DNA of 64,000 nt from Patescibacteria group bacterium. Lineage in GTDB: Bacteria; Patescibacteriota; Patescibacteriia; UBA9570. The stretch covers positions 290,268 through 354,267 of the forward strand of contig JBAZWO010000001.1 of NCBI GenBank assembly GCA_041660305.1, written 5' to 3'. Below, piece by piece: positions 1 through 64,000 of this stretch. The position numbers and the translations under genes are program-made. Under the pieces are notes generated by a model. The model had not been told where the DNA came from. It did no database searches and saw nothing but the letters and a program-made list of their open reading frames with translations. How positions within the stretch are numbered: position 1 is the first letter of the stretch; each line of letters opens with the position of its first letter.

Positions 1-714
1 CTGTCGATGTTGATTGATATATCCACTCATAAACAATACTGGATAATCAATATATTTTACCAACACTAAATACAATACCATTAAAATACGACCCGTTCTG
101 CCATTTCCATCGTAAAATGGATGAATAGCTTCAAATTGATAATGCAATAATGCCATTCTAACTAATGGGTCAGGATCTACCTGTTTTTGTTCATTATAAT
201 AACTCTCATAATTTTTGAGAAAATCTCGTATGGTTCGTTCTCCTTCTGGTGGCGTATAAATAATTTCATTCGTTAAACTATTTTTAATACTGGTACCGGG
301 TAACTTGCGAATACCACCTTTGGTTGGTTCAATAGTATGTTGAATTGCCAAATAAGAATTAGTGTTTAAAAATTGTTGGTTTTTTAATAACTCAAAACCA
401 TATAATAATGCTTTGGTATAATGCAACGTCTCTTTTTGTTCTTTAGTAATTTCAACATCAGGTAATACTTCAGCCCGAAATATTTCAGCTACTGTAGTAT
501 TAATATTTTCAATTTGTGAACTAGCTACTGCTTCACGGACAGTTAATGGTTTTACCAGTAAATATGGGTTGGGCAATCCAAGTAAAAAGGCATTAAGCCT
601 AGCTAATTGGATATTAGCTCGATTTACGGCTTTTAAAATTTCAACATCATCCAAATTGGTTGGCGGTAAAAGTGGCAAATGGTTATTAGGAATATTTGGC
701 TGAAATTTACTCAT
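1..714 (-). CDS. Fic/DOC family protein, partial (C-terminus runs off the window edge)
   Basis: My own minus-strand translation from ATG (714-712) stays open to base 1: MSKFQPNIPNNHLPLLPPTNLDDVEILKAV... It contains the Fic catalytic motif HPFYDGNGRTGR (His codon at 123-121). SSQIEN matches the [ST]xxxE[GN] auto-inhibition motif. It is absent from the ORF track because no stop lies inside the window. Confidence 0.85.
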   Translation of the reverse strand, partial: MSKFQPNIPNNHLPLLPPTNLDDVEILKAVNRANIQLARLNAFLLGLPNPYLLVKPLTVREAVASSQIENINTTVAEIFRAEVLPDVEITKEQKETLHYTKALLYGFELLKNQQFLNTNSYLAIQHTIEPTKGGIRKLPGTSIKNSLTNEIIYTPPEGERTIRDFLKNYESYYNEQKQVDPDPLVRMALLHYQFEAIHPFYDGNGRTGRILMVLYLVLVKYIDYPVLFMSGYINQHRQ

Positions 715-732
715 GTTCAGTATTCTATATTA

Positions 733-762
733 TTTGGACATGTCTGTCAAATCATGTCCAAA
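733..762. promoter_or_regulatory. Perfect 10-bp inverted repeat upstream of fic (operator-like)
   Basis: TTTGGACATG-N10-CATGTCCAAA (733-742 / 753-762), 19 bp upstream of the fic ATG and next to a TAATAT -10-like box (727-732, minus strand). It could alternatively be a stem downstream of the agmatinase gene, but there is no U-tract. Confidence 0.3.
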
Positions 763-877
763 GGCTACTCATGAACAACGGCTGAATATTTATATCACAG
801 CTTACACAGATGAATTAATTTAATTTGTATTATCAGTGCCATCAGTATTTTATCTGCGACATCTGTGATCCAACTCA

Positions 878-1747
878 TTACAGAAACTTATACCCCAGCA
901 ATTTATACACTAATTTCGCTACCAAAAAATCAGAGGGCTGGCTGTGTTCATGCGGAGCTAGTTCAACTACATCGAAACCCACTATTTCTTTTTGTTTAAA
1001 CAATTTTCTTAAAAATTTTAAAGTGGGATACCATAACAATCCTCCGGGCTCTGGCGTGCCGGTAGCTGGAATAATTGACGGATCAAAACCATCTACATCA
1101 ATAGTAACGTACACATGCTTACTTAGCTTGTTAATAGCCACTTCATGCCAATTATCATTATCAACTATATCTTTAGCATAAAACACTGGATATTTTTTTT
1201 GTTTAATGATTTCGGCTTCTTCTACACATTGGGCGCGAATGCCAATTTGCACCGCCGGACAATAATCTCTAATACGCGCTAACGCGCAGGCATGATTATA
1301 ACGCGAACCTTCATATTCTTCTCGTAAATCAGAATGGGCATCGATTTGTAGCACTGATAAATCACTATATTGCTCTTTTAACGCTTTTACTGCGCCAACA
1401 CTAATGGAATGTTCACCGCCAAAAATCACCGGAAATTTATTATCAGCCAGCACTGTTTTAGCAGCCAAATATAATTGTGCACTGGCATCCTCCGGCTGTT
1501 CCAGGCCAGCAATTGTTTCGGTAGTATGAATGCCCTGCTCAAATACACTGCCATTTAATTCCTCGTCATACAATTCCATATAACGCGACGCGTCCATAAT
1601 GGCGCGCGGTCCTTGCGCCGTGCCCTTCAAATAAGAGGCTGTGCCATCGTAAGCCACTGGAATTATTACCACCTTAGCCGCCGGATAAGCCGCTTGTTCA
1701 TCGGTTAACCCCCCGTAATTAAACTGTACGCGTTTTTTTACATCCAT
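878..1747 (-). CDS. speB: Agmatinase (arginase/ureohydrolase family)
   Basis: 289 aa with ureohydrolase Mn-site motifs GGEHSIS, DAHSDLR and TIDVDGFDPS. It lies directly downstream of a PLP decarboxylase. Confidence 0.85.
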   Translation of the reverse strand: MDVKKRVQFNYGGLTDEQAAYPAAKVVIIPVAYDGTASYLKGTAQGPRAIMDASRYMELYDEELNGSVFEQGIHTTETIAGLEQPEDASAQLYLAAKTVLADNKFPVIFGGEHSISVGAVKALKEQYSDLSVLQIDAHSDLREEYEGSRYNHACALARIRDYCPAVQIGIRAQCVEEAEIIKQKKYPVFYAKDIVDNDNWHEVAINKLSKHVYVTIDVDGFDPSIIPATGTPEPGGLLWYPTLKFLRKLFKQKEIVGFDVVELAPHEHSQPSDFLVAKLVYKLLGYKFL

Positions 1748-1753
1748 AGATAA

Positions 1754-3169
1754 TTAAGCTTTGGGATTATTTTTTTTGCTAATTTGATTTGGTTGATTAG
1801 TGCCCCATAAGCGGTCTAAATTAACGCGGAACAAATTATAGTATTTCTTTAATTCATCCGGATCACCATAGGCTTTTAATACGTCCATTTCCGGGGCGAA
1901 CATTTCGGAGTAGCGATCTCGCCGGCGGATTAATTTACTGGCGCCGTCTTCGTATACCATTACAATTGGGGCACGTTTTAAGGTATTAAAGTTAGAAGCC
2001 ATGACCGTGCTATAAGCCCCGCAATCCATAATCGCTAGCAGATCATCTTCCTGTAAATAAGGTAATTTACGATTCTGGCCAATTACATCTATGCAATCAC
2101 AAGTACAGCCACAAATATTATAAGTATTAGTAGGCTGTTTATCAATTAAATTAACTGGTAAAATATTATAAAATGCTTTTAAAATTAATACATCCGGCAC
2201 AAAACCATAAGTAGAGCCATCGGTAATAACCATTTCTTGCTGGGTTAACTGTTTTTTACTAATTACTTTTACTACCCCAAACGTAGAGTTAGCCACGATA
2301 TATTTGCCTGGCTCTAAAATCAAATACGGCAACACTAAATCGTGTTTTTTTACCAGCTTTCTCAACAAATCAATTAGCTTGCCGCCAAAATCTTCCGGCG
2401 CATACTCTTTGTCTTCCGTATCAATAGGATAACCGCCACCTAAATCTAGTGTTTTTATTTCCACGCCTCTTTTATCACAATACACCATTAAATCCAGCAT
2501 GATTTTTAACACCTCTAAATACACTTGGTATTTTGTAACGTAGCCACCGTGAAAATGAAAACCAATGATATTTAAGTATTCTGATTGTATCGCGTAATCA
2601 ATGGCTTCTTGCACAAACGGCAATGGTATACCGTATTGCTGTTTGGTGCTGGTGTAGCCGTCTATGGTAAGCAAGGGATTCAAGCGGATAAAAATATCCA
2701 CTTTACGATTTATTTTTTCACCCACTTTTTCTATGCGCCGCAATTCCTCCAGGGAATCGGCGGTAATAGCGTGCACGCCAACTTGTGCGGCAAAATGGAT
2801 ATCTTGTTCGCTTTTATATAAATTAGTAAACGTAATTTGGTGCGGTTCAAAATCGGCTAATAACGCCAAAATAATTTCTCCCACGCTGCTAGCATCTATT
2901 TCACCGCCTTCTTCGCGCACGATATTTAAAATCTCTAAATTACTATTGCATTTAGAAGCGTACTGCACACGTAACTTGTGATAAGGAAAAGCGGCTGCGA
3001 AATTGCGAAAATTTTCTCTAATTTTTCTATCTACCGTAACATAGGCTGGCGTACCGTATTTTTTTACAATATCTATCACCGGCACCCCTTCTACCATTAG
3101 CTCGCCGTTTTTAGCGGACAAATAATTCCACCCCGGCTTTAAATAGCTATTCGTTGATATTTTGGCCAT
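1754..3169 (-). CDS. Fold-type III PLP-dependent decarboxylase (Orn/DAP/Arg decarboxylase family), probable arginine decarboxylase
   Basis: 471 aa with a PLP-lysine region (YASKCN), HFHGG, GGGYP, EPGKY and a C-terminal CGCTCDCID motif. Substrate is inferred only from the pairing with agmatinase. Confidence 0.75.
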   Translation of the reverse strand: MAKISTNSYLKPGWNYLSAKNGELMVEGVPVIDIVKKYGTPAYVTVDRKIRENFRNFAAAFPYHKLRVQYASKCNSNLEILNIVREEGGEIDASSVGEIILALLADFEPHQITFTNLYKSEQDIHFAAQVGVHAITADSLEELRRIEKVGEKINRKVDIFIRLNPLLTIDGYTSTKQQYGIPLPFVQEAIDYAIQSEYLNIIGFHFHGGYVTKYQVYLEVLKIMLDLMVYCDKRGVEIKTLDLGGGYPIDTEDKEYAPEDFGGKLIDLLRKLVKKHDLVLPYLILEPGKYIVANSTFGVVKVISKKQLTQQEMVITDGSTYGFVPDVLILKAFYNILPVNLIDKQPTNTYNICGCTCDCIDVIGQNRKLPYLQEDDLLAIMDCGAYSTVMASNFNTLKRAPIVMVYEDGASKLIRRRDRYSEMFAPEMDVLKAYGDPDELKKYYNLFRVNLDRLWGTNQPNQISKKNNPKA

Positions 3170-3212
3170 TTAATTTGACACAATAAATAATTTAATTAAC
3201 AATCACCATATC

Positions 3213-4235
3213 ATGAACCAGTCTATTGTACAAGGCATTATTGCAAAAGTCGAGGAATACTTGGCTGTGCCCGCTGTTATCCGTTTTGAACAAGTTTTTC
3301 TGCGCTATTTAGCGGCTGATTTTAAAAAACTCGGTTGCGCTGTAAATTTATCAAAACATCTATTAATAATCCATAAGCCAACCGCTAAAAATAAGCGCGT
3401 ACTACTTATTCATTGCGATAGAAACGGCTTAATAATAAATGAACAAGGCCATATTGAGTATGCCGATTTTCATGCCAGAAAACATTACAGCGAACCGATT
3501 AATTTTTCTAAACACCTGATTGAATACTGTGCTGATAATTTCCTAAACGAACCGGTGTACGCTTACACTAAAACTGGAAAAACATTAGCTACCGGCATTG
3601 TAACGGCGGCTCGCTATCATGCCCGTAAGCAGCAATTATTATTTAAAATAGCTGGCTTTAAAAAATTACCAATTCATACCCCTATTGCTTATAAACCACA
3701 ACTTTTACAACTTAATACCCGTATCGCCGGACAATTAGATAACGTAATCAGCGTGGCTGTAGCGTATCAACTAGCTAAGCAAGGCTTAAATGTGCATATT
3801 GTTTTTTCTACTGAAGAAGAAATTGGCCGCAGTTGGCGCCACACTATGCCATATCTATCCGCTTTAGCCCATACTCAAGAATTAATTACGTTAGACACCA
3901 CTCCCTATAATCATACCCACGCTATTAATGCAGGGTTGGTAATATTGCGTAACCGTGATGAACATTATCATTTTAACAATAAACTGGTAAACGAGCTGGA
4001 AACTCTTTGTCGACAACAACATATTCCATTTGCATATAAAGATAAACAACCAAAACATAAAATTACCAAAACCATCGGCAAAACTGAACTAGGCCGCATT
4101 GCTCGCGCTACGCAAGGCGTTTGTAATGGTGCTACCATCCAATTGCCAACTTGTTATTATCACACTAACCATGAAACAACCTCGCCGCTGGCTTTGTATA
4201 ATTATTATACTTTAATCGCCAAATGTTTAAAATAA
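3213..4235 (+). CDS. Hypothetical protein, weak M42/M20-like metallopeptidase resemblance
   Basis: 340 aa. It has ordered candidate metal-ligand motifs (IHCDRNG, GQLDN, TEEEIG, ITLDT, C-terminal HTNHE) reminiscent of dinuclear aminopeptidases. This is motif-level evidence only. Confidence 0.4.
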   Translation: MNQSIVQGIIAKVEEYLAVPAVIRFEQVFLRYLAADFKKLGCAVNLSKHLLIIHKPTAKNKRVLLIHCDRNGLIINEQGHIEYADFHARKHYSEPINFSKHLIEYCADNFLNEPVYAYTKTGKTLATGIVTAARYHARKQQLLFKIAGFKKLPIHTPIAYKPQLLQLNTRIAGQLDNVISVAVAYQLAKQGLNVHIVFSTEEEIGRSWRHTMPYLSALAHTQELITLDTTPYNHTHAINAGLVILRNRDEHYHFNNKLVNELETLCRQQHIPFAYKDKQPKHKITKTIGKTELGRIARATQGVCNGATIQLPTCYYHTNHETTSPLALYNYYTLIAKCLK

Positions 4236-6860
4236 ATAAATCATATCGGATTTTTTCTTAGACCGATTATTGCCCTTATCTTTAAATTGAACATATACTC
4301 GTTTTTTACCAGTCTTACTATTGCCACCGTAGCGTGTTTCAGTTAATGACCAGGCTTGTTTTACCTTTTTATATTTTTCCCAAGCTGACCATTTTTTCCC
4401 GTTATTAGAAAAACGCATCTTTTTTACTTTACTACCTGTATCTTTAGCGCTTAATAAAATATCCACGAATATACTATTAGTCAATCCTTGACCATGATTA
4501 AGCACAATAGAACCTTTTGGCGAAATACCATCAATAATTAAACTTGTATCCTCAGATAAATTAGCTGGCAAACCAAATTCTGTGGTGCTGTTATATGCTG
4601 CATCTACAATGCTACCTGTAATTTGTTGCACCGCTAAAACTTGCGTTAAATCACCGGTTTGCACCACATAAGCACAAGTACCGGTTTCCGCTTGACTTAC
4701 TGTTATAGTACAACTTTGATCAATAATACCAGTTTCTAACAATACAGTTATATCTGTAGTAGTAGTGACTAGTTCAGAAAATAATAAACCTACCGTAACA
4801 CTTTGTTTTTTACCAACTACTTTAGTATCAGCTGTAAACTCTACTCCAGTAATAGTAGGCGTTGTCGTATCTATGATAATTACAACCATATCACTTAAAT
4901 TAGCTACTGGCGTAAAATCAGTTATGTTATAATTATCTTCATCCACTACTGTACCAGTAATACTAGCCACGTCTAACGCCGTTACATCATCACCAGCTTG
5001 CACGATATAATCACAACTGCCATTATTAGCACTACTAATATTAAAGGCACAAGTTTTATTGTTATTCAAAGTTACAGTTACTACACCAGTAGCTGTAACT
5101 AATTTGGAAAAATTAACATGAATATCAACTACTTCGCCAACTTTATAACTACCCGCTAACTTATTGGAAGTAATGCTAGATACATAAGCCATATTATCTA
5201 ACTCAGCACAATTTGGTTGTACTCTAGTTTCACCACTACAATAACCAGCCTGATCCATTTCAACCGCTTTGAGAGCTTTTTTTACTTGTTTACAATCGAC
5301 GCTGCTATATAAATCGGCACAAGCAGCTAACAACGCGCTATAAGTTTGATTAAACGTACTACTGGCTGTTAAATAAGTAGTAAGTGCCCGATAAAAAATT
5401 TGTTCCTGTTTGGCTCTACCAAGGCCAGTAATAGAACAACCATTAAACGTACCACCTTGTACCATCAAATAAGCCGCATAACCAGGCACGGTGCCATTAT
5501 GATGTACTCCCCCACCATCGCCGCTACCACAAAAATAATTTTCACTAAAAAACCTATCTGGATACGGTATCGCAAACGTATCGTCTGTCATACCGGCTGG
5601 ATTACTTAAACTACGTAATGGAGCGGACATGCCTGTGGCAGTAATATCTTCTCCAATTTGCCAATCACCGCTGCCTTCATAATAATTTTCAAACGCGTCC
5701 GCAAAAATATCGGAATACGCTTCACTTAACGCACCAGATTCGCCACTATAAATTAAACCACCACCCGGTACAGAATACATTGATACGGCATGGGTGTATT
5801 CATGCCCAACACTGTCTGTGGTAACTAAGCCAGCACAAAAATTAATTGAATAGCCATCAAAATAAGCATTTGGACAATCACCCGGTGTTACACCATCTAA
5901 ATACACAAAACCGTCTGTACTGGTTTCCGGCGCATATAAACCATCACCAATACCGCCTAAATTGTTACCACCATCTCTACCAAATGTTGCTGCATAATAA
6001 TTATGTACGCCATTAACCAGATCATATAAATTATCTAAATCTTCATTGCCATATACCGGATTAGTACCGCGTACAGTTGTACCTTCTGAACGTCCATAGG
6101 TATAACCATAAATAGTAGTATCTAATAAACACGGCCATCCCCAGGTACAATCATAAATCCGCCGACTAACAGCTGTTTGCTGATGAGTAACTTGATACAA
6201 CAAGCTACCGTTTTGCGCATCAATAAAAAATGTTTCGTGTTGTTTAGGTTTTAATTGATTTAATTCTATCACCCAAGCTAAACGATTGTCATTATCATCG
6301 TAATTAAGAATAAATCCTTTATTAAACACTACTAATTGTGCACTCACTACTACTGGGTGAATAGTATTAAATTGGCTTTGCCAATAGCCAGCTGCTCGGC
6401 TACTAGCTTCTTGCTGTGTTAAACTTGGTATAGAATTTATGGCTATATCAGATATAACCCGCCCATTAACCGTGGCTTTACTATTAATATTTTTATAATG
6501 CACCAACATATGTGCTCCATATACTGGCAAACCACGATAAGTTTGCTCGTAACCAATATGATTAATACCAAACCGATCCCGCTCATGAGTAATTGGCTCT
6601 AATGTTGTATCTATATCCGACTGAATACCAGTGTGTTCTGCCGTTTGTTTAAGTAATTGTTTACTAATAGCCACTGGATCCACTTGATTACTAAGACTAT
6701 TACCATTATTAGGATTATTTAAACGTTCTTTATTAAAGATATTAATATTATCTATAGCTTGTGCTGGACAGCTTAAACCAAATACCAAATAATTAACCAC
6801 AAAAAAAACTGTTAACAAAACAGTAAATCGAAAAATTTTCTCCTCCCTAACTTGATACAT
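4227..6860 (-). CDS. Secreted thermolysin-like zinc metalloprotease (peptidase M4) with long C-terminal repeat region
   Basis: 877 aa with an N-terminal hydrophobic anchor/signal. The M4 zinc site is VGHEYTHAV plus GALSEAYSDIF. The C-terminal roughly 300 aa are Thr/Val-rich Ig-like repeats. Confidence 0.85.
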   Translation of the reverse strand: MYQVREEKIFRFTVLLTVFFVVNYLVFGLSCPAQAIDNINIFNKERLNNPNNGNSLSNQVDPVAISKQLLKQTAEHTGIQSDIDTTLEPITHERDRFGINHIGYEQTYRGLPVYGAHMLVHYKNINSKATVNGRVISDIAINSIPSLTQQEASSRAAGYWQSQFNTIHPVVVSAQLVVFNKGFILNYDDNDNRLAWVIELNQLKPKQHETFFIDAQNGSLLYQVTHQQTAVSRRIYDCTWGWPCLLDTTIYGYTYGRSEGTTVRGTNPVYGNEDLDNLYDLVNGVHNYYAATFGRDGGNNLGGIGDGLYAPETSTDGFVYLDGVTPGDCPNAYFDGYSINFCAGLVTTDSVGHEYTHAVSMYSVPGGGLIYSGESGALSEAYSDIFADAFENYYEGSGDWQIGEDITATGMSAPLRSLSNPAGMTDDTFAIPYPDRFFSENYFCGSGDGGGVHHNGTVPGYAAYLMVQGGTFNGCSITGLGRAKQEQIFYRALTTYLTASSTFNQTYSALLAACADLYSSVDCKQVKKALKAVEMDQAGYCSGETRVQPNCAELDNMAYVSSITSNKLAGSYKVGEVVDIHVNFSKLVTATGVVTVTLNNNKTCAFNISSANNGSCDYIVQAGDDVTALDVASITGTVVDEDNYNITDFTPVANLSDMVVIIIDTTTPTITGVEFTADTKVVGKKQSVTVGLLFSELVTTTTDITVLLETGIIDQSCTITVSQAETGTCAYVVQTGDLTQVLAVQQITGSIVDAAYNSTTEFGLPANLSEDTSLIIDGISPKGSIVLNHGQGLTNSIFVDILLSAKDTGSKVKKMRFSNNGKKWSAWEKYKKVKQAWSLTETRYGGNSKTGKKRVYVQFKDKGNNRSKKKSDMIYLF

Positions 6861-6911
6861 TTTTTTAATTTTTATTTTAAATTATAATAATTATATCATT
6901 TTTTTTAAATT

Positions 6912-6939
6912 TTGTAAATACGTAAATTATTGCTACAAT
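6912..6939 (+). promoter_or_regulatory. Sigma70-like promoter TTGTAA-N16-TACAAT, start codon 6 nt downstream (leaderless candidate)
   Basis: TTGTAA at 6912-6917, TACAAT at 6934-6939, ATG at 6946. No SD sequence is present. Confidence 0.5.
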
Positions 6940-6945
6940 ATAACT

Positions 6946-9318
6946 ATGTCTAACTTATTAATTTCATTGTCTGAACTTTCTAAGCAAAATCTTACCCGAG
7001 CCGGTGGTAAAGGCGCCGCTTTAGGTGAATTAATTCAAGCTGGTCTGCCGGTACCTCCTGGCTTTGTAATTTTAGCAGCTACTTTTAAACAAAATTTACC
7101 GGAACAACAAATTCTGGAACAATTTGATAAATTAAACGTAATACAAGTAGCCGTGCGCTCTAGCGCTATTATGGAAGATGGCCAACAAGCCGCCTGGGCC
7201 GGGCAACTAGATAGCGTACTAAATGTTACTAGAAATAATTTAATAATTGCTATTAAAAAATGCAGGGCTTCATTAGATAACGCCCGCGTAAAAGCTTATA
7301 GCCAAGCACATCAACCAGCTGGCGCCACACAAACTATGGCTGTAATCGTACAAGCCATGATTCCTAGTGAGTATTCTGGCGTGATGTTTTCACAACATCC
7401 TACCCAACCCAATAATAATATCGTAATAGAAGCCGTGCCAGGCTTAGGCGAACAACTGGTATCTGGCACTGTAACACCAGATCATTATGAATTAGAAAAA
7501 AACACCTTAACCATTACCAAACAAAACCTAACTAATCAGCAACCATTATTAAATAAAGCATCATTACAAGACCTGGCTAAATTAGTTTTAAAAATAGAGC
7601 ACCATTTTGGTTGGCCGGTAGATGTTGAATGGACGATAGCTAATAAACAAATTTATATTGTCCAAAGCCGACCAATTACTGCATTAAACCAGCCTTTAAT
7701 CCAAGCTGATGTCTGGTCAAACATGAACTTGGCCGAAATATTACCGGGCGTGAACCCACCATTGGTTACTAGTACATTAATCAGCCTGTTTAATCCGGCG
7801 GCTCAAGCTATTTTAAACATAAAAAATCCTATTACATTAATTCGCACTATTAAAGGCCGCTTATATTTTAACGTAACACTATTAAATAGCGCTTTACAAA
7901 ACATTATTCATAATCCAAATTTTTCTCTAACCAAGTTTTTCGGTGGCACCCAAACTACCGCCCAATTAACTACAGCTATTTCTTGGTCAGAAAAATTAAA
8001 TATTGGTTGGTTTGGTTTAAAAAGCCTGCCTCGTATTTATTATCCCACTACGATATTTTATAAACAAATTGCCAAAGTTCCAAAAAAAGTTACCCAACTA
8101 CAAGAGCAAATTAATGCTACTAAATCATTGCCGGCTTTACTAATGCTACAAACCGATTTATTAAATTATGTAAAAACTTACATGATTAATATAATGAAAG
8201 CTTTACTATTACCATTATCCAGTTACTTTATTTATAGCTATTTTTGTCAACGCTGGTTACCAACAAAATATTCTCCTCATGTTTTATTAGCGTCCGGTAA
8301 TGCCCAGCTACACCTAACACAAGCCTTTAATGACTTGTGGGATATTAGTGAAATTATCAAACAATATCCTGAATTATGTAAAAGATTTTTAGATAATTCA
8401 ATTATTACAACCAGTGCGGCTATATTAAATGAACAACCAATCATTACGCAACGTTTAAATAACTTTTTCAAAAATTACGGCTATCGCTGTGTCCAAGAAA
8501 TGAATTTTTCGAAACCACGTTGGCAAGAAGATCGTAGTTTTATTATGCAAATGTTAAAACAGTACATTATTACACCGGCGCAAAACAAGCCCCGGCTTAA
8601 ACAACAGAAAATAATGCAACAACAAACTAAATTATTACAAGATTTAAAGTTAACCTTGCCTCGTTGGAAATACTACTTATTAACTACCTTGTTAAATAAA
8701 GCCAAACGGGCTCAATATAATCGAGAGTGGGCTAAAGATGAGGCGTTAAAAATTATTGCCTGTTTACGAAACTTATATTTAAAAATTGGTCAGCAATTAG
8801 TTACCGAACATTACTTACAAGTACCAAACGATGTTTTTTTGTTAACCCATGAAGAATTACATAAAACCAAGCCAGACCAATATCAAGCTATTATCACCAA
8901 ACATAAACAAGATTACATAAACTACGAAAATGTTATTTTACCAGACATTATCACTAATCTAGATAAAATTGACTCTCCCACATTACCACCAAATACTGCT
9001 ACTAGTTTCACTGGCCTAGGCGTAAGCAATGGTTGTGTTACCGGCCTGGCCAGAATAGTACATAATATTACTGAAATTAATTTAGTACAGCCCGGCGAGA
9101 TTCTTGTTACCGATCACACCGACCCCGGTTGGACACCGGTGTTTGTAATAATTAAAGGTTTAGTTACCAACACTGGCGGCCTATTGTCTCATGCTTCCAT
9201 TGTAGCCCGTGAATATGGTTTGCCTGCGATAGTTAATATACCCCATGCTACCGAATATATAACAGACGGCCAAACCGTTACTGTGGATGCGAATAATGGT
9301 AAGGTGTATTTAAAATAA
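6946..9318 (+). CDS. PEP-utilising-enzyme family phosphotransferase (ATP-grasp N-domain plus swivel phosphohistidine domain, no PEP/pyruvate barrel)
   Basis: 790 aa. The N-terminus has PPDK_N-type motifs (LTRAGGKGAALGEL, VAVRSSAIMED). The C-terminus has TNTGGLLSHASIVAREYGLPA. The roughly 450-aa middle region has no recognisable motif. Confidence 0.75.
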   Translation: MSNLLISLSELSKQNLTRAGGKGAALGELIQAGLPVPPGFVILAATFKQNLPEQQILEQFDKLNVIQVAVRSSAIMEDGQQAAWAGQLDSVLNVTRNNLIIAIKKCRASLDNARVKAYSQAHQPAGATQTMAVIVQAMIPSEYSGVMFSQHPTQPNNNIVIEAVPGLGEQLVSGTVTPDHYELEKNTLTITKQNLTNQQPLLNKASLQDLAKLVLKIEHHFGWPVDVEWTIANKQIYIVQSRPITALNQPLIQADVWSNMNLAEILPGVNPPLVTSTLISLFNPAAQAILNIKNPITLIRTIKGRLYFNVTLLNSALQNIIHNPNFSLTKFFGGTQTTAQLTTAISWSEKLNIGWFGLKSLPRIYYPTTIFYKQIAKVPKKVTQLQEQINATKSLPALLMLQTDLLNYVKTYMINIMKALLLPLSSYFIYSYFCQRWLPTKYSPHVLLASGNAQLHLTQAFNDLWDISEIIKQYPELCKRFLDNSIITTSAAILNEQPIITQRLNNFFKNYGYRCVQEMNFSKPRWQEDRSFIMQMLKQYIITPAQNKPRLKQQKIMQQQTKLLQDLKLTLPRWKYYLLTTLLNKAKRAQYNREWAKDEALKIIACLRNLYLKIGQQLVTEHYLQVPNDVFLLTHEELHKTKPDQYQAIITKHKQDYINYENVILPDIITNLDKIDSPTLPPNTATSFTGLGVSNGCVTGLARIVHNITEINLVQPGEILVTDHTDPGWTPVFVIIKGLVTNTGGLLSHASIVAREYGLPAIVNIPHATEYITDGQTVTVDANNGKVYLK

Positions 9319-9324
9319 GTTTAA

Positions 9325-11778
9325 TTACGACAACTGCAACGATAGCTGCTGCTCATAATCAGCTACGTCTACCCAGGTGCGCAAACACGTATCCGGCGTT
9401 AAAGACATGGTATCGATGCCCTGTTCTACTAAGAACCGAGCGATTTCTGGAAAATCAGATGGAGCTTGGCCGCAAATGCCTATTTTTTTACCAGCGGCAT
9501 GCACCGTTTTAATGGCTTGGGAAATTAATTTTTTTACCGCTTCATTACGTTCATTATAAATATGGGCTACTAATCCAGAATCTCTATCTAAGCCTAACGT
9601 TAATTGAGTAAGATCATTTGAGCCAATCGAAAAACCATCGAATATTTTAATAAACTCTTCTGCTAAAATTACGTTAGACGGAATTTCACACATCATGTAC
9701 ACTTCTAAGCCATTTTCACCCTGCACTAAACCATTAGTCGCCATTTCGGCTATTACTTTGCGGCCTTCTTCTGGCGTACGGCAAAACGGTATCATTAATT
9801 TCATATTAGTTAAGCCCATGTCGTTGCGCACTTTTTTCATGGCACGACACTCTAAGGCAAAAGCCGCTTTATATTCCGTGGAATAATATCGAGAAGCGCC
9901 GCGCCAGCCGATCATGGGATTTTCTTCATGTGGTTCAAATTGCTTGCCGCCTACTAAATTAGCGTACTCATTAGATTTAAAATCAGATAAGCGTACAATT
10001 ACTTGGTAAGGATAATACGCCGCCACAATGCGGCTGACCCCCAAAGCTAATTGATCTACAAAATAATCTGCTTTCACAGTATAATCTCTAGTAATATGAG
10101 CAATTTCTGCTTTTACTTTTTCATCTTTTAACTCATCAAACCGTAACAAAGCTAACGGATGTACTTTAATGGCGTTAAGAATAATCATTTCTAACCGGGC
10201 TAAACCAACACCGCGATTGGGAATATTAGCAAAATCAAAAGCGCGAGCTGGATCGCCAACAATCTGCATAATATCAGTTTTTGGTGGTTTAATGATGCCT
10301 AAATTAGTCCGCTTTACTTCAAATGGAATTTTACCATCATACACAAAACCTTTTTCTCCTTCCGCGCACGATACCGTTACTAGCTGATCCGTTTTTAAAA
10401 TGGTAGTGGCGTGTTTGGTGCCCACTACGCAAGGAATGCCTAATTCACGCGACACAATGGCCGCATGTGAAGTGCGTCCACCGGAATTGGTAACAATGGC
10501 CGCGGCAATTTTCATAATCGGCTCCCAATCCGGATCGGTAATTTCGGTTACCAGTACTTCACCTGGTTTAAAATCGTGAATCGAATTAACATCTTTTAAG
10601 ACGCGCACATTACCTTGGCCAATTTTTGAACCTACGGCCACACCAGCTACTACCGCCGGTTTGTGACCAGCAATGGCATACTCCTCTAAAATTTGCGACG
10701 TGTTTTTGGCATGAACAGTTTCCGGCCGCGCTTGCACAATATATAATTTGTTAGTTAAGCCATCTTTAGCCCATTCAATATCCATTGGCTTACCATAATG
10801 CTGTTCGATTAAAAATGCCCAATAGGCTAATTGCAACACCTCGTCATCGGTTAACACAAACCGTTCTCTATCTTCTTGCGCCACCGGCACTTCTTTAGTT
10901 GGATTATTACCCTCTAAACTGTAAATCATTTTTATTTCCTTGTGGCCTAAACTTTTACCGATAATCGGCCGGAAGTGAAATTTTAACTGGCGATCTTTAG
11001 TACAAGTAGCTCCTTCTACCAAAGTTGGTTTGAACACATAATATTCATCCGGCTCCACTTTGCCTTGCACCACCATTTCACCTAAACCATAAGCCGCGGT
11101 AATAACAGCCGCGTTTTTAAAACCAGATTCAGTATCAATAGAAAACATTACGCCGGAACAAGCCTCATCGGAGCGCACCATTTTTTGCACACCAACAGAT
11201 AACGAAATATTAAAATGATCAAAGCCTTTATCGGCTCGATACGAAATAGCCCGATTGGTAAATAACGAAGCCATACAACGTTTGGTAGCATCAATTACAT
11301 CAAACGCTCCGCGAATATTTAAAAAAGTTTCTTGTTGACCGGCAAATGAAGCATCGGGTAAATCTTCGGCCGTAGCTGAACTACGCACCGCCACGTCCAT
11401 TTCATTATTATTATTCCCTTCTAACTGACACAGTTCGTTATAAGCTGTTTCAATCGCTTGTTTTAAATCAGCTGGTAATTCAGCGGCTAAAATAGCTTCC
11501 CGCACTTTATGGCCATGGTCTTGTAAATTATGTAAATCTTTAGTGTTCAGCGTAGCTAACATGTCCGCAATTTTTTTCTTTAAACCAGTTTTATCTAAAA
11601 AGTATTCGTAAGCATAAGCCGTAATCGCAAATCCGTTCGGCACCGCTACTTCATGCGCTGCCAAATTCTGGTACATTTCCCCTAATGAGGCGTTTTTACC
11701 ACCTACTAACGGCACATCGCCGATAGTAAGTTCTTTAAACCATAAAATGAAAGCATCTTGTTTTGTTGAAGAAACCAT
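9325..11778 (-). CDS. ppsA: Phosphoenolpyruvate synthase (pyruvate, water dikinase)
   Basis: 817 aa with an ATP-grasp N-domain, the phosphohistidine motif GGRTSHAAIVSRELGIPCVVG, and a C-terminal PEP-binding barrel (GSNDLTQLTLG). Confidence 0.92.
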   Translation of the reverse strand: MVSSTKQDAFILWFKELTIGDVPLVGGKNASLGEMYQNLAAHEVAVPNGFAITAYAYEYFLDKTGLKKKIADMLATLNTKDLHNLQDHGHKVREAILAAELPADLKQAIETAYNELCQLEGNNNNEMDVAVRSSATAEDLPDASFAGQQETFLNIRGAFDVIDATKRCMASLFTNRAISYRADKGFDHFNISLSVGVQKMVRSDEACSGVMFSIDTESGFKNAAVITAAYGLGEMVVQGKVEPDEYYVFKPTLVEGATCTKDRQLKFHFRPIIGKSLGHKEIKMIYSLEGNNPTKEVPVAQEDRERFVLTDDEVLQLAYWAFLIEQHYGKPMDIEWAKDGLTNKLYIVQARPETVHAKNTSQILEEYAIAGHKPAVVAGVAVGSKIGQGNVRVLKDVNSIHDFKPGEVLVTEITDPDWEPIMKIAAAIVTNSGGRTSHAAIVSRELGIPCVVGTKHATTILKTDQLVTVSCAEGEKGFVYDGKIPFEVKRTNLGIIKPPKTDIMQIVGDPARAFDFANIPNRGVGLARLEMIILNAIKVHPLALLRFDELKDEKVKAEIAHITRDYTVKADYFVDQLALGVSRIVAAYYPYQVIVRLSDFKSNEYANLVGGKQFEPHEENPMIGWRGASRYYSTEYKAAFALECRAMKKVRNDMGLTNMKLMIPFCRTPEEGRKVIAEMATNGLVQGENGLEVYMMCEIPSNVILAEEFIKIFDGFSIGSNDLTQLTLGLDRDSGLVAHIYNERNEAVKKLISQAIKTVHAAGKKIGICGQAPSDFPEIARFLVEQGIDTMSLTPDTCLRTWVDVADYEQQLSLQLS

Positions 11779-11809
11779 ATTTTAAAATTAATACCTCTAA
11801 TTATTTTAT

Positions 11810-11888
11810 TCCCCTCTCCTGTCCGCCAGAGGCGGATCCACCTTTGGTGGAATAGAAGAGGGGTGCCCGAAAGGGCGGGGTGAGGTAG
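11810..11888. repeat. GC-rich modular palindromic element, locus R1
   Basis: An outer stem CCCCTCT/AGAGGGG encloses hairpins CCGCC-AGA-GGCGG and CCACC-TTT-GGTGG. These are followed by GCCC-GAAA-GGGC and the family terminus GGGGTGAGGTAG. It lies between the pyk stop and the ppsA start. Confidence 0.8.
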
Positions 11889-11952
11889 TTCGGCTTATTA
11901 TAACCTAGCTACTTGCTTTGACAAGCTAAATTATCATAACTAATAAAACACC

Positions 11953-13377
11953 TTATATTTCTTGCAATTTTACCATGTTGGCGCCATGAGTTTTGCCTAC
12001 CGGGTGCCCGGTTACCAATACTAATTTATCACCAGGGCTGACTAATTTACGTTGTTTCATTATTTTTACTGATTGTTGCAATAATTTATCTAATGTTCTA
12101 CAAGTAGGCACTAAATAAGCTTCCACACCCCAACTCAACGTTAGTTGTTGTTGTGTTAAACGATGATTGGTTAACACGGCAATTAGTTTTTCTGGACGAT
12201 GCCGAGCAATTAACCGCGCCGCTTGGCCAGACAACGAATTAACCACAATGGCTTTAACGCCGGCGTGTTGCGCTAAATCATACGCAATTACCGAAATGGC
12301 ATCGGCAATAGCTGGTTGCACTAATTTTAAATAATGAGCCGGCACATCATCGTATTTTGAAGCCTCGGTTTCCTTAATAATACTGGTCATGGTTTTTACG
12401 GCTTCTACTGGATATTTGCCAAAGGCTGATTCAGCCGATAACATCACAGCATCGGTATGATCGATGACCGCATTAGCCACATCGGAAACTTCGGCTCGCG
12501 TGGCGCGCGGATTAATCGTCATGGATTCTAACATTTGGGTAGCTACAATTACTGGCTTGCCTACTTCTAAACATTGCTGAATCATACTCTTTTGTAGTAA
12601 CGGCACATCCGCTGGATTAATTTCTATGCCTAAATCACCCCGCGCTACCATAATACCATCGGTAACTTTTAAAATGTGCTTAAAATTCTTCACCGCTTCA
12701 GCCCGTTCAATTTTAGCTACTATTTGCACCGGGTGTTTACCTAATAATTTACGCAATTCCAAAATATCAGCCGAATCTTTTACAAATGATAAAGCCACAA
12801 AATCAATGCCTTGTTTTAAACCAAAGGCTAAATCTTGCTTATCTTTAGCAGTAATTACATCGGTAATAATATTTGTACTAGGTAAATTTATACCTTTATG
12901 TGAAAAAATTATTCCCGGGCGCACCACACTGCCGAAAATCATTTTATCTTTAACTTGCTCAATCATGATATCGATTAAACCATCGTTGATTAATACATGT
13001 TTACCAACACTGGCAAATTTATATAATTCCGGGTAATCAATGGGAATAATTTTATCGTTACCGGTAGTAAGTAATTTGTAATTAATTAAATTATTAGGCA
13101 CTAACACTACCGATTCTTTGCGCACTAATTCAATACCATCACGGTGTACACTGCCTACTCTAATACGTGGCCCTTGTAAATCCTGCATTAATCCCACGAT
13201 TTTACCAACTTTGGCTGCCGCTAACCGAATATTTTTAATTAACACCGCGTGTTCAGCATACGTGCCATGCGAAAAATTTAAACGCGCTACATTCATGCCG
13301 TGCTTAATCATTTGCTCCAACACCGCCGGTTTAGACGACGCCGGCCCTAATGTACACACTATTTTGGTTCGTTTCAT
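11953..13377 (-). CDS. pyk: Pyruvate kinase
   Basis: 474 aa, starting MKRTKIVCTLGPAS, with full-length PK barrel and C-terminal domain pattern. Confidence 0.92.
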   Translation of the reverse strand: MKRTKIVCTLGPASSKPAVLEQMIKHGMNVARLNFSHGTYAEHAVLIKNIRLAAAKVGKIVGLMQDLQGPRIRVGSVHRDGIELVRKESVVLVPNNLINYKLLTTGNDKIIPIDYPELYKFASVGKHVLINDGLIDIMIEQVKDKMIFGSVVRPGIIFSHKGINLPSTNIITDVITAKDKQDLAFGLKQGIDFVALSFVKDSADILELRKLLGKHPVQIVAKIERAEAVKNFKHILKVTDGIMVARGDLGIEINPADVPLLQKSMIQQCLEVGKPVIVATQMLESMTINPRATRAEVSDVANAVIDHTDAVMLSAESAFGKYPVEAVKTMTSIIKETEASKYDDVPAHYLKLVQPAIADAISVIAYDLAQHAGVKAIVVNSLSGQAARLIARHRPEKLIAVLTNHRLTQQQLTLSWGVEAYLVPTCRTLDKLLQQSVKIMKQRKLVSPGDKLVLVTGHPVGKTHGANMVKLQEI

Positions 13378-13410
13378 AAATCTTATAGTAACACAAAAAA
13401 TGCTTCTATT

Positions 13411-13495
13411 CTACCTCTATCCCCAACCCTTTCCCCTAAACTTCCTACCTCGCCCTGTCCTTCGGACATCCCTCTCCTATTAGGAGAGGGAGAGG
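13411..13495. repeat. GC-rich modular palindromic element, locus R2
   Basis: It starts CTACCTCTATCCCCAACCCTTTCCCCTAAAC. It contains TGTCC-TTCG-GACA and the imperfect stem CCCTCTCCTA/TAGGAGAGGG (near-contiguous arms, at most ~2 unpaired central nt). It lies between the efp stop and the pyk start. Confidence 0.8.
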
Positions 13496-13500
13496 CAATT

Positions 13501-14064
13501 CTATTTATTCACTCGTTCCACGTACTCGCCGGTTTCGGTATTAATGCGAATTACTTCGCCTTCTTTAATAAATAGCGGCACAGAAATTTCGTGACCAGTT
13601 TCCAATTTTACCCGTTTGGTAGCATTAGAAGCTGAATCACCTTTTACGCCTGGCGGAGATTCTACTACTTTTAGTTCTACCTTAGGCGGTAATGACACGG
13701 CTACTGGTTTATCATTATAAATCATTACATCTAAATCCTCCCCTTCGCGTACATAATTTGAGATATCACCAATTTGCTCTAAATCAAAAGCAAATTGTTC
13801 ATAACTAACATTATCCATGAAATTAAAGGAATTACCTTCTCGATACATGAAATTGGCTTTACCGCGCCCTAAATTAGCTTCATCAATTTTATCACCCGGT
13901 TTAAACGTTTTTTCCAATACATTACCTGTAATTAAATTGCGTAATTTAGTGCGTTTTACTGGTTTACGTTGCGCTGTGCGCATAAAATCGGCCCAAACTA
14001 CTTGGTATGGTGCCCCATCAATATCAAGCACCTTGCCTAGCCGTACTTCGTTCATTGTTAACAT
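13501..14064 (-). CDS. efp: Elongation factor P
   Basis: 187 aa with full-length EF-P-like sequence (VLDIDGAPYQVV... C-terminal GEYVERV). Confidence 0.9.
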   Translation of the reverse strand: MLTMNEVRLGKVLDIDGAPYQVVWADFMRTAQRKPVKRTKLRNLITGNVLEKTFKPGDKIDEANLGRGKANFMYREGNSFNFMDNVSYEQFAFDLEQIGDISNYVREGEDLDVMIYNDKPVAVSLPPKVELKVVESPPGVKGDSASNATKRVKLETGHEISVPLFIKEGEVIRINTETGEYVERVNK

Positions 14065-14095
14065 AATTTTTTAAATAAATAATTTATTTAACTCC

Positions 14096-14318
14096 CTACC
14101 TCACCTCCCGGCCTCCTCTCCTTAAAACTACCTTCCTCCCTAACCCTCCTTCCTCAAAGGCAGGAGGGAATAATTTCTTTAATTATCATTTCTTATCCCC
14201 CTCTCTCCTTAGAGGAGAGAGGGGGTTGGGGGGAGTGAGGTAGGTTGTTTAGGGGAGAGGGGGTTAGGCCATCGGCTCTGAGGCTCTGGCTCGAAGAGGG
14301 GAGAGGTAGTCTACCTCC
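14096..14318. repeat. GC-rich modular palindromic element, composite locus R3 (inverted partner of R4)
   Basis: It starts CTACCTCACCTCCC and ends GAGAGGTAG/CTACCTCC. About 170 bp match the reverse complement of 15677-15857. The rpsR stop codon (14311-14313) lies at its edge. Confidence 0.85.
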
Positions 14319-14532
14319 TAGTATACTGCAACAAGGCCATATAACGCGCGCGTTTAATGGCTTGGCTAAGTTTGCGCTGAATTTTGGCACTGACACCGAT
14401 ACGTTTAGCTGGTAAAATTTTGGCGTAATTAGAAATCACTTTACGTAACAAGACAATATTTTTGTAATCAATATTAGTTTCATCAACAATTAATTTTTCA
14501 CGCACTGGTTTATGAGAATGATTCATGGACAT
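14311..14532 (-). CDS. rpsR: 30S ribosomal protein S18
   Basis: 73 aa with the S18 pattern IDYKNIVLLRKVISNYAKILPAKRIGVSAKIQRKLSQAIKRARYMALL. Confidence 0.9.
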   Translation of the reverse strand: MSMNHSHKPVREKLIVDETNIDYKNIVLLRKVISNYAKILPAKRIGVSAKIQRKLSQAIKRARYMALLQYTRR

Positions 14533-14556
14533 AAAAAAACAAATAAATAATTTTTA

Positions 14557-15000
14557 TTAAAATGGAATATCTTCAACCCTAATTTCTTCACTAGGATTAT
14601 TCGTAACCGGTTCTGGTGCGGTTTGGGCTGGCTTTGACATAGTAGGATTGGCCGCTGCTACACCACTATTTCCCCTGCTATCTAACATAATCATGTTTTC
14701 CGCAACAATCTCCGTACGATATTTTTTTACGCCTTGTGGATCAGTCCAAGATCGAGTTTCTACTCGTCCTTCAATGTAAATTTTTGAGCCTTTTTTTACA
14801 TACTGTTGAATAATTTCCGCTAATTTACGCCAAGCTACAATGTTATGAAATTCGGCTTTGTCTTGCTTCTGCCCGGCCTGATCGGTCCATTGTCTATTTG
14901 TGGCCATAGCAAACGTGGCTACACTTTGCCCAGATGGAATAGTGCGCACTTCTGGATCGCGAGTTACGCGACCAATTAACATTACTTTGTTTAAATCCAT
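14557..15000 (-). CDS. ssb: Single-stranded DNA-binding protein
   Basis: 147 aa with an OB-fold N-terminus (MDLNKVMLIGRVTRDPE) and an acidic tail ending EDIPF. Confidence 0.9.
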   Translation of the reverse strand: MDLNKVMLIGRVTRDPEVRTIPSGQSVATFAMATNRQWTDQAGQKQDKAEFHNIVAWRKLAEIIQQYVKKGSKIYIEGRVETRSWTDPQGVKKYRTEIVAENMIMLDSRGNSGVAAANPTMSKPAQTAPEPVTNNPSEEIRVEDIPF

Positions 15001-15019
15001 AAAAATAAGTAATTAGTAA

Positions 15020-15547
15020 TTACAATTTTAAACCAATATCAGTATCATCTAAAATGGCGTCTAGCTTTTTATCAAGCTCTTCAATCGATACTGGTGTTTT
15101 GTCTTTTTTCTTTTCTTCTACCTTACTTGTTTCTACCACAGGTTTTTCTACAGTAGGTTCGGTAATTATCTTAGCCACTGGTGTAGCTGATACTACTGGT
15201 TTCTCTTCTGCTTTTGGTAGAGCGGCCGTAAAGTACGCTTGAATTTGTTCAGACGTAGCTGGTTTTGTTTTTATTAACAAATAACGCAACTTCACTTGAT
15301 TCAAGCTTAACACTTTATTTAATGACACTAGTTCTTTCGATTCCATATCGAAGTGTCTAACCACATAATAACCGTAACCCTGATCGTTAATTGGGTAGGC
15401 TAGGCGGCGGCGGGGCAAATCACAGGCCGCTGTGATAGTGCCGGCTCGTTCAGTAATAAAAGTTACTACCTGTTGTTTGGCTTCGGCTAATTTAGCCTCA
15501 TCCATGGTGCCAGGAAATACCACCATTAATTCATAATGTTGCAACAT
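15020..15547 (-). CDS. rpsF: 30S ribosomal protein S6 with Glu/Lys/Pro/Val-rich C-terminal tail
   Basis: The ORF track starts at 15652, but S6 homology begins at the internal MLQHYELMVVF (ATG at 15547-15545). An AAGGAAA sequence lies 8 nt upstream of that ATG. Confidence 0.8.
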   Translation of the reverse strand: MLQHYELMVVFPGTMDEAKLAEAKQQVVTFITERAGTITAACDLPRRRLAYPINDQGYGYYVVRHFDMESKELVSLNKVLSLNQVKLRYLLIKTKPATSEQIQAYFTAALPKAEEKPVVSATPVAKIITEPTVEKPVVETSKVEEKKKDKTPVSIEELDKKLDAILDDTDIGLKL

Positions 15548-15676
15548 GTTCAATTTTCCTTGTTGCGCTCTATCTATTACAGCGTTAAATGGGCTGTAAT
15601 TTGGATTAAAAGATAGATCACGCTTAAATATTAAGTATTTATAAGTTAGCAAAGATGGCTTTGTGAGTCAAGTACA

Positions 15677-15857
15677 CTACCTCTATCCCCAACCCTTTCC
15701 CCTAAACAACCTACCTCACTCCCCCAACCCCCTCTCTCCTCTAAGGAGAGAGGGGTATAAGAAATGATAATTAAAGAAATTATTCCCTCCTGCCTTTGAG
15801 GAAGGAGGGTTAGGGAAGAAGGTAGTTTTAAGGAGAGGGGGCTAGGGGGTGAGGTAG
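15677..15857. repeat. GC-rich modular palindromic element, composite locus R4 (inverted partner of R3)
   Basis: It starts CTACCTCTATCCCC and ends GGGGGTGAGGTAG. It is the reverse complement of most of R3, including the AT-rich core aataatttctttaattatcatttcttat. Confidence 0.85.
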
Positions 15858-15861
15858 TATT

Positions 15862-16326
15862 CTATCTTTCATCCGAGCCGTAGATAAAATTATCATCTAT
15901 CTTGGCGTAGGAAAATAATTCTTCTGATTTGAAAAATCTAGGAATTTCTTGTTGAGCAGTAGCTACAGAATCGGAGGCGTGAATAATATTATATTGTACA
16001 CTCATAGCAAAATCACCCCGAATGCTACCAGCATCAGCCGCTCGCCCTTTGGTAGGGCCAACAATTAACCGAATCGCCGCAATGGCTTCATAGCCTTCTA
16101 GTGCCATTACCACTACCGGCGAAGATTGCATGAACCGTTTTAAATCAGCAAAAAAAGGCTTGTCTTGATGATGAGCATAGTGTTCCGCAATTTTCACATC
16201 ATCAATCGCCATCATTTTTAAGCCAACTATTTTTAATCCTTTGCGTTCAAATCTACGAATTATCTCCCCTAATAAATTCCTTTGTAACGCATCTGGTTTT
16301 ACGATAATTAAAGATCGTTCCATCAT
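15862..16326 (-). CDS. ndk: Nucleoside diphosphate kinase
   Basis: 154 aa with ERSLIIVKPDA and the active-site region NIIHASDS. Confidence 0.92.
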   Translation of the reverse strand: MMERSLIIVKPDALQRNLLGEIIRRFERKGLKIVGLKMMAIDDVKIAEHYAHHQDKPFFADLKRFMQSSPVVVMALEGYEAIAAIRLIVGPTKGRAADAGSIRGDFAMSVQYNIIHASDSVATAQQEIPRFFKSEELFSYAKIDDNFIYGSDER

Positions 16327-16342
16327 AAATTAATTAATATAA

Positions 16343-16726
16343 TTATACAGCCTTAGTTTTACTTTTTAATAAATTATCTACTTTATCCACTACCTCCTGT
16401 GGTGTATGATTAGCTTTAATAAAATAATCATCCGCTCCTAACTCTTTACCTTTCTTTACATCTTCTTCCTGACCTAAATTAGTTAACAAAATAACTGGAA
16501 TATTCACTGTAGCCGGATTTTTGCGCATTTTTTTCAACGCCACAAAACCGTCCATTTTTGGCATAATCACATCTAATAAAATTAAATCGGGCTGTTCTGC
16601 TTCAGCTAATTTTACTCCGTCTGCGCCATTATAAGCTGAAACAACTGTATAACCATGGTTTTTAAACTTCTGGGTATACATGTCGTGAAGCATTTCGTCA
16701 TCTTCAACTAAAAGAATTTTAGCCAT
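16343..16726 (-). CDS. Stand-alone response-regulator receiver domain (CheY-like)
   Basis: 127 aa with an acidic pocket (VEDDE) and phospho-acceptor context LILLDVIMPKMDG. There is no output domain and no kinase gene nearby. Confidence 0.85.
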   Translation of the reverse strand: MAKILLVEDDEMLHDMYTQKFKNHGYTVVSAYNGADGVKLAEAEQPDLILLDVIMPKMDGFVALKKMRKNPATVNIPVILLTNLGQEEDVKKGKELGADDYFIKANHTPQEVVDKVDNLLKSKTKAV

Positions 16727-16786
16727 ATATTTTTCCTCCTTAATTTATATATAGTTTATTACCAAATTATTATAGCATTTTTATTA

Positions 16787-18205
16787 TTACTTGTACAACT
16801 GTTCAATTATCGCGCCAAATTGCAACAAGCTATCTTCAGAAAATTGCCTTCCTATTAACTGAACGCCTATTGGCAGCTGCTTAAGCTGTCCAGCCGGTAC
16901 GGCTAAACCAGGTAAGCCGGCTAATGAAACCGCGGCTAAATAAATATCGGCTAAATACATTTCTAGTGGATCCTGCGCTTTCTCCCCTACAGCAAAAGCC
17001 GTGTTTGGAGTAGTTGGAGTAATTATCACGTCTACCTCTTGGAAAGCTTTGGTAAAATCTTGTTTTATTAATGTGCGCACTTTAGCTGCCTTTAAATAAT
17101 AGGCCTCGTAATACCCAGCCGATAAAGCATAGGTGCCTAACATAATTCTACGCTTTACTTCATCGCCAAAACCTTCCGCCCGAGATTGGGCATACACCGA
17201 AAATAAATCTTCCACTTGTTCTGAACGATAACCATATTTAATACCATCGTATCTGGCCATGTTTGAACTTACTTCACACGGACATAAAACATAATAAGTA
17301 GGAATAGCAAATTGAGTATGTGGTAAAGAAATTTCTTTTACAGTTATTTTATATTGCTTTTTTAATTGAGCAATAACCTCTTCTATACGCTGTCGAACTG
17401 TTTCATTTAAACCAGCTACTGAAAAATATTCTTTTGGTACACCAATGGTTATTTTATTTAATTCGATTTTTTTAGAATTTTGTTTTACAACATTAGTACT
17501 AGCAATCGTAGTACTATCTAACGGATCAATACCAGTGATTTCTTGTAATACTGCTTGTGCGTCCGCGCAGGTAGTAGTGATTGGCCCAATGGTATCTAAC
17601 GATGAGGCCATAGAAATAACACCGTAACGCGATACTAGACCATACGTAGGCCGCAAACCAGCCACCCCACAATATGCCGCCGGTAAACGAATAGAACCAC
17701 CCGTATCCGTGCCCAGAGCAAACACCGCTAAATCAGCCGCCACGGCCGCCGCTGAACCACCGGAAGAACCGCCGGCAACCTTAGTAATATCATGCGGATT
17801 ACGCGTAACACCAAAACAAGAATTTTCCGTAGAGGCACCCATAGTAAACTCATCCGTATTGGTTTTGCCTAATAATACCGCCCCTTGATTATATAATTTT
17901 TTCGCTACAGTACCGGTATACGGCGGTATATACCCCTTTAAAATATTAGAACAAGCCGTGGTTTCAATACCATCCACACAAAACACATCTTTTAAAGCAT
18001 ATGGAATACCAGTCAGCGGCTGAATATCGCCCTTGGCAATTCGAACATCCGCTTGTTTGGCTTGCTCTAACGCGTAATCTTCCAACACCAATACATAAGC
18101 GTTTAACTCTGGATTGCGTTTTTTAATCCGCGCTAAATATTGTTGAGTTAATTCAACTGCAGAGATTTTTTTACTGTCTAATTTTTCTCGTAACTCTTTT
18201 ATCAT
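16787..18205 (-). CDS. gatA: Glutamyl-tRNA(Gln) amidotransferase subunit A
   Basis: 472 aa with the amidase signature GGSSGGSAAAVAA. Confidence 0.92.
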   Translation of the reverse strand: MIKELREKLDSKKISAVELTQQYLARIKKRNPELNAYVLVLEDYALEQAKQADVRIAKGDIQPLTGIPYALKDVFCVDGIETTACSNILKGYIPPYTGTVAKKLYNQGAVLLGKTNTDEFTMGASTENSCFGVTRNPHDITKVAGGSSGGSAAAVAADLAVFALGTDTGGSIRLPAAYCGVAGLRPTYGLVSRYGVISMASSLDTIGPITTTCADAQAVLQEITGIDPLDSTTIASTNVVKQNSKKIELNKITIGVPKEYFSVAGLNETVRQRIEEVIAQLKKQYKITVKEISLPHTQFAIPTYYVLCPCEVSSNMARYDGIKYGYRSEQVEDLFSVYAQSRAEGFGDEVKRRIMLGTYALSAGYYEAYYLKAAKVRTLIKQDFTKAFQEVDVIITPTTPNTAFAVGEKAQDPLEMYLADIYLAAVSLAGLPGLAVPAGQLKQLPIGVQLIGRQFSEDSLLQFGAIIEQLYK

Positions 18206-18212
18206 GGGATAG

Positions 18213-18244
18213 TTCCCCCTTTAGGGGGTTAGGGGGCTGGGGCC
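18213..18244. repeat. GC-rich palindromic element fragment, locus R5 (gatC tail / gatA leader)
   Basis: Contains the CCCCC-TTTA-GGGGG hairpin (18215-18228) plus TTAGGGGGCTGGGGCC. The gatC stop (18221-18223) sits in the hairpin loop. Confidence 0.7.
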
Positions 18245-18523
18245 AAATACTCCTTTAACTTTTAAATGATCTTCCGCTGTTTCAATGGCCGATTTAAACA
18301 TTTGTTCTCTAGTAAACTGATAATCAATAACATCCGGCCTGGTTTTATTGGCTAGGCCGGTAATTTGATACGTGGGCGTAACTTGGCTAGTATCCACCTG
18401 ATTTAATTGTTCCACAAATTTTAAAATAGTAGCAAATTCACCTTGAAAATGCTTAATTTCCGCTTCAGTTAGGTTAATTCTAGATAGTTTAGCAATTTTT
18501 TCCACTTCGGCTTTAGATAACAT
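18221..18523 (-). CDS. gatC: Glutamyl-tRNA(Gln) amidotransferase subunit C
   Basis: 100 aa with a GatC-like sequence. The last residues (GPSPLTP) are encoded by repeat R5. Confidence 0.85.
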   Translation of the reverse strand: MLSKAEVEKIAKLSRINLTEAEIKHFQGEFATILKFVEQLNQVDTSQVTPTYQITGLANKTRPDVIDYQFTREQMFKSAIETAEDHLKVKGVFGPSPLTP

Positions 18524-18529
18524 GGAATG

Positions 18530-18535
18530 ATTATA
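18530..18535 (-). promoter_or_regulatory. TATAAT -10 box 6 nt upstream of the gatC ATG (leaderless candidate)
   Basis: The minus strand reads ...TATACTATAATCATTCC-ATG. There is no SD. Confidence 0.4.
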
Positions 18536-18655
18536 GTATATTTTAACAAATATTGAAACTCACCTACTGCTTGCACATTTTATGTTAACTTGTTAAACTG
18601 GCGCGGTTATAAAAACCGCTCTTTGAAAAAAATTATGCATCCGGTAATTAAATTT

Positions 18656-18740
18656 GACCCTTCCCCCTACCCCCTTCCCTGCAAGGCAGGGGGTTTAACT
18701 CCATCCCTCTTGGCAGGAGGGAGGGCTGGGGTGGGAGGTC
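18656..18740. repeat. GC-rich palindromic element, locus R6 (inverted partner of R7)
   Basis: 85 bp, GACCCTTCCCCCTACCCCC...GGGGTGGGAGGTC. It differs at only 2 positions from the reverse complement of 21109-21193. Confidence 0.9.
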
Positions 18741-18859
18741 GAATCTATTTCTCGGGTGCATAATGGAAGATGCACAAGACTTAACTTGTTTAAGCTTCGT
18801 TCACAATTGGGTTGAATGAAGCAAAAATAAGTTGAGCAACAAACTTCCTAGAAAGGATT

Positions 18860-20700
18860 ATCGTAAAAGCCCAGCGGTTGCTGGTGCTTGGTCACAATAA
18901 CAATAATGTAATTGTGACCCGGTATGTTGTCAGCCAACTGTTCGAACCGCCGTGAGAAACCAATGACACAAAATAGTGTGTCTTGATTCGCTCGCGGCAA
19001 CTTGGGAGAAAGCAAAATGCAACTGAAACGTCTTTGGGGTTTAATACCCCTGAGTCTGTTGATGGTTGGTGTACAGGAGTGTCCGACCACGACAACGCCG
19101 CCGGAGTATGAGCGCACTATCATCAACTATGACCATGTCGCACTCAACTTTGATCCGAGTGGCACAATCACGGTCGATGCAGACGTGACCGTGGCGGATG
19201 GTGATCAGGGTGTGGCAGTCGATGTTGGGGACTTTGTTCCAACCTACTCCACAACAACATTCCACCAGGACGGTGCATATGAAATCTACGACGTACCGAC
19301 CGGTGGTGAGCAGACATTCCACTTATCCGGCAACACGACCTTGCAAAATTCGTGGCAGGGAGTCTCCTACATGGTTCACCCCGACTACGGATATTCAAGT
19401 GTACAATCGATCATCTGGCCGTACAACGGTGTCAACGTCGGTCCCTACCAGAACGACTCATTCTCGCGCCCTGATGGTATGGTGAAGTTCACATGGGGGG
19501 GAATCTACGGACTTGAAAACATGTTCGGTGGTCAGACACCCATCATCCTGCGAGGTGACACGGAAGGACCTGGTGGATCTGCCTACACGGCATTCGCATT
19601 GGCAGCAAGTCCTGACTACGACCTTTACGAAGTAGGGACGTCAAACGGAGGGGTTCTTCTCCGTTCGTACTATTTCAAATCTGATCCAGAACAGCCAGGA
19701 AAAGTCGCCTATTTGAACCGATACACACTATCTATGATGAACTGGCTCGAGAAAAACTTCGGACCCTATCCTCAAACCAAGTACACGAGCGCATCAGTTC
19801 TGCTCGGAACCGGCGGTGGTATGGAAGGTCCAGTCGTCATGTATGACAATCTCAACAGTGGCGACGCTTCCTGGTACGGCGGTGACCATGAACCGCCGCA
19901 CGCCTTCATCGGGACCAGTGTTAGAACAGGAGACCCTATCTACCAAGCCTTCAATGAGGGTACGGTAGTGAGTCTACAGACCGCTCATCTGAACGAAGAC
20001 GGTAGCCCAGCAGATTTCAAAACCGTCACTGACTTCCTCTGTGATATGATTCCCTACGCTGCTACGTATGAAAGGAACTTTGTGCCTTGGCCGGCAGGAC
20101 AGGAAGGAATGTATGCTCTGGATGAGATGACACGAGGAAGTACGTACTACAAAACTGGATTTATCTCGTGGATGCTCCAGGAAGAGCGCGGATACTCCGG
20201 CTACGTGAAAGGTGTGGACTTGTTTATTCAGCGACATCGAGACAATACCTTTACGGATGAGGAATTCATTCGCGACATGACCGATGGGTACGAAGGTGCT
20301 GTCAGCTATGACGAAATCTACACCAGATATGCTGAATTGCAAAACCCTAATTCTGTGTACCCTGCGGGCTACGAAACCTACTGTCCAGACGCCGCAAAAA
20401 CGTGGAAAACCCGCGACGAAAACTACTGGAAGATGCATGGCATCACATATCGTCTTCATCCGGGCATGCCGGCCTGGGGCGAGTACGTGAACTAAAACCA
20501 TCCTCCCCTTTTTTTTGAGAAGCACCCGGCGCTGACCTGAAAGCGCCGTGATCGGAGGATCTTCGCTTCTCCCTACCCAACAGGCCGCTCACCTGATCTC
20601 CCCGCCTTTCCCACCGAAAGCCGCGCGACGATAAAATGAGCAAATTCCTAGTGTTCATCTCTGCTACGCTAAAGCTACGCAGAAGGTGGGTAGTAGATAA
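18860..20700. other. Compositional island 1 (GC-rich relative to flanks)
   Basis: The line starting at 19081 has 34/60 G+C, against 17-19/60 in typical host lines. Boundaries are approximate. Confidence 0.7.
19017..20495 (+). CDS. Secreted M1-family (gluzincin) zinc metallopeptidase
   Basis: HEPPH followed exactly 18 residues later by E (FNEG) gives the HExxH-X18-E gluzincin motif. The upstream GGGMEG resembles the GxMEN exopeptidase motif. There is an N-terminal signal (MQLKRLWGLIPLSLLMVGVQEC). The ATG at 19017 is preferred over the track's TTG at 19002 because GGGAGA lies 7 nt upstream. Confidence 0.75.
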   Translation: MQLKRLWGLIPLSLLMVGVQECPTTTTPPEYERTIINYDHVALNFDPSGTITVDADVTVADGDQGVAVDVGDFVPTYSTTTFHQDGAYEIYDVPTGGEQTFHLSGNTTLQNSWQGVSYMVHPDYGYSSVQSIIWPYNGVNVGPYQNDSFSRPDGMVKFTWGGIYGLENMFGGQTPIILRGDTEGPGGSAYTAFALAASPDYDLYEVGTSNGGVLLRSYYFKSDPEQPGKVAYLNRYTLSMMNWLEKNFGPYPQTKYTSASVLLGTGGGMEGPVVMYDNLNSGDASWYGGDHEPPHAFIGTSVRTGDPIYQAFNEGTVVSLQTAHLNEDGSPADFKTVTDFLCDMIPYAATYERNFVPWPAGQEGMYALDEMTRGSTYYKTGFISWMLQEERGYSGYVKGVDLFIQRHRDNTFTDEEFIRDMTDGYEGAVSYDEIYTRYAELQNPNSVYPAGYETYCPDAAKTWKTRDENYWKMHGITYRLHPGMPAWGEYVN

Positions 20701-20725
20701 TATCTCAAAGGTTTTGGGATAAAAA

Positions 20726-21100
20726 TTATATTGATAACGTATCCAAAATGATTTTTAGTACACTATCAATATTTTTTAATATCTTATCATTACTAAATCG
20801 CAGAATATTACAGCCATATAATTGTAATACAAAATCACGCCCTTGATCTCGTTGCTGTTGATAGTTATGAATCTCACCATCAACTTCAATGACTAATTTC
20901 TTTTCGTGACAATAAAAATCAACAATAGAAGAATACAAAGGATATTGCCTACGAAATTTATATCCTAACATTTTACTACGCTGCAAATAATACCATAATT
21001 TCTCTTCTGCTTGAGTAGGATTATGACGTAAACTCTTAGCAAGATAATGCAGTTTATTTTGCAAAGTAATATCTCGAGATTGTTTGGATTGTGTTAACAT
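20726..21100 (-). CDS. DUF559 / Vsr-like endonuclease-domain protein
   Basis: Contains LWYYLQRSKMLGYKFRRQYPLYSSIVDFYCHEKKLVIEVDGEIH...ILRF, typical of DUF559. The ORF-track N-terminus MAGGRAGEGGQTH is read-through into repeat R7, so the ATG at 21100-21098 is preferred. Composition is host-like and AT-rich. Confidence 0.75.
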   Translation of the reverse strand: MLTQSKQSRDITLQNKLHYLAKSLRHNPTQAEEKLWYYLQRSKMLGYKFRRQYPLYSSIVDFYCHEKKLVIEVDGEIHNYQQQRDQGRDFVLQLYGCNILRFSNDKILKNIDSVLKIILDTLSI

Positions 21101-21108
21101 GTGCGTTT

Positions 21109-21193
21109 GACCTCCCTCCCCAGCCCTCCCTCCTGCCAAGAGGGAGGGAGTTAAACCCCCTGCCTTGCAGGGAAGGGGGTAGGGGGAAGGGTC
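21109..21193. repeat. GC-rich palindromic element, locus R7 (inverted partner of R6)
   Basis: 85 bp, GACCTCCCTCCCCAGCC...GGGGGAAGGGTC. The ligA TGA stop (21192-21194) overlaps its last bases. Confidence 0.9.
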
Positions 21194-23180
21194 ATTTTAT
21201 TAATTTTAGGAATTCCTGTTCAGATAAAATTTTCACTCCTAATTTTTTCGCTGTATTATATTTCGAGCCCGGCTCTTCTCCGGCTACTACATAATCGGTG
21301 CTTTTGCTCACGCTACTGGAAATTTTGCCGCCGGCTTGGCGGATTTTAGCTTTGGCTTCGTCCCGCAACATGGTTTTTAGAGTGCCGGTTAGCACAAAAG
21401 TTTTGCCGGTTATCTTATTGGTAGAGACAGATTGCAATCTGTCTCTACCAATTACGGATTGCACCTGAACATATTTCAATAATTCATCTAATTGAGCTTG
21501 CTGTTTTTTATTATGAAAATAATCATAAACACTTTTGGCTACTATTGGACCAATTTCTGGAATAGCTTGTAATTGTTCCAAATTATTATTACGTAATGCG
21601 GTGATGGTGGTAAATTGATTTGCTAACAAAATAGCGGTTTCTTCACCTACATGGCGAATACCTAAGGCATATAACAAACGAGGCAATGATACGTTTCGAG
21701 CTTGTTGAATTTCTTGCACCAAATTAGCGGCCGATTTATCGGCAAACCGATCTAGCGGCTCTAATACTACTTTGGTTAATTTAAAAATATCAGCAAAATT
21801 ATTCACTAACCCGGCTTGCATTAATTGATCGATTATTTTCGGTCCTAAACCTTCAATATCCAAGCCTTTTTTAGACACAAAATGATATAAGCGCTCTTGT
21901 TCCTGGGCAAAACACGCTGGATTAGTACAGTAATACGCTACTTCACCGGTTTTACGCGTTACTGCCGCGCCACAAACCGGACATTTATTTGGAAACATGT
22001 ATGGCTTACTATGTTTTGGTCGTAATGCCGGCAACACCTGCACTACATCGGGAATAATATCACCGGCTTTTTCTATAATTACCGTATCGCCTATTCGAAC
22101 ATCTAGCCGCTTGATTTCATCTTCATTATGCAATGTAGCCCGAGATACTGTAGAGCCAGCTACGGTAACCGGTCGTAAATGCGCTACCGGTGTTAACGCG
22201 CCAGTGCGCCCTACTTGCACTTGAATGTCTGCTACAATAGTAGTGGTTTGTTGTGCCGGGAATTTGTATGCCACTGCTCCGCGTGGCGCTTTACCTACCA
22301 CGCCTAATTGTTTAAAAATATTAATATTATCCACATTTATCACCATACCGTCTATCCAATAGGGTAATTTTTCTCTTATTTTCATTAATTGTTCGTAATG
22401 TTTTTGTACAGCGGCTAAATTATTACAACGTAAATTATTAGCATTAGACGGAAAACCTAATGTTTGTAAATATTCGTGCACCGCGGAATGATTTAAAATG
22501 GCCAAATTGGTTGCGCAATCATAGGCCATAAAGCTCAATTTCCTAGCCGCTACTACTTTAGGATCCAGCTGGCGAATACTGCCGGCGGCTACGTTTCTTG
22601 GGTTAGCGAATTTTTGTTCCGCTGTTTTATTAATCAGCTCAAATTGCTGTTTGGTCATGTACACTTCTCCTCTTACTTCTATGTGTTCTGGGTAATCCCC
22701 TTGCAACTGTAACGGTATTGCCTCAATGGTTTTTAAATTTTCGGTAACATCTTCACCAATTTTACCATCGCCCCGGGTGGAACCACGAACAAATTTACCT
22801 TGTTTATATTCTAACGCTACCGCTAAACCGTCCATTTTTATTTCTGTGTAATAAGCTAATGGCTCGTTAGTAAGCTTGGTTAAACGCTGTTCCCAAGCTT
22901 GTAATTCTGCAAAAGAAAAAATGTCGTTCAATGATAGCATTTTTACCGCGTGTGTTACTTTGGAAAAATTAGCCAATGGCAAACCACCAACTCGCTGACT
23001 GGGTGAATCCGGTGTAATTAAATCTGGATATTGATTTTCTAACTGTGTTAATTCATGTTTTAAAGAATCCAGCGCCGCTTCCGAAATTTCTTGTTTATCT
23101 AATACATGATAAAGATAACGATAATGCTCTATTTCTTTACACAGCTGTTTTAGACGAGTTTTAGCTTGGGATTTGGTCAT
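21192..23180 (-). CDS. ligA: NAD-dependent DNA ligase
   Basis: 662 aa with the adenylation motif EIKMDGLAV, a Zn finger CPVCG...CTNPAC, HhH repeats and a C-terminal BRCT domain (GKTFVLTGTL). Confidence 0.93.
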   Translation of the reverse strand: MTKSQAKTRLKQLCKEIEHYRYLYHVLDKQEISEAALDSLKHELTQLENQYPDLITPDSPSQRVGGLPLANFSKVTHAVKMLSLNDIFSFAELQAWEQRLTKLTNEPLAYYTEIKMDGLAVALEYKQGKFVRGSTRGDGKIGEDVTENLKTIEAIPLQLQGDYPEHIEVRGEVYMTKQQFELINKTAEQKFANPRNVAAGSIRQLDPKVVAARKLSFMAYDCATNLAILNHSAVHEYLQTLGFPSNANNLRCNNLAAVQKHYEQLMKIREKLPYWIDGMVINVDNINIFKQLGVVGKAPRGAVAYKFPAQQTTTIVADIQVQVGRTGALTPVAHLRPVTVAGSTVSRATLHNEDEIKRLDVRIGDTVIIEKAGDIIPDVVQVLPALRPKHSKPYMFPNKCPVCGAAVTRKTGEVAYYCTNPACFAQEQERLYHFVSKKGLDIEGLGPKIIDQLMQAGLVNNFADIFKLTKVVLEPLDRFADKSAANLVQEIQQARNVSLPRLLYALGIRHVGEETAILLANQFTTITALRNNNLEQLQAIPEIGPIVAKSVYDYFHNKKQQAQLDELLKYVQVQSVIGRDRLQSVSTNKITGKTFVLTGTLKTMLRDEAKAKIRQAGGKISSSVSKSTDYVVAGEEPGSKYNTAKKLGVKILSEQEFLKLIK
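21418..21451. repeat. 34-bp perfect palindrome inside ligA (GTAGAGAC family)
   Basis: TTGGTAGAGACAGATTG|CAATCTGTCTCTACCAA. It encodes IGRDRLQSVSTN in the linker before the BRCT domain. Confidence 0.85.
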
Positions 23181-23205
23181 AAAGGGAGAAATTAATCTGT
23201 ATTAT

Positions 23206-23279
23206 TCCCCCTCTCCTCAGAGGAGAGGGGGTTAGGGGGTGAGGTAGGATGTTTAGGGGAGGTAAAGAGGGAGAGGTAG
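23206..23279. repeat. GC-rich modular palindromic element, locus R8
   Basis: Contains CCCCCTCTCC-TCAGA-GGAGAGGGGG, then TTAGGGGGTGAGGTAG and GAGAGGTAG. It lies between the ligA start and the stop of the last pilin gene. Confidence 0.8.
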
Positions 23280-23282
23280 TTA

Positions 23283-24116
23283 TTATTTCGTTACCTTCTC
23301 CTCCGAAAATAACACATAATCAAAATAATTATTTAGAGGCGACCGCCATAACATGTTCGCCGTAACGGTTTGCTGATATTGCCCGGTGGTGCTAACACTA
23401 CTGATGGTAATTGTTTCTTTTAGCGGCACAAATTTAGTAGAGTCATTAATATCTAAAGCTTTAACTGATAAATCTGTAATATCACAATACAAGGCTTTTA
23501 AGCGCAGCTTATAAAGATAATCACGAGTTAAACCAAAACTACACCCATTATTGCATTCGTTATATACCCAACGTGTTTTTTGCATAGCTGTATTTTTAGT
23601 TTCACTATCCCATTCTTGTACCGTCCAAGCGGTGTCACTAATTTCTAATGTATTCACGTGCCCATCTCCACAGCTATTATTTGTCCAAGAAAACTGCACT
23701 GAACCAATATTATCCGGTACAGTAGTTAAGTAACTTAATGTTTTATTATAACTTTCCGTATAAAGATGCAGCTGATTCACTTCATTCTCAGCTAACGATA
23801 ATATTAATTCTTCATCCTGTGCTTGCGTAATTATGGTTTTACCAGCCGTAATAGTTTGTAACCGTTCATTCAGTGTAGTTGGATCTATTGTTTTAGCTGT
23901 TCGCGCCGACTGGGCATAATACAAACCCTGTTCCACTCCACTTTCAGCCGTCATAAAACCTAACGTGCTTTGCTTATAACTGGTAACAAAGCGTAAATTA
24001 TTTAAAATAATTAACGCTAACGTGCTAATAATCGCCGCAAAAATTATCAGCATAATCATTACAATTACTAACACCGAGCCGGCTTGATTAGTGGATAATT
24101 TAGCTTTAGCGTGCAT
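23283..24116 (-). CDS. PilX-like minor pilus protein (N-terminal hydrophobic helix)
   Basis: 277 aa with N-terminus NQAGSVLVIVMIMLIIFAAIISTLALI. It is the last gene of the pilin cluster. Confidence 0.5.
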   Translation of the reverse strand: MHAKAKLSTNQAGSVLVIVMIMLIIFAAIISTLALIILNNLRFVTSYKQSTLGFMTAESGVEQGLYYAQSARTAKTIDPTTLNERLQTITAGKTIITQAQDEELILSLAENEVNQLHLYTESYNKTLSYLTTVPDNIGSVQFSWTNNSCGDGHVNTLEISDTAWTVQEWDSETKNTAMQKTRWVYNECNNGCSFGLTRDYLYKLRLKALYCDITDLSVKALDINDSTKFVPLKETITISSVSTTGQYQQTVTANMLWRSPLNNYFDYVLFSEEKVTK

Positions 24117-24648
24117 AGTATCTACTAGTAGTTAAAGTTTGAAAATGCGTAGTAATTTTTGGATCATCAGCGCGCTGGGCATCTATTACCATCATTACTG
24201 CCGGCTGATTATTAACTGAACTACCATCGGCTTGAATAACTGTTGGGTCAGCGTTTGGATAAATATAAAATTGCAAGTTAGTTATTTTAACATTATTTCC
24301 GGTTAACAAATTAGTATCTATAGTAATATTACCATTTGTAGATAACTCTATTATATGCGTTTCACCCGTAACCGTGGTAACCGTTAAAAAATCAGTATAC
24401 GCTGTAGCTGCGGTATAATTAAAACTTTTTCCTTCCCGAATATAGCGCGCAATTTCACTGGTAGCATAAGTTACTTGTTCTTCCAGTTGTTTTTTACGAA
24501 TTTGCTGCAATGGCCCGCGTAAAAACATAATGAGTAATTGCATAACTGTAACTATAACAATAGCAAACACGGCTGTGGCCACTAACATTTCCACTACGGT
24601 AAAACCTTCTACTCGTTTATGTTTATTTAGTAATGATAGGATCGGCAT
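24106..24648 (-). CDS. Minor pilin with prepilin-type N-terminal cleavage/methylation motif
   Basis: 180 aa with KRVEG|FTVVEMLVATAVFAIVIV. Confidence 0.7.
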   Translation of the reverse strand: MPILSLLNKHKRVEGFTVVEMLVATAVFAIVIVTVMQLLIMFLRGPLQQIRKKQLEEQVTYATSEIARYIREGKSFNYTAATAYTDFLTVTTVTGETHIIELSTNGNITIDTNLLTGNNVKITNLQFYIYPNADPTVIQADGSSVNNQPAVMMVIDAQRADDPKITTHFQTLTTSRYYAR

Positions 24649-25327
24649 ATTTCCAATTATATAATTTTTCAGTAAAAATACGTTCTTGCTGTTCTCCGGC
24701 CTGTTGCCATATTACCTGTACCATAACCTGCACACCAATATCAATGTATCCACCGTCAACACAAGTAAGCGCTTCTGCACGCACTATTTCTGCCTGTGTT
24801 AAATCAGGTTCATTCGGATTAAAACAAATGGGAAATAACGTTACTAAGCGTTTAAATGGTGTGGCTGTTAAACCGATAAAATCATTGCCGCTGATTTGTA
24901 GATAATTTCCAGCCGTATCTTGCCGCACAATGGCTCTAGCATCCGATTCGTTGTCTACCGAAAAATCAAATTTAATAGCTAAATTAGGATCAACCTCGCT
25001 AGGTGTCCAAATATAGATAGCACTATAATCAACATTATCTGTGACAGTTTTACCATACAAACCTGTGTTATATCCTAATAAATTACTAGTAGCACTATCG
25101 GTAATACCAGCTTCCCGTTTTAGCCAGTTGCTATCGCGCACATAACGCGCCGCCTCGATAGCTTCCTGGCCAAGCTGAGTAGCTCTAGTTTCTGCTAACG
25201 CTCTAGAACTAGTAGACCATAAATTTACCAACAACGAAGCTAAACTAACAACACCAATTAAGATAATAGCAATCGCCATTAATGATTCTAATAAAGTTTG
25301 GCCGGATTGATTAGGTTGTTTCAACAT
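24623..25327 (-). CDS. Minor pilin with prepilin-type N-terminal motif
   Basis: 234 aa with NQSG|QTLLESLMAIAIILIGV. Confidence 0.65.
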   Translation of the reverse strand: MLKQPNQSGQTLLESLMAIAIILIGVVSLASLLVNLWSTSSRALAETRATQLGQEAIEAARYVRDSNWLKREAGITDSATSNLLGYNTGLYGKTVTDNVDYSAIYIWTPSEVDPNLAIKFDFSVDNESDARAIVRQDTAGNYLQISGNDFIGLTATPFKRLVTLFPICFNPNEPDLTQAEIVRAEALTCVDGGYIDIGVQVMVQVIWQQAGEQQERIFTEKLYNWKYADPIITK

Positions 25328-25333
25328 AATTTA

Positions 25334-25876
25334 TTACTCAATTAACGCGCTAGGATAATATAATGTTACTGGATTTTTTATTTGTTTTGTAGCTACATCT
25401 TGAAATACCACTTGAACGTTACCATTACTATTATAAACCGTGCCCCAATCTTTAGCATCAATAGTTACGGCTGTACTATTATTCCCTAAATAAAACATAA
25501 TGTCTTTAAAAATACCATCTGGTTCAACTTTTGTGTCAAAGTTTGTTGTAGACAAAATAACATCTTCAGTATTAGCTTGGTAACTTGGCGCATTATTTAA
25601 TTCCGCGTATAAGTTAATGGCCTTGTCCGTGCTATCAATGAACACGCCGTAGGCTTGCGGCGCTTGATTATTACAACACGTTTTTCCTGTTCTGGCATAC
25701 GTGCGCGCTAAGGTTAAGCTAGAACGATATTGATTCGCCGCTTCGGTAACCAAATCTTCCGGACTGCGCTGGCGAAAACTTAATAACGTAATAGTAGATA
25801 ACACCGCTATCATGCCCATTACGGTTACTAATTCAACTAATGAAAAGCCTGTTTTATCGCCACACATATAACACAT
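25334..25876 (-). CDS. Minor pilin with prepilin-type N-terminal motif (FimT/GspH-like)
   Basis: 180 aa with DKTG|FSLVELVTVMGMIAVLS. Confidence 0.7.
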   Translation of the reverse strand: MCYMCGDKTGFSLVELVTVMGMIAVLSTITLLSFRQRSPEDLVTEAANQYRSSLTLARTYARTGKTCCNNQAPQAYGVFIDSTDKAINLYAELNNAPSYQANTEDVILSTTNFDTKVEPDGIFKDIMFYLGNNSTAVTIDAKDWGTVYNSNGNVQVVFQDVATKQIKNPVTLYYPSALIE

Positions 25877-26630
25877 TGTGCATATACCAATAAACTAACG
25901 GCGTACCGTATAATAATCCTAACCAAGTGGCCACGCTTAAAAATGTACCAAACGGCAGACGATCTTGCATGGTTTTGCGGCGCCAAATTAACAACGGCAC
26001 CGCTACTACCGTGCCCAGCGCGTAAGCCAACAATAACGTAACTGTAATATTTGGCCAGCCTACCATAGCCCCCATTAGCGCCCCAAAACGCACATCGCCT
26101 CCGCCTACCCATTTGCCACGTGAAATTAAAAACTGCATTAAGAAAAAACCAGCTCCGGTTATTATACCAAGCATTATATTAATAGGATTCATGCCTAATA
26201 ATAAACCGCCTATTATTGCTATCATAATACCCGGCAACGTAAACCTATCCGGCAACAAATAATATTTTAAATCATACACAAATAACACTATTAACAACGC
26301 GCTGTACACGGCATAAATTGTTAATTTAAGCGGCTCTGCCCAAAACCAGGCACCTAGTATTCCAAAAATAATCGCCGTAACGCTTTCCACTACTGGATAC
26401 TGCCAAGCAATACCAGCTTTACAATGCAAACACCGGCCGCGAATGCCGATATACGAAGCTACCGGAAATAATTCGTACCAACTTAATGTAGTTAAACAAG
26501 CCGGGCAGTGCGACCGTCCCAGCCAAGATTCTTTACTGTTCGTGCGCAATATCACCACATTCAAAAAGCTTCCTATACCTAAACCAGCTAATACCGTAAT
26601 AATAATGATAACTATCGGCCAAAGTAACAT
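25854..26630 (-). CDS. pilD: Prepilin peptidase (A24 family)
   Basis: 258 aa, polytopic. It has the Cys motif CPACLTTL...GRCLHCKA and the catalytic-Asp context GGGDVRFGALMG. Confidence 0.9.
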   Translation of the reverse strand: MLLWPIVIIIITVLAGLGIGSFLNVVILRTNSKESWLGRSHCPACLTTLSWYELFPVASYIGIRGRCLHCKAGIAWQYPVVESVTAIIFGILGAWFWAEPLKLTIYAVYSALLIVLFVYDLKYYLLPDRFTLPGIMIAIIGGLLLGMNPINIMLGIITGAGFFLMQFLISRGKWVGGGDVRFGALMGAMVGWPNITVTLLLAYALGTVVAVPLLIWRRKTMQDRLPFGTFLSVATWLGLLYGTPLVYWYMHNVLYVWR

Positions 26631-26655
26631 GTTTTATATTATACCATATAACACC

Positions 26656-26684
26656 AAGAGGCCGCAGATCTGCGGCCTCTTTTT
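26656..26684. terminator. 26-bp perfect palindrome hairpin between pilA and pilD
   Basis: AAGAGGCCGCAGATCTGCGGCCTCTT followed by a T-run on the plus strand. On the minus (gene) strand it is preceded by an A-run and followed by GGUGUUAUAU. This is the usual position for attenuation after a major pilin gene. Confidence 0.5.
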
Positions 26685-26712
26685 CAGATGCTTACTTAAT
26701 AATTTTTATAAA

Positions 26713-27300
26713 TTATTCAGAAACACAGTAAACATATGGGCCGCTACCATCTTCACAAGTAGCAAATGCATCTGGTGAACTAACCGAGTAAATAACACTA
26801 GTAGCAAAATCAGCGTTCGCCCAACCTGGATGATCAGTTGTGGTAGTACTTAAATACTTCGTATCATCATCCCCACTAAGGGCAGGGTTATTATCTTCCA
26901 ATTTTGATACAACAAAAACATATTGCGTTGCGTCGCCAGAAGTTTGCGATGCACTATTGTTAGAGTAAGCGTAATAATCTGAGGCGTCATTGTCTGGAGC
27001 AGCTGGCGCTTGAGTAATAAATTCACCAATACCACCGCTTGCTGCCGTAGTAGTAATAGATGTGTCATTAGCAACAAAAGCTGCCCAGTTGGCCGGATCT
27101 GGATACTCGTTGTATTTGTTATAGAACAATTCAATGGCTCCCTGGTATTGTTTAGCGTCGGCAACACGTTTAGTATCACGGGCTTTTCGTTGTGCACCAG
27201 TTAAGGACACAATGGCTAAGGTAGCTAACAAACCGATAATCGCGATAACGATTAATAGTTCGATTAGCGTAAAACCTCCTGTTTTTTTATGCTGTTGCAT
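26713..27300 (-). CDS. pilA: Major type IV pilin
   Basis: 195 aa with KKTGG|FTLIELLIVIAIIGLLATLAIVSL, the canonical class III signal. Confidence 0.85.
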   Translation of the reverse strand: MQQHKKTGGFTLIELLIVIAIIGLLATLAIVSLTGAQRKARDTKRVADAKQYQGAIELFYNKYNEYPDPANWAAFVANDTSITTTAASGGIGEFITQAPAAPDNDASDYYAYSNNSASQTSGDATQYVFVVSKLEDNNPALSGDDDTKYLSTTTTDHPGWANADFATSVIYSVSSPDAFATCEDGSGPYVYCVSE

Positions 27301-27344
27301 AAGTATGATATAGGCTAATGTTTAATTAATTAATTTATGTGCAC

Positions 27345-27373
27345 ATTATAGCATATATGGAAAATGGGGGCAA
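27345..27373 (-). promoter_or_regulatory. pilA promoter candidate TTGCCC-N17-TATAAT
   Basis: On the minus strand, TATAAT is at 27350-27345 and TTGCCC at 27373-27368, giving a roughly 38-nt leader. Confidence 0.4.
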
Positions 27374-27374
27374 G

Positions 27375-27415
27375 GTCTTGAACTATGATTTTTGTGATTA
27401 TTGAATCACTGAGAA
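27375..27415. promoter_or_regulatory. Conserved ~42-bp element, copy 1 (abuts the pilA -35)
   Basis: GTCTTGAACTATGATTTTTGTGATTATTGAATCACTGAGAA. The 16-bp core is identical in all three copies. Confidence 0.6.
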
Positions 27416-27449
27416 TTCTGAAAAATACTGACAATGCTGATAATACAAA

Positions 27450-28124
27450 TTAATTTAATTTTAATATCCGCTTAGTCACAACTGGTATTTCTTTTTGAAA
27501 ATATTTTTTTACTTGCGCCCAGGTAGTATCAAAAAATATTTCAGGCATTGGATCAATTTCCGCATCTGCAAAATACATTAAACTTTTCATAATATGATGA
27601 TAATCATGTGCCACCGTAGGATATTGCCTTGCTACACGTAAAATAATATCAAACAGGGATTCACAATGATGTAAATACCAATACAAATCAAAAAAATCAC
27701 GTTTTTTACCACGTTGGCTAATAGCTATTATTTTCATTACCGCAATATCACGCTTATCCACTATTGCCACATTACCAAAGTACAAAACTGGTTGCTCTGG
27801 AATAAAAAATGGATAGGCAATAAAACTAATTTTAGCATTATATAAACGTCCGTACACCGTTCCTTCTTCATTTACATCAGTATGCCAGATAGTTCCAGGA
27901 AAGTGTTTTAATAACACCGTTGTACGAAAATCTTTTTTTGGTAGAAAAAAATCAAGATCAAGTGATAAACGATGACCTACTTGTAATGTTAAGGCTGTGC
28001 CACCAGCTAAATACCAATCAGTGCCTTTTAACCAAGACTGGTTTGATAAATACTCCAAAGCCAGTCTGGTGTTTTTTGGAATATTATTAAGATGCCAGAT
28101 TATGTTTTGCTTAGTGCTAGCCAT
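27450..28124 (-). CDS. Nucleotidyltransferase AbiEii/AbiGii-family toxin (type IV TA)
   Basis: 224 aa with the hallmark LAGGTALTLQVGHRLSLDLDFF. Confidence 0.8.
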   Translation of the reverse strand: MASTKQNIIWHLNNIPKNTRLALEYLSNQSWLKGTDWYLAGGTALTLQVGHRLSLDLDFFLPKKDFRTTVLLKHFPGTIWHTDVNEEGTVYGRLYNAKISFIAYPFFIPEQPVLYFGNVAIVDKRDIAVMKIIAISQRGKKRDFFDLYWYLHHCESLFDIILRVARQYPTVAHDYHHIMKSLMYFADAEIDPMPEIFFDTTWAQVKKYFQKEIPVVTKRILKLN

Positions 28125-28351
28125 AACAAACGAGTTTTGTCTCGTAAAGATCGTGATTGTTTAGCGACATCGACCAACAGAGTATGAGAGTAAGTCTGCC
28201 ACATCCAGCGAGCTTCTTTATCTGTACCAAAATCCATAATCCGTTCAATAACGTAACGAGCATGTTTTTTTGGGTTAATAGTTTTTGGATCCACATCCCA
28301 AAACAAAGTTTTCCGCCGTGGCATTTTTTGTAACATGTTAGAAGATTTCAT
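28100..28351 (-). CDS. Small upstream partner of the AbiEii toxin (candidate antitoxin)
   Basis: 83 aa, overlapping the toxin gene by 25 nt. It contains FWDVDPKTINPKKHARYVIERIMDFG. I could recognise no wHTH, so the role is inferred from position. Confidence 0.45.
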   Translation of the reverse strand: MKSSNMLQKMPRRKTLFWDVDPKTINPKKHARYVIERIMDFGTDKEARWMWQTYSHTLLVDVAKQSRSLRDKTRLLWLALSKT

Positions 28352-28357
28352 ACCCTA

Positions 28358-28386
28358 ATTATAGCACGTTTTATGATTTTTTCATA
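28358..28386 (-). promoter_or_regulatory. TA-pair promoter candidate; TATAAT 6 nt upstream of the ATG (leaderless candidate)
   Basis: The minus strand reads GTGCTATAATTAGGGT-ATG. The -35 position coincides with the distal half of element copy 2. Confidence 0.4.
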
Positions 28387-28421
28387 GTCTTCATTTAATC
28401 AAACTAATCATAGTTCAAGAC
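28381..28421. promoter_or_regulatory. Conserved ~42-bp element, copy 2 (inverted orientation)
   Basis: Its reverse complement reads GTCTTGAACTATGATTAGTTTGATTAAATGAAGACTATGAA. It lies 6 bp downstream of the pilC stop. Confidence 0.6.
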
Positions 28422-28426
28422 AATTT

Positions 28427-29638
28427 TTACTGCATATTACTACTAGCCGTATAGATTGGCATTAAAATTCCTGTTACCATAATACCAGCACCAATACCAA
28501 GAGCAATAATAACTACCGGCTCAATTAAGCTGGTTAACGTAGCTAACATGCCATCAACTTCTCGCGTATAAAATTGCGCCAATTTATTTAACACTTCATC
28601 TAACCTACCAGTTTCTTCTCCCACCGTCATCATTTGTGGCATAATTACTGGAATATTTTTATCATGCATAAACACTGTAGCAATAGAATTGCCCCCTTCT
28701 ACTTCTTTAACCGCTTTTCTAATTAATGTTTGGTATACTAAATTATCTACCACATCAGCAGAAATTTCCAACGATTTAGTTACTGGCACACCACTGGATA
28801 ATAAACTAGATAAACTAATGGCAAAACGAGTAAGCGCAATTTGTTGATATAATTTCCCCAACACCGGAATTTTCAGCTTCCATTGATCTAAATAATAAGC
28901 CCCCTGGTCAGTTCTAGCAAAGGCCGCCACTGCTACAATAATCAAAGCTAACAAAAATAAAATTAACCACCAATAATGTGCTAAAATATAGCTAGTACTT
29001 AATAAAATTTTGGTAGTCCAGGGTAATTCAGAACCACTTTGAGTAATAACTTCTGCCAATTTTGGCACTACATAAATCATCATAATAGCACCAATCACAA
29101 CCATAGCACTGATAATCACAATTGGATAAATCATGGCGCCACGAATGCGACTTTTTAAGCTGTAATCTTTTTCTTTTTGTTCAGCTAAATACTCTAATAC
29201 TTTATCTAAACGACCAGTGGTTTCACCGGCTTTAATCATGTTTACAAAAAATTGATCAAATATTTTTGGATACCGCGCCATGGCTACTGATAATTTAGCA
29301 CCGCCTTCTACTGCAGCCGCAATATCAGCCACCGCTAATTTAAACGTTGGATTATCAATTTGTTTGGTAAGAGTTTTTAACGCTCGTACCACCGGAATAG
29401 AAGCATTAATTAATACCGCAAATTGTCGGGCAAAAAATGCTATCTCTTTTACACTCACATGTGCCAACCAACTTTTTATGGTGTTAACTAAAATTGATTG
29501 CGGTTGTTCTTTTACAGCTATAACAATTAATTGTCGATCTTGTAATAATTGTTGCGCATCACTTAGCGTATTAGCCTCTACCGTGCCACTAACTGTTTGA
29601 CCGGTTTGATACTTGGCTGTGTAGGTAAAATTTGCCAT
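28427..29638 (-). CDS. pilC: Type IV pilus platform protein PilC (GspF family)
   Basis: 403 aa with a duplicated GspF-type domain and three TM segments. Confidence 0.9.
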   Translation of the reverse strand: MANFTYTAKYQTGQTVSGTVEANTLSDAQQLLQDRQLIVIAVKEQPQSILVNTIKSWLAHVSVKEIAFFARQFAVLINASIPVVRALKTLTKQIDNPTFKLAVADIAAAVEGGAKLSVAMARYPKIFDQFFVNMIKAGETTGRLDKVLEYLAEQKEKDYSLKSRIRGAMIYPIVIISAMVVIGAIMMIYVVPKLAEVITQSGSELPWTTKILLSTSYILAHYWWLILFLLALIIVAVAAFARTDQGAYYLDQWKLKIPVLGKLYQQIALTRFAISLSSLLSSGVPVTKSLEISADVVDNLVYQTLIRKAVKEVEGGNSIATVFMHDKNIPVIMPQMMTVGEETGRLDEVLNKLAQFYTREVDGMLATLTSLIEPVVIIALGIGAGIMVTGILMPIYTASSNMQ

Positions 29639-29653
29639 GGTAATATGATTAAA

Positions 29654-31390
29654 TTATGTTTTAGTGGCATTCCACACTTCTTCTAAAGTAGTTAAACCAC
29701 GAAATACTTTTATTAAACCATCTTGCCGTAAAGTGAACATACCTTGTCGTTCTCCTTCAACTTGCATAACAGCGCTATCAGACCCTTGTTTTTCGCCAAT
29801 AATTTTACTAAGTGTTTTGGTGTTTTCTAACACTTCGTTAATAGCAATTCTACCATGATAACCGGTTCCCTCACAATAATTACAACCCGCTCCTTTAAAC
29901 GCTTTAAACGGTGGAAATAATTTAACATTGGTGGGCAAAAAACGCTTGGGCATTTGTTTTATTTCGGTAATAATTTCCTGTTCCGCGTCTTTGTGTAATT
30001 CCACTGGCTGCCGACAATGTTCACAAATTTTTCGTACTAAACGTTGTGCTACCACCACATTCAGCGCACTAGCAATTAAAAACGGCTCTACTCCCATATC
30101 CATTAACCGAGGAATCGCTCCAAAAGCATCATTAGTATGCAAAGTAGATAGTACCATATGTCCAGTTAAGGCAGCGTGCACGGCTAATTCAGCTGTTTCG
30201 TTATCACGAATTTCTCCTACCATCACTATATCCGGATCTTGCCGCAATACCGAGCGTAACCCCGTAGCAAAAGTTAAACCAATTTCTGGCTTCATTTGTG
30301 ATTGAGCAATCCCCGGTAAATTATATTCTACTGGGTCTTCCAAAGTAATAATATTTACCCCTTCTTTATTAATAATAGAAATCATGGAATAAAGCGTGGT
30401 GCTTTTTCCAGAACCAGTTGGACCAGTAACTAATAATAAACCATGTGGCCGATTTAGGTGTTGTGATATACGTTCTAAATTACGATCTTGAAAACCTAAT
30501 GACACTAAACTAAGAATACTAGCTGACGTATCTAAAATACGTAATACTACTTTTTCATTATTTAGCAAGGGCAAAGTTGATACGCGAAACTCAATATCCC
30601 GTCCATCCACCTTCATTTTAAAACGACCATCTTGTGGTAACCGGCTTTCATCTAATTTTAGATTGGCTAATACTTTAATGCGTGCAATTAACGCTTTATG
30701 CACTTTAATGGGTAACACTAAAGAAGTGTGTAAAATGCCGTCTACTCTATAACGTACTCGCGTTTCATCGTTTACTGGCTCAATATGCACATCGGAAGCG
30801 GCGCCTTCAATAGCGTGTTTTAAAATTACCGAAATCATTTTCGATACTGGCGCGGTTTTAATCACTTCTTTACTATCTTCTTCCGGTAAATCAAAATCCA
30901 CATCACCAATATCCGCTGTAGCTAAAGCTTCTTCTACGGCAATATTTAAATTTTCATATTGCTGTAAAACATGTTTTAAACTAGTTACGGTTGTAAGATA
31001 ATATTTAAAACGCCATTTTTGTTGTTGTCCAATAAAATCCAATACTTCTACCGCGCGATAATCTTCTGGATGTAAGCAGGCTACGCTAACCTCTCCTGCG
31101 GCCAATTTAAACGGCACTAATTGGTAATTCTCGGCAGTTTCTTGCGGAATAGTTTTTAATACATCAGCGGCCACCTGTTGTTTTGTTAAATCAATGGCTG
31201 GCAACTTTAATATTTCGGCTTTAATAGCTAAGAGCGTTTCTTCGGGCACTAAATTATTTTGTTCAACAACAGTTAAAGCGGCGGCTTTATTATTATTGCT
31301 TTGCTGTAAAACCTGCTGAATCTGCTCGGCGGTTAATAATTGTTTAGCTTGTAAGATATCTAAAACTTGTGTAGCAAAATCAGCCCCCAT
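29654..31390 (-). CDS. pilB: Type IV pilus assembly ATPase PilB (GspE family)
   Basis: 578 aa with Walker A GPTGSGKSTT, Asp/His boxes and the tetracysteine motif CEHC...CNYCEGTG. Confidence 0.92.
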   Translation of the reverse strand: MGADFATQVLDILQAKQLLTAEQIQQVLQQSNNNKAAALTVVEQNNLVPEETLLAIKAEILKLPAIDLTKQQVAADVLKTIPQETAENYQLVPFKLAAGEVSVACLHPEDYRAVEVLDFIGQQQKWRFKYYLTTVTSLKHVLQQYENLNIAVEEALATADIGDVDFDLPEEDSKEVIKTAPVSKMISVILKHAIEGAASDVHIEPVNDETRVRYRVDGILHTSLVLPIKVHKALIARIKVLANLKLDESRLPQDGRFKMKVDGRDIEFRVSTLPLLNNEKVVLRILDTSASILSLVSLGFQDRNLERISQHLNRPHGLLLVTGPTGSGKSTTLYSMISIINKEGVNIITLEDPVEYNLPGIAQSQMKPEIGLTFATGLRSVLRQDPDIVMVGEIRDNETAELAVHAALTGHMVLSTLHTNDAFGAIPRLMDMGVEPFLIASALNVVVAQRLVRKICEHCRQPVELHKDAEQEIITEIKQMPKRFLPTNVKLFPPFKAFKGAGCNYCEGTGYHGRIAINEVLENTKTLSKIIGEKQGSDSAVMQVEGERQGMFTLRQDGLIKVFRGLTTLEEVWNATKT

Positions 31391-31396
31391 AAATAA

Positions 31397-32293
31397 TTAT
31401 AAATTGGTAATAAATGGTTGCGCGTTACCATAAGGTGCTAGCGCATAATTTTTAGCTGATTCATTACCAGCTTCATCTGTAGCCGTAACACTATAATAAT
31501 ATGTTATACCGGCTTGCTCAGTACTGTCTAACCAAGTAGTACTGGTAGCAGTGGTAGTAGTTATAACTTCTCCGGCTAAACCAGGCTGTTCCGAACGATA
31601 AATATTATATTGCACCACATCGTTTTCCGGAGTAGCTTGCCAAGTAATTTCAATAGCCGTTGGATTAGCAGCGCTAACCTTAACCGCGGTTAAGGCTGGA
31701 GCTATCGGTGCTATACTATCAGTAATGGTAACCATATATGTTTCCGATAACGCCGAGGTTTTTACAGAACCATCCGCTAATTGCCGATAAGTTTGTGCCG
31801 TATAATAATACACTTGATTATTAGTTACGGTATTATCATGATAATTTCCATTAACCTGCTTAACCTTAGTTAGCTCGGTGCCAGGTACATTAACTTCATT
31901 AGACCGATAAATAATAATTCCATCATAATCATTCGTTTCTCCAAACCATTCAATAAAGGCTTGCTGTCCAAAACCAGTATCCTGTACTGTTACCATCATT
32001 GGTAAAGCTGGCGTTGGATAGGGGTGGGCTCGTGCCGCTAATTGTTCTAAATAAGCCCCTTTATTAAATTGCTTTAAACGATATACTTGCGCCGTAGCTA
32101 AAGAATCAAGTGGTAAATTTTTTACAATGGCCGCATTAACCATTTGCTGTTGACTACTTACTTGTCCACTAATCATTTGCTCTTGTACAGCGCTGTATTG
32201 TTTAATCCACCAAACTACCGCCGCCAATATTAACAATAGTCCAATTAAAACTAGCGTAGCCCGAGTGATATAAGTGCGTATATCTTGTTTCAT
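31397..32293 (-). CDS. Membrane-anchored protein with two fibronectin-III-like domains
   Basis: 298 aa with an N-terminal TM helix and FN3-like endings YYYTAQTY and YYYSVTATDEAGNES. Confidence 0.5.
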   Translation of the reverse strand: MKQDIRTYITRATLVLIGLLLILAAVVWWIKQYSAVQEQMISGQVSSQQQMVNAAIVKNLPLDSLATAQVYRLKQFNKGAYLEQLAARAHPYPTPALPMMVTVQDTGFGQQAFIEWFGETNDYDGIIIYRSNEVNVPGTELTKVKQVNGNYHDNTVTNNQVYYYTAQTYRQLADGSVKTSALSETYMVTITDSIAPIAPALTAVKVSAANPTAIEITWQATPENDVVQYNIYRSEQPGLAGEVITTTTATSTTWLDSTEQAGITYYYSVTATDEAGNESAKNYALAPYGNAQPFITNL

Positions 32294-32907
32294 GGCGTAG
32301 TTAAATTACGTTGATAAACCTGTAATAACAAGGTGAAACTATCGGCTCCCGGACTATATGATAACGAGCTTAATTCTAATATCCGAGCATTATTTTCTAG
32401 TTGCTGCAATAATTTCTTAAAATCTTCATAATTAGTATTATTGCCCACGATATTAACCGTTACTTGCGTACGCGTAAAACCTTTTGGCACACCGGTATTA
32501 TTTGTTGCTCCGCTTGCCGGACTTGTAGTAGGACTAGTTGGTGCAGTATTAGCAATATTAATGCTTTGCACAGTAAAATTAGTCTTGCTAAACACTGCTT
32601 CAATTTCGGCAAATAATTGCTCGGTTGTAGCTGCCGGCAAAACCTGATTAACCACCACGAGCAATCGTTTATCCAATTGTTGATAATATTGCTCCATAGT
32701 TTTTAAATCTGCTAAATATTGTTGGCGTTGCTCTAACACAGTTACGGATTGTTGGTAAGTTTGCTTGCCAGAATTTTGAAATTTTACATATTGCGGATAA
32801 ATAATAAAATATCCACCAAATAAAATAAGTACTCCAAATATAATGGCTAAACTATAAGCAAAATATTTATCTACTATTTGATATATTTTATTTTTTGAAA
32901 TATCCAT
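32290..32907 (-). CDS. pilO: PilO-like pilus alignment protein
   Basis: 205 aa with a single TM helix, a coiled-coil and a small C-terminal domain, positioned after pilN. Confidence 0.55.
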   Translation of the reverse strand: MDISKNKIYQIVDKYFAYSLAIIFGVLILFGGYFIIYPQYVKFQNSGKQTYQQSVTVLEQRQQYLADLKTMEQYYQQLDKRLLVVVNQVLPAATTEQLFAEIEAVFSKTNFTVQSINIANTAPTSPTTSPASGATNNTGVPKGFTRTQVTVNIVGNNTNYEDFKKLLQQLENNARILELSSLSYSPGADSFTLLLQVYQRNLTTP

Positions 32908-34420
32908 TATGATAGAAAGTTAATACTTCGGGATTCAGCTGTAAACTAATATTAAATGTTACTACTCCATTATTTACCACTGGAGTTACTGGAACAGTTG
33001 CAGCGGTAGTTTTAGTTACAGCTGATTCAACACCACTAGTAGCCGTAACTACTTGAACCGATTGAATGTATTTATCGGCCTGTTTAAAAACTGCTAATTG
33101 ATGACTAATACTGGCATAATCCGAAGTAACTGCTTGCAATGTAACTACCCCTTTTTCATCCGCATTAACCAAAGTAAAATAAACATTAGGTAATGTATAC
33201 TGTTCTAATATAGTAAAAATATTAGTCCAATAATGATGTTGCTCCAAGGCCTGATTAACTGTAGTAATTTGGTTAGTTAAATTATTAATATTTTGTTGCA
33301 ATGGCTGATAAGCTACAATATTAGTTTCTAATGCTGTAATTTGTTCTAAATTAGCATTGGTACGTAACACATAATATGTTTGATAGCCCAATAATAATAA
33401 ATAACCAACTGCCAAACTCACCACCGCTAACAATCCTGTATTAATTAATTGCTGAATTTTATGAACCAATGGGGTTAAAGTAATACGAAAATGCGGTAAT
33501 AAATTAATATGCAGTAAATTGGCTGACACTTTATCTGGGTTAGTAGTTTGTCCGGCAAATTCAGCTACATTTTGTGCTCGTACATCACCTAGCTGAGTTT
33601 TTTGTGCCACCGCTGGTTTTAAAACAGTTTTATCAACTTTATCACTATTTTTATCACTCAGCTTACTTTGATTATTATTTTGAATAACAGTGGCTGTTGC
33701 TTTGTTACTAACTGTTCTAAGGCTAGCCGGTACACCTTTTAATGGAGCTAGTGGTGCTGGTGGTAATGTTTTAATAGCTACCGGCTTTGGCATTGGTACT
33801 GGCACAGGAATTTTTGACGCAATAATTGTTGGCGGTGCTGGTGGTGCAGGAATAACACGCAGGGCGGTTATTGTTTGCGTAGTAACACTGTGCGGAGCTG
33901 GTTTAATTTTCATTAACACGGTTTTTTCAGGCTTTTTTACCACGTTAATTGGAACTGATTGTATTTTTGGAATAATTGAAATAGCGGGAGTAGTTGTTAC
34001 AACTGGTTGACTAGCTTGATTAATAATAGGCTGATTAACGGTAGTTTTAGTTAACGGTTGTAACGAAGGGGCTAACTTAGTAGCTGTTTTTTCAATCACT
34101 ATATCATGAACTGGCATTACATTGGCCTGAGTAAGTGTATTGTTCGCTGTTTGAATAGGAGTAATCTCTGGTTTAGCTTGAGCTTGTGCTTGATTGCTAG
34201 CTGGAGCGTTTGACGCTGGTAGAGGACTCATTAACTTTACTGGCACCACTGGCGTAGCTGCTGATACTACATGTTTACGTTTACCTTTAAACCAATCTAA
34301 CCAACCACGCAAAGAGCGCTTGGATTGATTAGGGGTGGTATATTCCACAGCATAATGCTTCGGCTTAGTAGTAGCTGAATTATTATTGCCGCTTTGTTTT
34401 ACAAAATTTATATCACTCAT
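32888..34420 (-). CDS. pilN: PilN-like protein with ~300-aa Pro/Ala/Thr/Val-rich N-terminal extension
   Basis: 510 aa. The conserved PilN motif INLLP (LLHINLLPHF) and the TM helix occur only around residue 300. The preceding region is low complexity. Confidence 0.6.
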   Translation of the reverse strand: MSDINFVKQSGNNNSATTKPKHYAVEYTTPNQSKRSLRGWLDWFKGKRKHVVSAATPVVPVKLMSPLPASNAPASNQAQAQAKPEITPIQTANNTLTQANVMPVHDIVIEKTATKLAPSLQPLTKTTVNQPIINQASQPVVTTTPAISIIPKIQSVPINVVKKPEKTVLMKIKPAPHSVTTQTITALRVIPAPPAPPTIIASKIPVPVPMPKPVAIKTLPPAPLAPLKGVPASLRTVSNKATATVIQNNNQSKLSDKNSDKVDKTVLKPAVAQKTQLGDVRAQNVAEFAGQTTNPDKVSANLLHINLLPHFRITLTPLVHKIQQLINTGLLAVVSLAVGYLLLLGYQTYYVLRTNANLEQITALETNIVAYQPLQQNINNLTNQITTVNQALEQHHYWTNIFTILEQYTLPNVYFTLVNADEKGVVTLQAVTSDYASISHQLAVFKQADKYIQSVQVVTATSGVESAVTKTTAATVPVTPVVNNGVVTFNISLQLNPEVLTFYHNGYFKK

Positions 34421-34436
34421 TAGACTATAAGCTATT

Positions 34437-35558
34437 TTATACTATTTCACGCATCGCTAAACCAATGGCCACCGATAAACGTGGGCCAATTTCGCTAAGC
34501 ACAGATTTTAATTCTACCGGATACACCACTCTAGCCCAAGGATCACCAATTACTACTTTCATATTTAAAACTTGCGACAAATATTGTGGTAAATTAGGTA
34601 ACCAAGCTGAGCCACCAGTTAGAATTATTTTTTCAATTTGATAACTGCTCTGATTATGATAAAGATTCAACACATACCGAATTTCGTTCACTACTGAGGC
34701 TACCATAAATTCAATGCGTTTGGGAATTTGGTTGCCCGTAGCCGTAGACGGAATTAAACCAAAATCACGTTTAAATTGCTCGGCTCTATCTACATCTACA
34801 TTTAAACTAGTAGCCACGGTTTTAGTAATAGCCTGCCCGCCTAAATCGATGCTACGATTTACTACTGGCACGCTAGCTACTACTACCGAAATATTGGTAG
34901 TAGCCGAACCAATATCCACCATCATCATTGGCATTCGATCGTGTCCTACTAATGACCGTTCCATGGCAAAAGCTTCGGTTTCCAAACTAATCAAATTCAT
35001 TCCGGCCATCTTAAAAATATCAATGTAATGATTCACTAAATCAGCTGGTGCGGCCGTTAATAATATTTTGTGATACTTGCGTGGTTGACTAGTAATTTGT
35101 GCCTGATTATTACTATCATTAGCACTAACATTAGCCGCTGGCATAGCCCCAGCCATAAAACCTGGCTCGTTATCTAATAATTTCCAATCCAAGATCATTT
35201 TCTCAATCGGCATTGGTACAAATTTTTTCGCTTCCCATTGCACCGCGGCGTCCAATTCCCGCTTGTTCATTTCTGGTAACGTAATAACCGAAGAAAACAC
35301 CGTGTAACTAGGCAAGGCCGCTACCACATTATTAGTAGTAACTTTGGCTTTATCAGCCACTTGTTTAATAGTGGCCACAATGTTTTGTTTGGCTTCCGGA
35401 CTGTTAAATTTCAATAACTTGCTCGGCCGCTCAATATAACCATAGGTAACCAATTTTGGCCGCCCTTTATCATTGTGCAATTCCGCCATTTTTAAAGACG
35501 AACTGCCAATGTCGATACCAATGTAATTATCCGATAAATGTAATGCCATACTGCGCAT
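34437..35558 (-). CDS. pilM: Type IV pilus assembly protein PilM (actin-like ATPase fold)
   Basis: 373 aa with the IGIDIGSSSLKMAEL phosphate-1 motif and PilM-like length. Confidence 0.85.
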   Translation of the reverse strand: MRSMALHLSDNYIGIDIGSSSLKMAELHNDKGRPKLVTYGYIERPSKLLKFNSPEAKQNIVATIKQVADKAKVTTNNVVAALPSYTVFSSVITLPEMNKRELDAAVQWEAKKFVPMPIEKMILDWKLLDNEPGFMAGAMPAANVSANDSNNQAQITSQPRKYHKILLTAAPADLVNHYIDIFKMAGMNLISLETEAFAMERSLVGHDRMPMMMVDIGSATTNISVVVASVPVVNRSIDLGGQAITKTVATSLNVDVDRAEQFKRDFGLIPSTATGNQIPKRIEFMVASVVNEIRYVLNLYHNQSSYQIEKIILTGGSAWLPNLPQYLSQVLNMKVVIGDPWARVVYPVELKSVLSEIGPRLSVAIGLAMREIV

Positions 35559-35593
35559 TATTATAGCACAAAATATTACTTGGCGTCTATACG

Positions 35594-38500
35594 TTATTTT
35601 ATCGTTGGCAAACTTTTGCTTAAATCTTCCAGGCCAGGCGGTGGATTGGTAATTAAGCGGGTATCATAAATAATACGTTCAGAAGCTTTATTACCAGATT
35701 CTGTGCCGATATTTTTTCTACCAAAATTAAATTTACGCGCTAATACCAAACCTTTAATTTCCAGCTGCAACGTACTAGGGTCGGTAATAAACGTAGCAAT
35801 ACTATCATCCGTTGGATTATCTAACGCAATATATGCTCCAGCTAATTTTGTTACCGCTGGCTTAATAGTAATTTTACCAGTAGCAATCCAAGCTACGGAA
35901 GCAATATTATAAATATTGCTAATTGACGTATCATAATAAAACGAATTAGCCGCTATTTCTAAATCACCTTCTACTACAACAGTACCGGATCCTAACTTAT
36001 CTGGTGTATTAGCAAAAATTAAATTATTATTAATGATTAACTTATTGTTTATAGCATCTGTTTTACAATAATACACTTTACCGCCTAATGATATATGATT
36101 TATAGATAATGTATTTAAGGCATTCATTAATTCAATACAAGAATTATAAGCCGTGCCCTGTTGCTTGGCTTGTTCAATTAATTCACTTACATGTAAATCG
36201 CCAATACTGCCTCGATATACTTGTGTACTGTTATTAGTTGGTACATTAACATTTCCATACGCCGGATTTTTGGCATAGTCCGTAGCGTTTTTTTCAGCAA
36301 ACTCACTAGTAAACCCAGTGATGGTATCATTGGCTTGAATTAAATAAGTGGCATTATATTGTCCAACCGGAGGTGTAGTATTAGCCGTAAAGCCTTTTTT
36401 AGCATATACATCGCCATATAAAGTCTGTAACCAAGCTTTGGTAGCACTACTAACATCGGCATCAAAGCGCATCCAGCCTAAACCGCTACCAGTGATAAAA
36501 TTATTAGCACCATCTGTGCCATTGCCATTCCAACTAAATCCAGAAAACTGCCGAGCTGTGGTGTCATAGTATACTCCATAATTTCCGGTAACATTACCTG
36601 AACTATCTTTAACATCGCCACGCAATTTTACCCAACCCCAATCATTAACGTTATACAAATCTTTACCGTGATTACTAATACTTGTCCACCGTGCCCAACC
36701 ACTCACCACACCCGTACGTTCGTCCCAATAGGCTGTTTTGTCTACAAAATCAGGCTTACTAGTTAAATCTGGCTGAAATTCTAACCAACCTAATGTTTTA
36801 GCTTTATCAACAAACACGTCTGATACCGCATAATTCCCGACCCAAGCGAAACCTTTTATTAAACAATTCTCCGCGCAATCATCACCAATTTCTAATTGCA
36901 CACCGTATTTTGGCGTATCAGTTGCCACTGAATTTTCTGAAGCAAAACTAATAAACCCTACTCCACCACATTTACCTGGCAATAAAACACTTGGTACACA
37001 AGTTTCCTCCGCTGCATTGCCAATCCAGCCATAACCTTGGGCATTAGTATATAATGGAAATTGAATTACCTGCCAATACTGGTTGTTTAAATCGCTTTCA
37101 CCGTTTTCATCACTCCGCCAAAACGAAGCGGTAATTTTATCCTTGGCTGTTAATTGCGTTAACCAACGATTACGCGGAAACTCTTGTCCAGTACCTTTGG
37201 TAGTATTAGTAACAAACGCGAATGCTTTGTTGGTAGTATCTACCACTTTTGGTAAAGTAATTTCTTGATCATAGCGTTCGCCATCCGATTCAGTAGAGTT
37301 ATTTTCAACCACATTTTGCTGCGTAATTACAGTATTTTCCGGAAACGCAATCGCATAATAATTAATAGTGTTTACATATTCACCAGCTTCACTACGAGAA
37401 AACTCGGCTGTATTACCACCATCTGTGTTATTACAACCAACTGCTGCCGCGGCTATGCTATCTCCAGTAGTATTATAGGAACAATACAGCCATATCCTGT
37501 CTTGGCTGGCATTTAAACTATCAACGGTGGCAGAAACATCGCTAAAATTTGCTGGAATGGCTGTTTCGCCAGCTAGTATTTTTACATTCGAGGATTCAGA
37601 AAACGTTACTACTTCATAACGCGCCAAAGTGGTAGCTGTACTACCTCCACGAGCCACCTCTACAGTTTTATTATTTTTTAATTTACCAGTTACTAAACCA
37701 TTTTTTTCGGTAACTTGCGTATCGGCCGTACGAGAAGATACTAAAACCAGTGAGCGCGCGCTATCAACTATTGGAGTTAAATCGTTTGAATCGGCAAATG
37801 ATTCTTCATTATTAATAGTAATTTCACCGCGCTGCACCGAAAATTCATCTAGTTTACATTCCACTAACGTATATGATATTTGTGCCGTACCGGCCGTACC
37901 AATACGTTCAAACACTAATTCGGAAGCACTGGAAATATAACCACTCACCAAATGATCTGCAGCATTAACCACGTTACTATCTCCCGTACTGTTCACTAAC
38001 AAAAGCGCTTTGGTAATATTGGTTAACGACTTATCTAAAGTAACAGTCACACTGGTTTTATTTTCTCCGGTATCTGTGATGGTAGTTTCTCCTTGTTCTA
38101 CGCGGCACTGCGACCAATCAATTAATGGGACACTATTATTGGTAGTCTCTGCCGAACCGGTACCTTTTAGAGCAACACTTTGCAATTTTGGAGTAACCGC
38201 TGTATCACTAGTATTAAAAAATAATTTATATTGAATATATTGTTGTTTCATGTTTGCTAAAGCATAATAAGGCGCTCCATCAGCATTACTATCTAAATCA
38301 TTATAATAAGTACTGTCTCCATTGGGTCCAGTAAAGTTTTCTGTATCACAATTCACATCATCACACACTCGTAATTGCACGCCAAATTGCACTGCCCCCC
38401 TCATATACATATTTTCCACCTCCGTTGCAGACAATGCTCGCTTGAACACCGCCACTTCATCCATGTCGCCATAATATTGATTCTTGCCGGAAGTACCAAA

Positions 38501-40585
38501 GGCTTGCGTAGTGCCGAAACCAAAACGATCACCTTGTGCACCAGTAGGAACAGTAGTGGTATAAACTGACTGGCCGTTTTTATATAGTGTTACTTGGCCA
38601 CCACTATAGCTAATAGCCATGTGCTGCCATGTATCATAGGTAACTGGCACATTGGTATTGATAAAATAAGGCTGTGTCCAACTACCGTTACTAATGTAAT
38701 AATTATTTTGATAAATTTGAATGTTTCTACCATTGCTGTTATCACTTAACACAAAATGATAATTTGTGTCGTAATCTGCAACTGTAGCTGGTTTAGTTGG
38801 CTTAATCCAAACAGACCAAGTGGTGTTAGGCATAACACTATAGTTTAAATTAAGCCTTGGCGAGCTATAATCGTTACTAATATATTGATTAGTCTTTGTA
38901 AACGACGCTCCTTTAGCAAATACTGTATTAATATTTAATGTTGGGCAATTGTAAGACCCTCCCTGTTCAACGCCCAATACAGTTAGTGTGTGAATACCAC
39001 AGGTAAATTTATTGTTATCGGTAGTGCTAGCTTTATTAACAAATAAATTTGTGTTTTCATCGAGATGCCACAAGCCCACGATATCGTTCATGGACAGATT
39101 GTTGCTATAGCCTGTTTCTGAAGCACCAAAATCTGGGAGTGGTTTTTGGTAGGCCTGATAAGGTTGCCAACCTAAATAGTCCCATACCGTATTACTGTAA
39201 CCAGAATCTTTTATAGAAGAGGTAAACGTACCAGCTGTAACATATTTTCCTAAGCCATCATCAGCTAATTGCAAAAACGCTGTGCCGCCTGTACTAGCAA
39301 TGTCCGTATCATCATAATCTCCTCCGTCGTTAAAATTATTAGCCGCCGAATCTTCAATATCTGTAGAAGTAGTAATAGTAGCTCCTTGCACAGTAACATT
39401 AGATAATACCGGTGTAACACCAGAATCACTGGTAATAAAATCGGCTTTATATTGAATGTATTGGCTGGTATCCATTAATAAATTTTGAAACACTGGTGCC
39501 TCGTTAGTAGTATTTCCAGCATCAGTAAAAAAAGATCCACTAGTACCATCTGGCCCCATATAATTTCCTTGGCTACAAGTAGCATCGTTACATGCCCGTA
39601 ACTGAAATTTTATATCCGCCACTCCCCGCGCATACATATTTTCAATCTCCGCTTGCTCTAGCGTCCGATTAAACACCGCCACTTCGTCCATTTGCCCATG
39701 ATATTGATTGGCAGTAATGTTTGCGCCAGTATTCCCTCCCAACGTAAATTGGGTTCCTTGTGCCGTAATAGCCGCAACCGTTGTAGAAAATTGTAGTATC
39801 CCGTTTTTATAAAAACTAAGTTTTTTATTATCAAATACAACTACTAAATGCTGCCACTTATCATAATCTACTGTCACTGGTGTATATATAAAATTCCAAT
39901 TACCATAATAAAAAGAATAATAAAGTGATTGGGACGTGGCAGTACTATTTGGCCTATTTATTTGAATACCACGACCAGCATTAGCATCACTAATTACATA
40001 GTGTTGCTGACCATCATTGTTACTTGCGGTCGGTTTAATCCAAACTGACCAAGTGGTAGTAGGTAAAGTACTAGGATTTAATGGAGTGGTTATGTACTGT
40101 CGCTGCGCGTTAAAATTAACGCTAGTACCAAATTTACCAGTCGGTTCAAGCGCTGGACAATAAGTATTGTATGTTGTCGCGCAAGTGCCATTATTTAACC
40201 CCACTAGATTAGCCGTATCTTTAAAAGGGGCTGTAGCTTCATCTAAATGCCACAAGCCCACAATACCGTTCATGGACAGATTGTTGCTATAGCCTGTTTC
40301 TGAAGCACCAAAATCTGGGAGTGGTTTTTGGTAGGCTTGTTGTGGTTGCCAACTAAACTTACTCCAATCGGTTACGCCGCCAGAATTTTTAATATTTGAA
40401 GTATAGGTTCCTGATAACAATGTTTTATTATTCAGTTCTACCGCGTTAGCAACATTTAATTTAGTGTTACTAGTATAAGCACCGGCATCAAATTCGGCTT
40501 TTGTATCATCGGTAGCTAAATACGCCAAACTTAACCTTGGCAACAACACAAACACTAGCCCAAACATGATAATTCTTGCTTTCAT
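35594..40585 (-). CDS. Giant secreted protein with two LamG/ConA-like lectin domains; first gene of the pilus locus
   Basis: 1663 aa with signal peptide MKARIIMFGLVFVLLPRLSLA. It carries a duplicated roughly 394-aa unit. Each unit ends in the LamG_3-type motif W.H....YDG..L.LY.NG...QY.G.MDEVAVF.R.L...E.ENMY. Confidence 0.7.
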   Translation of the reverse strand: MKARIIMFGLVFVLLPRLSLAYLATDDTKAEFDAGAYTSNTKLNVANAVELNNKTLLSGTYTSNIKNSGGVTDWSKFSWQPQQAYQKPLPDFGASETGYSNNLSMNGIVGLWHLDEATAPFKDTANLVGLNNGTCATTYNTYCPALEPTGKFGTSVNFNAQRQYITTPLNPSTLPTTTWSVWIKPTASNNDGQQHYVISDANAGRGIQINRPNSTATSQSLYYSFYYGNWNFIYTPVTVDYDKWQHLVVVFDNKKLSFYKNGILQFSTTVAAITAQGTQFTLGGNTGANITANQYHGQMDEVAVFNRTLEQAEIENMYARGVADIKFQLRACNDATCSQGNYMGPDGTSGSFFTDAGNTTNEAPVFQNLLMDTSQYIQYKADFITSDSGVTPVLSNVTVQGATITTSTDIEDSAANNFNDGGDYDDTDIASTGGTAFLQLADDGLGKYVTAGTFTSSIKDSGYSNTVWDYLGWQPYQAYQKPLPDFGASETGYSNNLSMNDIVGLWHLDENTNLFVNKASTTDNNKFTCGIHTLTVLGVEQGGSYNCPTLNINTVFAKGASFTKTNQYISNDYSSPRLNLNYSVMPNTTWSVWIKPTKPATVADYDTNYHFVLSDNSNGRNIQIYQNNYYISNGSWTQPYFINTNVPVTYDTWQHMAISYSGGQVTLYKNGQSVYTTTVPTGAQGDRFGFGTTQAFGTSGKNQYYGDMDEVAVFKRALSATEVENMYMRGAVQFGVQLRVCDDVNCDTENFTGPNGDSTYYNDLDSNADGAPYYALANMKQQYIQYKLFFNTSDTAVTPKLQSVALKGTGSAETTNNSVPLIDWSQCRVEQGETTITDTGENKTSVTVTLDKSLTNITKALLLVNSTGDSNVVNAADHLVSGYISSASELVFERIGTAGTAQISYTLVECKLDEFSVQRGEITINNEESFADSNDLTPIVDSARSLVLVSSRTADTQVTEKNGLVTGKLKNNKTVEVARGGSTATTLARYEVVTFSESSNVKILAGETAIPANFSDVSATVDSLNASQDRIWLYCSYNTTGDSIAAAAVGCNNTDGGNTAEFSRSEAGEYVNTINYYAIAFPENTVITQQNVVENNSTESDGERYDQEITLPKVVDTTNKAFAFVTNTTKGTGQEFPRNRWLTQLTAKDKITASFWRSDENGESDLNNQYWQVIQFPLYTNAQGYGWIGNAAEETCVPSVLLPGKCGGVGFISFASENSVATDTPKYGVQLEIGDDCAENCLIKGFAWVGNYAVSDVFVDKAKTLGWLEFQPDLTSKPDFVDKTAYWDERTGVVSGWARWTSISNHGKDLYNVNDWGWVKLRGDVKDSSGNVTGNYGVYYDTTARQFSGFSWNGNGTDGANNFITGSGLGWMRFDADVSSATKAWLQTLYGDVYAKKGFTANTTPPVGQYNATYLIQANDTITGFTSEFAEKNATDYAKNPAYGNVNVPTNNSTQVYRGSIGDLHVSELIEQAKQQGTAYNSCIELMNALNTLSINHISLGGKVYYCKTDAINNKLIINNNLIFANTPDKLGSGTVVVEGDLEIAANSFYYDTSISNIYNIASVAWIATGKITIKPAVTKLAGAYIALDNPTDDSIATFITDPSTLQLEIKGLVLARKFNFGRKNIGTESGNKASERIIYDTRLITNPPPGLEDLSKSLPTIK
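39065..39154. repeat. 90-bp near-identical patch, copy B (inside the giant ORF)
   Basis: 88/90 identical to 40247-40336. It encodes AYQKPLPDFGASETGYSNNLSMNDIVGLWH. Confidence 0.9.
40247..40336. repeat. 90-bp near-identical patch, copy A (inside the giant ORF)
   Basis: See copy B. The offset is 1182 bp (394 codons). Confidence 0.9.
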
Positions 40586-40592
40586 TGCAGAA

Positions 40593-40621
40593 ATTATACC
40601 ATTTTTTGAATGGTTTTGCCA
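40593..40621 (-). promoter_or_regulatory. Pilus-operon promoter candidate with extended -10 (TGGTATAAT), ATG 7 nt downstream (leaderless candidate)
   Basis: The minus strand reads TGGCAA-N17-TATAAT-TTCTGCA-ATG, with TATAAT at 40598-40593 and TGG at 40601-40599. Confidence 0.5.
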
Positions 40622-40633
40622 GACCAGAAACGG

Positions 40634-40675
40634 GTCTTGAACTATGATTTGTCTGATTATGTGATAGACTATGAA
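40634..40675. promoter_or_regulatory. Conserved ~42-bp element, copy 3 (upstream of the pilus-operon promoter)
   Basis: GTCTTGAACTATGATTTGTCTGATTATGTGATAGACTATGAA. It has the same orientation as copy 1 relative to the downstream gene. Confidence 0.6.
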
Positions 40676-40852
40676 ATTATAACATTTACGCTAACATGCA
40701 CATGATTTACATACAAGCGTGAATAGTCGACGGCGCTGAAATATTTATTTTTACCAATCCGCTGCACAAAAACTGGTTGTGCACTGGATTGGTGAGGAGG
40801 CGCAGGCAGGACACAAGATAAATTGTGCACGCGCCTCCCCTATCGTCTGCGA

Positions 40853-41602
40853 CTAGCCGTCCTGGCCATTGCAGTTTTGATCGATGTCGTCACCGTAAGG
40901 ATCGGGGGCGCCGGAGTAAATAGTTGGATCATTGTCATTGCAATCTGCTGCTGGCGACATAGGATCACACGACCCGCTGTAACCATCACCGTCACCATCG
41001 GGATCATCTTTGATCCCATTGCAGTTATTGTCCATACCATTACACATTTCTGGTGCCCCTGGATATATGTTCCGGTTATTGTCATTGCAGTCCTGGTTAT
41101 TTGTTACATAACCATATGGAGTGCTACAAGCTTGTGTAAAAACTTCAGGACTACCATAACTGTCATCATCAGCATCCTGGTAGTATGTGTTCTCCACATC
41201 TTCATCCACCTGACCATCACAATCATTATCCATAATGTCACAGCTCTCCGCAGCACCAGGATAAGAGTTAGTATTAGTATCGTCACAGTCATCTGTAGCA
41301 GTTACCCATCCTGGCAGCGGAGCACATGCCTCTCCTACTGCCACGGAAGTTCCGTATCCGTCGTTGTCCGCGTCCGGGTAATAAATGGTCTTCACACTAT
41401 CGTCAACCACGCCATCACAGTCATCATCCATCTCGTTGCAGCTTTCGGCCGCACCAGGATAGACCTGGTCATTCTGGTCATTGCAGTCGCCGTCAGCGAC
41501 CGAATAACCATCGACATCGACATCTTCAGTATCGGGACAGCCCTCTGCCCCAACGAACACAAACGCCGCCAAAAGAGGCAGCGCCTTCAGCCAGTTTCTC
41601 AT
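40853..41602 (-). CDS. Secreted Cys/Asp-rich repeat protein (MopE-type putative metal-binding motif, 4 repeats)
   Basis: The repeat is D.DGY....DC(N/D)D.....YPGA.E.C(N/D).(M/I)D(N/D)(D/N)C(D/N)G..D. The signal is MRNWLKALPLLAAFVFVGAEGC. The ATG at 41602 is preferred over the track's 41623 because AAGGAGG lies 5 nt upstream. Confidence 0.7.
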   Translation of the reverse strand: MRNWLKALPLLAAFVFVGAEGCPDTEDVDVDGYSVADGDCNDQNDQVYPGAAESCNEMDDDCDGVVDDSVKTIYYPDADNDGYGTSVAVGEACAPLPGWVTATDDCDDTNTNSYPGAAESCDIMDNDCDGQVDEDVENTYYQDADDDSYGSPEVFTQACSTPYGYVTNNQDCNDNNRNIYPGAPEMCNGMDNNCNGIKDDPDGDGDGYSGSCDPMSPAADCNDNDPTIYSGAPDPYGDDIDQNCNGQDG

Positions 41603-41914
41603 GGCTTCCTCCTTAAAAAACATTATCTCTATGTAAACAAGTATCCTGAAAAAATTATCAGGTTACTTGGAATTTTTAAAGAACAAAAAAATCCCCTGCT
41701 GTATATATAAAAGGATTAACTAAAATAATACTAGGGTATGTTGGCGACGGCGCTGCTAAAAAAACATCATTTTAGCTGTTGTAGTTAATAACCTAACGCC
41801 TGGGGATAAAATTTATACCGACGGCGCTAAAAATGTCTGGAACTATTCAATAAATCCACTAGGAACCTCTTCAAGAGATTCATACTGGATTTAGAGGCGG
41901 CGGGTTGAAATATA

Positions 41915-42667
41915 TTATTTCAAACACCGGCGCCTCCTTGTTATGGTGAGAAAAAGGGCGGTAAGAACCACCGCCAGACCCAGGGGCGGTCTGGCGGCCG
42001 ACTGCGTCGTAGAGCACGAGCAGCCGGGAACGGGGGGCGGCGAGACGAACTGATCGTCGTCGCCCGTGGTGTCGTCATCCCCCGCAGTGGCCGGGGGGGT
42101 GGGAGAAACGTCCGGAGTCGGCGAGACCTCCGGCGTGGGGGTGGGCGAGTCCCCCGTGGCATCGTCGTCGCCCGTCGAGTCGTCATCCCCGCCTTCAGGG
42201 GTCGGGGAGACGGGATCCGGAGTCGGCGTGGCCGTGGGCTCCGGGGTGGGGGGAGGCGAGTCCCCCGTGGCATCGTCATCGCCCGTGGCGTCATCGTCAC
42301 CCGCCACCGGTGTGGCTGGGGGGGTGGGAGAAACGTCCGGAGTCGGCGAGACCTCCGGCGTGGGGGTCGGCTCCGGAGTCGGACTGACCTCCGGGATGGG
42401 GGTGGAGATACAGTCCCCCGCGACCGACCCCTCGTCGGTCAGACCATCACAGTCGTTGTCTATACTGTCGCAAACTTCGGGAGCTCCCGGATATGTGTCC
42501 GGGTCGTCATCCCGACAGTCCCCAGTTGCACAACTAGGGTAGTCTGCCGAACACGACGACCCGTAGGCTCCCCATCCGTCGGCATCCTCATCGGTCCAAA
42601 CGGCCGACGCGGACGGGACGACGTATAGTGCTCCGAGAATCGTAAGGATCATGAACAAGTGCTTCAT
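41915..42667 (-). CDS. Secreted Pro/Thr-rich repeat protein with one MopE-type motif and a Cys-containing C-terminal sorting-signal-like tail
   Basis: 250 aa with signal MKHLFMILTILGALYVVPSASA and a tandem repeat EVSPTPDVSPTPPAT...GDDDxTGDDD. The C-terminus reads GCSCS, then a hydrophobic helix, then RRRRCLK. An AAGGAGGG SD is present. Confidence 0.65.
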   Translation of the reverse strand: MKHLFMILTILGALYVVPSASAVWTDEDADGWGAYGSSCSADYPSCATGDCRDDDPDTYPGAPEVCDSIDNDCDGLTDEGSVAGDCISTPIPEVSPTPEPTPTPEVSPTPDVSPTPPATPVAGDDDATGDDDATGDSPPPTPEPTATPTPDPVSPTPEGGDDDSTGDDDATGDSPTPTPEVSPTPDVSPTPPATAGDDDTTGDDDQFVSPPPVPGCSCSTTQSAARPPLGLAVVLTALFLTITRRRRCLK

Positions 42668-42759
42668 GGTCCCTCCTTATCTTTGCCAGCCCTCTTCACC
42701 GTATCCTGCACCATGCAAGAATTCAGATCAGAAAGCTGGACTTGTTGAAACAGAACATA

Positions 42760-42807
42760 CTACCTCTATCACCCCAGCCCCCTTTCCCCTAAACAGGGGA
42801 AAGGGGG
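42760..42807. repeat. GC-rich modular palindromic element, locus R9
   Basis: CTACCTCTATCACCCCAG then the imperfect hairpin CCCCCTTTCCCC-TAAA-CAGGGGAAAGGGGG (arms unequal by one base, so the stem has one unpaired/mismatched position). It sits at the right edge of island 2. Confidence 0.8.
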
Positions 42808-43040
42808 AATAAAAAAATAGAGCTTTTATATTCCATGTCTTCAATAATACCTCGTAATATAATGCTATGTTTTCAATGTGCAAAACTTACATGTATATCA
42901 TATTTCAACAAATTTGTCAATACCAAAAAAATGTTAGACTCCTCCAATTTTAATTATACGGACAAACCGCTTTTAAACGCAAGCAAAAACGTATGTTTTT
43001 TACACAGTTTACGCACTATATCGGAAACCACTGGCCGATA

Positions 43041-45893
43041 TCAATATTGATTTAAAGTCTGACAACTGCCTGAACTGGACGGAACACTTAATGATCCTCC
43101 ATTATTACTCACCTTCACGCAATATACATTACCATTATCATCCATTATATTAATACCTTTATACGCCCACGGTTGACCATAACTGCCACTGCCTTGGCCG
43201 GAAAAAAATCGGCGCAAACTAGTACCAGTTGAATACCAAATATAAGTACCGTCAAATTCAATATCACCGATAATAGTACCATTAGCAAGAAACTTATTTT
43301 CTGAACTAACATTGGAATCACTTGGTAATAAACGTTGCAAATAATTTTCAGTATTAAACCAAATATAACTGCCGTCAAATACTAGGCCATTTGGTTTACC
43401 GTAAATTGTATTGATTTCTTGAATATCAATATTATCAAACACATTAACCTTATTTAAACTACCATTGGAACCACCAGAACCATTGTTTTGCATGGCTACC
43501 CATAAATAATGGCCATCAAACGTCATACTTTTGGCTGTTTGTTGCTTTGTGGCAGAAGTATTGTATGGTAACGTGTAAGTCAGTTGAACACTGCTAGTAA
43601 ATGGGGTATTTTTAAAGTCAGTTACATTCATCTTGATTATTTTATCATTAGTAGAAGACATGTCTACTAAAGCATATAAATCTGTTCCATTTAAAATAAA
43701 TTTTAAAATACTACCCCCCGCTGAAATATTAGAATCTGTATAAGCTATTAAATTACTGGCATTTGTACTATAAATTCTCCCATCAGATGTACCAATAACA
43801 TAATAACCATCTTTAACATATAAGCCAGTTGTAACAATTTTATTAAGTAATGAGCTAGGAGAAGATGCTGCTACACTAGATTGTACACCTGATTTTGATA
43901 ACCAGTTATATTTAACCACACTACCAGTACTACTCCAAAACATAACTCCCTGTACACCTTGTACACCAGCTGCTATTAAATTACTAGTTGTTCCTATATT
44001 AGAAAAATTATAGTCTTTTATTAATTGTAAATCTAATGGATAAAAACGAGATAATGTAGCATTACTACCAGAATTAGCTAACACAAATAATTCTGAACTA
44101 TCAAAGAAAATAGATTTTGTGCCTGTAAGTGTTTTATCAATACCAAGTGTTTTAGAATCCAAAACACTTGTATCTAATACTGAATATTTTTTTGTTTCAA
44201 TTAACCTATCGGCTACAATCTGCCCCTCAAATTTCCCCGCATATGTTTTACCTTTGCTATACAATCCAATTCCACCTTCCGATTTTGCTTCCACGCCATA
44301 ACTAGTACCACCAGAACTGCCGTATACGCCAGCTTTAGGATTGTTTACTGGCGCGTAACCCCATATTCCATAACCATCCTTTGATGCTTCACCATATACA
44401 CCTGCTTTTTGAGCATTACCACCAGTAACTTTTCCTACTATTCCATAGCCACCTACACCGCTAGTAGAATCATAACCTGTCCCTTCTGCATATAAACCGT
44501 TAGCATATAAATCATTGCCTTTAAAATAACCACCAAAACCACCACGACCATTAGCAATACCATACACACCATAATTACTTCCTATACTATCAACTCCAAT
44601 GGTTCCCGATGCAGAAATCCCAACCGTATTACCTTGCGCTATTACAGCTGATCCTTGCCAACTAATTGCTTCTACCCCTGTATAACCAAAAAAATGTCCA
44701 CCTACTGATTTTGTATTATCTTGATTAGCTTCCCCTTGCACTCCATAAGAATCACCGTCTGCACTATTAGATACTCCGTACACCCCTACTCCAGCATAGC
44801 TAGAATCAGCTTGTCCTTTTACAGCTTTTTGATAATCACCTATTGTAGTTCCTAATACTCCAGGATTGCCATTACCATGCACACCAGGAACACCAGAACC
44901 ATACACTCCAGCAACCATGCCAATAGCAACACCTTGTACACCATAACTGTCTCCAGTACCTTCACCATAAACAGCTGCTTTATCAGTAGAATCACTTCTA
45001 CCATAAACACCATAATTAGTATTGCTAAATCCTACTATTCCTATACCACTGTCTGATTCACCAAACACTCCCATACCACTTGACGTACTTTTACCATATA
45101 CACCAGCCGCGCCAAAACCAGATCCACCGGCTTCGCCATATACACCATAATTCCAATCCGTACCGGAATTTTTTCCATATAAACCAGCTATATTTCCGTA
45201 ACCAACTATTCCATATCGAGCACCACTACCTTCAATACCAATACCATTATCGTCTGAATTATTACCAATAATTACACCACCAGTTGAATTTTTTGCATTC
45301 ACTTGCAAAACACCACTCATGCTATCCCCTGTTGTATTCACCCAAATATCCGAAATACCAACCGCGTTACTAGGTAAAGTACCATATACTTCTGCATTAT
45401 TTTTTTCCGCTTGTGTACTACTGTCATTAGCCCATTTATTTAAATCCACTGCCGGCGTACTACCACCTCGTACAAACTTAGATGACGTTAAATCATCATT
45501 AACCATACCATCGCTAACTGAATTGCCGGGCAATATTAAATACCAATTATAATCATAATCACCGCTGTTGCTGTAAGTAACATAATAAGGTTCGTCTGGA
45601 TAGGCGCTAACAGCGTATGGATAAGAATATAGCGTGTTAATATCAATTGTTGTGTTTTTGTAAGGCAATAAACCAAAACCACTTTGCGCGGTAATACTCC
45701 CCAACTTCGTCTGCCTCGCCTCCGAAACATTTAATGGCGCCGAAATATTGCAGCCCTCGGCACCTGGATCCACTGCCGGATCACAGGTTGGCTCCTGCCA
45801 AGCGGCTAAAACACCACGCTGTACACCAAACAAAATTACTAGTGTACTAATCGCAAATATTAATGTAATTTTTTTCCAAATCATTAACCGCAT
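43041..45893 (-). CDS. Large secreted protein: Gly/Tyr-rich short-repeat solenoid region plus C-terminal FDGxY(I/L)W repeats
   Basis: 950 aa with an N-terminal anchor/signal. About 400 aa consist of (G/S)xYG(V/I)xG-type repeats. The C-terminus has FDGHYLW, FDGSYIW and FDGTYIW, which look like propeller blades. The promoter geometry favours a start at Met4 (45884). Confidence 0.6.
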   Translation of the reverse strand: MRLMIWKKITLIFAISTLVILFGVQRGVLAAWQEPTCDPAVDPGAEGCNISAPLNVSEARQTKLGSITAQSGFGLLPYKNTTIDINTLYSYPYAVSAYPDEPYYVTYSNSGDYDYNWYLILPGNSVSDGMVNDDLTSSKFVRGGSTPAVDLNKWANDSSTQAEKNNAEVYGTLPSNAVGISDIWVNTTGDSMSGVLQVNAKNSTGGVIIGNNSDDNGIGIEGSGARYGIVGYGNIAGLYGKNSGTDWNYGVYGEAGGSGFGAAGVYGKSTSSGMGVFGESDSGIGIVGFSNTNYGVYGRSDSTDKAAVYGEGTGDSYGVQGVAIGMVAGVYGSGVPGVHGNGNPGVLGTTIGDYQKAVKGQADSSYAGVGVYGVSNSADGDSYGVQGEANQDNTKSVGGHFFGYTGVEAISWQGSAVIAQGNTVGISASGTIGVDSIGSNYGVYGIANGRGGFGGYFKGNDLYANGLYAEGTGYDSTSGVGGYGIVGKVTGGNAQKAGVYGEASKDGYGIWGYAPVNNPKAGVYGSSGGTSYGVEAKSEGGIGLYSKGKTYAGKFEGQIVADRLIETKKYSVLDTSVLDSKTLGIDKTLTGTKSIFFDSSELFVLANSGSNATLSRFYPLDLQLIKDYNFSNIGTTSNLIAAGVQGVQGVMFWSSTGSVVKYNWLSKSGVQSSVAASSPSSLLNKIVTTGLYVKDGYYVIGTSDGRIYSTNASNLIAYTDSNISAGGSILKFILNGTDLYALVDMSSTNDKIIKMNVTDFKNTPFTSSVQLTYTLPYNTSATKQQTAKSMTFDGHYLWVAMQNNGSGGSNGSLNKVNVFDNIDIQEINTIYGKPNGLVFDGSYIWFNTENYLQRLLPSDSNVSSENKFLANGTIIGDIEFDGTYIWYSTGTSLRRFFSGQGSGSYGQPWAYKGINIMDDNGNVYCVKVSNNGGSLSVPSSSGSCQTLNQY

Positions 45894-45920
45894 TATACAA
45901 TATTTTCTATTTTTTTACAA
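45892..45920 (-). promoter_or_regulatory. Promoter candidate TTGTAA-N17-TATAAT overlapping the annotated ATG
   Basis: TATAAT is at 45897-45892 on the minus strand. The ATG of Met4 (45884) lies 7 nt downstream, giving leaderless geometry. Confidence 0.4.
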
Positions 45921-46046
45921 CTGGAATTTCCAATGCTTGAATCACAGATAATACAAATTTAATTAATTGAATTTATCTGCCCGCCTAGCCGGCGAGGCTG
46001 GTGTCATCAGAAATTTTATCAGTGTAATCAGTGTTTCTAGCATTTT

Positions 46047-46076
46047 TTGACAATTCTCCACAAAAACCAGTATAAT
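46047..46076 (+). promoter_or_regulatory. Sigma70 consensus promoter TTGACA-N18-TATAAT upstream of lemA
   Basis: TTGACA at 46047-46052, TATAAT at 46071-46076. Confidence 0.55.
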
Positions 46077-46125
46077 GAGCTTAGTAATTAGTTTTTAGTT
46101 ATAATAATTAACCGTAATAAACAAT

Positions 46126-46689
46126 ATGATTGGATTATATATAGTAATTGGCTTAATCGTTGTAATAGCCGCTTGGTTTATAGCTGTATACAACGGTTTA
46201 ATTCGCTTACGTAACCAGGTAGACGAAAGCTGGTCCGACATCGACGTGCAATTAAAACGCCGCCACGATTTGATTCCAAATTTGATAGAGAGCGTAAAAG
46301 GCTACATGAAACACGAACGTGAGTTATTGGAGAACATTACTAAAGCTCGTAGCCAAGCCATGACCGCGCAAGCTGGTGGTAATGCTACCGAATTAGCCAA
46401 GGCCGAAAATACCTTGGGTGGTTTGCTCGGTAACCTACGCGTAGCCTTTGAAGCTTACCCCGATTTGAAAGCTAATCAGAACATGTCTAAGTTAATGGAT
46501 GAATTATCGGATACGGAAAATAAAATTCAAGCTTCCCGCCGCTTTTACAACGGCATGGTACGCGATTTCAACACCAAATTACAGGTGTTTCCTACCAATA
46601 TGATTGGTAACATGCTTGGCTTTAAAGCCCGTAATTTCTTTGAACTGGAAGATGTTAGTGAACGAAAAAATGTGGAAGTGAAATTCTAA
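46126..46689 (+). CDS. lemA: LemA family protein
   Basis: 187 aa with an N-terminal TM helix and NGLIRLRNQVDESWSDIDVQLKRRHDLIPNL. Confidence 0.9.
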   Translation: MIGLYIVIGLIVVIAAWFIAVYNGLIRLRNQVDESWSDIDVQLKRRHDLIPNLIESVKGYMKHERELLENITKARSQAMTAQAGGNATELAKAENTLGGLLGNLRVAFEAYPDLKANQNMSKLMDELSDTENKIQASRRFYNGMVRDFNTKLQVFPTNMIGNMLGFKARNFFELEDVSERKNVEVKF

Positions 46690-47579
46690 TGAACATTTAT
46701 CAACAAATTGAATCCAACAAACGCCGCAGTGTTTTATTAGTAATACTGTTTATTGTGTTTATTATCGCCTTAGGCTACACGTTTGCGTATATTAATGATA
46801 GCCCGGGGTTATTGCTATTAGCGATACCAATTTCTATTATCATGTCGCTGACTAGTTATTATAGTGGTGATAAAATTGCCCTATGGAGTAGTGGCGCGCA
46901 AGGACCAATTAAAAAAGAAGCTAACCCTTATGTGTACCGCCTAGTAGAAAACTTGTGCATTACCGCCGGTCTGCCGATGCCAAAGATTTATCTTATTAAT
47001 GATAGTGCGCCAAATGCTTTTGCTACCGGCCGCGATCCACAACACGCCTCTATAGCCATGACTACCGGCATTATTCAGCTATTAGAAAATGAAGAACTAG
47101 AAGGTGTAATTGCCCATGAATTATCACATATTAAAAATTACGATATTCGCTTAATGATGATTGTAATTATTTGTGTAGGCATTGTAAGCCTGTTAGCGAA
47201 TTGGTTTTTACGCTTTAGTTTTTTCGGCCGCGGTGGTCGCCGTGATAAAAATGGCGCGGGATTAATTTTTATGTTAATTGGTGTTATACTAATGATACTG
47301 TCGCCGTTAATTGCCAAATTAATCCAGCTAGCGGTATCACGTAAGCGCGAATTCCTAGCTGATGCTTCCGCAGTATTATTAACCCGCTATCCAGCAGGCT
47401 TAGCTAAAGCGCTGGAAAAAATATCAGCCGCAGCTCAACCACTGCAACGCACCAATCCGGCCACCGCCCATTTATTTATTGCTAGCCCATTTGGCGCCAC
47501 CAAACATAGTTGGCGCAATTTATTTTCCACGCACCCACCTATTAGTGAGCGTGTGAAAGCCTTAAGATCTATTGCCTAA
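46689..47579 (+). CDS. htpX: HtpX-like M48 zinc metalloprotease
   Basis: 296 aa with HELSHIKNYD and four TM segments. Its start overlaps the lemA stop. Confidence 0.88.
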   Translation: MNIYQQIESNKRRSVLLVILFIVFIIALGYTFAYINDSPGLLLLAIPISIIMSLTSYYSGDKIALWSSGAQGPIKKEANPYVYRLVENLCITAGLPMPKIYLINDSAPNAFATGRDPQHASIAMTTGIIQLLENEELEGVIAHELSHIKNYDIRLMMIVIICVGIVSLLANWFLRFSFFGRGGRRDKNGAGLIFMLIGVILMILSPLIAKLIQLAVSRKREFLADASAVLLTRYPAGLAKALEKISAAAQPLQRTNPATAHLFIASPFGATKHSWRNLFSTHPPISERVKALRSIA

Positions 47580-47587
47580 TAAAAATT

Positions 47588-48394
47588 ATGCCTCGGACTA
47601 CCACCCACCAAACCATGTTGCCCTTTAGTACATTATTACGTAACGCTCTGTTGTTATTTGAAGAAAAAATCATGCTGTTTGTGGCAGTTACAGCTATACC
47701 ATTATTCGTGAGTTATGCTATTTATTGGTTATTACTAAATAAAATCATTAACACCTTAGCTACTGTTCATTCTGTAGAGCAACTGCAAGCCATGTTTTCT
47801 TTAAATAGTTCTACTACTTATTTAAGTAGCGCTGCTTTTTTAGTAATCGCTTTAATAAATATCTTTGGTTTAATAGCCAATCCAATTGTTGCCTCGTACA
47901 ATAAACATATCACTTGGAAAACCATTATTCCAGAATCCGCTAAATTCTTTTTTAGCTACATTGGTTTAACCATTTTAATTAGTTTAAGTTTGTTTGGCAT
48001 ATTAATAGTTAGTTATCTGGTTTGTACTATTATTGCTAGCATCTTTGGTTATATTAATCATAGTTATTTAAATACTGTGTTCTTTTTACTTATTCCATTA
48101 GTGCCAAATGTACTAGTGTTATTTAGTGGCATTTTCTTTGTGTTTGCGCCTTTTGCGTTAGTAACCAATCAAGCTGGCGCCTGGGCGGCTTTATTAACTA
48201 GTTGGCGCCTAGTAAAACAACATTTTTTTGGCATAGTGATACGTTTAGGATTAATATTAATAATACTAATATTACTTACTACGCTTTTGCAATTTATTCC
48301 CTTGGTTGGCTGGTCATTAGCTATTCTTATTAGCAATATTACTTTAACTGTATTCAATTATACCTTGTATTTGCATCTCACTACCAATGAATAA
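47588..48394 (+). CDS. Polytopic membrane protein, unknown function
   Basis: 268 aa with about 6 hydrophobic helices and no recognisable motif. Confidence 0.5.
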   Translation: MPRTTTHQTMLPFSTLLRNALLLFEEKIMLFVAVTAIPLFVSYAIYWLLLNKIINTLATVHSVEQLQAMFSLNSSTTYLSSAAFLVIALINIFGLIANPIVASYNKHITWKTIIPESAKFFFSYIGLTILISLSLFGILIVSYLVCTIIASIFGYINHSYLNTVFFLLIPLVPNVLVLFSGIFFVFAPFALVTNQAGAWAALLTSWRLVKQHFFGIVIRLGLILIILILLTTLLQFIPLVGWSLAILISNITLTVFNYTLYLHLTTNE

Positions 48395-50902
48395 ATGGCT
48401 TTAGATATTTTAAATAAATTTACCAATCATTTAAAAAACACGCTGGTAGAAGCAATTAATGTTTCCATTCGCTTAAAACATCCTCAAGTATTGCCAGTAC
48501 ATTTATTAATTGGTTTAAGCAAACAAACCGGCAGTATTGCCACAGAAATTATTAATCAACACAAGCTTACTACTAAAACTTTACAGCCTCATTTAGAACA
48601 CATGCGCTGGATTAACCAGCAACGCATGTATACCCTACCACAATTATCTGCTGAAGCAATTCGCATTCTAGAACACGCAGCTGTAATTGCCTTTGAATGT
48701 AAACACAAGTATGTTGGCACCGAACATCTGTTGTTAAGTTTATTAGATTTAGCTAATGACCAATTAACTCATATATTTAAAGCTCATCAGGTAAATTTAG
48801 AACAGATCCGTAAACAAATTATTAATATATTAAATAGTACTTCGCGGTTTCCGGATGTGGCTAATTTATTTCAAGAGGATGCTGAAGTGGTAGTAGAAAC
48901 TGCCACTGGAGAGCAGTTGTCTCCCCGCGCTGTTACTAATCTGGGCACACCGGCTTTAGATTTTTTCTGTGTTAATCTAACCGATGCTACCATTCAGAAA
49001 ACTATCGATCCAGTAATTGGCCGCTCGGCCGAAATTGAGCAATTAATTCATGTATTATCTCGGCGCACCAAAAATAACCCTGTACTATTAGGTGAGCCTG
49101 GCGTAGGCAAAACCGCTATTATTGAAGGCTTAGCCAAACAAATTTTACAAGGCAATGTACCGGCTATATTATTACGTAAAAAAATTTACCGCTTAGATTT
49201 AAGCTTAGTGGTAGCCGGCTCTATGTATCGTGGTGAATTTGAGGCTCGCTTTAAACAAATTATTGAAGAATTAAAAATTCATACCAATATTATTTTATTT
49301 ATTGATGAAATCCACACTATTATTGGTGCCGGCGGCTTAGGCGCCAATGCCATGGACGCGGCTAATATCTTAAAGCCTGGTTTAGCGCGCGGCGAAATTC
49401 GCTGCATTGGTGCTACTACTATTAATGAGTACCAAAAATACATTGAGTCCGATGCTGCGTTAGAGCGTAGGTTTAGACCAATTTACGTAACCGAACCAAG
49501 CAGTGCTGAAGCTATTACCGTACTGCAAGGTATTAAAAACAGCTACGAAAAATTTCATCGCGTAACTATTTCCAACGAAGCTATCACCGCAGCGGTTAAT
49601 TTTTCTACTCGTTACATTCAAGATAAATTTTTACCAGATAAAGCTATTGATTTAATCGATGAAGCGGCCGCTCGTTATAAAGTTACTACTCCTACTAACC
49701 CTTTAGAAAAAAACCTACTAGCTTTAGAACAACAACTAGAAACCATTCAAACCCAAAAATTAACTTTAGTAAAACAAGAAAAATTTGAGCAGGTGTTGGC
49801 TTTAAAAAAGCAAGAAAAACAGCTTAAAGACCAATTAGCCACTGTACATAATAAACTAACTGCTACCCAGCCGGTTGTACATGGTATTATTACCGCTTTA
49901 GATATTGCTCAAGTAATTGCGCAAAATACTGGCATTCCTCTGCCTGAATTGGTTACTCCAGAAAAAAAACGTTTACTTAATTTACAAACCGAATTAAATA
50001 AGCGCGTCATTGGCCAAACCGACGCTACTGCTCTAGTAGCTAAATTAATTCAACGTTCCCGCACTGGTTTAGCTAGGCCAAATCGCCCAATTGGTTCGTT
50101 TATGTTTTTAGGGCCCTCCGGCGTAGGAAAAACGGAACTAGCTAAAACACTGGCTAACCAAGTATTTGGCAGTGAAAAAAATATGTTGCGCCTAGACATG
50201 TCTGAATTTTCTGAAAGCTTTACCATCTCAAAATTAATTGGTGCGCCAGCCGGCTATGTTGGCTATAAAGACGGCGCCAAATTAACCGATCAAATTAAAC
50301 ATAAGCCCTATGCTTTGGTACTCTTTGATGAAATTGAAAAGGCTCATCCTGATGTTTTTAATATTTTATTACAAATATTAGATGAGGGTACTTTAACTGA
50401 TGCCGCTGGTAAAAAAATTAACTTTAAAAACACTATTATTGTCTTAACTTCCAATATCGGTTTACAACATTTTCAACAGCAGGCTGCTTTAGGCTTTCAA
50501 ACAAAAACCACCAACAAACTTACTAATGAAAAAATAACTAAACAAGTAACCAGTGAATTACATGATGTGTTTAAGCCAGAATTTTTAAATCGCATCGATA
50601 ATATAGTAATATTTAAACCACTCACAAAAACTAGTTTAATTAAAATAGTCACTTTACAACTTAACGAATTGTTTGCCCGAGCTAAAGACCAACATATTTA
50701 TTTAACCGCTACTCTAGCGTTACACCGCCACCTGGCTAATATTAGCTACACGCCAACTGAAGGAGCCCGCGCTATTCATCACCATATTCAAAACGATATT
50801 GAAAATGTCCTCGCCGAAAAAATCCTTAAAGATGAAATTAAATCTGGTGATAAAGTTACTATAGATTTTAAACAAGGGAAAATAGTGTTTACGAAAAAAT
50901 AA
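48395..50902 (+). CDS. clpC: Clp/Hsp100 AAA+ chaperone, ClpC-type
   Basis: 835 aa with Clp_N repeats, two Walker A motifs (GEPGVGKT, GPSGVGKT), a short UVR-like middle motif and an LGF tripeptide loop (ALGFQ) that suggests ClpP docking. Confidence 0.85.
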   Translation: MALDILNKFTNHLKNTLVEAINVSIRLKHPQVLPVHLLIGLSKQTGSIATEIINQHKLTTKTLQPHLEHMRWINQQRMYTLPQLSAEAIRILEHAAVIAFECKHKYVGTEHLLLSLLDLANDQLTHIFKAHQVNLEQIRKQIINILNSTSRFPDVANLFQEDAEVVVETATGEQLSPRAVTNLGTPALDFFCVNLTDATIQKTIDPVIGRSAEIEQLIHVLSRRTKNNPVLLGEPGVGKTAIIEGLAKQILQGNVPAILLRKKIYRLDLSLVVAGSMYRGEFEARFKQIIEELKIHTNIILFIDEIHTIIGAGGLGANAMDAANILKPGLARGEIRCIGATTINEYQKYIESDAALERRFRPIYVTEPSSAEAITVLQGIKNSYEKFHRVTISNEAITAAVNFSTRYIQDKFLPDKAIDLIDEAAARYKVTTPTNPLEKNLLALEQQLETIQTQKLTLVKQEKFEQVLALKKQEKQLKDQLATVHNKLTATQPVVHGIITALDIAQVIAQNTGIPLPELVTPEKKRLLNLQTELNKRVIGQTDATALVAKLIQRSRTGLARPNRPIGSFMFLGPSGVGKTELAKTLANQVFGSEKNMLRLDMSEFSESFTISKLIGAPAGYVGYKDGAKLTDQIKHKPYALVLFDEIEKAHPDVFNILLQILDEGTLTDAAGKKINFKNTIIVLTSNIGLQHFQQQAALGFQTKTTNKLTNEKITKQVTSELHDVFKPEFLNRIDNIVIFKPLTKTSLIKIVTLQLNELFARAKDQHIYLTATLALHRHLANISYTPTEGARAIHHHIQNDIENVLAEKILKDEIKSGDKVTIDFKQGKIVFTKK

Positions 50903-50905
50903 ATC

Positions 50906-51067
50906 CTACCTCACCTCCCGGCCTCCTCTCCTCTACCTTCCATCCCCGACCCTTCCCTCCTATAAAGAGGGAAGGGAGAATTACGAAATTATTCCCTCCT
51001 GCCTTAGAGGAAGGAGGGTTAGGGAGGAAGGTAGTTTTAAGGAGAAGGGGGCTAGGGGGAGAGGTAG
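50906..51067. repeat. GC-rich modular palindromic element, composite locus R10
   Basis: The 5' end matches the 5' end of R3 (CTACCTCACCTCCCGGCCTCCTCTCCT). The 3' half matches the 3' half of R4 (ATTATTCCCTCCTGCCTT.GAGGAAGGAGGGTTAGGGA...GAGGTAG). Confidence 0.85.
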
Positions 51068-51072
51068 GAAGT

Positions 51073-51101
51073 TTGCTAATCTAAAAAAGATTTGCTAAAA
51101 T
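51073..51101 (+). promoter_or_regulatory. Promoter candidate TTGCTA-N17-TAAAAT upstream of comF
   Basis: Hexamers at 51073-51078 and 51096-51101. TTTGCTAA occurs as a direct repeat. Confidence 0.35.
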
Positions 51102-51152
51102 AGCTTTAATTGAGCGCTCATTTTGTGATGGAAATGAAGCGTTTTTTTATTT

Positions 51153-51776
51153 ATGTTAAATTGGCTCTTAGATTGGATTTTTCCCGTCCGCTGTTTAGGC
51201 TGTAAACAGTGGGATGTTTGGTTATGTAAACACTGTTTAGCTACACTACAACCAAATAATCATTCTATACATTATCGCTTATTAAATATACCTGCTGGTA
51301 TTAAAAATCTTTACTATTTAAACCGTTACCAACACTCTTTATTACAGCTAGCTATTCATACTTTAAAATACGATGCCGTTTTTAAGCTAAGCGTACCCTT
51401 AGGTAATTTATTAGCCGAACTATTACCAAAAGACGCTTATTATGATTATGTTATACCTGTGCCAATTCATCCACAACGTTACCGTGAACGCGGCTTTAAC
51501 CAAAGCACGTTATTAGCCAAACAACTACCTTTTACATTAAATGAACAATTAAAACGTATCCGCTATACCACCGCGCAAGCTAATCTAAAGCGCGCTGAGC
51601 GTTTAACCAATATGAATCAGGCCTTTTATTATTACCCAACTATTCCTTTAATCAATAAAAAAATCTTATTAATAGATGATGTATATACTACTGGCACCAC
51701 CTTAAATACTTGCGCTAATATATTATACAAACACAACGCTAAGCAAGTAGATGGCTTGGTGTTAGCGCTAGACTAA
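51153..51776 (+). CDS. comF: ComF-family competence protein (phosphoribosyltransferase domain)
   Basis: 207 aa with the N-terminal Zn-ribbon CLGC...CKHC and the PRTase motif LLIDDVYTTGTT. Confidence 0.85.
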   Translation: MLNWLLDWIFPVRCLGCKQWDVWLCKHCLATLQPNNHSIHYRLLNIPAGIKNLYYLNRYQHSLLQLAIHTLKYDAVFKLSVPLGNLLAELLPKDAYYDYVIPVPIHPQRYRERGFNQSTLLAKQLPFTLNEQLKRIRYTTAQANLKRAERLTNMNQAFYYYPTIPLINKKILLIDDVYTTGTTLNTCANILYKHNAKQVDGLVLALD

Positions 51777-51807
51777 AACCAATAAATATATTACAATGTA
51801 ATTATCT

Positions 51808-52302
51808 ATGGCTGTTGGACATAATACAAAATATGGCAAGATTTTAGCTGAATGGCAAGTGCCAGAATATATTAAATATCAGCACTTTTTTGGCTGGTAT
51901 TTAGGCGCTGGCTTAATTGGCGGTTTTTTCTTTATTCACGCTTTAATTAATCGCAATTTTCTGTTTGTAATCATTATCGCTTTGATAGCTCTGATTTCTT
52001 ATTTGCATGAGCGTAATGAGCCAGCCTTAATTGAATTACTTATTACTGAAGATGGCCTAGTATTTGGTGAAAAATTTTATCCTTACCGAGAATTTACATC
52101 TTTTTGGATTGTTTATGAGCCACCTGACGTGAAAACACTTTACTTTACCAATAATAAAACCTTACGTTCAGAATTCCCAATTCACCTGGAAAATCAAAAT
52201 CCCATTACCATTCGTCAACTTTTGTTAAATTATTTACCAGAAGATATTGAAAAAGAAGAAGAGGCCATAGAAGAAAAACTTGGTCGCGCCTTCCGCATTT
52301 AG
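51808..52302 (+). CDS. Hypothetical membrane protein
   Basis: 164 aa with two TM helices followed by a soluble domain. No motif was recognised. Confidence 0.45.
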   Translation: MAVGHNTKYGKILAEWQVPEYIKYQHFFGWYLGAGLIGGFFFIHALINRNFLFVIIIALIALISYLHERNEPALIELLITEDGLVFGEKFYPYREFTSFWIVYEPPDVKTLYFTNNKTLRSEFPIHLENQNPITIRQLLLNYLPEDIEKEEEAIEEKLGRAFRI

Positions 52303-52367
52303 TTTATTAATTACTTGGGTTTACATAAAATACTTTATTTGCTAAGATAGCGCTGTTGTTTATGTTA

Positions 52368-52440
52368 GCCCTGGTAGCTCAGTGGATAGAGCATTCGGTT
52401 GCGGTCCGAAGGGTCGCAGGTTCGATTCCCGCCCAGGGCA
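52368..52440 (+). tRNA. tRNA-Arg (anticodon GCG)
   Basis: Hand-folded cloverleaf of 73 nt. The acceptor stem is GCCCTGG/CCAGGGC and the D arm is GCTC-AGTGGATA-GAGC, with A20. The anticodon arm is TTCGG-TTGCGGT-CCGAA with GCG at 52401-52403. The T arm is GCAGG-TTCGATT-CCCGC with one A-C mismatch. The discriminator is A. No CCA is encoded. Confidence 0.9.
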
Positions 52441-52448
52441 CATTTAAA

Positions 52449-52487
52449 ACGTAGAGACGCATTGCAAGGCGTCTCTACGTTTTTTTT
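52449..52487 (+). terminator. Intrinsic terminator after tRNA-Arg (member of the GTAGAGAC palindrome family)
   Basis: ACGTAGAGACGC-ATTGCAAG-GCGTCTCTACGT followed by T8. Confidence 0.8.
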
Positions 52488-52546
52488 AAATTTATGTTTT
52501 TTTGGTTGATTTTCGGTTACTTTTATAGTAAAATTACTATAATCTT

Positions 52547-52954
52547 ATGGACATTACTGTACAACAACAATTAGGCAGAACTTTGGCGGCACAGCGTCAA
52601 CAAGATCGCCAAACTTGGTTAGATAATGAGTTAAACGAAGACGCTGCTACCACTAAACCGCCGGCCTGGTTAATAAAACAACAAACTACTCAACAACAGT
52701 TAGCGCAACGTTTAACGAATCATTTTCAACAATTACTGCAACAATTGCCTGTGGTAGCTAATACAAATAACTTAGCTGCTAAACAAACATTTTTACGTAC
52801 CATTACAACTGAACTAGCTAAAATATATTATTTACGTTTGCGCATGGTAGAACTAAACGATCAATTAACTCCTGCAACCAAACAAGCTCGCTTACAGCAA
52901 CTAGCGCAAGACTGCCAACAGCAAGCTCAAACTATTATTAATTTATTAGGCTAA
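52547..52954 (+). CDS. Hypothetical Gln-rich protein
   Basis: 135 aa with Q/L/A-rich helical composition and no motif. Confidence 0.4.
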   Translation: MDITVQQQLGRTLAAQRQQDRQTWLDNELNEDAATTKPPAWLIKQQTTQQQLAQRLTNHFQQLLQQLPVVANTNNLAAKQTFLRTITTELAKIYYLRLRMVELNDQLTPATKQARLQQLAQDCQQQAQTIINLLG

Positions 52955-52963
52955 CTTCTACTT

Positions 52964-54391
52964 ATGGAACAACCTAATAATCCACTAGCCAATTCTGAAC
53001 AAACCAATCCAATTGTAGACCATCTGGAACAAGACATGGCTAATTTATTAAATAAAGATGGCTTGAATATTCGCTTGCCAAAAGCAGCCATGTTAAGCGT
53101 GCTTAAAAAAGCTTTAGGCCAGGTTAAGTTAACGCCAGAAAATATTACTAAATTAGAAAATGCTCACGTGCAACTAGCTGTTATTAATAAAATAGCCTTA
53201 GCTGATTTAGCTAATCGAGTGGCTAATGGCATGGGCGAATCATTAGATGAAGCGCCACCAGCTGGCGTAACCGAAGCCGTGCAGGCTTTGCCAAATCAAT
53301 TTAATTCTTTTGGCAACATGCCTGATAATCTACCAACCATGGCTATGCCTGCTACTTCAAGACCGCCTACAAATTTAGCTCACCAAACTCAACCAAGGCC
53401 AAGTAATGATATGGCTATGCCCGGCGAAGGCGTTGGTGATGATGAACCAACTCCTAATAAACCGGCTGCCGGCCAACAAGCAACCACACAACCAACTCAA
53501 CCAGCTAACGCCCCGGCCAATTTCCCCGGCTTAAACGCTCCGTCTGCTCAACCGGTAATGCCTACCGCGCAACCTGGCGCTGATAGCAGCTTCCCTTATC
53601 AAGGCACGCCTGAACAGCAAAAACAAGCCGAACCGCCTTTTGCTCAAAATGCATTAGCTAATCAAGACGCACAGCCTACTCCTCCACCAACTGCTGGATC
53701 ACCCACTCCAGCTGGTGCCACTAATACTCCACCTCCTGGTACTCCGCCACCGGCTGCCGGTGCACCTGGCACGCCTAATAATCAACCGGCCGGCGCCACT
53801 TCTAATGCCGCTAATCCTGCAACACAACCACAGGCCCAAACCGGCGGCCAACCTACTGCTGGAACAACCCCTAATAATAACACAGCTACTCAAAAAAAAA
53901 CCAAGCAAGTTGGCCCAATAGGTAACCTATTCAATCGTATACATAGACGCGGAAAAATAAATGCAGTCAATACAAAAATTAAGGATACACAAAATAAATT
54001 AAAAGATGTATCATTTCAGTTTGCTACAGAATACTTTGTTATTGTTTGTTTTAAAGAATTACTAGATTTTTTAATGACACTATTAGATGCTACCGGCTTC
54101 ATGATTATTATTTGCACGGCTATTAGTGCCGCCTGTGGCTCTGTAATCGGCTTAATTATTTGGTGGCAAACTAAAACTTGGAAAAAAGAAGTATTTAATA
54201 ATAAAATAGCGCTCCAAGCTATAGTAGCTTTTCTTTTAGAGTTAATTCCTATTATACAATTACTACCATTAAATATTGCTATGGCTTACGCCTTAACTAT
54301 TCAAACCGAACGGCGCAAAAAACATCATGAAAATAAATTAGACAAACTACAAAAAGAAAAACATAAGTTAATCAATCAGAAAAAAATATGA
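52964..54391 (+). CDS. Hypothetical Pro/Gln/Ala/Thr-rich protein with C-terminal TM helices
   Basis: 475 aa. A central roughly 200-aa low-complexity region is followed by 2-3 TM helices. The stop overlaps the recG start (ATGA). Confidence 0.45.
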   Translation: MEQPNNPLANSEQTNPIVDHLEQDMANLLNKDGLNIRLPKAAMLSVLKKALGQVKLTPENITKLENAHVQLAVINKIALADLANRVANGMGESLDEAPPAGVTEAVQALPNQFNSFGNMPDNLPTMAMPATSRPPTNLAHQTQPRPSNDMAMPGEGVGDDEPTPNKPAAGQQATTQPTQPANAPANFPGLNAPSAQPVMPTAQPGADSSFPYQGTPEQQKQAEPPFAQNALANQDAQPTPPPTAGSPTPAGATNTPPPGTPPPAAGAPGTPNNQPAGATSNAANPATQPQAQTGGQPTAGTTPNNNTATQKKTKQVGPIGNLFNRIHRRGKINAVNTKIKDTQNKLKDVSFQFATEYFVIVCFKELLDFLMTLLDATGFMIIICTAISAACGSVIGLIIWWQTKTWKKEVFNNKIALQAIVAFLLELIPIIQLLPLNIAMAYALTIQTERRKKHHENKLDKLQKEKHKLINQKKI

Positions 54392-56502
54392 TGCTGACCG
54401 GCCTGCACGGCGTTGGCACGGCTATACAACAAAAACTGCGCCGGTTAGCTATTACTACTTTAACCGATTTGTTATATCACTTTCCGGCTCATTACGAGGA
54501 TTTTTCAAATATCACCGCTATTACTGCTTGCGCAACGGATCAAGCCGTTACCATATTAGGCACAATAAAAAAAATTAGCACACGGCGTAGCTGGAAACGG
54601 CGCCGGTTTACCATTACCGAAGCTACCATTACAGATGCTAGTGGTGACATGAGGGTAATTTGGTTTAATCAAGCATATATTGCCGAACAACTACCGGCCA
54701 ACACTTTGGTTTATTTATCCGGAAAAATAACCCTTTACCAAAAAAAATTAGTGCTTAATAACCCTGTTTATGAACTATACAAAACCGAAACGGTTCATAC
54801 GGCCAGAATTGTACCGCGTTACGCGTTAACTACCGGTTTAACCCATAAACAACTACGCTATTTTATAAAACAAGCCCTACAAATACAAACTACTAATTAC
54901 TCCATTATTAAAGACTGGCTACCAGCTAATATATTAGATCAATATCAATTACTGCCCATTACTCAAGCTCTGCAAGCCATTCATTTTCCAAATAGCTGGG
55001 CAGAATTAGAGCAAGCCAAATATCGTTTAGGGTTTGATGAATTATTATTAGTACTGTTATTTGTACAAGCTACGCGCGCTAGTTTAGCTAAAGAAACGGC
55101 TCCTAGTATCCCGTTTGCCAAAACGCCTACTAAAACATTAGTGGATCGGCTCCCTTTTCAGCTCACGAATGATCAACGCGTAGCTGCTTGGGATATTATT
55201 AAAGACTTACAGCACACTACGCCCATGAACCGCTTACTAGAAGGCGATGTGGGCTCTGGTAAAACCGTAGTGGCCGCGTTGGCTATGTACAACGTAGCCC
55301 TAGCTTGTTATCAAGCCGTGCTTATGGCGCCTACTGAATTATTAGCCGAACAGCATTATCACACGATTAAACAATTATTTAGCCATACTAATATTAACGT
55401 GGGCTTGTGGACGCGTAGTAAAAAGATTGCTGCCTCGTTTCCAAGCGTCCTACCTCACCCCCCAACCCCCTCTCCTCTGAGGAGAGGGGGAGAATTTCTC
55501 CCTTCTCCTTTGAGGAGAAGGGCTGGGGATGAGGTAGGTAGCGGCGAGATTATTATTGGCACCCAAGCTTTGATTCAAAAAAATGTTCATTTTCCAAAAT
55601 TGGCGTTGGTGGTGGTGGATGAACAACACCGTTTTGGTGTTACCCAACGACAACAGCTAAAACAAGTAGCGACGCCCCGCGGGGCGTCTCTACTGACCCC
55701 TCATTTATTATCCATGACCGCTACGCCGATTCCCCGATCACTCGCCTTAACTATTTACGGTGATTTAGATTTATCATTATTAGCCCAGCTCCCAAAAAAC
55801 CGTAAACCTATTATTACTAAATTGTTTTCCACTGAACAACGTTTAGTTTTACAAAAAATTATTACTGAACACTTAGCTAATCAAGCGCAAATTTATGTAG
55901 TAGTACCAAGAATTGAAGAAAAAGATGACGGCGCTCGTTCTGTACAGACTGAGTATAAACACTGGCAAAAATTATTTCCAAATTATCGAATAGCTTATTT
56001 ACACGGCCAATTGCCAACCGAAGAAAAACAAGCGGTTATGGAGCAATTCCGCGCTGGAAAAATTGCGGTGTTAATAACTACCACGGTAATTGAAGTAGGG
56101 GTAGACGTACCTAATGCTACCGTAATGATTATAGAAGGGGCTGAACACTTTGGTCTAGCGCAGCTACATCAATTACGCGGTCGCGTGGGACGCTCACACC
56201 AACAATCCTATTGCTATGTTTGTACTGACGTGGCGTATCCCATAAAACGTTTGCAATATTTTGTAAAAAATCATAATGGGTTTGCCTTAGCAGACTACGA
56301 TTTAAAACTGCGCGGCCCCGGCGCTGTCTACGGCGCCATCCAATCCGGCTACTTCAACCAATTTAAAATAGCTACCTTAAGTAACACCAAACAACTCCAA
56401 CAAGTTAAAGCCGCTGCCGCCACACTTTACCCAAACATTAAACGCTACCCCGCTTTACACGCCAAACTGCAACACATGATAAAGCGGGTGCATTTAGAGT
56501 GA
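54388..56502 (+). CDS. recG: ATP-dependent DNA helicase RecG (carrying two palindromic-element insertions)
   Basis: 704 aa with a wedge domain, motif I GDVGSGKT, DEQHRFGV, TATPIPRSLA and QLRGRVGR. The reading frame is intact across the repeat at 55450-55537. Confidence 0.9.
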   Translation: MMLTGLHGVGTAIQQKLRRLAITTLTDLLYHFPAHYEDFSNITAITACATDQAVTILGTIKKISTRRSWKRRRFTITEATITDASGDMRVIWFNQAYIAEQLPANTLVYLSGKITLYQKKLVLNNPVYELYKTETVHTARIVPRYALTTGLTHKQLRYFIKQALQIQTTNYSIIKDWLPANILDQYQLLPITQALQAIHFPNSWAELEQAKYRLGFDELLLVLLFVQATRASLAKETAPSIPFAKTPTKTLVDRLPFQLTNDQRVAAWDIIKDLQHTTPMNRLLEGDVGSGKTVVAALAMYNVALACYQAVLMAPTELLAEQHYHTIKQLFSHTNINVGLWTRSKKIAASFPSVLPHPPTPSPLRRGGEFLPSPLRRRAGDEVGSGEIIIGTQALIQKNVHFPKLALVVVDEQHRFGVTQRQQLKQVATPRGASLLTPHLLSMTATPIPRSLALTIYGDLDLSLLAQLPKNRKPIITKLFSTEQRLVLQKIITEHLANQAQIYVVVPRIEEKDDGARSVQTEYKHWQKLFPNYRIAYLHGQLPTEEKQAVMEQFRAGKIAVLITTTVIEVGVDVPNATVMIIEGAEHFGLAQLHQLRGRVGRSHQQSYCYVCTDVAYPIKRLQYFVKNHNGFALADYDLKLRGPGAVYGAIQSGYFNQFKIATLSNTKQLQQVKAAAATLYPNIKRYPALHAKLQHMIKRVHLE
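55450..55537. repeat. GC-rich modular palindromic element, locus R11, inside the recG ORF
   Basis: CTACCTCACCCCCC...GGGGATGAGGTAG with hairpins CCCCCTCTCC-TCTGA-GGAGAGGGGG and CCCTTCTCC-TTTGA-GGAGAAGGG. It is translated as LPHPPTPSPLRRGGEFLPSPLRRRAGDEVG. Confidence 0.85.
55666..55693. repeat. GTAGAGAC-family palindrome inside recG
   Basis: GTAGCGACGCCCC|GCGGGGCGTCTCTAC, with one stem mismatch. It encodes VATPRGASLL between helicase motifs II and III. Confidence 0.75.
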
Positions 56503-57876
56503 TCACGTACAATCATCCGCTGAATTAGCTGTATTATAATCAGAACAATATGGTTCTGTATAAAGTTTGTTTTCATCAGGTATGCCACGTGAAAAACCGC
56601 AACCTTGATCGGCATTTTTACAACCTAATTCTTCATATTTATCATATCCATTAGGACATTTATCCACCGTACTATTTGTTGTGCATGTTGCAAAAGTAGT
56701 ATCTCTATTAGCAGAATTTAAACAATAATAATTAGCCGACACTCTTTCAGGCATATCGCTCCTTTTATAAGCCGGATTTAATAGAACACATTTATTCATT
56801 TTATTTGTGGCACCAACATAATTATCGCCACATCGTTGTAAATAATTAAAATGCCACCATTCTCCGGAATCACGAACAAATTTTCCACCAGATAATTGCT
56901 CCATAATTTTTTTCAACATATCCTGATTAGCTTTTAAATCTTCTTTATCAGGATTACCACTTCCTCCCGGACCGCCATTATTATACATAGCCGCTCTATA
57001 GTCTTTAGATGAAAAACCAGCTGAAGGAGCACCTTCTAACCATAAATCCAGAGCTACTCCTGATTCATGTTTACTAGTGCATACAGCGCTGGCTGGATTG
57101 CATGTTCTACAATCAGTAGTACAACAACCAACGCCAGCCGTACAACCTTCGGCTTTTGCCTTAAGATAACAGTCGCGCAGCTTAACTTGACTTTCATGTG
57201 ACCGATAAGCACTACCAACACCAATTTTACAAGTAGGACACAACGCTGCCTGTCCATAACCTGCACCGTTACGCATAGCATCAGTAATTTCTTCTAACCC
57301 ATCAGCGACTGATTTACATGCTTGTAATCCATTACCAATTAATCCTGCCGTATTTGGTATAGTTACAATAGGAGTTGGTACTGGTGTATCACAATAAGCA
57401 TCTTCTGATTTTGGAACAATCTTTAACACCGCTAACTTCATGTTCACAAAATTAGGATTAATCAAATATAAGATACTGTAGGAAAATAAGGCTAAGACTA
57501 AACCAATCACAGCGGAAGTAATGAGTTCTTTGCCTTGAGTAATGCTTTGCTCATTACCAGCGGAAGTTAACCACATTACTCCACCGGCCATAATTAACAC
57601 CGTAGCAATAATGCCTACTAAGCCTAAAGCGTAACGATAAACCAAGTTAATATATTGGCCTAAATTAGTTATGGTAGTTTGGGTACCTAGTGGTTGTTCT
57701 AGGGTGTATGGTTCCACTAAACCACCAATGTATTCTTCATCAACGGATTGCTTTGGATCTGATCCATCTGACGCTAGCACTAAACTAGGCAACAAACAAA
57801 ACCAACATAGCACAATTAATAATAATTTAGTTTGTTTTAAAAATTTATAATAAAAATTACTTACTAATAACAGCAT
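56503..57876 (-). CDS. Fusion: T4SS-pilin-like two-TM N-module plus Cys-rich M15 (VanY-like) peptidoglycan peptidase
   Basis: 457 aa. The N-module (residues 67-153) is shared with the 58624-60057 gene. LAS/M15 motifs present are GSAYRSHESQ, SKHESGVALDL and EWWHFNY. There are more than 25 Cys. Confidence 0.7.
   Translation of the reverse strand: MLLLVSNFYYKFLKQTKLLLIVLCWFCLLPSLVLASDGSDPKQSVDEEYIGGLVEPYTLEQPLGTQTTITNLGQYINLVYRYALGLVGIIATVLIMAGGVMWLTSAGNEQSITQGKELITSAVIGLVLALFSYSILYLINPNFVNMKLAVLKIVPKSEDAYCDTPVPTPIVTIPNTAGLIGNGLQACKSVADGLEEITDAMRNGAGYGQAALCPTCKIGVGSAYRSHESQVKLRDCYLKAKAEGCTAGVGCCTTDCRTCNPASAVCTSKHESGVALDLWLEGAPSAGFSSKDYRAAMYNNGGPGGSGNPDKEDLKANQDMLKKIMEQLSGGKFVRDSGEWWHFNYLQRCGDNYVGATNKMNKCVLLNPAYKRSDMPERVSANYYCLNSANRDTTFATCTTNSTVDKCPNGYDKYEELGCKNADQGCGFSRGIPDENKLYTEPYCSDYNTANSADDCT
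57418..57678. repeat. 261-bp near-identical module, copy A
   Basis: It differs from 59644-59904 at 2 positions by eye (57421 C/T and 57493 T/C). Both differences are synonymous. Confidence 0.9.
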
Positions 57877-58579
57877 CTATGGTTTTAGTTAATTGCTCAA
57901 GAGTTAATGGTTCGCTATACATAGCATCATTTACAAACAACGTATGCCTATTAGTAACACCTAAGGCTTGGCCATTATAATAGGCGTAATTAATCATAGC
58001 TTGATAGCGTTTTTCGTTCACACATGTTTCTAAATCAACACTACTGGCTCCGGCACTAGATAATTTAGTATAATCTAATGCTGTATTCGCTTTAGCTACA
58101 GTAATAATATTTTGTGTACTATTCCAAAACTTATCTTGTTCATCTAAACAATGAATCGCTTGTGTTAAATTCGTAGCTGTATCCGTATAATCTTTCCATA
58201 CGAGCATTAATTGTGAATATTGCTTGATTAAATCATTTGCCCAAGTTAAGTATTGCTGCGTAGTAGCATCATTAATATCACCATAAATAATTAAAAATAC
58301 TTCTGCTTGTACATTGCCTAATTTTGGATCCAAGTCCGAAACAAATACTTTAGTTTTGCGATTGATTTGTTGTTGATTAGTAGGTACTGTGGTAATTAAT
58401 GGATCTGGTAATATAACCTTATTTTTGTTGGTAATTGTGTTTGTACTATTAATCTTATTGCCTAATAATAGAAAATCCCTATTTTTAATAGCTGGTAACA
58501 TAATAATTATCACAAAAAAAGTACACAAAATAATTCCAGCTAAAATTAAAAGAATATAAGGAATGATACGCTTTAACAT
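57857..58579 (-). CDS. Membrane-anchored DsbA-like thioredoxin-fold protein lacking the CxxC active site
   Basis: 240 aa. It has the DsbA-family pattern (AEVFLIIYGD..., QDKFW, GVTNRHTLFVND), but the CxxC position reads NDAT and the cis-Pro loop reads RHT. Confidence 0.45.
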   Translation of the reverse strand: MLKRIIPYILLILAGIILCTFFVIIIMLPAIKNRDFLLLGNKINSTNTITNKNKVILPDPLITTVPTNQQQINRKTKVFVSDLDPKLGNVQAEVFLIIYGDINDATTQQYLTWANDLIKQYSQLMLVWKDYTDTATNLTQAIHCLDEQDKFWNSTQNIITVAKANTALDYTKLSSAGASSVDLETCVNEKRYQAMINYAYYNGQALGVTNRHTLFVNDAMYSEPLTLEQLTKTIDAVISK

Positions 58580-58623
58580 ATAAGTACTATTATAGTATTA
58601 TTCTATATTAAGATCAAACTTTG

Positions 58624-60057
58624 CTACATGGCATCTTTACATTTAGGTTTACTAGTATACAAATTACTAACACCGCCATAATTCTTGACGCTGGAAAAAT
58701 CCCAAAATGGTATATCGTCTGCACTGGGAGTATCATACATACAAGGCCCTGTGTCTTTAAACATTAGAGTAAAATCAGCTACTGTGGGACACACAATATT
58801 AGAACCACCACAAATAGCGTAACTATAAACTGTATCTTTATCAGCGGTACCCATATCAGCCTCATCTGTCTCAGCTTCGCTAGTACAATATCCATTAATA
58901 GCCACTTCTATAGCACCCTCCGCCGTATTTACCGGTCTACATAGTTGATTATCCTGACAAATATCATCACGCATTTTCAAAAATTGATCGCCGCTTAATT
59001 TTGGATTTTCACTATGACAACGCTCCGGATAATCTGCTGGACAATAATAAGAGGCTACTCCAGCACCACAATTAATACTAGATTTCCAGATATTCCAACC
59101 ACAATGATAAGCTCCTAATATAGTTCTTGAATCAGTTGAATTTAATCCTTTACTAAAATCAGCAAATATTTTTACACCAGCACACACGCCTACTTCTGGA
59201 TTCGTAGCCATAAAATTACAAATACTTTGCCAGTCTGTTCCATTAGACTGGTTATAAGCTAAGCCTGCTTTATCGGCGCATACTGCAATAATTTGATTAT
59301 TGTCTGAAATATTTTGTTCTTTTCTGGAATTCCATAAATATCCAGGTAATGTACCCATCAAACCACAGGCATTGGATTTTGGATCGGGATTATGTGCATT
59401 AATACAATAACCACTTTCATGTTTAACAATAGCTTTCATCATAGTTAAACTAAGCCCTGAATTAAACGCCTTCACATATTTAGTAATCCACTTATTTAAG
59501 TCTGTACTACTATAACTAGTTTTCGCACCACTAGGTAATGGTATAGTACTACCTCCTGAACAAGTTTTTAAACCAGTTTTTTCAATTAACGGCTTATCAT
59601 TCACACAAGCATTATCTGGATTAGCTAATTCAGCTGGAACAGGAATTTTTAACACCGCTAACTTCATGTTCACAAAATTAGGATTAATCAAATATAAGAT
59701 ACTGTAGGAAAATAAGGCCAAGACTAAACCAATCACAGCGGAAGTAATGAGTTCTTTGCCTTGAGTAATGCTTTGCTCATTACCAGCGGAAGTTAACCAC
59801 ATTACTCCACCGGCCATAATTAACACCGTAGCAATAATGCCTACTAAGCCTAAAGCGTAACGATAAACCAAGTTAATATATTGGCCTAAATTAGTTATGG
59901 TAGTGATGGAACTAAGGGGTTGTTCTAGGGTATAGTTGATATCAGTAACATATTGATCCTCCGTTTGGTCAGAATCTGCCGCTTGTCCTACAAAACCAAA
60001 ACTAAGCCCAGCTAATATCACAAAAACTATTAAAAACTTACGCAACAAAAACTTCAT
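58624..60057 (-). CDS. Fusion: T4SS-pilin-like two-TM N-module plus Cys-rich lytic transglycosylase (SLT/VirB1-like)
   Basis: 477 aa. SLT motifs present are IVKHESGY (catalytic Glu-Ser) and ACGLMG. The N-module is identical in protein sequence to the paralogue. Confidence 0.7.
   Translation of the reverse strand: MKFLLRKFLIVFVILAGLSFGFVGQAADSDQTEDQYVTDINYTLEQPLSSITTITNLGQYINLVYRYALGLVGIIATVLIMAGGVMWLTSAGNEQSITQGKELITSAVIGLVLALFSYSILYLINPNFVNMKLAVLKIPVPAELANPDNACVNDKPLIEKTGLKTCSGGSTIPLPSGAKTSYSSTDLNKWITKYVKAFNSGLSLTMMKAIVKHESGYCINAHNPDPKSNACGLMGTLPGYLWNSRKEQNISDNNQIIAVCADKAGLAYNQSNGTDWQSICNFMATNPEVGVCAGVKIFADFSKGLNSTDSRTILGAYHCGWNIWKSSINCGAGVASYYCPADYPERCHSENPKLSGDQFLKMRDDICQDNQLCRPVNTAEGAIEVAINGYCTSEAETDEADMGTADKDTVYSYAICGGSNIVCPTVADFTLMFKDTGPCMYDTPSADDIPFWDFSSVKNYGGVSNLYTSKPKCKDAM
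59644..59904. repeat. 261-bp near-identical module, copy B
   Basis: See copy A. The offset is 2226 bp. Confidence 0.9.
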
Positions 60058-60064
60058 GTGGAAC

Positions 60065-61348
60065 TTATTTAAGATTAATTTTCCTTAATTGCTTAGTAAC
60101 AGCTTCTTGATAGTAAAGTGTTTTTTCATTGGCATCCACCAGCACATTATTAATACCGTTCAAACTAGTGCCTTTAACATTATCGGCTGGTATAGCGATT
60201 TTTTCTGTAGTGCCAGCGGCTAAATTAATCCGATAAATTTCGTGCGGTACGGTATCTAGTTTTTCTGGAGCAATGGCTGCGCCAGTTGGTTGTTGGGTAG
60301 GCACGGCACAATACAAGGTTGTGCCGGAACTATTATAAGCACATTTATCCACTGTGGTATTTAAGCCTAGGGTTGTTTTACTTGTTCCCACGGTATCGCC
60401 CTCTACTTTAGCAACACCGAGCGTATAATTATAATTAGTGGCCGTGGAATAAGTGGCATACAGCATAGTATCACCGCTTGGTGACCATTTTGTTTGCAAA
60501 CCACGACCATTTACTACGAAGGCTTTATAGTTTTCACCTTTTAAACCAACTGGAATTACTTTCTGATTAATATTATCCACATATTCTTGAAACGTGCCTA
60601 TCATTTTACCAGATGGAGACCAGTCCACAATTACTTTATCGGCATTATCACCCAATGGCTCAATGCCTTGCACTTGGCTACCGTCTGGATTAGAAACTCC
60701 TAACCAACGATCATTGGTATTGGCCACCATATATTTAAAACCAATTTGCGTATCGTTAGCGGAAAAATCCACCTCTTGAATATCTTTATTTAACGTATAT
60801 TGTTTTTTATTGGTAAAATCATACATTAATTTGTTGCCATCTTCAAATTGTAGCACCGCTTTATTATTATCATTCGACCAAGCCACCTCATTTACCCCTT
60901 TAAACACCTGTTCACTAATAGGAATTACGTTGCCATTAGCATCTACTCGGTAAAATTTACCATCCGCCGCGTTATAAAACGATACTAGCCCGGTATTGTT
61001 CAGTGTTGGAGACTGTGTTTCACCATTATAAACCACCGCGGACAAAGTTTCTTTACCACGCGCTACCGCATCAATAATCGGTAAACCGCCGTTCACATTA
61101 TTAGTATTTATTAAAACTGGATTATTATCTAAGTTTATATCCGGTAATTGCCCGTTACTAACCACCGCCGTGTTATCATTGGTGGTACTGGTTTGAAAAA
61201 TCGGCTTAAAAAATATAAAATAAATCAACCAACCAATAAAAACCGCCCCAATTAATAATACACTAACTAATAAAATCCGTTGTTGTACATAACTTAATTG
61301 TTGATACCAGCGTCTTATTTTATCTAACTGCTGCCTTAACCAAAACAT
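60065..61348 (-). CDS. Membrane-anchored beta-propeller protein (TolB/PD40-like repeats)
   Basis: 427 aa with an N-terminal TM helix and repeated WSPSG/WSNDN blade motifs. Confidence 0.55.
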   Translation of the reverse strand: MFWLRQQLDKIRRWYQQLSYVQQRILLVSVLLIGAVFIGWLIYFIFFKPIFQTSTTNDNTAVVSNGQLPDINLDNNPVLINTNNVNGGLPIIDAVARGKETLSAVVYNGETQSPTLNNTGLVSFYNAADGKFYRVDANGNVIPISEQVFKGVNEVAWSNDNNKAVLQFEDGNKLMYDFTNKKQYTLNKDIQEVDFSANDTQIGFKYMVANTNDRWLGVSNPDGSQVQGIEPLGDNADKVIVDWSPSGKMIGTFQEYVDNINQKVIPVGLKGENYKAFVVNGRGLQTKWSPSGDTMLYATYSTATNYNYTLGVAKVEGDTVGTSKTTLGLNTTVDKCAYNSSGTTLYCAVPTQQPTGAAIAPEKLDTVPHEIYRINLAAGTTEKIAIPADNVKGTSLNGINNVLVDANEKTLYYQEAVTKQLRKINLK

Positions 61349-61354
61349 AGAAAA

Positions 61355-61960
61355 TTATTTATTATTTAACCATTTAAATGTATCCACTTGCCAGGTTTGA
61401 TTGGTTTTCTTTAACTGTAAGCGAGCCGTTTGAGAAAATTGTTTAGTAGCACCAGCTATAGTTTCTACTCTACGCGTGCTTACTTCTACTGTAGCCCCCG
61501 TAGCCGCTTCGTCATAATCCACTAACTCTATATTTACCGCCGTGGTAATAACAGTATAAGCACTATTACTATTAGCTGTATTAGTGGAATTATTAATATT
61601 ATTAGCCACTACGCTTTTCATGTTTTCCGTCATGAACGCTTGCAAACTAATAATATTTTCCTGGCCGGTAGTGGTGGAAAAAGAACCGTACCGCTCGGTA
61701 AAAAAGCGCGCCGTGTTATAAATGCTCGTTTTATTATCTAGCGGTACATTAGTAACTGTATTAGCTGTATTAGTAGTAGTTGTATTGCTATTGTTAACCG
61801 CATTATTCGTAACTGAATTATTAGCGTTAATTACTGCCGGGTTATTATTACTATTAGTATTAGTAGTTGGCTGGCGTTTAATTACCACTAACAACACAAT
61901 AATACCAATTAATAAAATTCCAGCTATTGTACTTAATATAATTAATGTTTTTTTGTTCAT
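61355..61960 (-). CDS. Membrane-anchored protein, Asn/Thr-rich linker plus small C-terminal domain (VirB8-like candidate)
   Basis: 201 aa with a TM helix, a low-complexity N/T stretch and a roughly 120-aa C-terminal domain. Size and topology fit NTF2-like VirB8 proteins. This is a weak call. Confidence 0.35.
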   Translation of the reverse strand: MNKKTLIILSTIAGILLIGIIVLLVVIKRQPTTNTNSNNNPAVINANNSVTNNAVNNSNTTTTNTANTVTNVPLDNKTSIYNTARFFTERYGSFSTTTGQENIISLQAFMTENMKSVVANNINNSTNTANSNSAYTVITTAVNIELVDYDEAATGATVEVSTRRVETIAGATKQFSQTARLQLKKTNQTWQVDTFKWLNNK

Positions 61961-61975
61961 ATTGATTGATTTATT

Positions 61976-62019
61976 TCTCCCCCTCTCCAGAAAGGAGAGG
62001 GGGCTGGGGGGTGAGGTCG
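61976..62019. repeat. GC-rich modular palindromic element, locus R12
   Basis: CCCCCTCTCC-AGAAA-GGAGAGGGGG then CTGGGGGGTGAGGTCG. It lies between the VirB4 stop and the next gene start. Confidence 0.8.
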
Positions 62020-62020
62020 A

Positions 62021-63925
62021 TTAATCTGGTTGATTATAATTATTTGCAAACTCTTTTTTTGCCTCTTCAATTTCCAATAACTGCTTAGGATCGGAAGTAA
62101 TAATCTGATCCTCCGTATAAGAGGCGATAATTTTAATAGCCGCATGTTTTGGTCCAGCAAAAAATATCCCCTCACCAACATTACCTTCCAATAATAAATA
62201 TTTTTCGCCATTAGTTAGCAAAAAGGTTTTTTGCACATTATCAATTGAAGCCGGTGATTGTTTTAATAGTATTTGTAAAGCAGAATTAGTAACAATCGCC
62301 CGACCATATGGTGATAACAAGAAATCATTCACATCTTGCGTAATGGTAGTAACACCTAAATAATATTTTCGACAGCGTTTTACCAGCGCAAAAATAAATT
62401 TAGCCGAATCCTCATTCTGCATCAGCCACCAGGCTTCATCAATTACCAAGATTCTTCGTTTTAATTCCGACCGGACAATATTCCAAATAAAACTAACAAT
62501 AGTATAAATACCAATTGGCCGCAACTCATCTTCTAAATCGCGCACTGAAAATACCACTAACTGATTATTTAAATCAATGTTGGTAGAGCTAGAAAATAAA
62601 CCAGCAAAAGTACCCTCGGTGTATTTTTTTAAACGTAGTACTAAATCCTGGCTACCTTCAAAACCAGTTAAAATATCTTGAAATTCTCTTAAAATTGGTG
62701 CTTCAACTTTAGATAAATCGGCATCGGGCGTAATATCTTTTTTCGCGTAAGTTTCTATTAAGGCGCGGTCAATAATGGAATCTTCGGCTGGAGTAATGTT
62801 ACCCAACATAATACGCAGCAACCCCTTTAAAGTAATTACAGCTGAACGTAAAATATCAGCTGGCCGATCGGCTCCGCCAACTGGTTTTGGTAAATCAAAC
62901 GGATTTATTTTGGCTTCAGAATTAAGGGAAATGGGAATAAACGTACCACCAACTGCATCCGATAAATATTTATACTCGTTTTCCGGATCAATCACAATTA
63001 CCTGTGTGCCCATCATTAAACTGCGTAAAATTTCTAATTTAATAGCATAGCTTTTACCGGCGCCTGATGTAGCAAATACCACTGAATTAGCATTTTGTAA
63101 AGCAAACCGATCGAATAAAATTAAGCTGTTATTATGCCGATTAATACCATATAAAATACCATTATCACTACTTAGTTCCGCTGAAATAAATGGAAACGAC
63201 GAAGCACATGGCGATGAATTCATGTTAAAATACACCTGTAACTGATCATTGGCTAGTGGTAATGTGGAATCAAACCCCTGTTCCGCTTGATAATACACCC
63301 GTTTCGCTACTACTAATTTGGAACCAAATTCTTCATCTAAGCGCTCCATAATATCTTCTAACGATTTTTCGTTATCAGCATAAGCCGTTAAATAAAGCGC
63401 GTATTGAAAAAATTTCTCCGTACCCTGAGTTAAGCTATCCCGTAAGTTTTCAATGTCTTTTAAAGCCGTTTCTTTCATTGGATCGCGCGGCGCGCCTTTT
63501 TCCGCATCGGAAATAATTTCCGCTTCTAGCGCACCCACTTTCTTTTTTAATTGTTTTAAAATAACCGAGGGCTTGACCGGATAAAAATACATGGCAATAT
63601 CCAACGATAAATTAAGTGTAATCATGGGCGCAAACCAACCAACCGCAATATACCGTGGATAAGTAACTACAAACATGGTAGAAGCTAATTTACCACCCAA
63701 ATCTATCCAACGTGATTGCACTTTTAAAGCGGCCGGCGCAATAATATCTAAAATAGACCTTACTCCTTCGGCATAAACTTTGGCTGCTTCTAACAATTCC
63801 CTAGTTTCTTGAGCCTCGGCTAATTTACGCTGTCGTTCCAAGGTTAACTCGGCCTTGGTTTTTGGTGTAAACGGGTTAGGTGTAACCTTTTTTTCGGCAA
63901 TGGCTGTTTGTTTTAAATTAATCAT
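62021..63925 (-). CDS. VirB4/TraC-type type IV secretion ATPase
   Basis: 634 aa with Walker A FATSGAGKSYAIK and Walker B RILVIDEAWWLM, in a Gram-positive TrsE/PrgJ-like layout. Confidence 0.85.
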   Translation of the reverse strand: MINLKQTAIAEKKVTPNPFTPKTKAELTLERQRKLAEAQETRELLEAAKVYAEGVRSILDIIAPAALKVQSRWIDLGGKLASTMFVVTYPRYIAVGWFAPMITLNLSLDIAMYFYPVKPSVILKQLKKKVGALEAEIISDAEKGAPRDPMKETALKDIENLRDSLTQGTEKFFQYALYLTAYADNEKSLEDIMERLDEEFGSKLVVAKRVYYQAEQGFDSTLPLANDQLQVYFNMNSSPCASSFPFISAELSSDNGILYGINRHNNSLILFDRFALQNANSVVFATSGAGKSYAIKLEILRSLMMGTQVIVIDPENEYKYLSDAVGGTFIPISLNSEAKINPFDLPKPVGGADRPADILRSAVITLKGLLRIMLGNITPAEDSIIDRALIETYAKKDITPDADLSKVEAPILREFQDILTGFEGSQDLVLRLKKYTEGTFAGLFSSSTNIDLNNQLVVFSVRDLEDELRPIGIYTIVSFIWNIVRSELKRRILVIDEAWWLMQNEDSAKFIFALVKRCRKYYLGVTTITQDVNDFLLSPYGRAIVTNSALQILLKQSPASIDNVQKTFLLTNGEKYLLLEGNVGEGIFFAGPKHAAIKIIASYTEDQIITSDPKQLLEIEEAKKEFANNYNQPD

Positions 63926-63928
63926 ACG

Positions 63929-64000
63929 TTAATTCTGGTCAATTTGCAGCTTATTTAACACCGGCAATTGTCGCGCACTGCCTCGCGTTGGATTATATAA
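63929..64000 (-). CDS. 3' end of an upstream ORF (partial, 23 codons + stop)
   Basis: Own translation gives ...LYNPTRGSARQLPVLNKLQIDQN*. The stop lies 3 nt before the VirB4 ATG, so the two are probably co-transcribed. Confidence 0.3.
   Translation of the reverse strand, partial: LYNPTRGSARQLPVLNKLQIDQN

Follow-up and report, generated by a model that had tools for sequence, protein, structure and literature searches.

Three short palindromes in a 64-kb window of a Patescibacteria genome, the window being the whole stretch of DNA analyzed here, belong to one family of double-foot GTAG REPs. The joint reading that best accounts for them, which we consider quite probable, is that these elements are linked to RayT transposases, that one copy serves as the terminator of a tRNA-Arg gene, that two others are tolerated in-frame inserts in ligA and recG, and that the ligA copy is subject to turnover. 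An earlier sequence-only reading of the window had proposed a second mobile hairpin family. The family is real and of a mobile type, but it is not new, as it matches the double-foot GTAG REPs in the available text of published accounts (PMC6006769; PMC3733652). The element type is thus largely explained already; what is new is Patescibacteria as a host phylum, together with the insertion sites. Among the leads, the apparent turnover of intragenic copies in place is the most original.

Table 1. Coordinates of the three palindromes and associated features in the 64-kb window.
Feature	Position	Strand	Details
28-bp double-foot REP copy in ligA	21421-21448		GTAGAGACAGATTGCAATCTGTCTCTAC = GTAGAGAC-AGATTGCAATCT-GTCTCTAC; 14/14 pairs
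ligA, NAD-dependent DNA ligase, 662 aa, host gene	21192-23180	minus	
28-bp double-foot REP copy 3' of tRNA-Arg	52451-52478		GTAGAGACGCATTGCAAGGCGTCTCTAC = GTAGAGAC-GCATTGCAAGGC-GTCTCTAC; 13/14 pairs
tRNA-Arg, anticodon GCG	52368-52441	plus	
Intrinsic-terminator structure after tRNA-Arg(GCG)	52446-52487	plus	terminator scan match
28-bp double-foot REP copy in recG	55666-55693		GTAGCGACGCCCCGCGGGGCGTCTCTAC = GTAGCGAC-GCCCCGCGGGGC-GTCTCTAC; 13/14 pairs
recG, 704 aa, host gene	54388-56502	plus	

The pattern GTAGMGAC-N4-24-GTCKCTAC has three matches in the 64-kb window versus 0.00 expected from 100 dinucleotide-preserving shuffles. The three related palindromes that had been claimed are all present where they were placed, and they share an identical architecture, with each copy starting in GTAG, ending in CTAC, and measuring exactly 28 bp between these termini. 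Structurally, the family can be written as GTAGAGACG-(variable self-complementary core)-CGTCTCTAC, in which a constant arm of 8 to 9 nt, GTAGAGAC(G), flanks a 10- to 12-nt core that varies between copies and remains self-complementary. The ligA and tRNA-Arg copies have the core center ATTGCAA in common. The window copies are predicted to fold into stems of 12 to 16 bp with loops of 4 to 8 nt, and because the GTAG and CTAC feet are complementary, the same hairpin is available on both strands. Two of the three reading frames are open on either strand of the element (VET....SL and xRD....VST), which allows intragenic copies to be tolerated as short peptide inserts. Rfam covariance models run on the window placed no family at any of the three palindrome sites, and only tRNA reached a gathering score. 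The flanks of the copies display a single preference, T at -1 and A at +1, and no direct repeats. MITEs, which carry terminal inverted repeats, generate a target-site duplication, and are usually longer than 50 bp with internal sequence, were considered and rejected, as the elements have neither flanking direct repeats nor a target-site duplication and, at 28 bp, contain no internal segment.

Beyond this window, the 28-bp element recurs with identical 9-nt arms in a large number of unrelated genomes and phage contigs, amounting to at least hundreds of relatives. Among the matches listed for GTAGAGAC-N12-GTCTCTAC in GTDB species genomes, at least 10 phyla or classes are represented, including Bacteroidota, Cyanobacteria, Chloroflexota, Planctomycetes, Acidobacteria, and other phyla, and the element is also abundant among the matches listed from IMG/VR viral contigs. 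The 12-nt interior is perfectly palindromic in 83 of 128 copies examined (chance, 1 in 4096) and retains five of six pairs in another 28, with many different cores. Dyad symmetry continues through the four central bases, which are 84 to 88% Watson-Crick, and G-T pairs are rare (2 to 5%). Since neither loop symmetry nor a scarcity of G-T pairs is needed for hairpin recognition, something acts at the level of double-stranded DNA or of copying. Selection on an RNA hairpin alone is disfavored for the same reasons. On several viral contigs, paired copies 1857 nt apart resembled insertion-sequence ends, but they proved to be hairpins between the genes of a conserved phage capsid-protease-portal module. 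A literature search for the GTAGAGACG and CGTCTCTAC strings returned only primers and shRNA oligonucleotides.

Family copies are concentrated behind genes. In the sample, 38% lie at most 40 nt 3' of the stop codon that ends an ORF of 100 aa or more versus 6% of random positions (L004, L036, and L057 are examples), and 26% lie inside ORFs of at least 200 aa versus 75% of controls. Orthologous sites are polymorphic for presence and absence of the element, the tRNA-Arg site being empty in two relatives, the recG site in 70 orthologues, and the two ligA sites patchily filled. Taken together, the recurrence of the same element in unrelated genomes and phages, the enrichment 3' of genes, the empty orthologous tRNA-Arg and recG sites, and the adjoining RayT genes described below support the earlier idea of a mobile hairpin family that enters genes or is used as a terminator.

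A RayT-type (Y1 HUH) gene flanks or contains a family copy at 8 of 120 sampled genome loci (L014, L015, L040, L084, L064, L092, L002, and L020), and in L015 identical copies are found on both sides of the RayT-like gene. The viral locus L292 also has a RayT-like gene at its copy. The best NCBIfam match of the linked proteins is NF047646, REP-associated tyrosine transposase (E = 1e-15 to 1e-18), with scores below the model's 80-bit cutoff. L127, a probable CPR contig whose ligA is 53% identical to that of the window, has a RayT gene containing an in-frame sister 28-bp palindrome, and homologues of this RayT include entries named Patescibacteria and Uhrbacteria. No Y1/RayT gene is located within the 64-kb window, and for this reason RayT mobilization in the window's own genome is something we infer. 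According to the available text of PMC6006769, there is as yet no formal demonstration that RayT transposes REPs.

The closest known relatives are the double-foot REPs linked to TnpA_REP subclass 2.4, which corresponds to RAYT group 4 in the available text of two studies (PMC6006769; PMC5581495). Double-foot REPs, along with in-frame REP insertions in tnpA_REP genes, were described by Quentin et al. 2018 (PMC6006769, available text), and Bertels et al. 2017 gave 14 occurrences of flanking 16-mers for RAYT group 4 (PMC5581495, available text). As with subclass 2.4 in the portion of PMC6006769 available, the present elements place 5' GT[AG]G and 3' C[TC]AC around a long hairpin and have Cyanobacteria, Bacteroidetes, and scattered other phyla as hosts. 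The proteins linked to the family carry NH[LF]H, WQ, and YIxNNP motifs, in keeping with the NH[IFV]H-like, WQ, and YIxNNP motifs tabulated there for subclass 2.4. The long, almost fully paired stem of double-foot REPs (a basal stem of 7 to 20 nt and a small loop) is seen in the window copies, and their mainly extragenic position near gene 3' ends, with occasional in-frame copies, is seen in both the family sample and the window. Unlike the published subclass 2.4 cases, the present copies reside in a Patescibacteria (CPR) genome, and the 64-kb window has no RayT. The fixed length of 28 bp, the loop symmetry, the constant 9-nt arm around a free core, and the two-site occupancy and turnover in ligA all go beyond the description of subclass 2.4 in the available text of those two studies.

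A broader comparison is offered by the GTAG REP superfamily of Di Nocera et al. 2013 (PMC3733652), which includes in-frame intragenic REPs in DNA ligase, uvrA, recB, and dnaE2. These, too, are short palindromes that carry GTAG at a terminus; most lie 3' of genes, some are in frame within them, and subfamilies are told apart by complementary stem changes. In classical GTAG REPs, however, GTAG is unpaired and present at one end only, loops are 2 to 3 nt long, and G-T pairs are frequent, whereas the window family pairs GTAG with CTAC, has no obligatory loop, and rarely uses G-T pairs. The string GTAGAGAC is absent from the text of PMC3733652. The E. coli REP/BIME-TnpA_REP system (structure 4ER8) is similar in that a Y1 HUH enzyme recognizes a hairpin bearing GTAG as its 5' guide tetranucleotide, and in having REPs as transcript 3' hairpins. 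It differs in that its RayT belongs to subclass 2.2 and its REPs are imperfect, bulged, and asymmetric, are organized in BIMEs, and are of very high copy number and species-specific sequence. The Rickettsia palindromic elements (RPEs), which are in-frame palindromic repeats at permissive surface positions of conserved genes, resemble the window copies in that respect, but are about 100 to 150 bp long and have no GTAG/CTAC feet. RPEs are not known outside Rickettsia, nor are they known to be associated with a RayT. Nostocaceae reportedly contain further mobile hairpin repeats of 21 to 27 nt, the small dispersed repeats SDR4-6, which are sometimes found inside genes; the many Nostoc and Calothrix copies found here may be these same elements. 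Searching the literature for SDR5 gave nothing relevant.

Of the three window copies, the one behind tRNA-Arg begins 9 nt past the end of the tRNA gene, and AAAAC/GTTTT flanks lengthen the hairpin to 52446-52483. The resulting 15-bp stem, built on the REP copy, is followed by a T8 tract at 52480-52487 (fold, -23.7 kcal/mol; z = -8.1). This is a canonical hairpin and T8 terminator structure as judged from the DNA, and it probably acts as such in vivo. At the level of structure, then, the palindrome was correctly identified as the tRNA-Arg terminator, with the stem, the T8, and the terminator scan in agreement. The 5' A-tract potentially makes it bidirectional. Syntenic tRNA-Arg loci of two relatives (L210 and L211) have no such element. 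Rho-independent termination calls for a G+C-rich hairpin with a U-run, a combination found at the tRNA-Arg copy only. The ligA and recG copies also fold stably (-27.5 kcal/mol with z = -6.4, and -21.7 kcal/mol, respectively), but they are not terminators, as no U-run follows either stem.

In ligA, perfect dyad symmetry spans 36 bp (21417-21452), slightly more than the 34 bp (21418-21451) first reported for this palindrome. It encodes IGRDRLQSVSTN, residues 577 to 588, with the 28-bp copy read in frame on the minus strand as GRDRLQSVST. With the HhH domain (Pfam) at 501-562 and the BRCT domain at 590-661, the insert falls between the two, which confirms its placement in the linker before BRCT. 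An independently made ENA assembly (L001) contains this copy as well, so it is not an assembly artifact. Several related Patescibacteria carry an element at the same linker site, with cores that differ and are always palindromic. Occupancy is patchy on the LigA tree, many close relatives being without the element, and there is a second LigA site that is likewise patchily occupied. The earlier reading had asked whether the ligA codons are a lineage-specific insertion; the site is a hot spot common to a Patescibacteria clade and not private to one lineage. As a negative control, LigA was aligned against metagenomes, and among the LigA genes listed, which were at most 56% identical and led to L127, none had the element. 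A link to the DUF559 endonuclease gene adjoining ligA was rejected because this gene is absent from all relatives carrying the ligA palindrome.

The relationships among ligA copies point to replacement of the element in place. LigA proteins that are 82 to 84% identical carry unrelated cores, and each ligA copy is closer to other copies of its own genome than to copies at the same site in relatives. For example, the two copies in L203 match at 11 of 12 core positions, and two in L205 are both 29-nt variants. Compensatory changes at the ligA site affect 7 of 14 pairs, a level that none of 500 shuffles attained. Decay is seen in about half of the orthologous copies (L205, L206, L208, and L209), and palindromes in ligA orthologues extend into their flanks (ATTG/CAAT, CA/TG, and GTCAGG/CCTGAC). 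On these comparisons, family members of the same genome appear to have replaced or re-homogenized the resident ligA copy time and again, by a mechanism that we infer.

The recG copy contributes the in-frame peptide VATPRGASL(L), which lies between helicase motifs II (DEQH) and III (TATP). The element is absent from all 70 of the 70 aligned orthologues, and by this comparison the recG copy is lineage-specific. The RecG loop with the element exceeds that of orthologues by only some 3 residues, which does not amount to the clean insertion of 10 to 12 codons that was envisaged. Neither this gain nor the gains at the second LigA site (+4 and +12 aa versus orthologues without the element) corresponds to a clean 28 or 30 bp, which counts against simple insertion. 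Either other changes went along with insertion, or the element came about or was copied in a different way.

It is possible to combine these observations with what is thought of RayT enzymes. The 5'-GTAG would mark the foot of the hairpin, with its complement CTAC-3' at the opposite end, and single-stranded hairpins of this kind are thought to be cut and rejoined by RayT/TnpA_REP, with Y1 HUH transposases of subclass 2.4 (RAYT group 4) presumably acting on them in trans. Copies would usually settle just 3' of genes, where the hairpin may end or stabilize transcripts, and the copy between the A-tract and T8 behind tRNA-Arg would serve as a terminator. The ligA and recG copies would be accommodated in permissive surface segments, namely the LigA HhH-BRCT linker and the RecG loop between motifs II and III. 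The resident ligA copy would then be exchanged for other members of the family from the same genome, with the frame kept by the fixed length of 28 bp. A bolder and rather doubtful extension is that intragenic double-foot REPs are landing pads, repeatedly overwritten by the genome's active subfamily through RayT or through conversion between copies. With every family member exactly 28 bp long, each exchange would preserve the frame, and LigA of this Patescibacteria clade would carry a continually renewed cassette, maintained at the DNA level, at two hot spots. A core that varies in this way would likewise account for the weak k-mer signal of RAYT group 4, despite how widespread the family is.

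Alternatively, the ligA and recG palindromes could be selected cis elements, such as a site bound by a dimeric DNA-binding protein or an mRNA structure that controls expression of repair genes, kept by purifying selection and not by mobility. Central symmetry and rare G-T pairs do suit a dimer that recognizes double-stranded DNA, several clades carry the element at the same LigA linker site with the compensatory pairs noted above, and many of the intragenic REPs of Di Nocera et al. (PMC3733652) are in replication and repair genes. Both intragenic window copies are in DNA-repair genes, which is suggestive of a bias, but in the broad sample the genes with truly internal copies encode AcrB, a GH2 glycosidase, and an LRR protein, none of them for repair, and we do not claim one. 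The decay of about half of the orthologous copies, the many close relatives with none, the wholly different cores between close relatives, a recG copy unique to its lineage, and the identical element 3' of unrelated genes in many phyla and phages make selected cis elements very improbable.

Spread without RayT is also improbable. Here copies would be propagated by homologous or microhomology-based gene conversion and by template-switch (quasipalindrome) correction at forks, with the RayT link being incidental or RayT genes being mere insertion targets. The perfect loop symmetry and the flank-extended palindromes of ligA orthologues are exactly what template switching produces, although an extension of at least 3 nt into the flanks is seen in just 9 of 127 family copies. 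The lack of a RayT gene in the window and length changes that are not simple insertions would fit, as would the REP-containing genomes without tnpA_REP that are known (PMC6006769, available text). Conversion, however, cannot make copies at new sites such as the 3' end of tRNA-Arg, identical 9-nt arms across phyla require a sequence-specific agent, and contact between a RayT gene and a copy at 8 of 120 loci is a tight association. Coincidence or assembly artifact has nothing in its favor beyond the low copy number of three in the window and is already refuted by the expectation of 0 matches with 3 of 3 sharing the 28-bp architecture, by the ligA copy in two independent assemblies, by the preservation of long conserved ORFs around both intragenic copies, and by the at least hundreds of relatives elsewhere.

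These findings add the candidate phyla radiation, with its reduced genomes, to the range of RayT-associated double-foot REPs, whether selfish or domesticated, and the palindromes are seen there in frame inside essential repair genes. For annotation, the GRDxxxxVST and VETxxxxSL peptides in LigA, RecG, AcrB, and RayT are encoded by REPs and are not lineage-specific protein motifs. Some tRNA and gene terminators are likewise made of double-foot REPs. If the in-place turnover in ligA is real, it would explain the long persistence of a mobile element inside an essential gene and would provide a natural system for learning how RayT enzymes move and exchange REPs.

The three palindromes that the sequence-only reading placed in ligA, in recG and behind tRNA-Arg are all present in the window, which comes from a Patescibacteria (CPR) MAG near Kerfeldbacteria, and each measures exactly 28 bp with its GTAG and CTAC ends included (3/3). 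The best-supported explanation is that they are double-foot GTAG REPs, processed as single-stranded hairpins by a RayT (TnpA_REP, the REP-associated Y1 HUH tyrosine transposase) acting in trans, an enzyme whose presence we infer. The ligA copy, described earlier as a perfect 34-bp palindrome, is indeed perfect, but its symmetry reaches 36 bp. As proposed, it lies in the linker before the BRCT domain, where it encodes GRDRLQSVST between the HhH (residues 501-562) and BRCT (590-661) domains. The recG copy is read as VATPRGASL and lies between the DEQH and TATP helicase motifs.

Coordinates of palindromes and neighboring features (window positions unless preceded by an L-handle, which denotes a retrieved comparison locus)
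Feature	Position	Strand	Description
REP copy in ligA	21421-21448		28 bp, perfect; dyad symmetry up to 36 bp, 21417-21452
REP copy at tRNA-Arg	52451-52478		28 bp, one mismatch
REP copy in recG	55666-55693		28 bp, one mismatch
ligA	21192-23180	minus	host gene
recG	54388-56502	plus	host gene
tRNA-Arg(GCG)	52368-52441		
Second ligA hot spot	~21560-21600		within HhH domain, residues ~530-540; empty in window LigA
Second-hot-spot copies	L203:3810-3837; L205:5048-5075		
ligA orthologue copy			ACGAGATCTCGT, 32 bp perfect
ligA orthologue copy	L203; L207		GCGATTAATCGC, 40 bp perfect in L203, 28 bp perfect in L207
ligA orthologue copy			GCGATGAATCGC
ligA orthologue copy			29-nt GCCCCGGCGGGGC variant
ligA orthologue copies			three, decaying
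Sister families, arms GTAGGGAACGG, GTAGAGCCAC, GTAGAGAAAA, GTAGGGACGC	L202:6285-6312; L023:920; L215:1408 and 7122; L273:5386		28 bp each
Flank-extended copies	L076:303-354; L096:5862-5913; L104; L114		
RayT gene adjoining ligA	L127:5291-5833	minus	
Syntenic tRNA-Arg(GCG), closest relative	L210:579-652		opposite strand relative to window
CCCCCTCTCC...GGAGAGGGGG type, two adjacent copies	55435-55545		in recG
CCCCCTCTCC...GGAGAGGGGG type, single copies	14197-14225; 42778-42807		
Related G/C-rich stretch	21100-21145		over 5' end of DUF559 ORF
DUF559 endonuclease-like gene	20726-21139	minus	between ligA and gatC
497-aa ORF	19002-20495	plus	between ligA and gatC; no Pfam match
AbiEii-type nucleotidyltransferase toxin gene and DUF6922 gene	27450-28351		within type IV pilus gene cluster; likely toxin-antitoxin pair
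Fic/DOC family gene	1-714		extends past window start

One genome per GTDB species was scanned for GTAGAGAC-N12-GTCTCTAC, a pattern in which only the outer 8 nt are fixed. The matches listed include Bacteroidota, many Cyanobacteria, Chloroflexota, Planctomycetes, Acidobacteria, Spirochaetes, Zixibacteria, Ignavibacteria, Desulfobacterota, Methylococcales, and a Neisseriaceae strain. Among them, the 12-nt interior is perfectly self-complementary in 83 of 128 (chance, 1 in 4096) and forms five of six pairs in another 28. The consensus is GTAGAGACG-(variable palindromic core)-CGTCTCTAC, with a core that differs in every unique element. Other perfect palindromes bounded by GTAG and CTAC in the 2.67 Mb of fetched DNA have different arms, beginning GTAGGGGCACG, GTAGGGAACGG, GTAGAGCCAC, GTAGAGAAAA, or GTAGGGACGC, and since all six are also exactly 28 bp, the architecture is that of a superfamily. 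The identical pattern has many family matches among those listed from IMG/VR viral contigs, in one example after a capsid gene and after a protease gene; phages thus carry the element and could spread the family. In viral contigs L218, L219, L222, L248, and L259, copies recur at a spacing of 1857 nt within a conserved structural module of phages, one 3' of the major capsid gene and the other 3' of the prohead protease gene.

Motif searches and tblastn of the fetched loci link the family to a transposase. A Y1 HUH gene touches a family copy in 8 of 120 genome loci (L014, L015, L040, L084, L064, L092, L002, and L020) and in viral locus L292; two identical copies bracket the RayT-like gene of L015, and the genes of L014, L064, and L092 each contain an in-frame copy. 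The NCBIfam model that fits these proteins best is "REP-associated tyrosine transposase", with E = 1e-15 to 1e-18 and scores short of the 80-bit equivalog cutoff, and Pfam Y1_Tnp matches are weak. Their motifs, NH[LF]H, WQ, and YIxNNP, are those in the motif table of Quentin et al. (PMC6006769) for TnpA_REP subclass 2.4, the equivalent of RAYT group 4, which that paper pairs with "double foot" REPs having 5' GT[AG]G and 3' C[TC]AC. Bertels et al. (PMC5581495) recorded group 4 in 17 bacterial classes, its flanking 16-mers being only weakly repeated, a weak signal for which a variable core would account. The L127 locus, a probable CPR contig whose ligA is 53% identical to that of the window, carries beside ligA a RayT gene (motifs NHFH, WQ, and YIRDNP) that holds a sister 28-bp palindrome, GTAGGGGCACGGCGCGCCGTGCCCCTAC, in frame, read RRGTARRAPT. 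Some homologues of this RayT are entered as Patescibacteria or Uhrbacteria, and a REP-encoded peptide occurs in 98 of the 120 homologues listed, from a word-based search biased towards such proteins. CPR organisms, too, possess RayT-type enzymes.

Copies are rarer in long ORFs than random positions (26% vs 75%) and commoner within 40 nt 3' of stop codons (38% vs 6%), and in L004, L036, and L057 one copy follows each of several successive genes. No target-site duplication was found at the copies, the sole flank bias being T at -1 and A at +1. Two of three frames are open on either strand (VET....SL and xRD....VST), which is why in-frame copies survive. In genomic copies the central pairs are mostly Watson-Crick (pair 13/16, 88%; pair 14/15, 84%), with a G-T share of just 2-5%. 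The symmetry thus belongs to the DNA itself and goes beyond an RNA hairpin, and its continuation through the loop points to a further process, for example template-switch correction or duplex-DNA recognition. Extension of the palindrome into the flanks by at least 3 nt is seen in 9 of 127 copies (controls, about 2%), and some flank-extended copies look as if inserted into the center of a pre-existing terminator hairpin, e.g., AAAAAACGGCCG-(28)-CGGCCGTTTT. Flank symmetry of the same kind (ATTG/CAAT and GTCAGG/CCTGAC) occurs in ligA orthologues.

In many LigA orthologues 59-70% identical to the window protein, the corresponding linker position (site 1) holds REP-type peptides, and in more distant ones the linker is shorter by 8-10 residues; the ligA copy is not private to this lineage. 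Site-1 DNA from eight orthologues consists of family members with differing cores and sometimes palindromic flanks. Across the site-1 copies, 7 of the 14 base pairs of the palindrome are changed on both sides, a number reached in 0 of 500 shuffles. In an NJ tree of LigA built after masking of the hot spots, occupied sites 1 group in three clades, further ones are scattered single tips, and empty sites are nested within. Site-1 cores are unrelated even between LigA proteins 82% (P0032 and P0037) and 84% (P0014 and P0007) identical. The window ligA core matches the window tRNA-Arg copy at 7 of 12 positions, with ATTGCAA as common center, vs at most 3 of 12 for any orthologous-site copy. In L203, the pair of ligA copies agrees at 11 of 12 positions, and the site-1 and intergenic copies of L205 are both unusual 29-nt GCCCCGNCGGGGC variants. 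The second hot spot is occupied in LigA proteins P0002, P0003, and P0016, holds decayed copies in P0005, P0013, P0018, and P0030, and shows net gains of 4 and 12 residues; in L203 a collapsed older remnant (GCAGAAACGTCTGC) adjoins an intact, fresh copy. Plain vertical decay seems to fit this small sample less well than a process in which the subfamily current in a genome inserts again at resident copies, replaces them or converts them. Downstream, ligA runs directly or almost directly into gatC-gatA in all eight relatives examined, so the 19002-21139 segment is a lineage-specific insertion.

The recG copy is lineage-specific, yet no clean insertion: REP-type peptides are absent at this place from all 70 aligned orthologues (at most 59% identical), and the window loop exceeds theirs by only about 3 residues, not the 10-12 codons envisaged. 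Two adjacent palindromes of the CCCCCTCTCC...GGAGAGGGGG type add about 35 residues (PSPLRRGGEFLPSPLRRRAGDEV) to RecG in frame, an insert found in none of the orthologues; these are presumably the "first" family of the sequence-only reading. At tRNA-Arg, the palindrome was not found at the syntenic site of two relatives, L210 and L211, the latter having a second tRNA-Arg (CCG) after the first, and the locus is rearrangement-prone. With its AAAAC/GTTTT flanks, the window copy folds into a stem of 15 bp (-23.7 kcal/mol, z = -8.1) with T8 behind it and is detected by a terminator scan, in keeping with the predicted terminator role.

Chance or artefact ranks low as an explanation, as GTAGMGAC-N4-24-GTCKCTAC has three matches in the window vs none in 100 dinucleotide-preserving shuffles; the ligA copy is also present in an independent ENA assembly. 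Two other rivals also rank low: a cis-element under selection in ligA and recG, and spread of the family without a RayT. The RayT account has several weak points: no RayT gene was found within the 64-kb window, insertion lengths are not simple, the symmetry runs through the loop, and, according to PMC6006769, RayT-driven REP transposition has yet to be demonstrated directly.

The earlier proposal of a mobile hairpin family that enters genes or is recruited as a terminator is supported by widespread, RayT-linked copies and by tRNA-Arg and recG sites that are empty in relatives. Under the RayT account, enzymes acting in trans would handle REPs as single-stranded hairpins, the tRNA-Arg copy would serve as a terminator, and the LigA and RecG copies would be tolerated in frame in permissive segments. 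Premature intrinsic termination at the latter two is unlikely because no U-run follows either. It is conceivable, though rather doubtful, that intragenic copies are landing pads for cassette exchange that preserves the reading frame. The kind of element is already known, and GTAG REPs have been described within genes, many of them for replication and repair and including a DNA ligase (Di Nocera et al., PMC3733652). What is new is the host phylum, the places occupied (the tRNA-Arg terminator, the loop in recG, and two hot spots in ligA), the explicit 28-bp layout of constant arms and free core, and a hint of in-place turnover.

Follow-up and report, generated by a model that had tools for sequence, protein, structure and literature searches.

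Secretin-less type IV pili (T4P) have been described in the CPR/Patescibacteria (Meheust et al. 2019, PMC6744442), among them the T4P-1 and T4P-2 systems of TM7x (PMC12206443). We compared these systems with a pilus locus in a 64 kb window (the whole stretch of DNA that was analysed). The locus shares PilB, PilC, PilM, PilN, PilO, PilD, a major pilin and several minor pilins with them and also has no PilQ; host attachment is the predicted role of the described pili. In TM7x, the candidate adhesins PilX1 and PilX2 are described as large minor pilins for which no PilD signal peptide is predicted (PMC12206443), whereas the candidate adhesin in the window heads the operon and has no pilin-like N-terminus. 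TM7x T4P-2 and the window operon are alike in having no pilT. The descriptions of CPR/Patescibacteria T4P make no mention of two of the components reported here, the gene for a conserved C-terminal domain (module B) and an FN3 protein, and no such term occurs in PMC12206443. The new point is the unannotated module B family, found at the head of most related pilus operons.

The locus is a monoderm-type type IVa pilus operon from a Kerfeldbacteria-like Patescibacterium, with 15 tightly packed genes on the minus strand (23283-40585). Every gene in the row listed by the first-pass annotation was recovered; the positions below also include a hairpin and a gene upstream of the operon.

35594..40585 (-), giant gene, 1663 aa: Sec signal peptide, two LamG units, module A and module B
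34437..35558 (-), pilM: Pfam PilM_2, 8.8e-44
32888..34420 (-), pilN: INLLP motif, TM helix and slot in related operons
32290..32907 (-), pilO-like gene, 205 aa: Pfam PilO E 0.0067, N-terminal TM helix, synteny
31397..32293 (-), bitopic membrane protein in the pilP slot, 298 aa, two FN3-like domains
29654..31390 (-), pilB extension ATPase: T2SSE and MshEN 1.5e-132, TIGR02538 1e-166
28427..29638 (-), pilC platform protein: T2SSF 1e-52
27450..28351 (-), inserted toxin-antitoxin pair: DUF6922 antitoxin-like 1.5e-16, AbiEii nucleotidyltransferase toxin 4.6e-14
26713..27300 (-), pilA major pilin, G↓FTLIE: N_methyl 3.6e-8, GspG and PilA models
26656..26681 (-), 11-bp GC-rich hairpin directly 3' of pilA
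25854..26630 (-), pilD prepilin peptidase: A24_N_bact 2e-26, Peptidase_A24 1.9e-15
23283..25876 (-), four minor pilins of 180, 234, 180 and 277 aa
43041..45893 (-), 950-aa secreted Gly-rich repeat protein with homologues in relatives

Gaps from the giant gene to pilC range from -26 to +35 nt, and gaps of 75-149 nt are confined to the surroundings of pilA and the toxin-antitoxin insertion, a pair not found at the matching position in any related operon compared. The hairpin could act as an attenuator or terminator. No Pfam model matches the 510-aa PilN; its PilM-binding motif INLLP (aa 305) lies directly ahead of the sole TM helix (aa 324-348) and follows a Pro/Ala/Val/Thr-rich cytoplasmic extension of ~300 aa, and every related operon compared has this protein in the PilN slot. 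Homologues of the pilO-like protein carry a precomputed Pfam PilO match. Besides PilA, three proteins have prepilin N-termini (G↓F/Q-T/S-L/V-x-E), while the 277-aa product of the last gene starts like PilX/GspK but lacks Glu5, and matches the tapirin N-terminus (3e-6); together the minor pilins form a GspH/I/J/K-like set of four.

Pfam scans of the pilus genes and 39 other ORFs of at least 110 aa, a set that covers the 64 kb apart from a few short or overlapping ORFs, detected neither a secretin nor a PilP domain, and tblastn against the 64 kb gave no second ATPase of the PilB/PilT type. These searches bear out the earlier reading of a secretin-less, monoderm-type locus with no pilQ, pilP or pilT in the window, a state already known for CPR/Patescibacteria (PMC6744442). 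In most relatives a pair of genes, a response regulator and pilT, separates pilB from pilC, but in the window operon pilC starts 15 nt past pilB with neither gene in between.

The giant protein is identical in sequence to an NCBI entry named 'LamG domain-containing protein [Patescibacteria group bacterium]' and divides as follows.

40523..40585 (-), Sec-type signal peptide MKARIIMFGLVFVLLPRLSLA↓Y, hydrophobic segment aa 3-25
39356..40522 (-), LamG unit 1, aa 22-410, from Pfam
38162..39355 (-), LamG unit 2, aa 411-808, tandem duplicate of unit 1
37037..38161 (-), module A, aa ~809-1183, four β-sandwich repeats, AF2 pLDDT mostly >90
35597..37036 (-), module B, aa 1184-1663, conserved family-defining C-terminal domain

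There is no prepilin motif at its N-terminus, and the protein leaves via Sec, not by the prepilin route. Pfam Laminin_G_3 matches two stretches (E 7e-39). Unit 1 consists of a β-rich lead-in, Laminin_G_3 at aa 162-314 and a Cys-containing tail, and shares 44% identity with unit 2 over 376 aa. LamG units were seen in only one other relative, P0006, whose single unit is collinear with unit 2 of the window protein; on this distribution the LamG modules are a lineage-specific addition. Elsewhere, other secreted proteins have module A as their N-terminal portion (HMMER matches limited to query positions 30-400). The ~900-aa C-terminal region had been described as free of motifs, which holds for Pfam and NCBIfam models, but HMMER places two conserved modules and a widespread family there.

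AF2, run on a 99-sequence alignment, predicted β-sandwich repeats and a β-solenoid (pLDDT 89, pTM 0.79). The top PDB match in Foldseek was Thermus ComZ (6qvi_B, E 2.7e-5, probability 0.99, 481 columns), with a low TM-score of 0.24 and no query range given by the tool. We tentatively assign this match to module B and the PCSK9 C-terminal-domain matches to module A. Module B would then be a GW-rich β subdomain followed by an ice-binding-protein/ComZ-like β-solenoid, and it ends in ...YDxRLxxNPPPGLEDLxxxLP. At the sequence level no similarity of the module B protein to ComZ, PilY1 or any PDB chain was found.

The module B family (~480 aa) has 603 cluster representatives at E<1e-3 and 458 at E<1e-10 in HMMER, and neither Pfam nor NCBIfam holds a model for it. 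In all 143 scored members module B forms the extreme C-terminus (tail of 7 aa or less) and a prepilin motif is lacking; Sec signal peptides occur throughout, and there is no membrane anchor. The basal member is a signal peptide plus module B only, as in 79 of 121 full-length proteins. The other 42 carry N-terminal additions of 61 to >900 aa that are adhesin-type modules, including LamG, CarboxypepD_reg-like and Cys-rich DUF4215 domains. No peptidoglycan-binding domain scored above threshold in the family, the one hint being a weak Amidase_2 match (E 0.023) in a single member. Below threshold, the C-terminal half matched Pfam DUF7305 in 4/15 members (best 6e-4) and pAdhesive_15, an ice-binding-like adhesive domain, in 2/15. 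In relatives with a PilM of 70-74% identity, the range of the window PilM against its Kerfeldbacteria homologues, the identity of module B is 37-40%; module B evolves at the pace of the exposed parts PilA, PilN and PilO.

Comparison of related operons shows a stable gene order. All 12 genome loci with downstream DNA have the order module B gene-pilM-N-O-(FN3)-pilB-...-pilC-pilA-pilD, which is identical from the module B gene to pilD in L016, L018, L020 and L101, and the module B gene lies directly 5' of pilM in 16/16 family-seeded loci with downstream DNA. In the reverse test, seeded with pilM in metagenome loci with at least 400 nt upstream, it was directly 5' of pilM on the same strand in 52 of 60. 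On gene order, these operons usually begin with the module B gene. Seven of the 60 pilM operons had no module B gene at that position, so module B may be dispensable for pilus assembly. The tie between the giant gene and the assembly genes, proposed in the first-pass annotation, holds up in the loci of relatives, where the place next to the pilus genes is conserved; co-occurrence with pilM-N-O extends to the C-terminal module B and not to the LamG part. Homologues of the Gly-rich repeat protein lie 5' of the module B gene in L002-L007, L009 and L012, the closest clade.

The 298-aa protein has a TM helix (aa 5-36), a Pfam fn3 match (E 0.0021) and an NCBIfam match to the CbhB FN3 region (1.2e-10 over aa 95-286). 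It is kept in the pilP slot in L002-L007, L012, L013, L016, L020 and L101 and is missing from many other module B operons. The proposal that an FN3 membrane protein takes the pilP place is therefore valid for the closest clade, as a clade-specific trait uncoupled from the module B gene across operons. It resembles PilP/GspC in its slot after pilO and as a membrane-tethered protein with a β-sandwich ectodomain, but has no PilP/GspC homology, no lipobox (an N-terminal TM helix instead) and no secretin partner, and is limited to part of the clade.

An operon-heading C-terminal domain combined with two sugar-binding-like LamG modules indicates that the giant protein is probably a pilus-linked adhesin, a lectin-like passenger displayed on the pilus by a conserved docking module. 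LamG domains are not lectins in every case. We propose that the protein is a Sec-exported, non-pilin accessory protein of the pilus system, in which module B would be the part belonging to that system and would dock the protein to the pilus apparatus. The most probable target would be a tip complex of the four minor pilins, by analogy with PilY1 and CofJ, which are tip proteins but not pilins, and with ComZ, a tip pilin that bears a solenoid. The N-terminal passenger may have been gained stepwise in this lineage, from module A to one LamG unit and then a duplicated second unit, to give a glycan-binding, lectin-like head that the pilus would show to a target surface, presumably the host cell. 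The response-regulator and pilT pair has been lost from the operon, so the pilus may serve as a tether that does not retract, unless another part of the genome encodes pilT. Taken as a whole, this account of docking module, LamG passenger and lost pilT is tentative, with slightly less than an even chance of being right. For a tip location, the four-minor-pilin set is available to build the complex, and the conserved C-terminus, variable N-terminus and Sec signal peptide mirror PilY1. Against it, the module B gene sits by the alignment-complex genes pilM, pilN and pilO, at the opposite operon end from the minor pilins, with which the genes of known tip proteins are grouped, and a 180-kDa tip protein would need to pass the cell wall and S-layer.

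The same position beside pilM-N-O, away from the minor pilins, would suit a module B that is embedded in the envelope as a machine part, a collar or outer anchor spanning the wall or S-layer and doing in a monoderm part of the job of PilP/PilQ in diderms. The LamG units and module A would then tie the protein to wall or S-layer glycans of the same cell, in the way that PilQ is fixed to peptidoglycan by AMIN domains. We consider this unlikely, though worth weighing. Secretins too have variable N-terminal modules and a conserved C-terminal domain, the giant protein is Sec-exported without a membrane anchor, the basal form of module B has no separate binding domain, and operons of the closest clade carry the bitopic β-sandwich FN3 protein in the pilP slot; that protein, however, does not co-vary with module B across operons. 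The domain scans gave no secretin, PilP or peptidoglycan-binding domain above threshold, and the predicted fold is a monomeric solenoid with a β subdomain, not a channel-forming one. The absence of the gene from 7/60 operons, the fast divergence of module B and the adhesin-like character of the N-terminal additions also argue against an envelope part.

It is improbable that the giant protein is cargo, a secreted or surface-released adhesin or effector exported or released by the pilus machine, following the example of TcpF with the Vibrio TCP pilus or of substrates of type II secretion with a pseudopilus. A Sec signal peptide, no anchor, variable passenger domains and an operon shared with a T4P/T2SS-type machine are as expected for such cargo, but without an outer membrane in a monoderm, Sec export alone already places the protein outside, and a fixed operon position is rare for cargo genes across lineages with 43-74% PilM identity to the window. 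Finally, the giant protein could be an independent surface protein, with its own transcription and a mere neighbour of the pilus genes. Promoter-like sites do occur at 40622-40593, 5' of the giant gene, and at 35589-35560, within the 35 nt that separate it from pilM, and the LamG parts are not conserved elsewhere. However, the scan barely exceeds the shuffled expectation (74 sites against 62 ± 7), and the module B gene's place beside pilM on the same strand in 16/16 family-seeded and 52/60 pilM-seeded loci largely refutes this reading, leaving it a very slim chance. The 35-nt gap and the synteny suggest co-transcription of the giant gene with the pilus genes.

The pilus-linked adhesin reading, with its suggested role in host attachment, invites comparison with characterized tip proteins and lectin pilins. 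ComZ of Thermus thermophilus (PDB 6qvi), a T4P protein proposed to be located at the pilus tip, has a solenoid resembling ice-binding proteins (PMC6561018). As the best structural match to the giant protein's model, it shares T4P association and a dominant ice-binding-protein-like β-solenoid; however, it has a pilin-like domain with a hydrophobic N-terminal helix and a gene among the pilins, whereas proteins with module B start with a cleavable Sec signal peptide, lack a pilin domain and show no sequence similarity to it. ComZ binds DNA, and there is no sign of DNA binding for the module B protein. The PilY1/PilC tip adhesins of diderm T4aP are likewise exported by Sec and are not pilins; they combine a conserved C-terminal domain for docking with a variable adhesive N-terminus and work alongside four core minor pilins. 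The C-terminal domain of PilY1 is a seven-bladed β-propeller (Pfam PF05567), whereas the giant protein has no PF05567 match and a predicted solenoid, and PilY1 genes lie in the minor-pilin operon, unlike the module B gene. In Streptococcus sanguinis, PilC bears a concanavalin A-like/LamG-type module. This modular lectin pilin (PDB 7oa7; a companion paper, PMC8179133, covers the vWA modular pilin PilB of S. sanguinis) gives a monoderm T4P a lectin-type adhesion module, as in the window, but there the module is grafted on a true pilin, whereas in the window it is carried by a non-pilin module B protein.

On the minus strand at 23283-40585 lies an unbroken row of ORFs, and HMM matches, a sequence motif and synteny bear out the first-pass annotation of its genes: that for a 1663-aa protein (the giant protein), then pilM, pilN, pilO, an FN3 gene, pilB, pilC, a toxin-antitoxin pair, pilA, pilD and four minor pilin genes. 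From the giant gene to pilC the intergenic gaps are -26 to +35 nt. A PilB-type extension ATPase is present (T2SSE 1.5e-132, TIGR02538 1e-166; Pfam and NCBIfam), as are the platform protein PilC (Pfam T2SSF, 1e-52), PilM (Pfam PilM_2, 8.8e-44) and, from its A24 domains (Pfam), the prepilin peptidase PilD. PilA and three minor pilins carry class III signal peptides with N-termini of the form G|(F/Q)(T/S)(L/V)xE. The row includes the following features.

23283-24116, minus strand: last minor pilin, 277 aa, with a PilX/GspK-like N-terminus lacking Glu5
27450-28351, minus strand: toxin-antitoxin pair DUF6922 and AbiEii (strong HMM matches), inserted between pilC and pilA
33506-34420, minus strand: N-terminal extension of PilN (aa 1-304), an unusual stretch of ~300 aa rich in Pro, Ala, Val, Thr and Lys before the INLLP motif

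The four minor pilins together look like a GspH/I/J/K-type core set. Residues 7-74 of the last one (23283-24116, minus strand) resemble the N-terminus of the NCBIfam model 'tapirin' (E 3e-6); tapirin is a cellulose-binding protein of Caldicellulosiruptor encoded at a T4P locus. Directly after pilA, between it and pilD, is a strong GC-rich 11-bp hairpin (AAGAGGCCGCAGATCTGCGGCCTCTT; 26656-26681, minus strand), which may be a pilin-gene attenuator. Pfam and NCBIfam searches with the 510-aa protein gave no match, and its assignment as PilN is based on the PilM-binding motif INLLP at aa 305, the sole TM helix that follows at aa 324-348, and synteny. Its extension is probably cytoplasmic and disordered; among relatives these extensions vary in length and are poorly conserved, with PilN sizes of 188-559 aa. 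PilO has a weak Pfam match (0.0067) and a TM helix, and the 298-aa FN3 protein likewise has a TM helix and weak matches (Pfam fn3, 0.0021; NCBIfam CbhB FN3 region, 1.2e-10). The matches alone are weak, and the identities of both are fixed by an operon position that is the same in every close relative. The PilM-PilN-PilO alignment set is thus complete, PilN and PilO resting partly on synteny, and together with PilB, PilC, the prepilin peptidase and the pilins this gene content is that of a monoderm-type type IVa pilus.

The absence of pilQ, pilP and pilT, also read at first pass, held up within the window. The scanned ORFs (the pilus genes and 39 others of at least 110 aa) contain no match to secretin PF00263 or to N0/AMIN, which also rejects the giant protein as a secretin, and no PilP domain; the 64 kb hold no second PilB/PilT-type ATPase. 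Secretin-less T4P with co-localised pilB/T/C/M/N/O/D are an established feature of Patescibacteria (PMC6744442), and Saccharibacteria have two secretin-less pili that have been studied in detail (PMC12206443), so this part of the finding is not new. The PilM is 70-74% identical to homologues from Kerfeldbacteria MAGs, and Patescibacteria-type type IV secretion genes are also present in the window. They form a cluster at 56503-63925 (minus strand), with two T4SS_pilin proteins, one with an SLT transglycosylase domain, a thioredoxin-like protein and a VirB4/TraG-type ATPase.

At the pilB-pilC junction (29639-29653), pilC begins 15 nt past pilB, with neither a response regulator nor pilT between them. 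Most of the relatives compared here (L003, L004, L006, L007, L012, L013, L016, L018 and L020) have a CheY-like response regulator (~125 aa) and a PilT-like ATPase (~335-360 aa) at this position; L002 and L101, the nearest relatives, retain the response regulator and likewise lack pilT. Unless another part of the genome encodes PilT, the pilus would be non-retracting. The toxin-antitoxin pair is absent from the pilC-pilA position in all related operons compared, and at L010 and L016 DUF6922 or AbiEii genes lie near the operon at other positions.

Next, we examined the giant protein. The two LamG modules noted at first pass were recovered as two Laminin_G_3 stretches (jelly-roll domain PF13385, 7.2e-39; Pfam), 44% identical to each other. 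They can be placed in the LamG/concanavalin A-like lectin superfamily, with putative sugar binding, and two such units are the largest lectin load seen. LamG units are found in none of the other pilM-adjacent versions of the metagenome set and in one Logan relative only, P0006, a 1267-aa protein with a single unit that heads a pilus operon and is 44% identical overall to the giant protein. Since the single unit of P0006 is collinear with unit 2, we interpret unit 1 as a later tandem duplication.

The C-terminal region had been described as free of recognisable motifs, and module B indeed is covered by no Pfam or NCBIfam model, but the region is not an orphan. A word-index search of the whole protein gave only itself and unrelated LamG proteins, a picture overturned when the C-terminal 874 aa (aa 790-1663) were searched exhaustively with HMMER against 1.84 billion representatives, with 603 matching proteins at E<1e-3 and 458 at E<1e-10. 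The matches split into two modules, A (aa ~809-1183) and B (aa 1184-1663), of which module B is the family core. It ends no more than 7 residues from the C-terminus in all 143 profile-scored members, none of which has a prepilin motif. Among 121 full-length members, 79 consist of a Sec signal peptide and module B alone (~440-560 aa) and 42 carry N-terminal additions of 61 to >900 aa. Instead of LamG units, other lineages have enlarged the protein by duplicating the N-terminal subdomain of module B or by other inserts, with ORFs of up to 1,962 aa. The best-conserved part is the last ~165 aa (alignments A1 and A5), with the pattern G-x-G-T-I-I-V-x-G-D-L ... N-L-A-S-V-A-W-I-V ... Y-D-G-R ... N-x-P-P-G-L-x-D ... 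L-P. All named members are 'hypothetical protein' entries from Kerfeld-, Komeili- or unclassified Patescibacteria, and we found no description of the family, or of 'DUF7305', in the literature searched.

Comparison of gene neighbourhoods connects this family to the pilus. With modules A and B as seed (narrower alignment A2), 14 loci were recovered from 185,579 species genomes, and in all 12 of those with downstream DNA the module B gene precedes, on one strand, pilM, pilN, pilO, in most cases the FN3 gene, pilB, pilC, pilA and pilD. Four further loci, found by exact protein, have the same gene order, some of them distant (PilM ~43-52% identical to that of the window, alignment A4). Conversely, when PilM served as seed in metagenomes and loci were counted only if they extend 400 nt or more beyond pilM on its upstream side, the module B gene is directly upstream in 52 of 60 loci, lies 5.6 kb away in one and is missing from seven. 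With such counts, a chance neighbourhood is very improbable. The tie of the first gene to the pilus genes is strong and runs through module B. The refuting condition named at first pass, a lack of conservation beside pilus genes, therefore does not hold, but for this module only and not for the LamG units, which have one other relative. Overall, the first-pass interpretation is partly supported, as a monoderm-type T4P, though this is known biology, with an operon tie made by module B rather than by LamG. Module B is an unannotated, widespread, operon-locked accessory family, and the giant gene is an unusually decorated member.

Outside the operon, orf950 (43041-45893, minus strand) encodes a secreted 950-aa protein with Gly-rich 'YGV.G' repeats and C-terminal 'DG.YIW' repeats. 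It gave no match in Pfam, and neither it nor the giant protein gave one in NCBIfam. It may share the conserved neighbourhood, because in L002-L007, L009 and L012 a homologue lies immediately upstream of the module B gene. The interval that separates orf950 from the giant gene encodes, at 40853-41623 and 41915-42667 (minus strand), two Cys-rich proteins bearing the MopE 'putative metal-binding' motif, in a stretch with a GC of 0.44-0.46 versus about 0.38; L013 has a homologue upstream of its module B gene, and some module B members have a different Cys-rich repeat, DUF4215, fused at the N-terminus. A LemA and M48 peptidase pair (46126-47579, plus strand) diverges from the pilus region; L016 and L020 have this pair upstream of their module B genes, which indicates longer-range synteny. 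On the other side, 18206-20700 is GC-richer (0.46), gave no match in Rfam and holds overlapping putative ORFs on both strands.

19002-20495, plus strand: 497-aa putative ORF with a TTG start, without Pfam match
19974-20525, minus strand: putative ORF overlapping the preceding one

We then considered the fold of modules A and B. AF2 modelling of aa 790-1663 from a 99-sequence alignment gave a mean pLDDT of 89 and a pTM of 0.79 (single-sequence AF2: pLDDT 32, no usable model). Module A was predicted as four beta-sandwich repeats, and module B as a beta-rich subdomain and then numerous short strands, the pattern expected of a beta-solenoid. The top Foldseek PDB match was Thermus thermophilus ComZ (E 2.7e-5, probability 0.99, 481 columns), with a TM of only 0.24, and the next were PCSK9 C-terminal domains, which we assign to module A. 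ComZ is a T4P protein with an ice-binding-protein-like solenoid inserted in a pilin fold, for which a pilus-tip location has been argued (PMC6561018). Several family members have sub-threshold Pfam matches in the C-terminal half to DUF7305 (best 6e-4) and to pAdhesive_15, the 'putative ice-binding-like adhesive domain'. These three weak signals agree on one fold class, and homology is proven by none. Profile searches against PDB sequences with module B (A1) and its C-terminal half (A5) gave nothing significant, and a BFVD search gave only generic tail-fibre and tailspike matches of very low TM-score.

The giant protein is a Sec-exported non-pilin without a membrane anchor, and its family keeps a fixed genetic link to the T4P operon. 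We propose that module B would dock it to the pilus apparatus, with the N-terminal modules as passenger. Docking to the minor-pilin tip complex, giving a pilus-displayed lectin-like adhesin, is the reading we tentatively favour, at a little under an even chance, because of the PilY1-like layout, the nearest fold match of the modelled region (ComZ) being a tip protein, the adhesin-type modules added across the family (LamG, CarboxypepD_reg-like and Cys-rich repeats), with no peptidoglycan-binding domain above threshold, and the complete set of four minor pilins. The giant protein as cargo is improbable.

The main rival places the protein in the envelope, as a collar or anchor standing in for PilP/PilQ, given that the module B gene adjoins pilMNO and the FN3 protein occupies the pilP slot. 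We consider it less likely, since the fold predicted here does not form a channel, module B shows no coupling to the FN3 protein across operons, seven of 60 operons lack the module B gene, and module B diverges fast (37-40% identity where PilM has 70-74%). PilP is a lipoprotein whose PilP/HR domain (PF04351) binds the secretin N0 domain; the FN3 protein has neither this domain nor a lipobox. A PilP-PilQ-like partnership of the FN3 protein with module B is not supported: in many operons with module B no FN3 protein was detected, and in L081 the FN3 protein occurs with no module B gene beside it.

Patescibacteria account for much of bacterial diversity, the members in culture are attached to host cells, and type IV pili are their best-supported means of attachment. 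To our knowledge, the host-contacting molecule has been identified in Saccharibacteria alone, and there tentatively. At the head of most pilus operons sampled from the Kerfeldbacteria-like group and its relatives is a conserved exported protein that lacks annotation, an obvious candidate for a missing part. Module B may be, at somewhat under an even chance, an unrecognised lineage-wide Patescibacteria T4P component, either a docking domain for interchangeable adhesive heads or an extracellular part that the secretin-less machine is missing. If the former, the giant protein would represent a form with two lectins, and across the group the varied N-termini would reflect specificity for hosts or targets. 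The swappable N-terminal modules, LamG lectin-like here, give a testable handle on host recognition.

Comparison with known systems indicates both likenesses and differences. TM7x T4P-2 has likewise been proposed as a non-retracting pilus (PMC12206443). ComZ-like tip pilins have a pilin-like domain with a hydrophobic N-terminal helix, whereas module B proteins have a cleavable Sec-type signal peptide, which together with the lack of prepilin motifs rejects the giant protein as a true modular pilin. The PilY1/PilC family ends in a seven-bladed beta-propeller (PF05567), to which the giant protein has no Pfam match, and its AF2 secondary structure points to a solenoid and not to a propeller, so it was rejected as a PilY1/PilC tip adhesin. 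The giant protein matches the PilY1 layout of a signal peptide, a variable adhesive N-terminus and a conserved C-terminal domain.

Follow-up and report, generated by a model that had tools for sequence, protein, structure and literature searches.

Two GC-rich genes for Cys/Asp-repeat proteins, one with a MYXO-CTERM-type tail, probably acquired by horizontal transfer upstream of pilM in a Kerfeldbacteria-like genome

The closest described counterparts of the locus reported here are the MYXO-CTERM surface proteins of Myxococcota and the MopE/CorA proteins. A MYXO-CTERM signal occupies the extreme C-terminus and combines an invariant cysteine, often with a second one (GCGC), a helix free of charge and proline, and an arginine cluster; its range is Myxococcota and Bradymonadales, true systems have 6–43 clients per genome in Myxococcales, and singleton matches outside Myxococcota were counted as false positives in curation (Haft 2023, doi 10.1101/2023.06.07.544157). 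The cognate myxosortases MrtX, MrtC and MrtP belong to the CPBP family (core NF040914). In Myxococcus xanthus, MrtX is reported to sort proteins of the TraA type (Guo, Haft & Wall 2025, PMC11980579). In MopE/CorA, copper is bound at a site made up of two histidines and a kynurenine (PMC3423442; PMC3912023).

The window, that is, the whole stretch of 64,000 nucleotides analysed here, comes from a Kerfeldbacteria-like member of the Patescibacteria (CPR) with a genomic G+C of 38%, whose PilM matched Kerfeldbacteria and Patescibacteria MAGs at 84–46% identity. Features lie on the minus strand unless stated otherwise. Both open reading frames listed in the earlier note were present: gene 1 (40853–41602) codes for a secreted protein of 249 aa that contains four Cys/Asp repeats of the MopE type, and gene 2 (41915–42667) for a 250-aa protein with a MYXO-CTERM-type tail. 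They are co-oriented with pilus-associated surface-protein genes. The explanation that we consider probable as a whole is that both were acquired horizontally into a slot upstream of pilM. The acquisition is genuine, and the case is a clean but fairly ordinary gene transfer; the recurrent slot is a more interesting lead than the single acquisition.

The order ClpB, a 268-aa gene, M48, LemA, a 950-aa-like gene, the pilM-upstream gene and PilM to PilB was kept across relatives. In five of them (L007, L008, L010, L015 and L017) the orthologues of both slot-flanking genes abut or overlap, leaving the site empty, and the window therefore carries a 2.45-kb insertion. The inserted segment (2455 bp, 40586–43040), which these relatives lack, runs from the stop of the 950-aa gene to the start of the 1663-aa gene, and its compositionally foreign core covers approximately 40,700–42,770. 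The left flank is the gene of a 1663-aa secreted protein (35594–40585; Pfam and synteny). From residues 800–820 or so to 1663, this protein is orthologous to the 530–890-aa proteins encoded upstream of pilM in relatives; its N-terminal 800 aa, with two Laminin_G_3 domains, are specific to this genome. The gene is preceded by a host-type promoter (40593–40660; CTGGCA-18-TATAAT with a TG extension) and, ahead of it, by a 27-nt motif common to the pilin promoter region. The right flank, the gene of a 950-aa secreted protein (43041–45893), had no Pfam match and is by synteny the orthologue of the gene directly preceding the pilM-upstream gene in relatives.

The same junction held other cargo in other genomes. 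In L012, L013 and L014 it contained a different, GC-rich lipoprotein-like ORF (GC3 0.86), the alleles being swapped between a conserved 5' leader and conserved 3' hairpin flanks; in L013 and L014 the ORF body alone was exchanged and the flanks were conserved. In L016 a MopE ORF of host-like composition was found directly upstream of the orthologous gene. The junction of the two large secreted-protein genes upstream of pilM is a variable slot in the Kerfeldbacteria-like group. An Rfam search of seven related loci with GC-rich patches gave no match, so these patches are not known RNA genes. Some further observations may be recorded. GC-rich genes of a similar kind were embedded in other MAG contigs built with other pipelines. 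In L058 an ORF with a T9SS tail, placed by distance only, was located some 1.3 kb ahead of the pilM-upstream gene, and a second site (L055/L064) showed a behaviour similar to that of the pilM-upstream slot. A homologue search with the ORF of island 1 returned its self-match alone. Elsewhere in the window a DsbA-like thioredoxin gene is present at 57857–58579.

The AT-rich spacers of the insert were host-like in composition and carried the host promoter motif. They shared no extended homology among themselves, and no matches to related loci except for a 27–43-nt host motif in S1. The 10-mer CGACGGCGCT, previously reported three times in these spacers, has exactly three exact copies in the window, all on the plus strand and within the island: 3' of gene 1 (40728–40737), in the spacer between gene 2 and gene 1 (41745–41754) and 3' of gene 2 (41819–41828). 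The search for further sites that had been suggested yielded no more in the window, no such motif in 1.38 Mb of related genomes and none in other slots. The first copy belongs to a 28-nt imperfect direct repeat (40711–40738 and 41728–41755; 75% identity, 1017-nt spacing) which brackets gene 1 with its Shine–Dalgarno (SD) site. Directly 3' of gene 1 are two stem-loops (40753–40838; arms 40796–40808/40826–40838 and 40753–40769/40777–40793) with an RNA fold of −51.3 kcal/mol (z = −5.9), and directly 3' of gene 2 is one stem-loop with 21-nt arms (41851–41893; z = −2.4). Simple capture of donor DNA does not account for the spacers or for the three copies of CGACGGCGCT.

The two genes might be separate mobile cassettes, inserted successively at a site containing CGACGGCGCT through the site-specific recombination of an integron-like or other cassette system. 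The three exact same-strand 10-mers, each 3' of a gene behind stem-loops, would fit such cassettes, as would the direct repeat around gene 1, the different composition of the two genes, which separate events would predict, and the exchange of the ORF body alone in L013 and L014. We nevertheless regard this as unlikely: the scan of window ORFs revealed neither an integrase nor another recombinase, inspection of the spacers showed no R''/R' cores of the attC type, other slots and the relatives lack the 10-mer, no close relatives turned up in viral contigs, and the direct repeat is short and just 75% identical. An integron attC reading of the spacers was rejected, as they showed stem-loops but no paired attC cores. 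No recombinase or tRNA was found near the island, Rfam giving one tRNA-Arg and otherwise no match over the whole window. The island repeat scans contained no VR/TR-type pair of a diversity-generating retroelement, and the scanned ORFs no reverse transcriptase. Viral-contig scans with both proteins gave weak motif matches only and thus no indication of a phage vector.

The mini-element described at the right edge is indeed there, between the 950-aa gene and gene 2 (42772–42810; a 13-bp perfect hairpin and GGGGGCTGGGG), but it is an ordinary dispersed host repeat and not island-specific, the family having 10 copies in the window versus 0.31 expected. Such elements were rejected as island-edge markers, given the 10 copies in 64 kb and the long inverted pairs (for instance at 14.2 and 15.8 kb) flanking ordinary genes.

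The foreign origin proposed in the earlier note agrees with composition, codon use and the empty site in relatives. The G+C of about 50% given for gene 1 was correct (0.496, with GC3 0.47; z = 3.4 versus the host). For gene 2, the announced value of about 70% holds only at the peak of 300-nt windows (0.73), the whole gene having a G+C of 0.663 (GC3 0.73; z = 8.4); the 44 G+C out of 60 in the line at 42061 were recounted with the same result. In the host reference of 43 ORFs, GC3 was 0.297 ± 0.051 with a maximum of 0.44. Synonymous codon choice was inverted, with GAC at 68% versus 15% in the host and CCG plus CCC at 90% versus 32%. This bias at synonymous positions means that amino-acid content is not the explanation. 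The perfect AAGGAGG SD sites, said to be unlike those of host genes, were present at 41608–41614 for gene 1, which places its start at 41602 and not at 41623, and at 42672–42678 for gene 2; two of two island genes have this sequence versus 1 of 43 host genes, and just 3 of 43 host genes have any 4-mer SD core. Gene 1, only moderately GC-rich, has a mosaic GC3 (0.60, then 0.30–0.40, then 0.47–0.70) and may have a history different from that of gene 2.

These data also bear on the possibility of vertical inheritance, in which the genes would be native and would owe their G+C excess to amino-acid content, to homogenisation of repeats or to GC-biased gene conversion at a hot spot of recombination. 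The host-like MopE ORF at the same position in L016, the host-like GC3 in the middle of gene 1 and the clearly recombination-prone slot speak for it. It is quite unlikely, given that the bias affects synonymous sites and has sharp edges, that the SD sites are hardly used by the host, that the site is empty in five relatives, that gene 2 homologues are absent from 80 related loci, and that outside this genome the tail type is limited to Myxococcota and Bradymonadales (doi 10.1101/2023.06.07.544157). Among the relatives with loci reaching the syntenic site, no homologue of the same composition was found there, the sole MopE-type ORF being the host-like one.

The four MopE-type repeats attributed to gene 1 were recovered by PF11617 (Cu-binding_MopE) in four stretches (136.5 bits, E = 3e-40, for a gathering score of 27 bits). 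The motifs are located at 41411–41488, 41213–41290, 41015–41092 and 40865–40945, and the fourth copy is degenerate (YSGAPDPYGDDIDQNCNG). The N-terminal signal peptide ends in ...FVGAEGC, and the AlphaFold2 model was confident (mean pLDDT 84.5). Gene calling in two other assemblies gave the same 249-aa product; an exact-product look-up of a 256-aa version gave no record. An alignment with 31 homologues showed invariant Cys and Asp columns in the pattern DC(D/N)D...PGA.E.C...D(N/D)(D/N)C(D/N)G. The closest matches were at most 54% identical, mostly 35–50%, and those with names came from Bacteroidota with T9SS tails, Alphaproteobacteria, Actinobacteria and one CPR Uhrbacteria MAG; the repeat is thus not confined to Myxococcota and other high-GC lineages, of which it had been called typical. 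PDB sequence and fold searches gave marginal matches only, to a module of acyloxyacyl hydrolase and to MopE* (PDB 2VOV), the latter being weak and covering the first 50 residues or so (MopE* residues 3–52, E = 0.007); the fold search had no significant match. As regards the putative metal binding, DxDxDG-like motifs are all that the sequence shows. The copper site of MopE/CorA being made of two histidines and a kynurenine, copper binding is not to be assumed for gene 1.

Gene 2 begins with a signal peptide (42602–42667), followed by the one MopE unit that had been recognised in it (42431–42520; PF11617, one stretch, 38.1 bits, E = 1.8e-9) and by a Pro/Thr and GDDD repeat stalk (42047–42406). 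The tandem GDDD repeats noted earlier correspond to 30-nt coding repeats, and a 68-nt repeat has copies at 42079–42146 and 42304–42371 that are 93% identical. Two database searches found no full-length homologue, all matches falling on aa 20–85; in the full HMMER search these were giant multi-repeat MopE proteins only, with no donor candidate. The exact-product look-up gave no record, a metagenome scan with the N-terminus found motif-level relatives only and not the gene itself, and there was no homologue in the 80 related loci.

The tail (41918–42031) is tripartite, with GCSCS, an uncharged helix (LGLAVVLTALFLTIT) and RRRR three residues before the stop, the extreme C-terminus being VPGCSCSTTQSAARPPLGLAVVLTALFLTITRRRRCLK. 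It contains the order G-C-S-C, its 15-residue helix is free of D, E, K, R and P, and proline residues precede the helix. The resemblance to sorting signals of the MYXO-CTERM and PEP-CTERM type that had been suggested was borne out for the former and not for the latter: TIGR03901 (MYXO-CTERM) was the only sorting model to match, with 18.2 bits on the whole protein, below the curated cut-off of 20 bits, and 23.3–23.5 bits on the tail alone, and PEP-CTERM and other sorting-signal models gave no match. The tail does not, then, fail all sorting models. As stated in the earlier note, no cognate sorting enzyme was found nearby, PF02517 and NCBIfam models detecting no CPBP or myxosortase gene in the 64-kb window; one unassigned 7-TM protein (47588–48394) lacks the EExxxR motif. 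Neither the window nor the 80 related loci (1.38 Mb) contained a second MYXO-CTERM-like tail. The tail is therefore an orphan in the data examined, and it is most likely a plain membrane anchor.

CPBP proteases are widespread, and one encoded outside the window might cleave after the Cys motif and leave a lipid-anchored surface protein, as myxosortases do. All sequence features are intact, the isolated tail passes the model cut-off, and MrtX alone is reported to suffice for cleavage in E. coli (PMC11980579). Such a working signal is decidedly improbable when set against the lack of a CPBP gene within 64 kb and a tail that occurs once in the window and has no counterpart in 1.38 Mb of relatives, compared with the 6–43 clients of true systems. 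Surface delivery in Myxococcus requires an outer membrane and a T2SS (PMC11980579), a further point against a working signal. Neither is known from CPR bacteria.

The continuity of the island was compared with other assemblies. ENA contig L001 corresponds to positions 42356–30853 of the window (99.99%) and Logan contig L002 to 42122–40307 (100%), both breaking within the internal 68-nt repeat of gene 2; Logan contig L003 corresponds to 46676–42778 and ends inside the dispersed hairpin mini-element. The left junction and the spacer between gene 1 and gene 2 were confirmed by other assemblies, the segment 42357–42777 (the leader and 5' portion of gene 2) is covered by this window's assembly alone, and the right junction is supported by this assembly and conserved synteny. 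A false join of a high-GC fragment to a CPR contig during assembly or binning, for instance via the mini-element at 42772–42810, could invoke the dispersed repeat at the right edge, where a Logan contig stops exactly, and the segment present in no other assembly, but the mis-join that the earlier note had raised is very unlikely, almost negligibly so, as gene 1 is linked to the 1663-aa gene, and the 3' half of gene 2 to gene 1, in two other assemblies, the break points fall in gene 2's own repeat, the spacers are host-like with a host promoter motif, similar GC-rich genes occur in MAG contigs from other pipelines, and the neighbours on either side are those that synteny in relatives predicts, so that two precise false joins would be needed.

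The native home of the gene 2 architecture is illustrated by P0004, in which a signal peptide is combined with MopE units, GDDD repeats and a tail made of C-x-C, a helix and RRR. It is encoded on a myxobacterial contig (L086) of 69% G+C, and its neighbour has an AgmX/PglI tail (NF033768, 95.8 bits for a cut-off of 40) and similarity to GltG. Six metagenome loci (L096, L098, L130, L136, L160 and L162; G+C 0.55–0.71) code for MopE proteins with tails like GECSCSTNGSS...RRRR, scoring 22.5–34.2 bits on TIGR03901; the tail at a seventh locus, L167, scored 16.2 bits, below the cut-off. No identifiable donor or close xenologue was found (at most 54% identity for gene 1, no full-length match for gene 2), and the donor phylum is therefore deduced from architecture, tail type and composition. 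The donor of gene 2 would most likely be Myxococcota-like with 55–70% G+C, signal peptide, MopE unit, acidic GDDD linker and MYXO-CTERM tail all being native there. The host lies outside Myxococcota and Bradymonadales, and the tail's known range fits the inferred donor, not the recipient. For gene 1, the moderate G+C and the host-like codons of its middle suggest a separate history or an older one.

We propose that the slot in this genome received, over 2.45 kb, two acquired genes, each with a foreign-style AAGGAGG ribosome-binding site (RBS) and 3' stem-loops. Both proteins are predicted to be exported by Sec via their N-terminal signal peptides. Gene 2 would be held in the cytoplasmic membrane by its C-terminal helix, with the Arg cluster inside; tethered in this way, the MYXO-CTERM tail would serve as a simple stop-transfer anchor independent of a sorting protease. 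The stalk (120 residues of Pro/Thr and GDDD) would keep one disulfide-rich Cys/Asp module, probably Ca2+-binding, off the cell, and gene 1 would string together four such modules in a protein that is secreted or anchored by a lipid. Both are putative accessory adhesins or surface-interaction proteins.

The acquisition documents that entire genes for surface proteins have crossed from one phylum into the reduced genome of a CPR bacterium. A sorting signal specific to the donor and left there without a cognate enzyme bears on the diversification of CPR surfaces and on the re-use of C-terminal tags as plain anchors. It also calls for caution in annotation pipelines, since a MYXO-CTERM match outside Myxococcota can be a true xenologue and not a false positive. 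It is possible, although doubtful, that the pilM-upstream junction is a dedicated cassette slot repeatedly taking exported-protein genes, with their RBS and sorting tails, from high-GC neighbours or hosts, because a MYXO-CTERM tail is found here, a T9SS tail in L058 and lipoprotein alleles of GC3 0.86 in L012–L014. Exchange would then use short conserved flanks or a CGACGGCGCT-type core, not random illegitimate recombination, and the cargo could report the DNA sources of these episymbionts. Differing GC-rich cargo at one junction could make the DNA-donor or host links of uncultivated Kerfeldbacteria testable.

Compared with integrons and hypervariable cassette slots, the island shares short, co-oriented single-gene units of foreign composition, each followed by a structured element with a short core that is repeated, and, as in those systems, the cargo at one site differs among related genomes. 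Unlike integron cassettes, it has neither an integrase nor an attC consensus (RYYYAAC ... GTTRRRY), does not form an array, and combines an SD for each gene with promoters of the host type. PF11617 proteins include the MopE/CorA proteins of methanotrophs, from which the family takes its name, and Bacteroidota proteins that end in T9SS domains. Gene 1 is a typical short representative, whose repeat unit measures some 66 aa and has the form YY.DADxDGYG...AC..P.GYV....DC(D/N)D....YPGA.E.C(D/N)..D(N/D)(D/N)C(D/N)G, although its best identities are just 35–54%; besides MopE*, the only solved relative is the small module of acyloxyacyl hydrolase. The MYXO-CTERM systems of Myxococcus xanthus have dozens of clients, a cognate CPBP protease and T2SS delivery across an outer membrane, none of which was seen here; TraA and other MYXO-CTERM surface proteins of that species carry the same tripartite signal, on Cys-rich repeat surface proteins. 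With respect to the MopE/MYXO-CTERM proteins of Myxococcota (P0004; L098, L130, L160 and L162), gene 2 differs by its long Pro/Thr-rich stalk and by being a singleton in a 38% G+C CPR genome with no myxosortase in the window, and identity is limited to the 30–60-aa MopE unit and the short linker and tail. It nevertheless has the same module order, with similar TIGR03901 tail scores and a similar G+C range.

The GC-rich island was genuinely acquired by horizontal transfer, which brought proteins of known types into a variable slot. It consists of two minus-strand genes. Gene 1 (40853–41602) encodes 249 amino acids and has a G+C content of 49.6% with a GC3 of 0.47, and gene 2 (41915–42667) encodes 250 amino acids, with 66.3% G+C and a GC3 of 0.73. 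The G+C content peaked at 0.73 in 300-nt windows, and the 60-base line at position 42061 contained 44 G or C out of 60. The interpretation of the earlier note, which had described both open reading frames (ORFs) and their GC-rich state, is upheld overall, with corrections to the taxonomic range of the repeat and to the mini-element at the right edge. The 43 other ORFs of the window showed a GC3 of 0.297 ± 0.051 (maximum 0.44), from which genes 1 and 2 deviate by 3.4 and 8.4 SD, respectively. In gene 2, the Asp codon was GAC in 68% of cases versus 15% in the host, and the Pro codons were CCC or CCG in 90% versus 32%. As this G+C excess lies at synonymous positions, it is not explained by the Pro/Thr/Gly/Asp-rich protein sequence. 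In gene 1, GC3 formed a mosaic of 0.60 over residues 1–80, 0.30–0.40 over residues 81–200 and 0.47–0.70 in the remainder. A further stretch with G+C up to 0.56 and a strong AT skew of 0.22 (53401–53900), within a 475-aa ORF (52964–54391, no Pfam match, overall GC3 0.28), probably reflects a protein segment of biased composition and not an island.

A perfect AAGGAGG was present upstream of gene 1 (41608–41614) and gene 2 (42672–42678) versus only one of the 43 host genes, in agreement with the difference previously noticed. Its position sets the start of gene 1 at 41602, and two other assemblies were annotated with an identical protein of 249 aa. Any 4-mer SD core was found in 3 of the 43 host genes, and a −10-like TAnAAT box within 25 nt of the start codon in 13 of them. 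The location of these boxes suggests that host mRNAs may frequently be leaderless or short-leader.

The order ClpB, 268-aa membrane protein, M48 peptidase, LemA, 950-aa-like gene, pilM-upstream large gene and PilM to PilB was conserved among relatives; PilM (34437–35558) showed 84–46% identity to Kerfeldbacteria and Patescibacteria MAGs. In five relatives (L007, L008, L010, L015 and L017) the two large genes that precede pilM touch or overlap each other, and in the window they are separated by 2,455 extra bases (40586–43040). Because the empty state spans relatives at 74–62% PilM identity, an insertion in the window is the parsimonious reading. The left neighbor is a 1663-aa gene (35594–40585), of which only residues from about 800–820 to 1663 align with the 530–890-aa orthologues of relatives. 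The N-terminal 800 residues or so (38140–40585, residues 1 to about 815) contain two Laminin_G_3 domains and are genome-specific with a host-like composition, so that the variable region reaches beyond the two GC-rich genes. A 121-nt repeat (39056–39176 and 40238–40357, 92.6% identity) lies inside this N-terminal part. The 27-nt motif GTCTTGAACTATGATTnnTnTGATTA was present in three copies, at 40634–40660, 27375–27401 and 28392–28421. One copy precedes the promoter of the 1663-aa gene, another precedes that of the pilin gene and the third is inverted, the second and third copies flanking an AbiEii toxin-antitoxin insertion (27450–28330) within the pilus operon. The motif is species-specific, with no copy in 80 relatives, and may represent a shared operator.

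Several repeats within the island bear on the manner of insertion. The three occurrences of CGACGGCGCT in the AT-rich spacers, stated in the earlier note, were confirmed as exact copies; they share one strand and all lie 3′ of gene 1 or gene 2, no further site was present in the window, and it was not found in related genomes as a motif of the lineage. Gene 1 is bracketed by a 28-nt direct repeat with 75% identity (40711–40738 and 41728–41755), and stem-loops are located 3′ of each gene, the 3′ region of gene 1 folding at −51.3 kcal/mol (z = −5.9). These three features could be the scar of serial cassette insertion, but neither a recombinase nor attC-like cores were found in the scanned window ORFs and the island spacers, and we consider such a scar unlikely. 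The mini-element reported at the right edge is indeed there, at position 42772. It belongs, however, to a dispersed family of 10 copies in 64 kb (0.31 expected), located at 14221, 15722, 15837, 18232, 18721, 21118, 42772, 51047, 55460 and 61999. The family is characterized by a C-rich/G-rich hairpin followed by GGGG(C/T)TGGGG(G)TGAGGT and had no match in Rfam. Its members are mostly intergenic, and some are arranged as long inverted pairs that enclose ordinary genes, such as those at about 14.15–14.26 and 15.70–15.81 kb on either side of the SSB region. In the other GC-rich patch, island 1 (18655–21194), a plus-strand ORF of 492 aa (19017–20495, G+C 0.51, GC3 0.56, z = 5.1) had no Pfam match and a database search returned only itself; the end of its signal peptide, ...MVGVQECPTT, resembles the ...FVGAEGCPDT of gene 1. 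This ORF and a minus-strand DUF559 endonuclease-like gene (20726–21100) are bracketed by 89-nt inverted repeats, 97% complementary (18655–18743 and 21106–21194), and an ENA contig reproduces the entire arrangement.

An ENA contig corresponded to window positions 42356–30853 at 99.99% identity and a Logan contig to positions 42122–40307 at 100%, which reproduces the left junction and the spacer between genes 2 and 1. Both begin within copies of the internal 68-nt repeat of gene 2. A third contig spans 46676–42778 and ends in the 13-bp perfect hairpin of the dispersed mini-element, and the segment 42357–42777 was covered by no other assembly in product look-ups and a metagenome scan. That the GC-rich island is a chimera created by the assembly is very improbable, as both flanks are the expected syntenic neighbors, so that two precise false joins would be needed, and one of the two junctions is independently verified by other assemblies.

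The acquisition of foreign genes at this locus has parallels in related genomes. At the junction occupied by the island, three of them, with 46–48% G+C, carry a lipoprotein-like ORF (MF..LLLAC.PATV) with a GC3 of 0.86 (L012 6714–7223, L013 3335–3922, L014 6369–6866). L013 and L014 have in common the 5′ flank, the initial 13 codons or so and 88 nt past the stop codon (95% identical), and their ORF bodies are unalignable; from this alignment, the exchange looks like a cassette-style replacement. In L058, from another Patescibacteria MAG, a minus-strand 441-aa ORF (5729–7051, GC3 0.72) carries at its C-terminus a T9SS type A sorting domain (TIGR04183, 33 bits, cut-off 23), which is another predicted foreign sorting signal in a CPR genome. 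It is near the pilus locus, on the upstream side of the pilM-upstream gene and about 1.3 kb away from it. Two MAGs reveal a second hot spot, 6.5 kb downstream of pilM (L055 8968–9714 and L064 17704–18636). There, common flanks of 340 nt upstream (93% identical) and about 100 nt downstream enclose different cargo, GC-rich ORFs with a GC3 of 0.87 and 0.82, which had no match in Rfam, Pfam or NCBIfam and seem to encode cytoplasmic proteins. These cases indicate that foreign genes of small size and high G+C recur in the lineage, some of them bearing a stranded sorting signal. This recurrence is the most interesting lead, beyond the two-gene finding itself.

The metal-binding-type repeats recognized by eye, four in gene 1 and one in gene 2, correspond to matches to Pfam PF11617 (Cu-binding_MopE, "putative metal-binding motif"), with E = 3e-40 and 1.8e-9, respectively. 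In an alignment with 31 homologues, the repeat unit was about 66 residues long with invariant Cys and Asp columns. The AlphaFold2 model of gene 1 was confident, with a mean pLDDT of 84.5, above 90 for residues 30–180. Among solved structures, gene 1 had only marginal matches, to a small acyloxyacyl hydrolase module and to roughly the first 50 residues of MopE*. The copper site of MopE/CorA is described as two His and a kynurenine (PMC3423442; PMC3912023), and copper binding by gene 1 is therefore not to be assumed. The DxDxDG-like loops suggest that MopE-type modules might bind Ca. The last residues of the gene 1 signal peptide, ...VGAEGC, do not form a canonical lipobox. Gene 2 is composed, from N to C, of a signal peptide, one MopE unit (residues 50–79), a 120-residue stalk and the tail VPGCSCSTTQSAARPPLGLAVVLTALFLTITRRRRCLK. 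The stalk is built from repeats of the EVSPTPDVSPTPPAT type and of GDDDxTGDDD; among them is a 68-nt repeat whose copies are 93% identical.

The tail had been likened to MYXO-CTERM and PEP-CTERM signals. Among the NCBIfam sorting-signal models, only MYXO-CTERM (TIGR03901) and its older sibling GC_trans_RRR matched gene 2, PEP-CTERM and the others giving no match. The whole protein scored 18.2 bits, below the curated TIGR03901 cut-off of 20 bits, and the tail alone 23.3–23.5 bits. It fits every feature described by Haft (2023, doi 10.1101/2023.06.07.544157): an invariant Cys (often two, GCGC), a charge- and Pro-free helix, an Arg cluster and a C-terminal position. The signal is reported to be cut by CPBP-family myxosortases such as MrtX (PMC11980579; doi 10.1101/2023.06.07.544157). 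As previously remarked, no cognate enzyme is nearby: domain scans of the ORFs revealed no CPBP-like protein in the 64-kb window. One unassigned 7-TM protein (47588–48394) has neither a Pfam or NCBIfam match nor the EExxxR motif, and is kept beside the M48 peptidase in relatives lacking a MYXO-CTERM-tailed client. By pattern search, the tail of gene 2 was the only one of its kind in the window, and none was present in 1.38 Mb of sequence from 80 related genomes. True MYXO-CTERM systems have 6–43 clients per genome, and singletons outside Myxococcota are curated as false positives (doi 10.1101/2023.06.07.544157).

In the recipient, presumably devoid of an outer membrane or T2SS route, both proteins would be exported through their signal peptides. 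In the absence of myxosortase, the helix and cytoplasmic Arg cluster of gene 2 would serve as a stop-transfer anchor, and its Pro/Thr and acidic stalk would expose its one Cys/Asp module at the cell exterior. The gene 1 product, with four modules, would be either soluble or lipid-anchored. The two genes run in the same direction as the pilus-associated surface-protein genes and have promoter-like sites upstream. They could plausibly encode accessory adhesins or surface-interaction proteins. A gene for a membrane-anchored DsbA-like thioredoxin is present at 57857–58579. It is part of a conjugation or type IV secretion-like cluster (56503–63925), which also encodes a VirB4/TraG-type ATPase (62021–63925) and two proteins in which a T4SS-pilin domain is fused to an SLT or an M15-like peptidase domain (56503–57876 and 58624–60057).

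The best matches of gene 1 were 35–54% identical, and those with a name came from Myxococcota, Bacteroidota (with T9SS tails), Alphaproteobacteria, Actinobacteria, Desulfobacterales and one CPR Uhrbacteria MAG. Given this spread, the MopE-type repeat is not confined to high-GC lineages; it had been considered typical of Myxococcota and other such lineages. On the contig of that Candidatus Uhrbacteria MAG (GCA_002791255.1, PFWS01000049.1; L005 10001–11283) a MopE-repeat lipoprotein gene, running off the contig end, has a G+C of 0.53 and a GC3 of 0.57 versus 0.17–0.22 for the other genes, a compositional contrast like that of the window in an unrelated CPR lineage. In L016, a MopE ORF with a host-like GC3 of 0.30 lies directly upstream of the orthologous gene. 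Because of this ORF and of its own GC3 mosaic, gene 1 may be older, or a partly overwritten resident gene.

Scans with both proteins found no close relatives in viral contigs. The gene for P0003 (L087/L088 10001–11221), a MopE protein with GDDD linkers, lies on a contig with 64% G+C and is the sole plus-strand gene amid small minus-strand genes for RtcB, peptide deformylase, dCMP deaminase, RNase H, RNase HII, PTH2, CinA and ADP-ribosylglycohydrolase; this region looks like a huge-phage or an unusual episome. An exhaustive HMMER search returned no full-length homologue of gene 2, thousands of multi-repeat proteins matching residues 20–85 only. Six metagenome loci with 55–71% G+C, a range which includes the composition of gene 2, encode MopE proteins with tails such as GECSCSTNGSS...RRRR (TIGR03901 22.5–34.2 bits), and a seventh scored 16.2 bits. 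Protein P0004 combines a signal peptide with two MopE units, GDDD repeats and a tail of CEC, helix and RRR. Its contig has 69% G+C, and its neighbor carries the myxobacterial AgmX/PglI C-terminal domain (95.8 bits, cut-off 40) and shows similarity to GltG. Since the architecture common to gene 2 and P0004 recurs and the composition of gene 2 is within the observed range, a Myxococcota-like donor is our best inference for gene 2, and a somewhat probable one.
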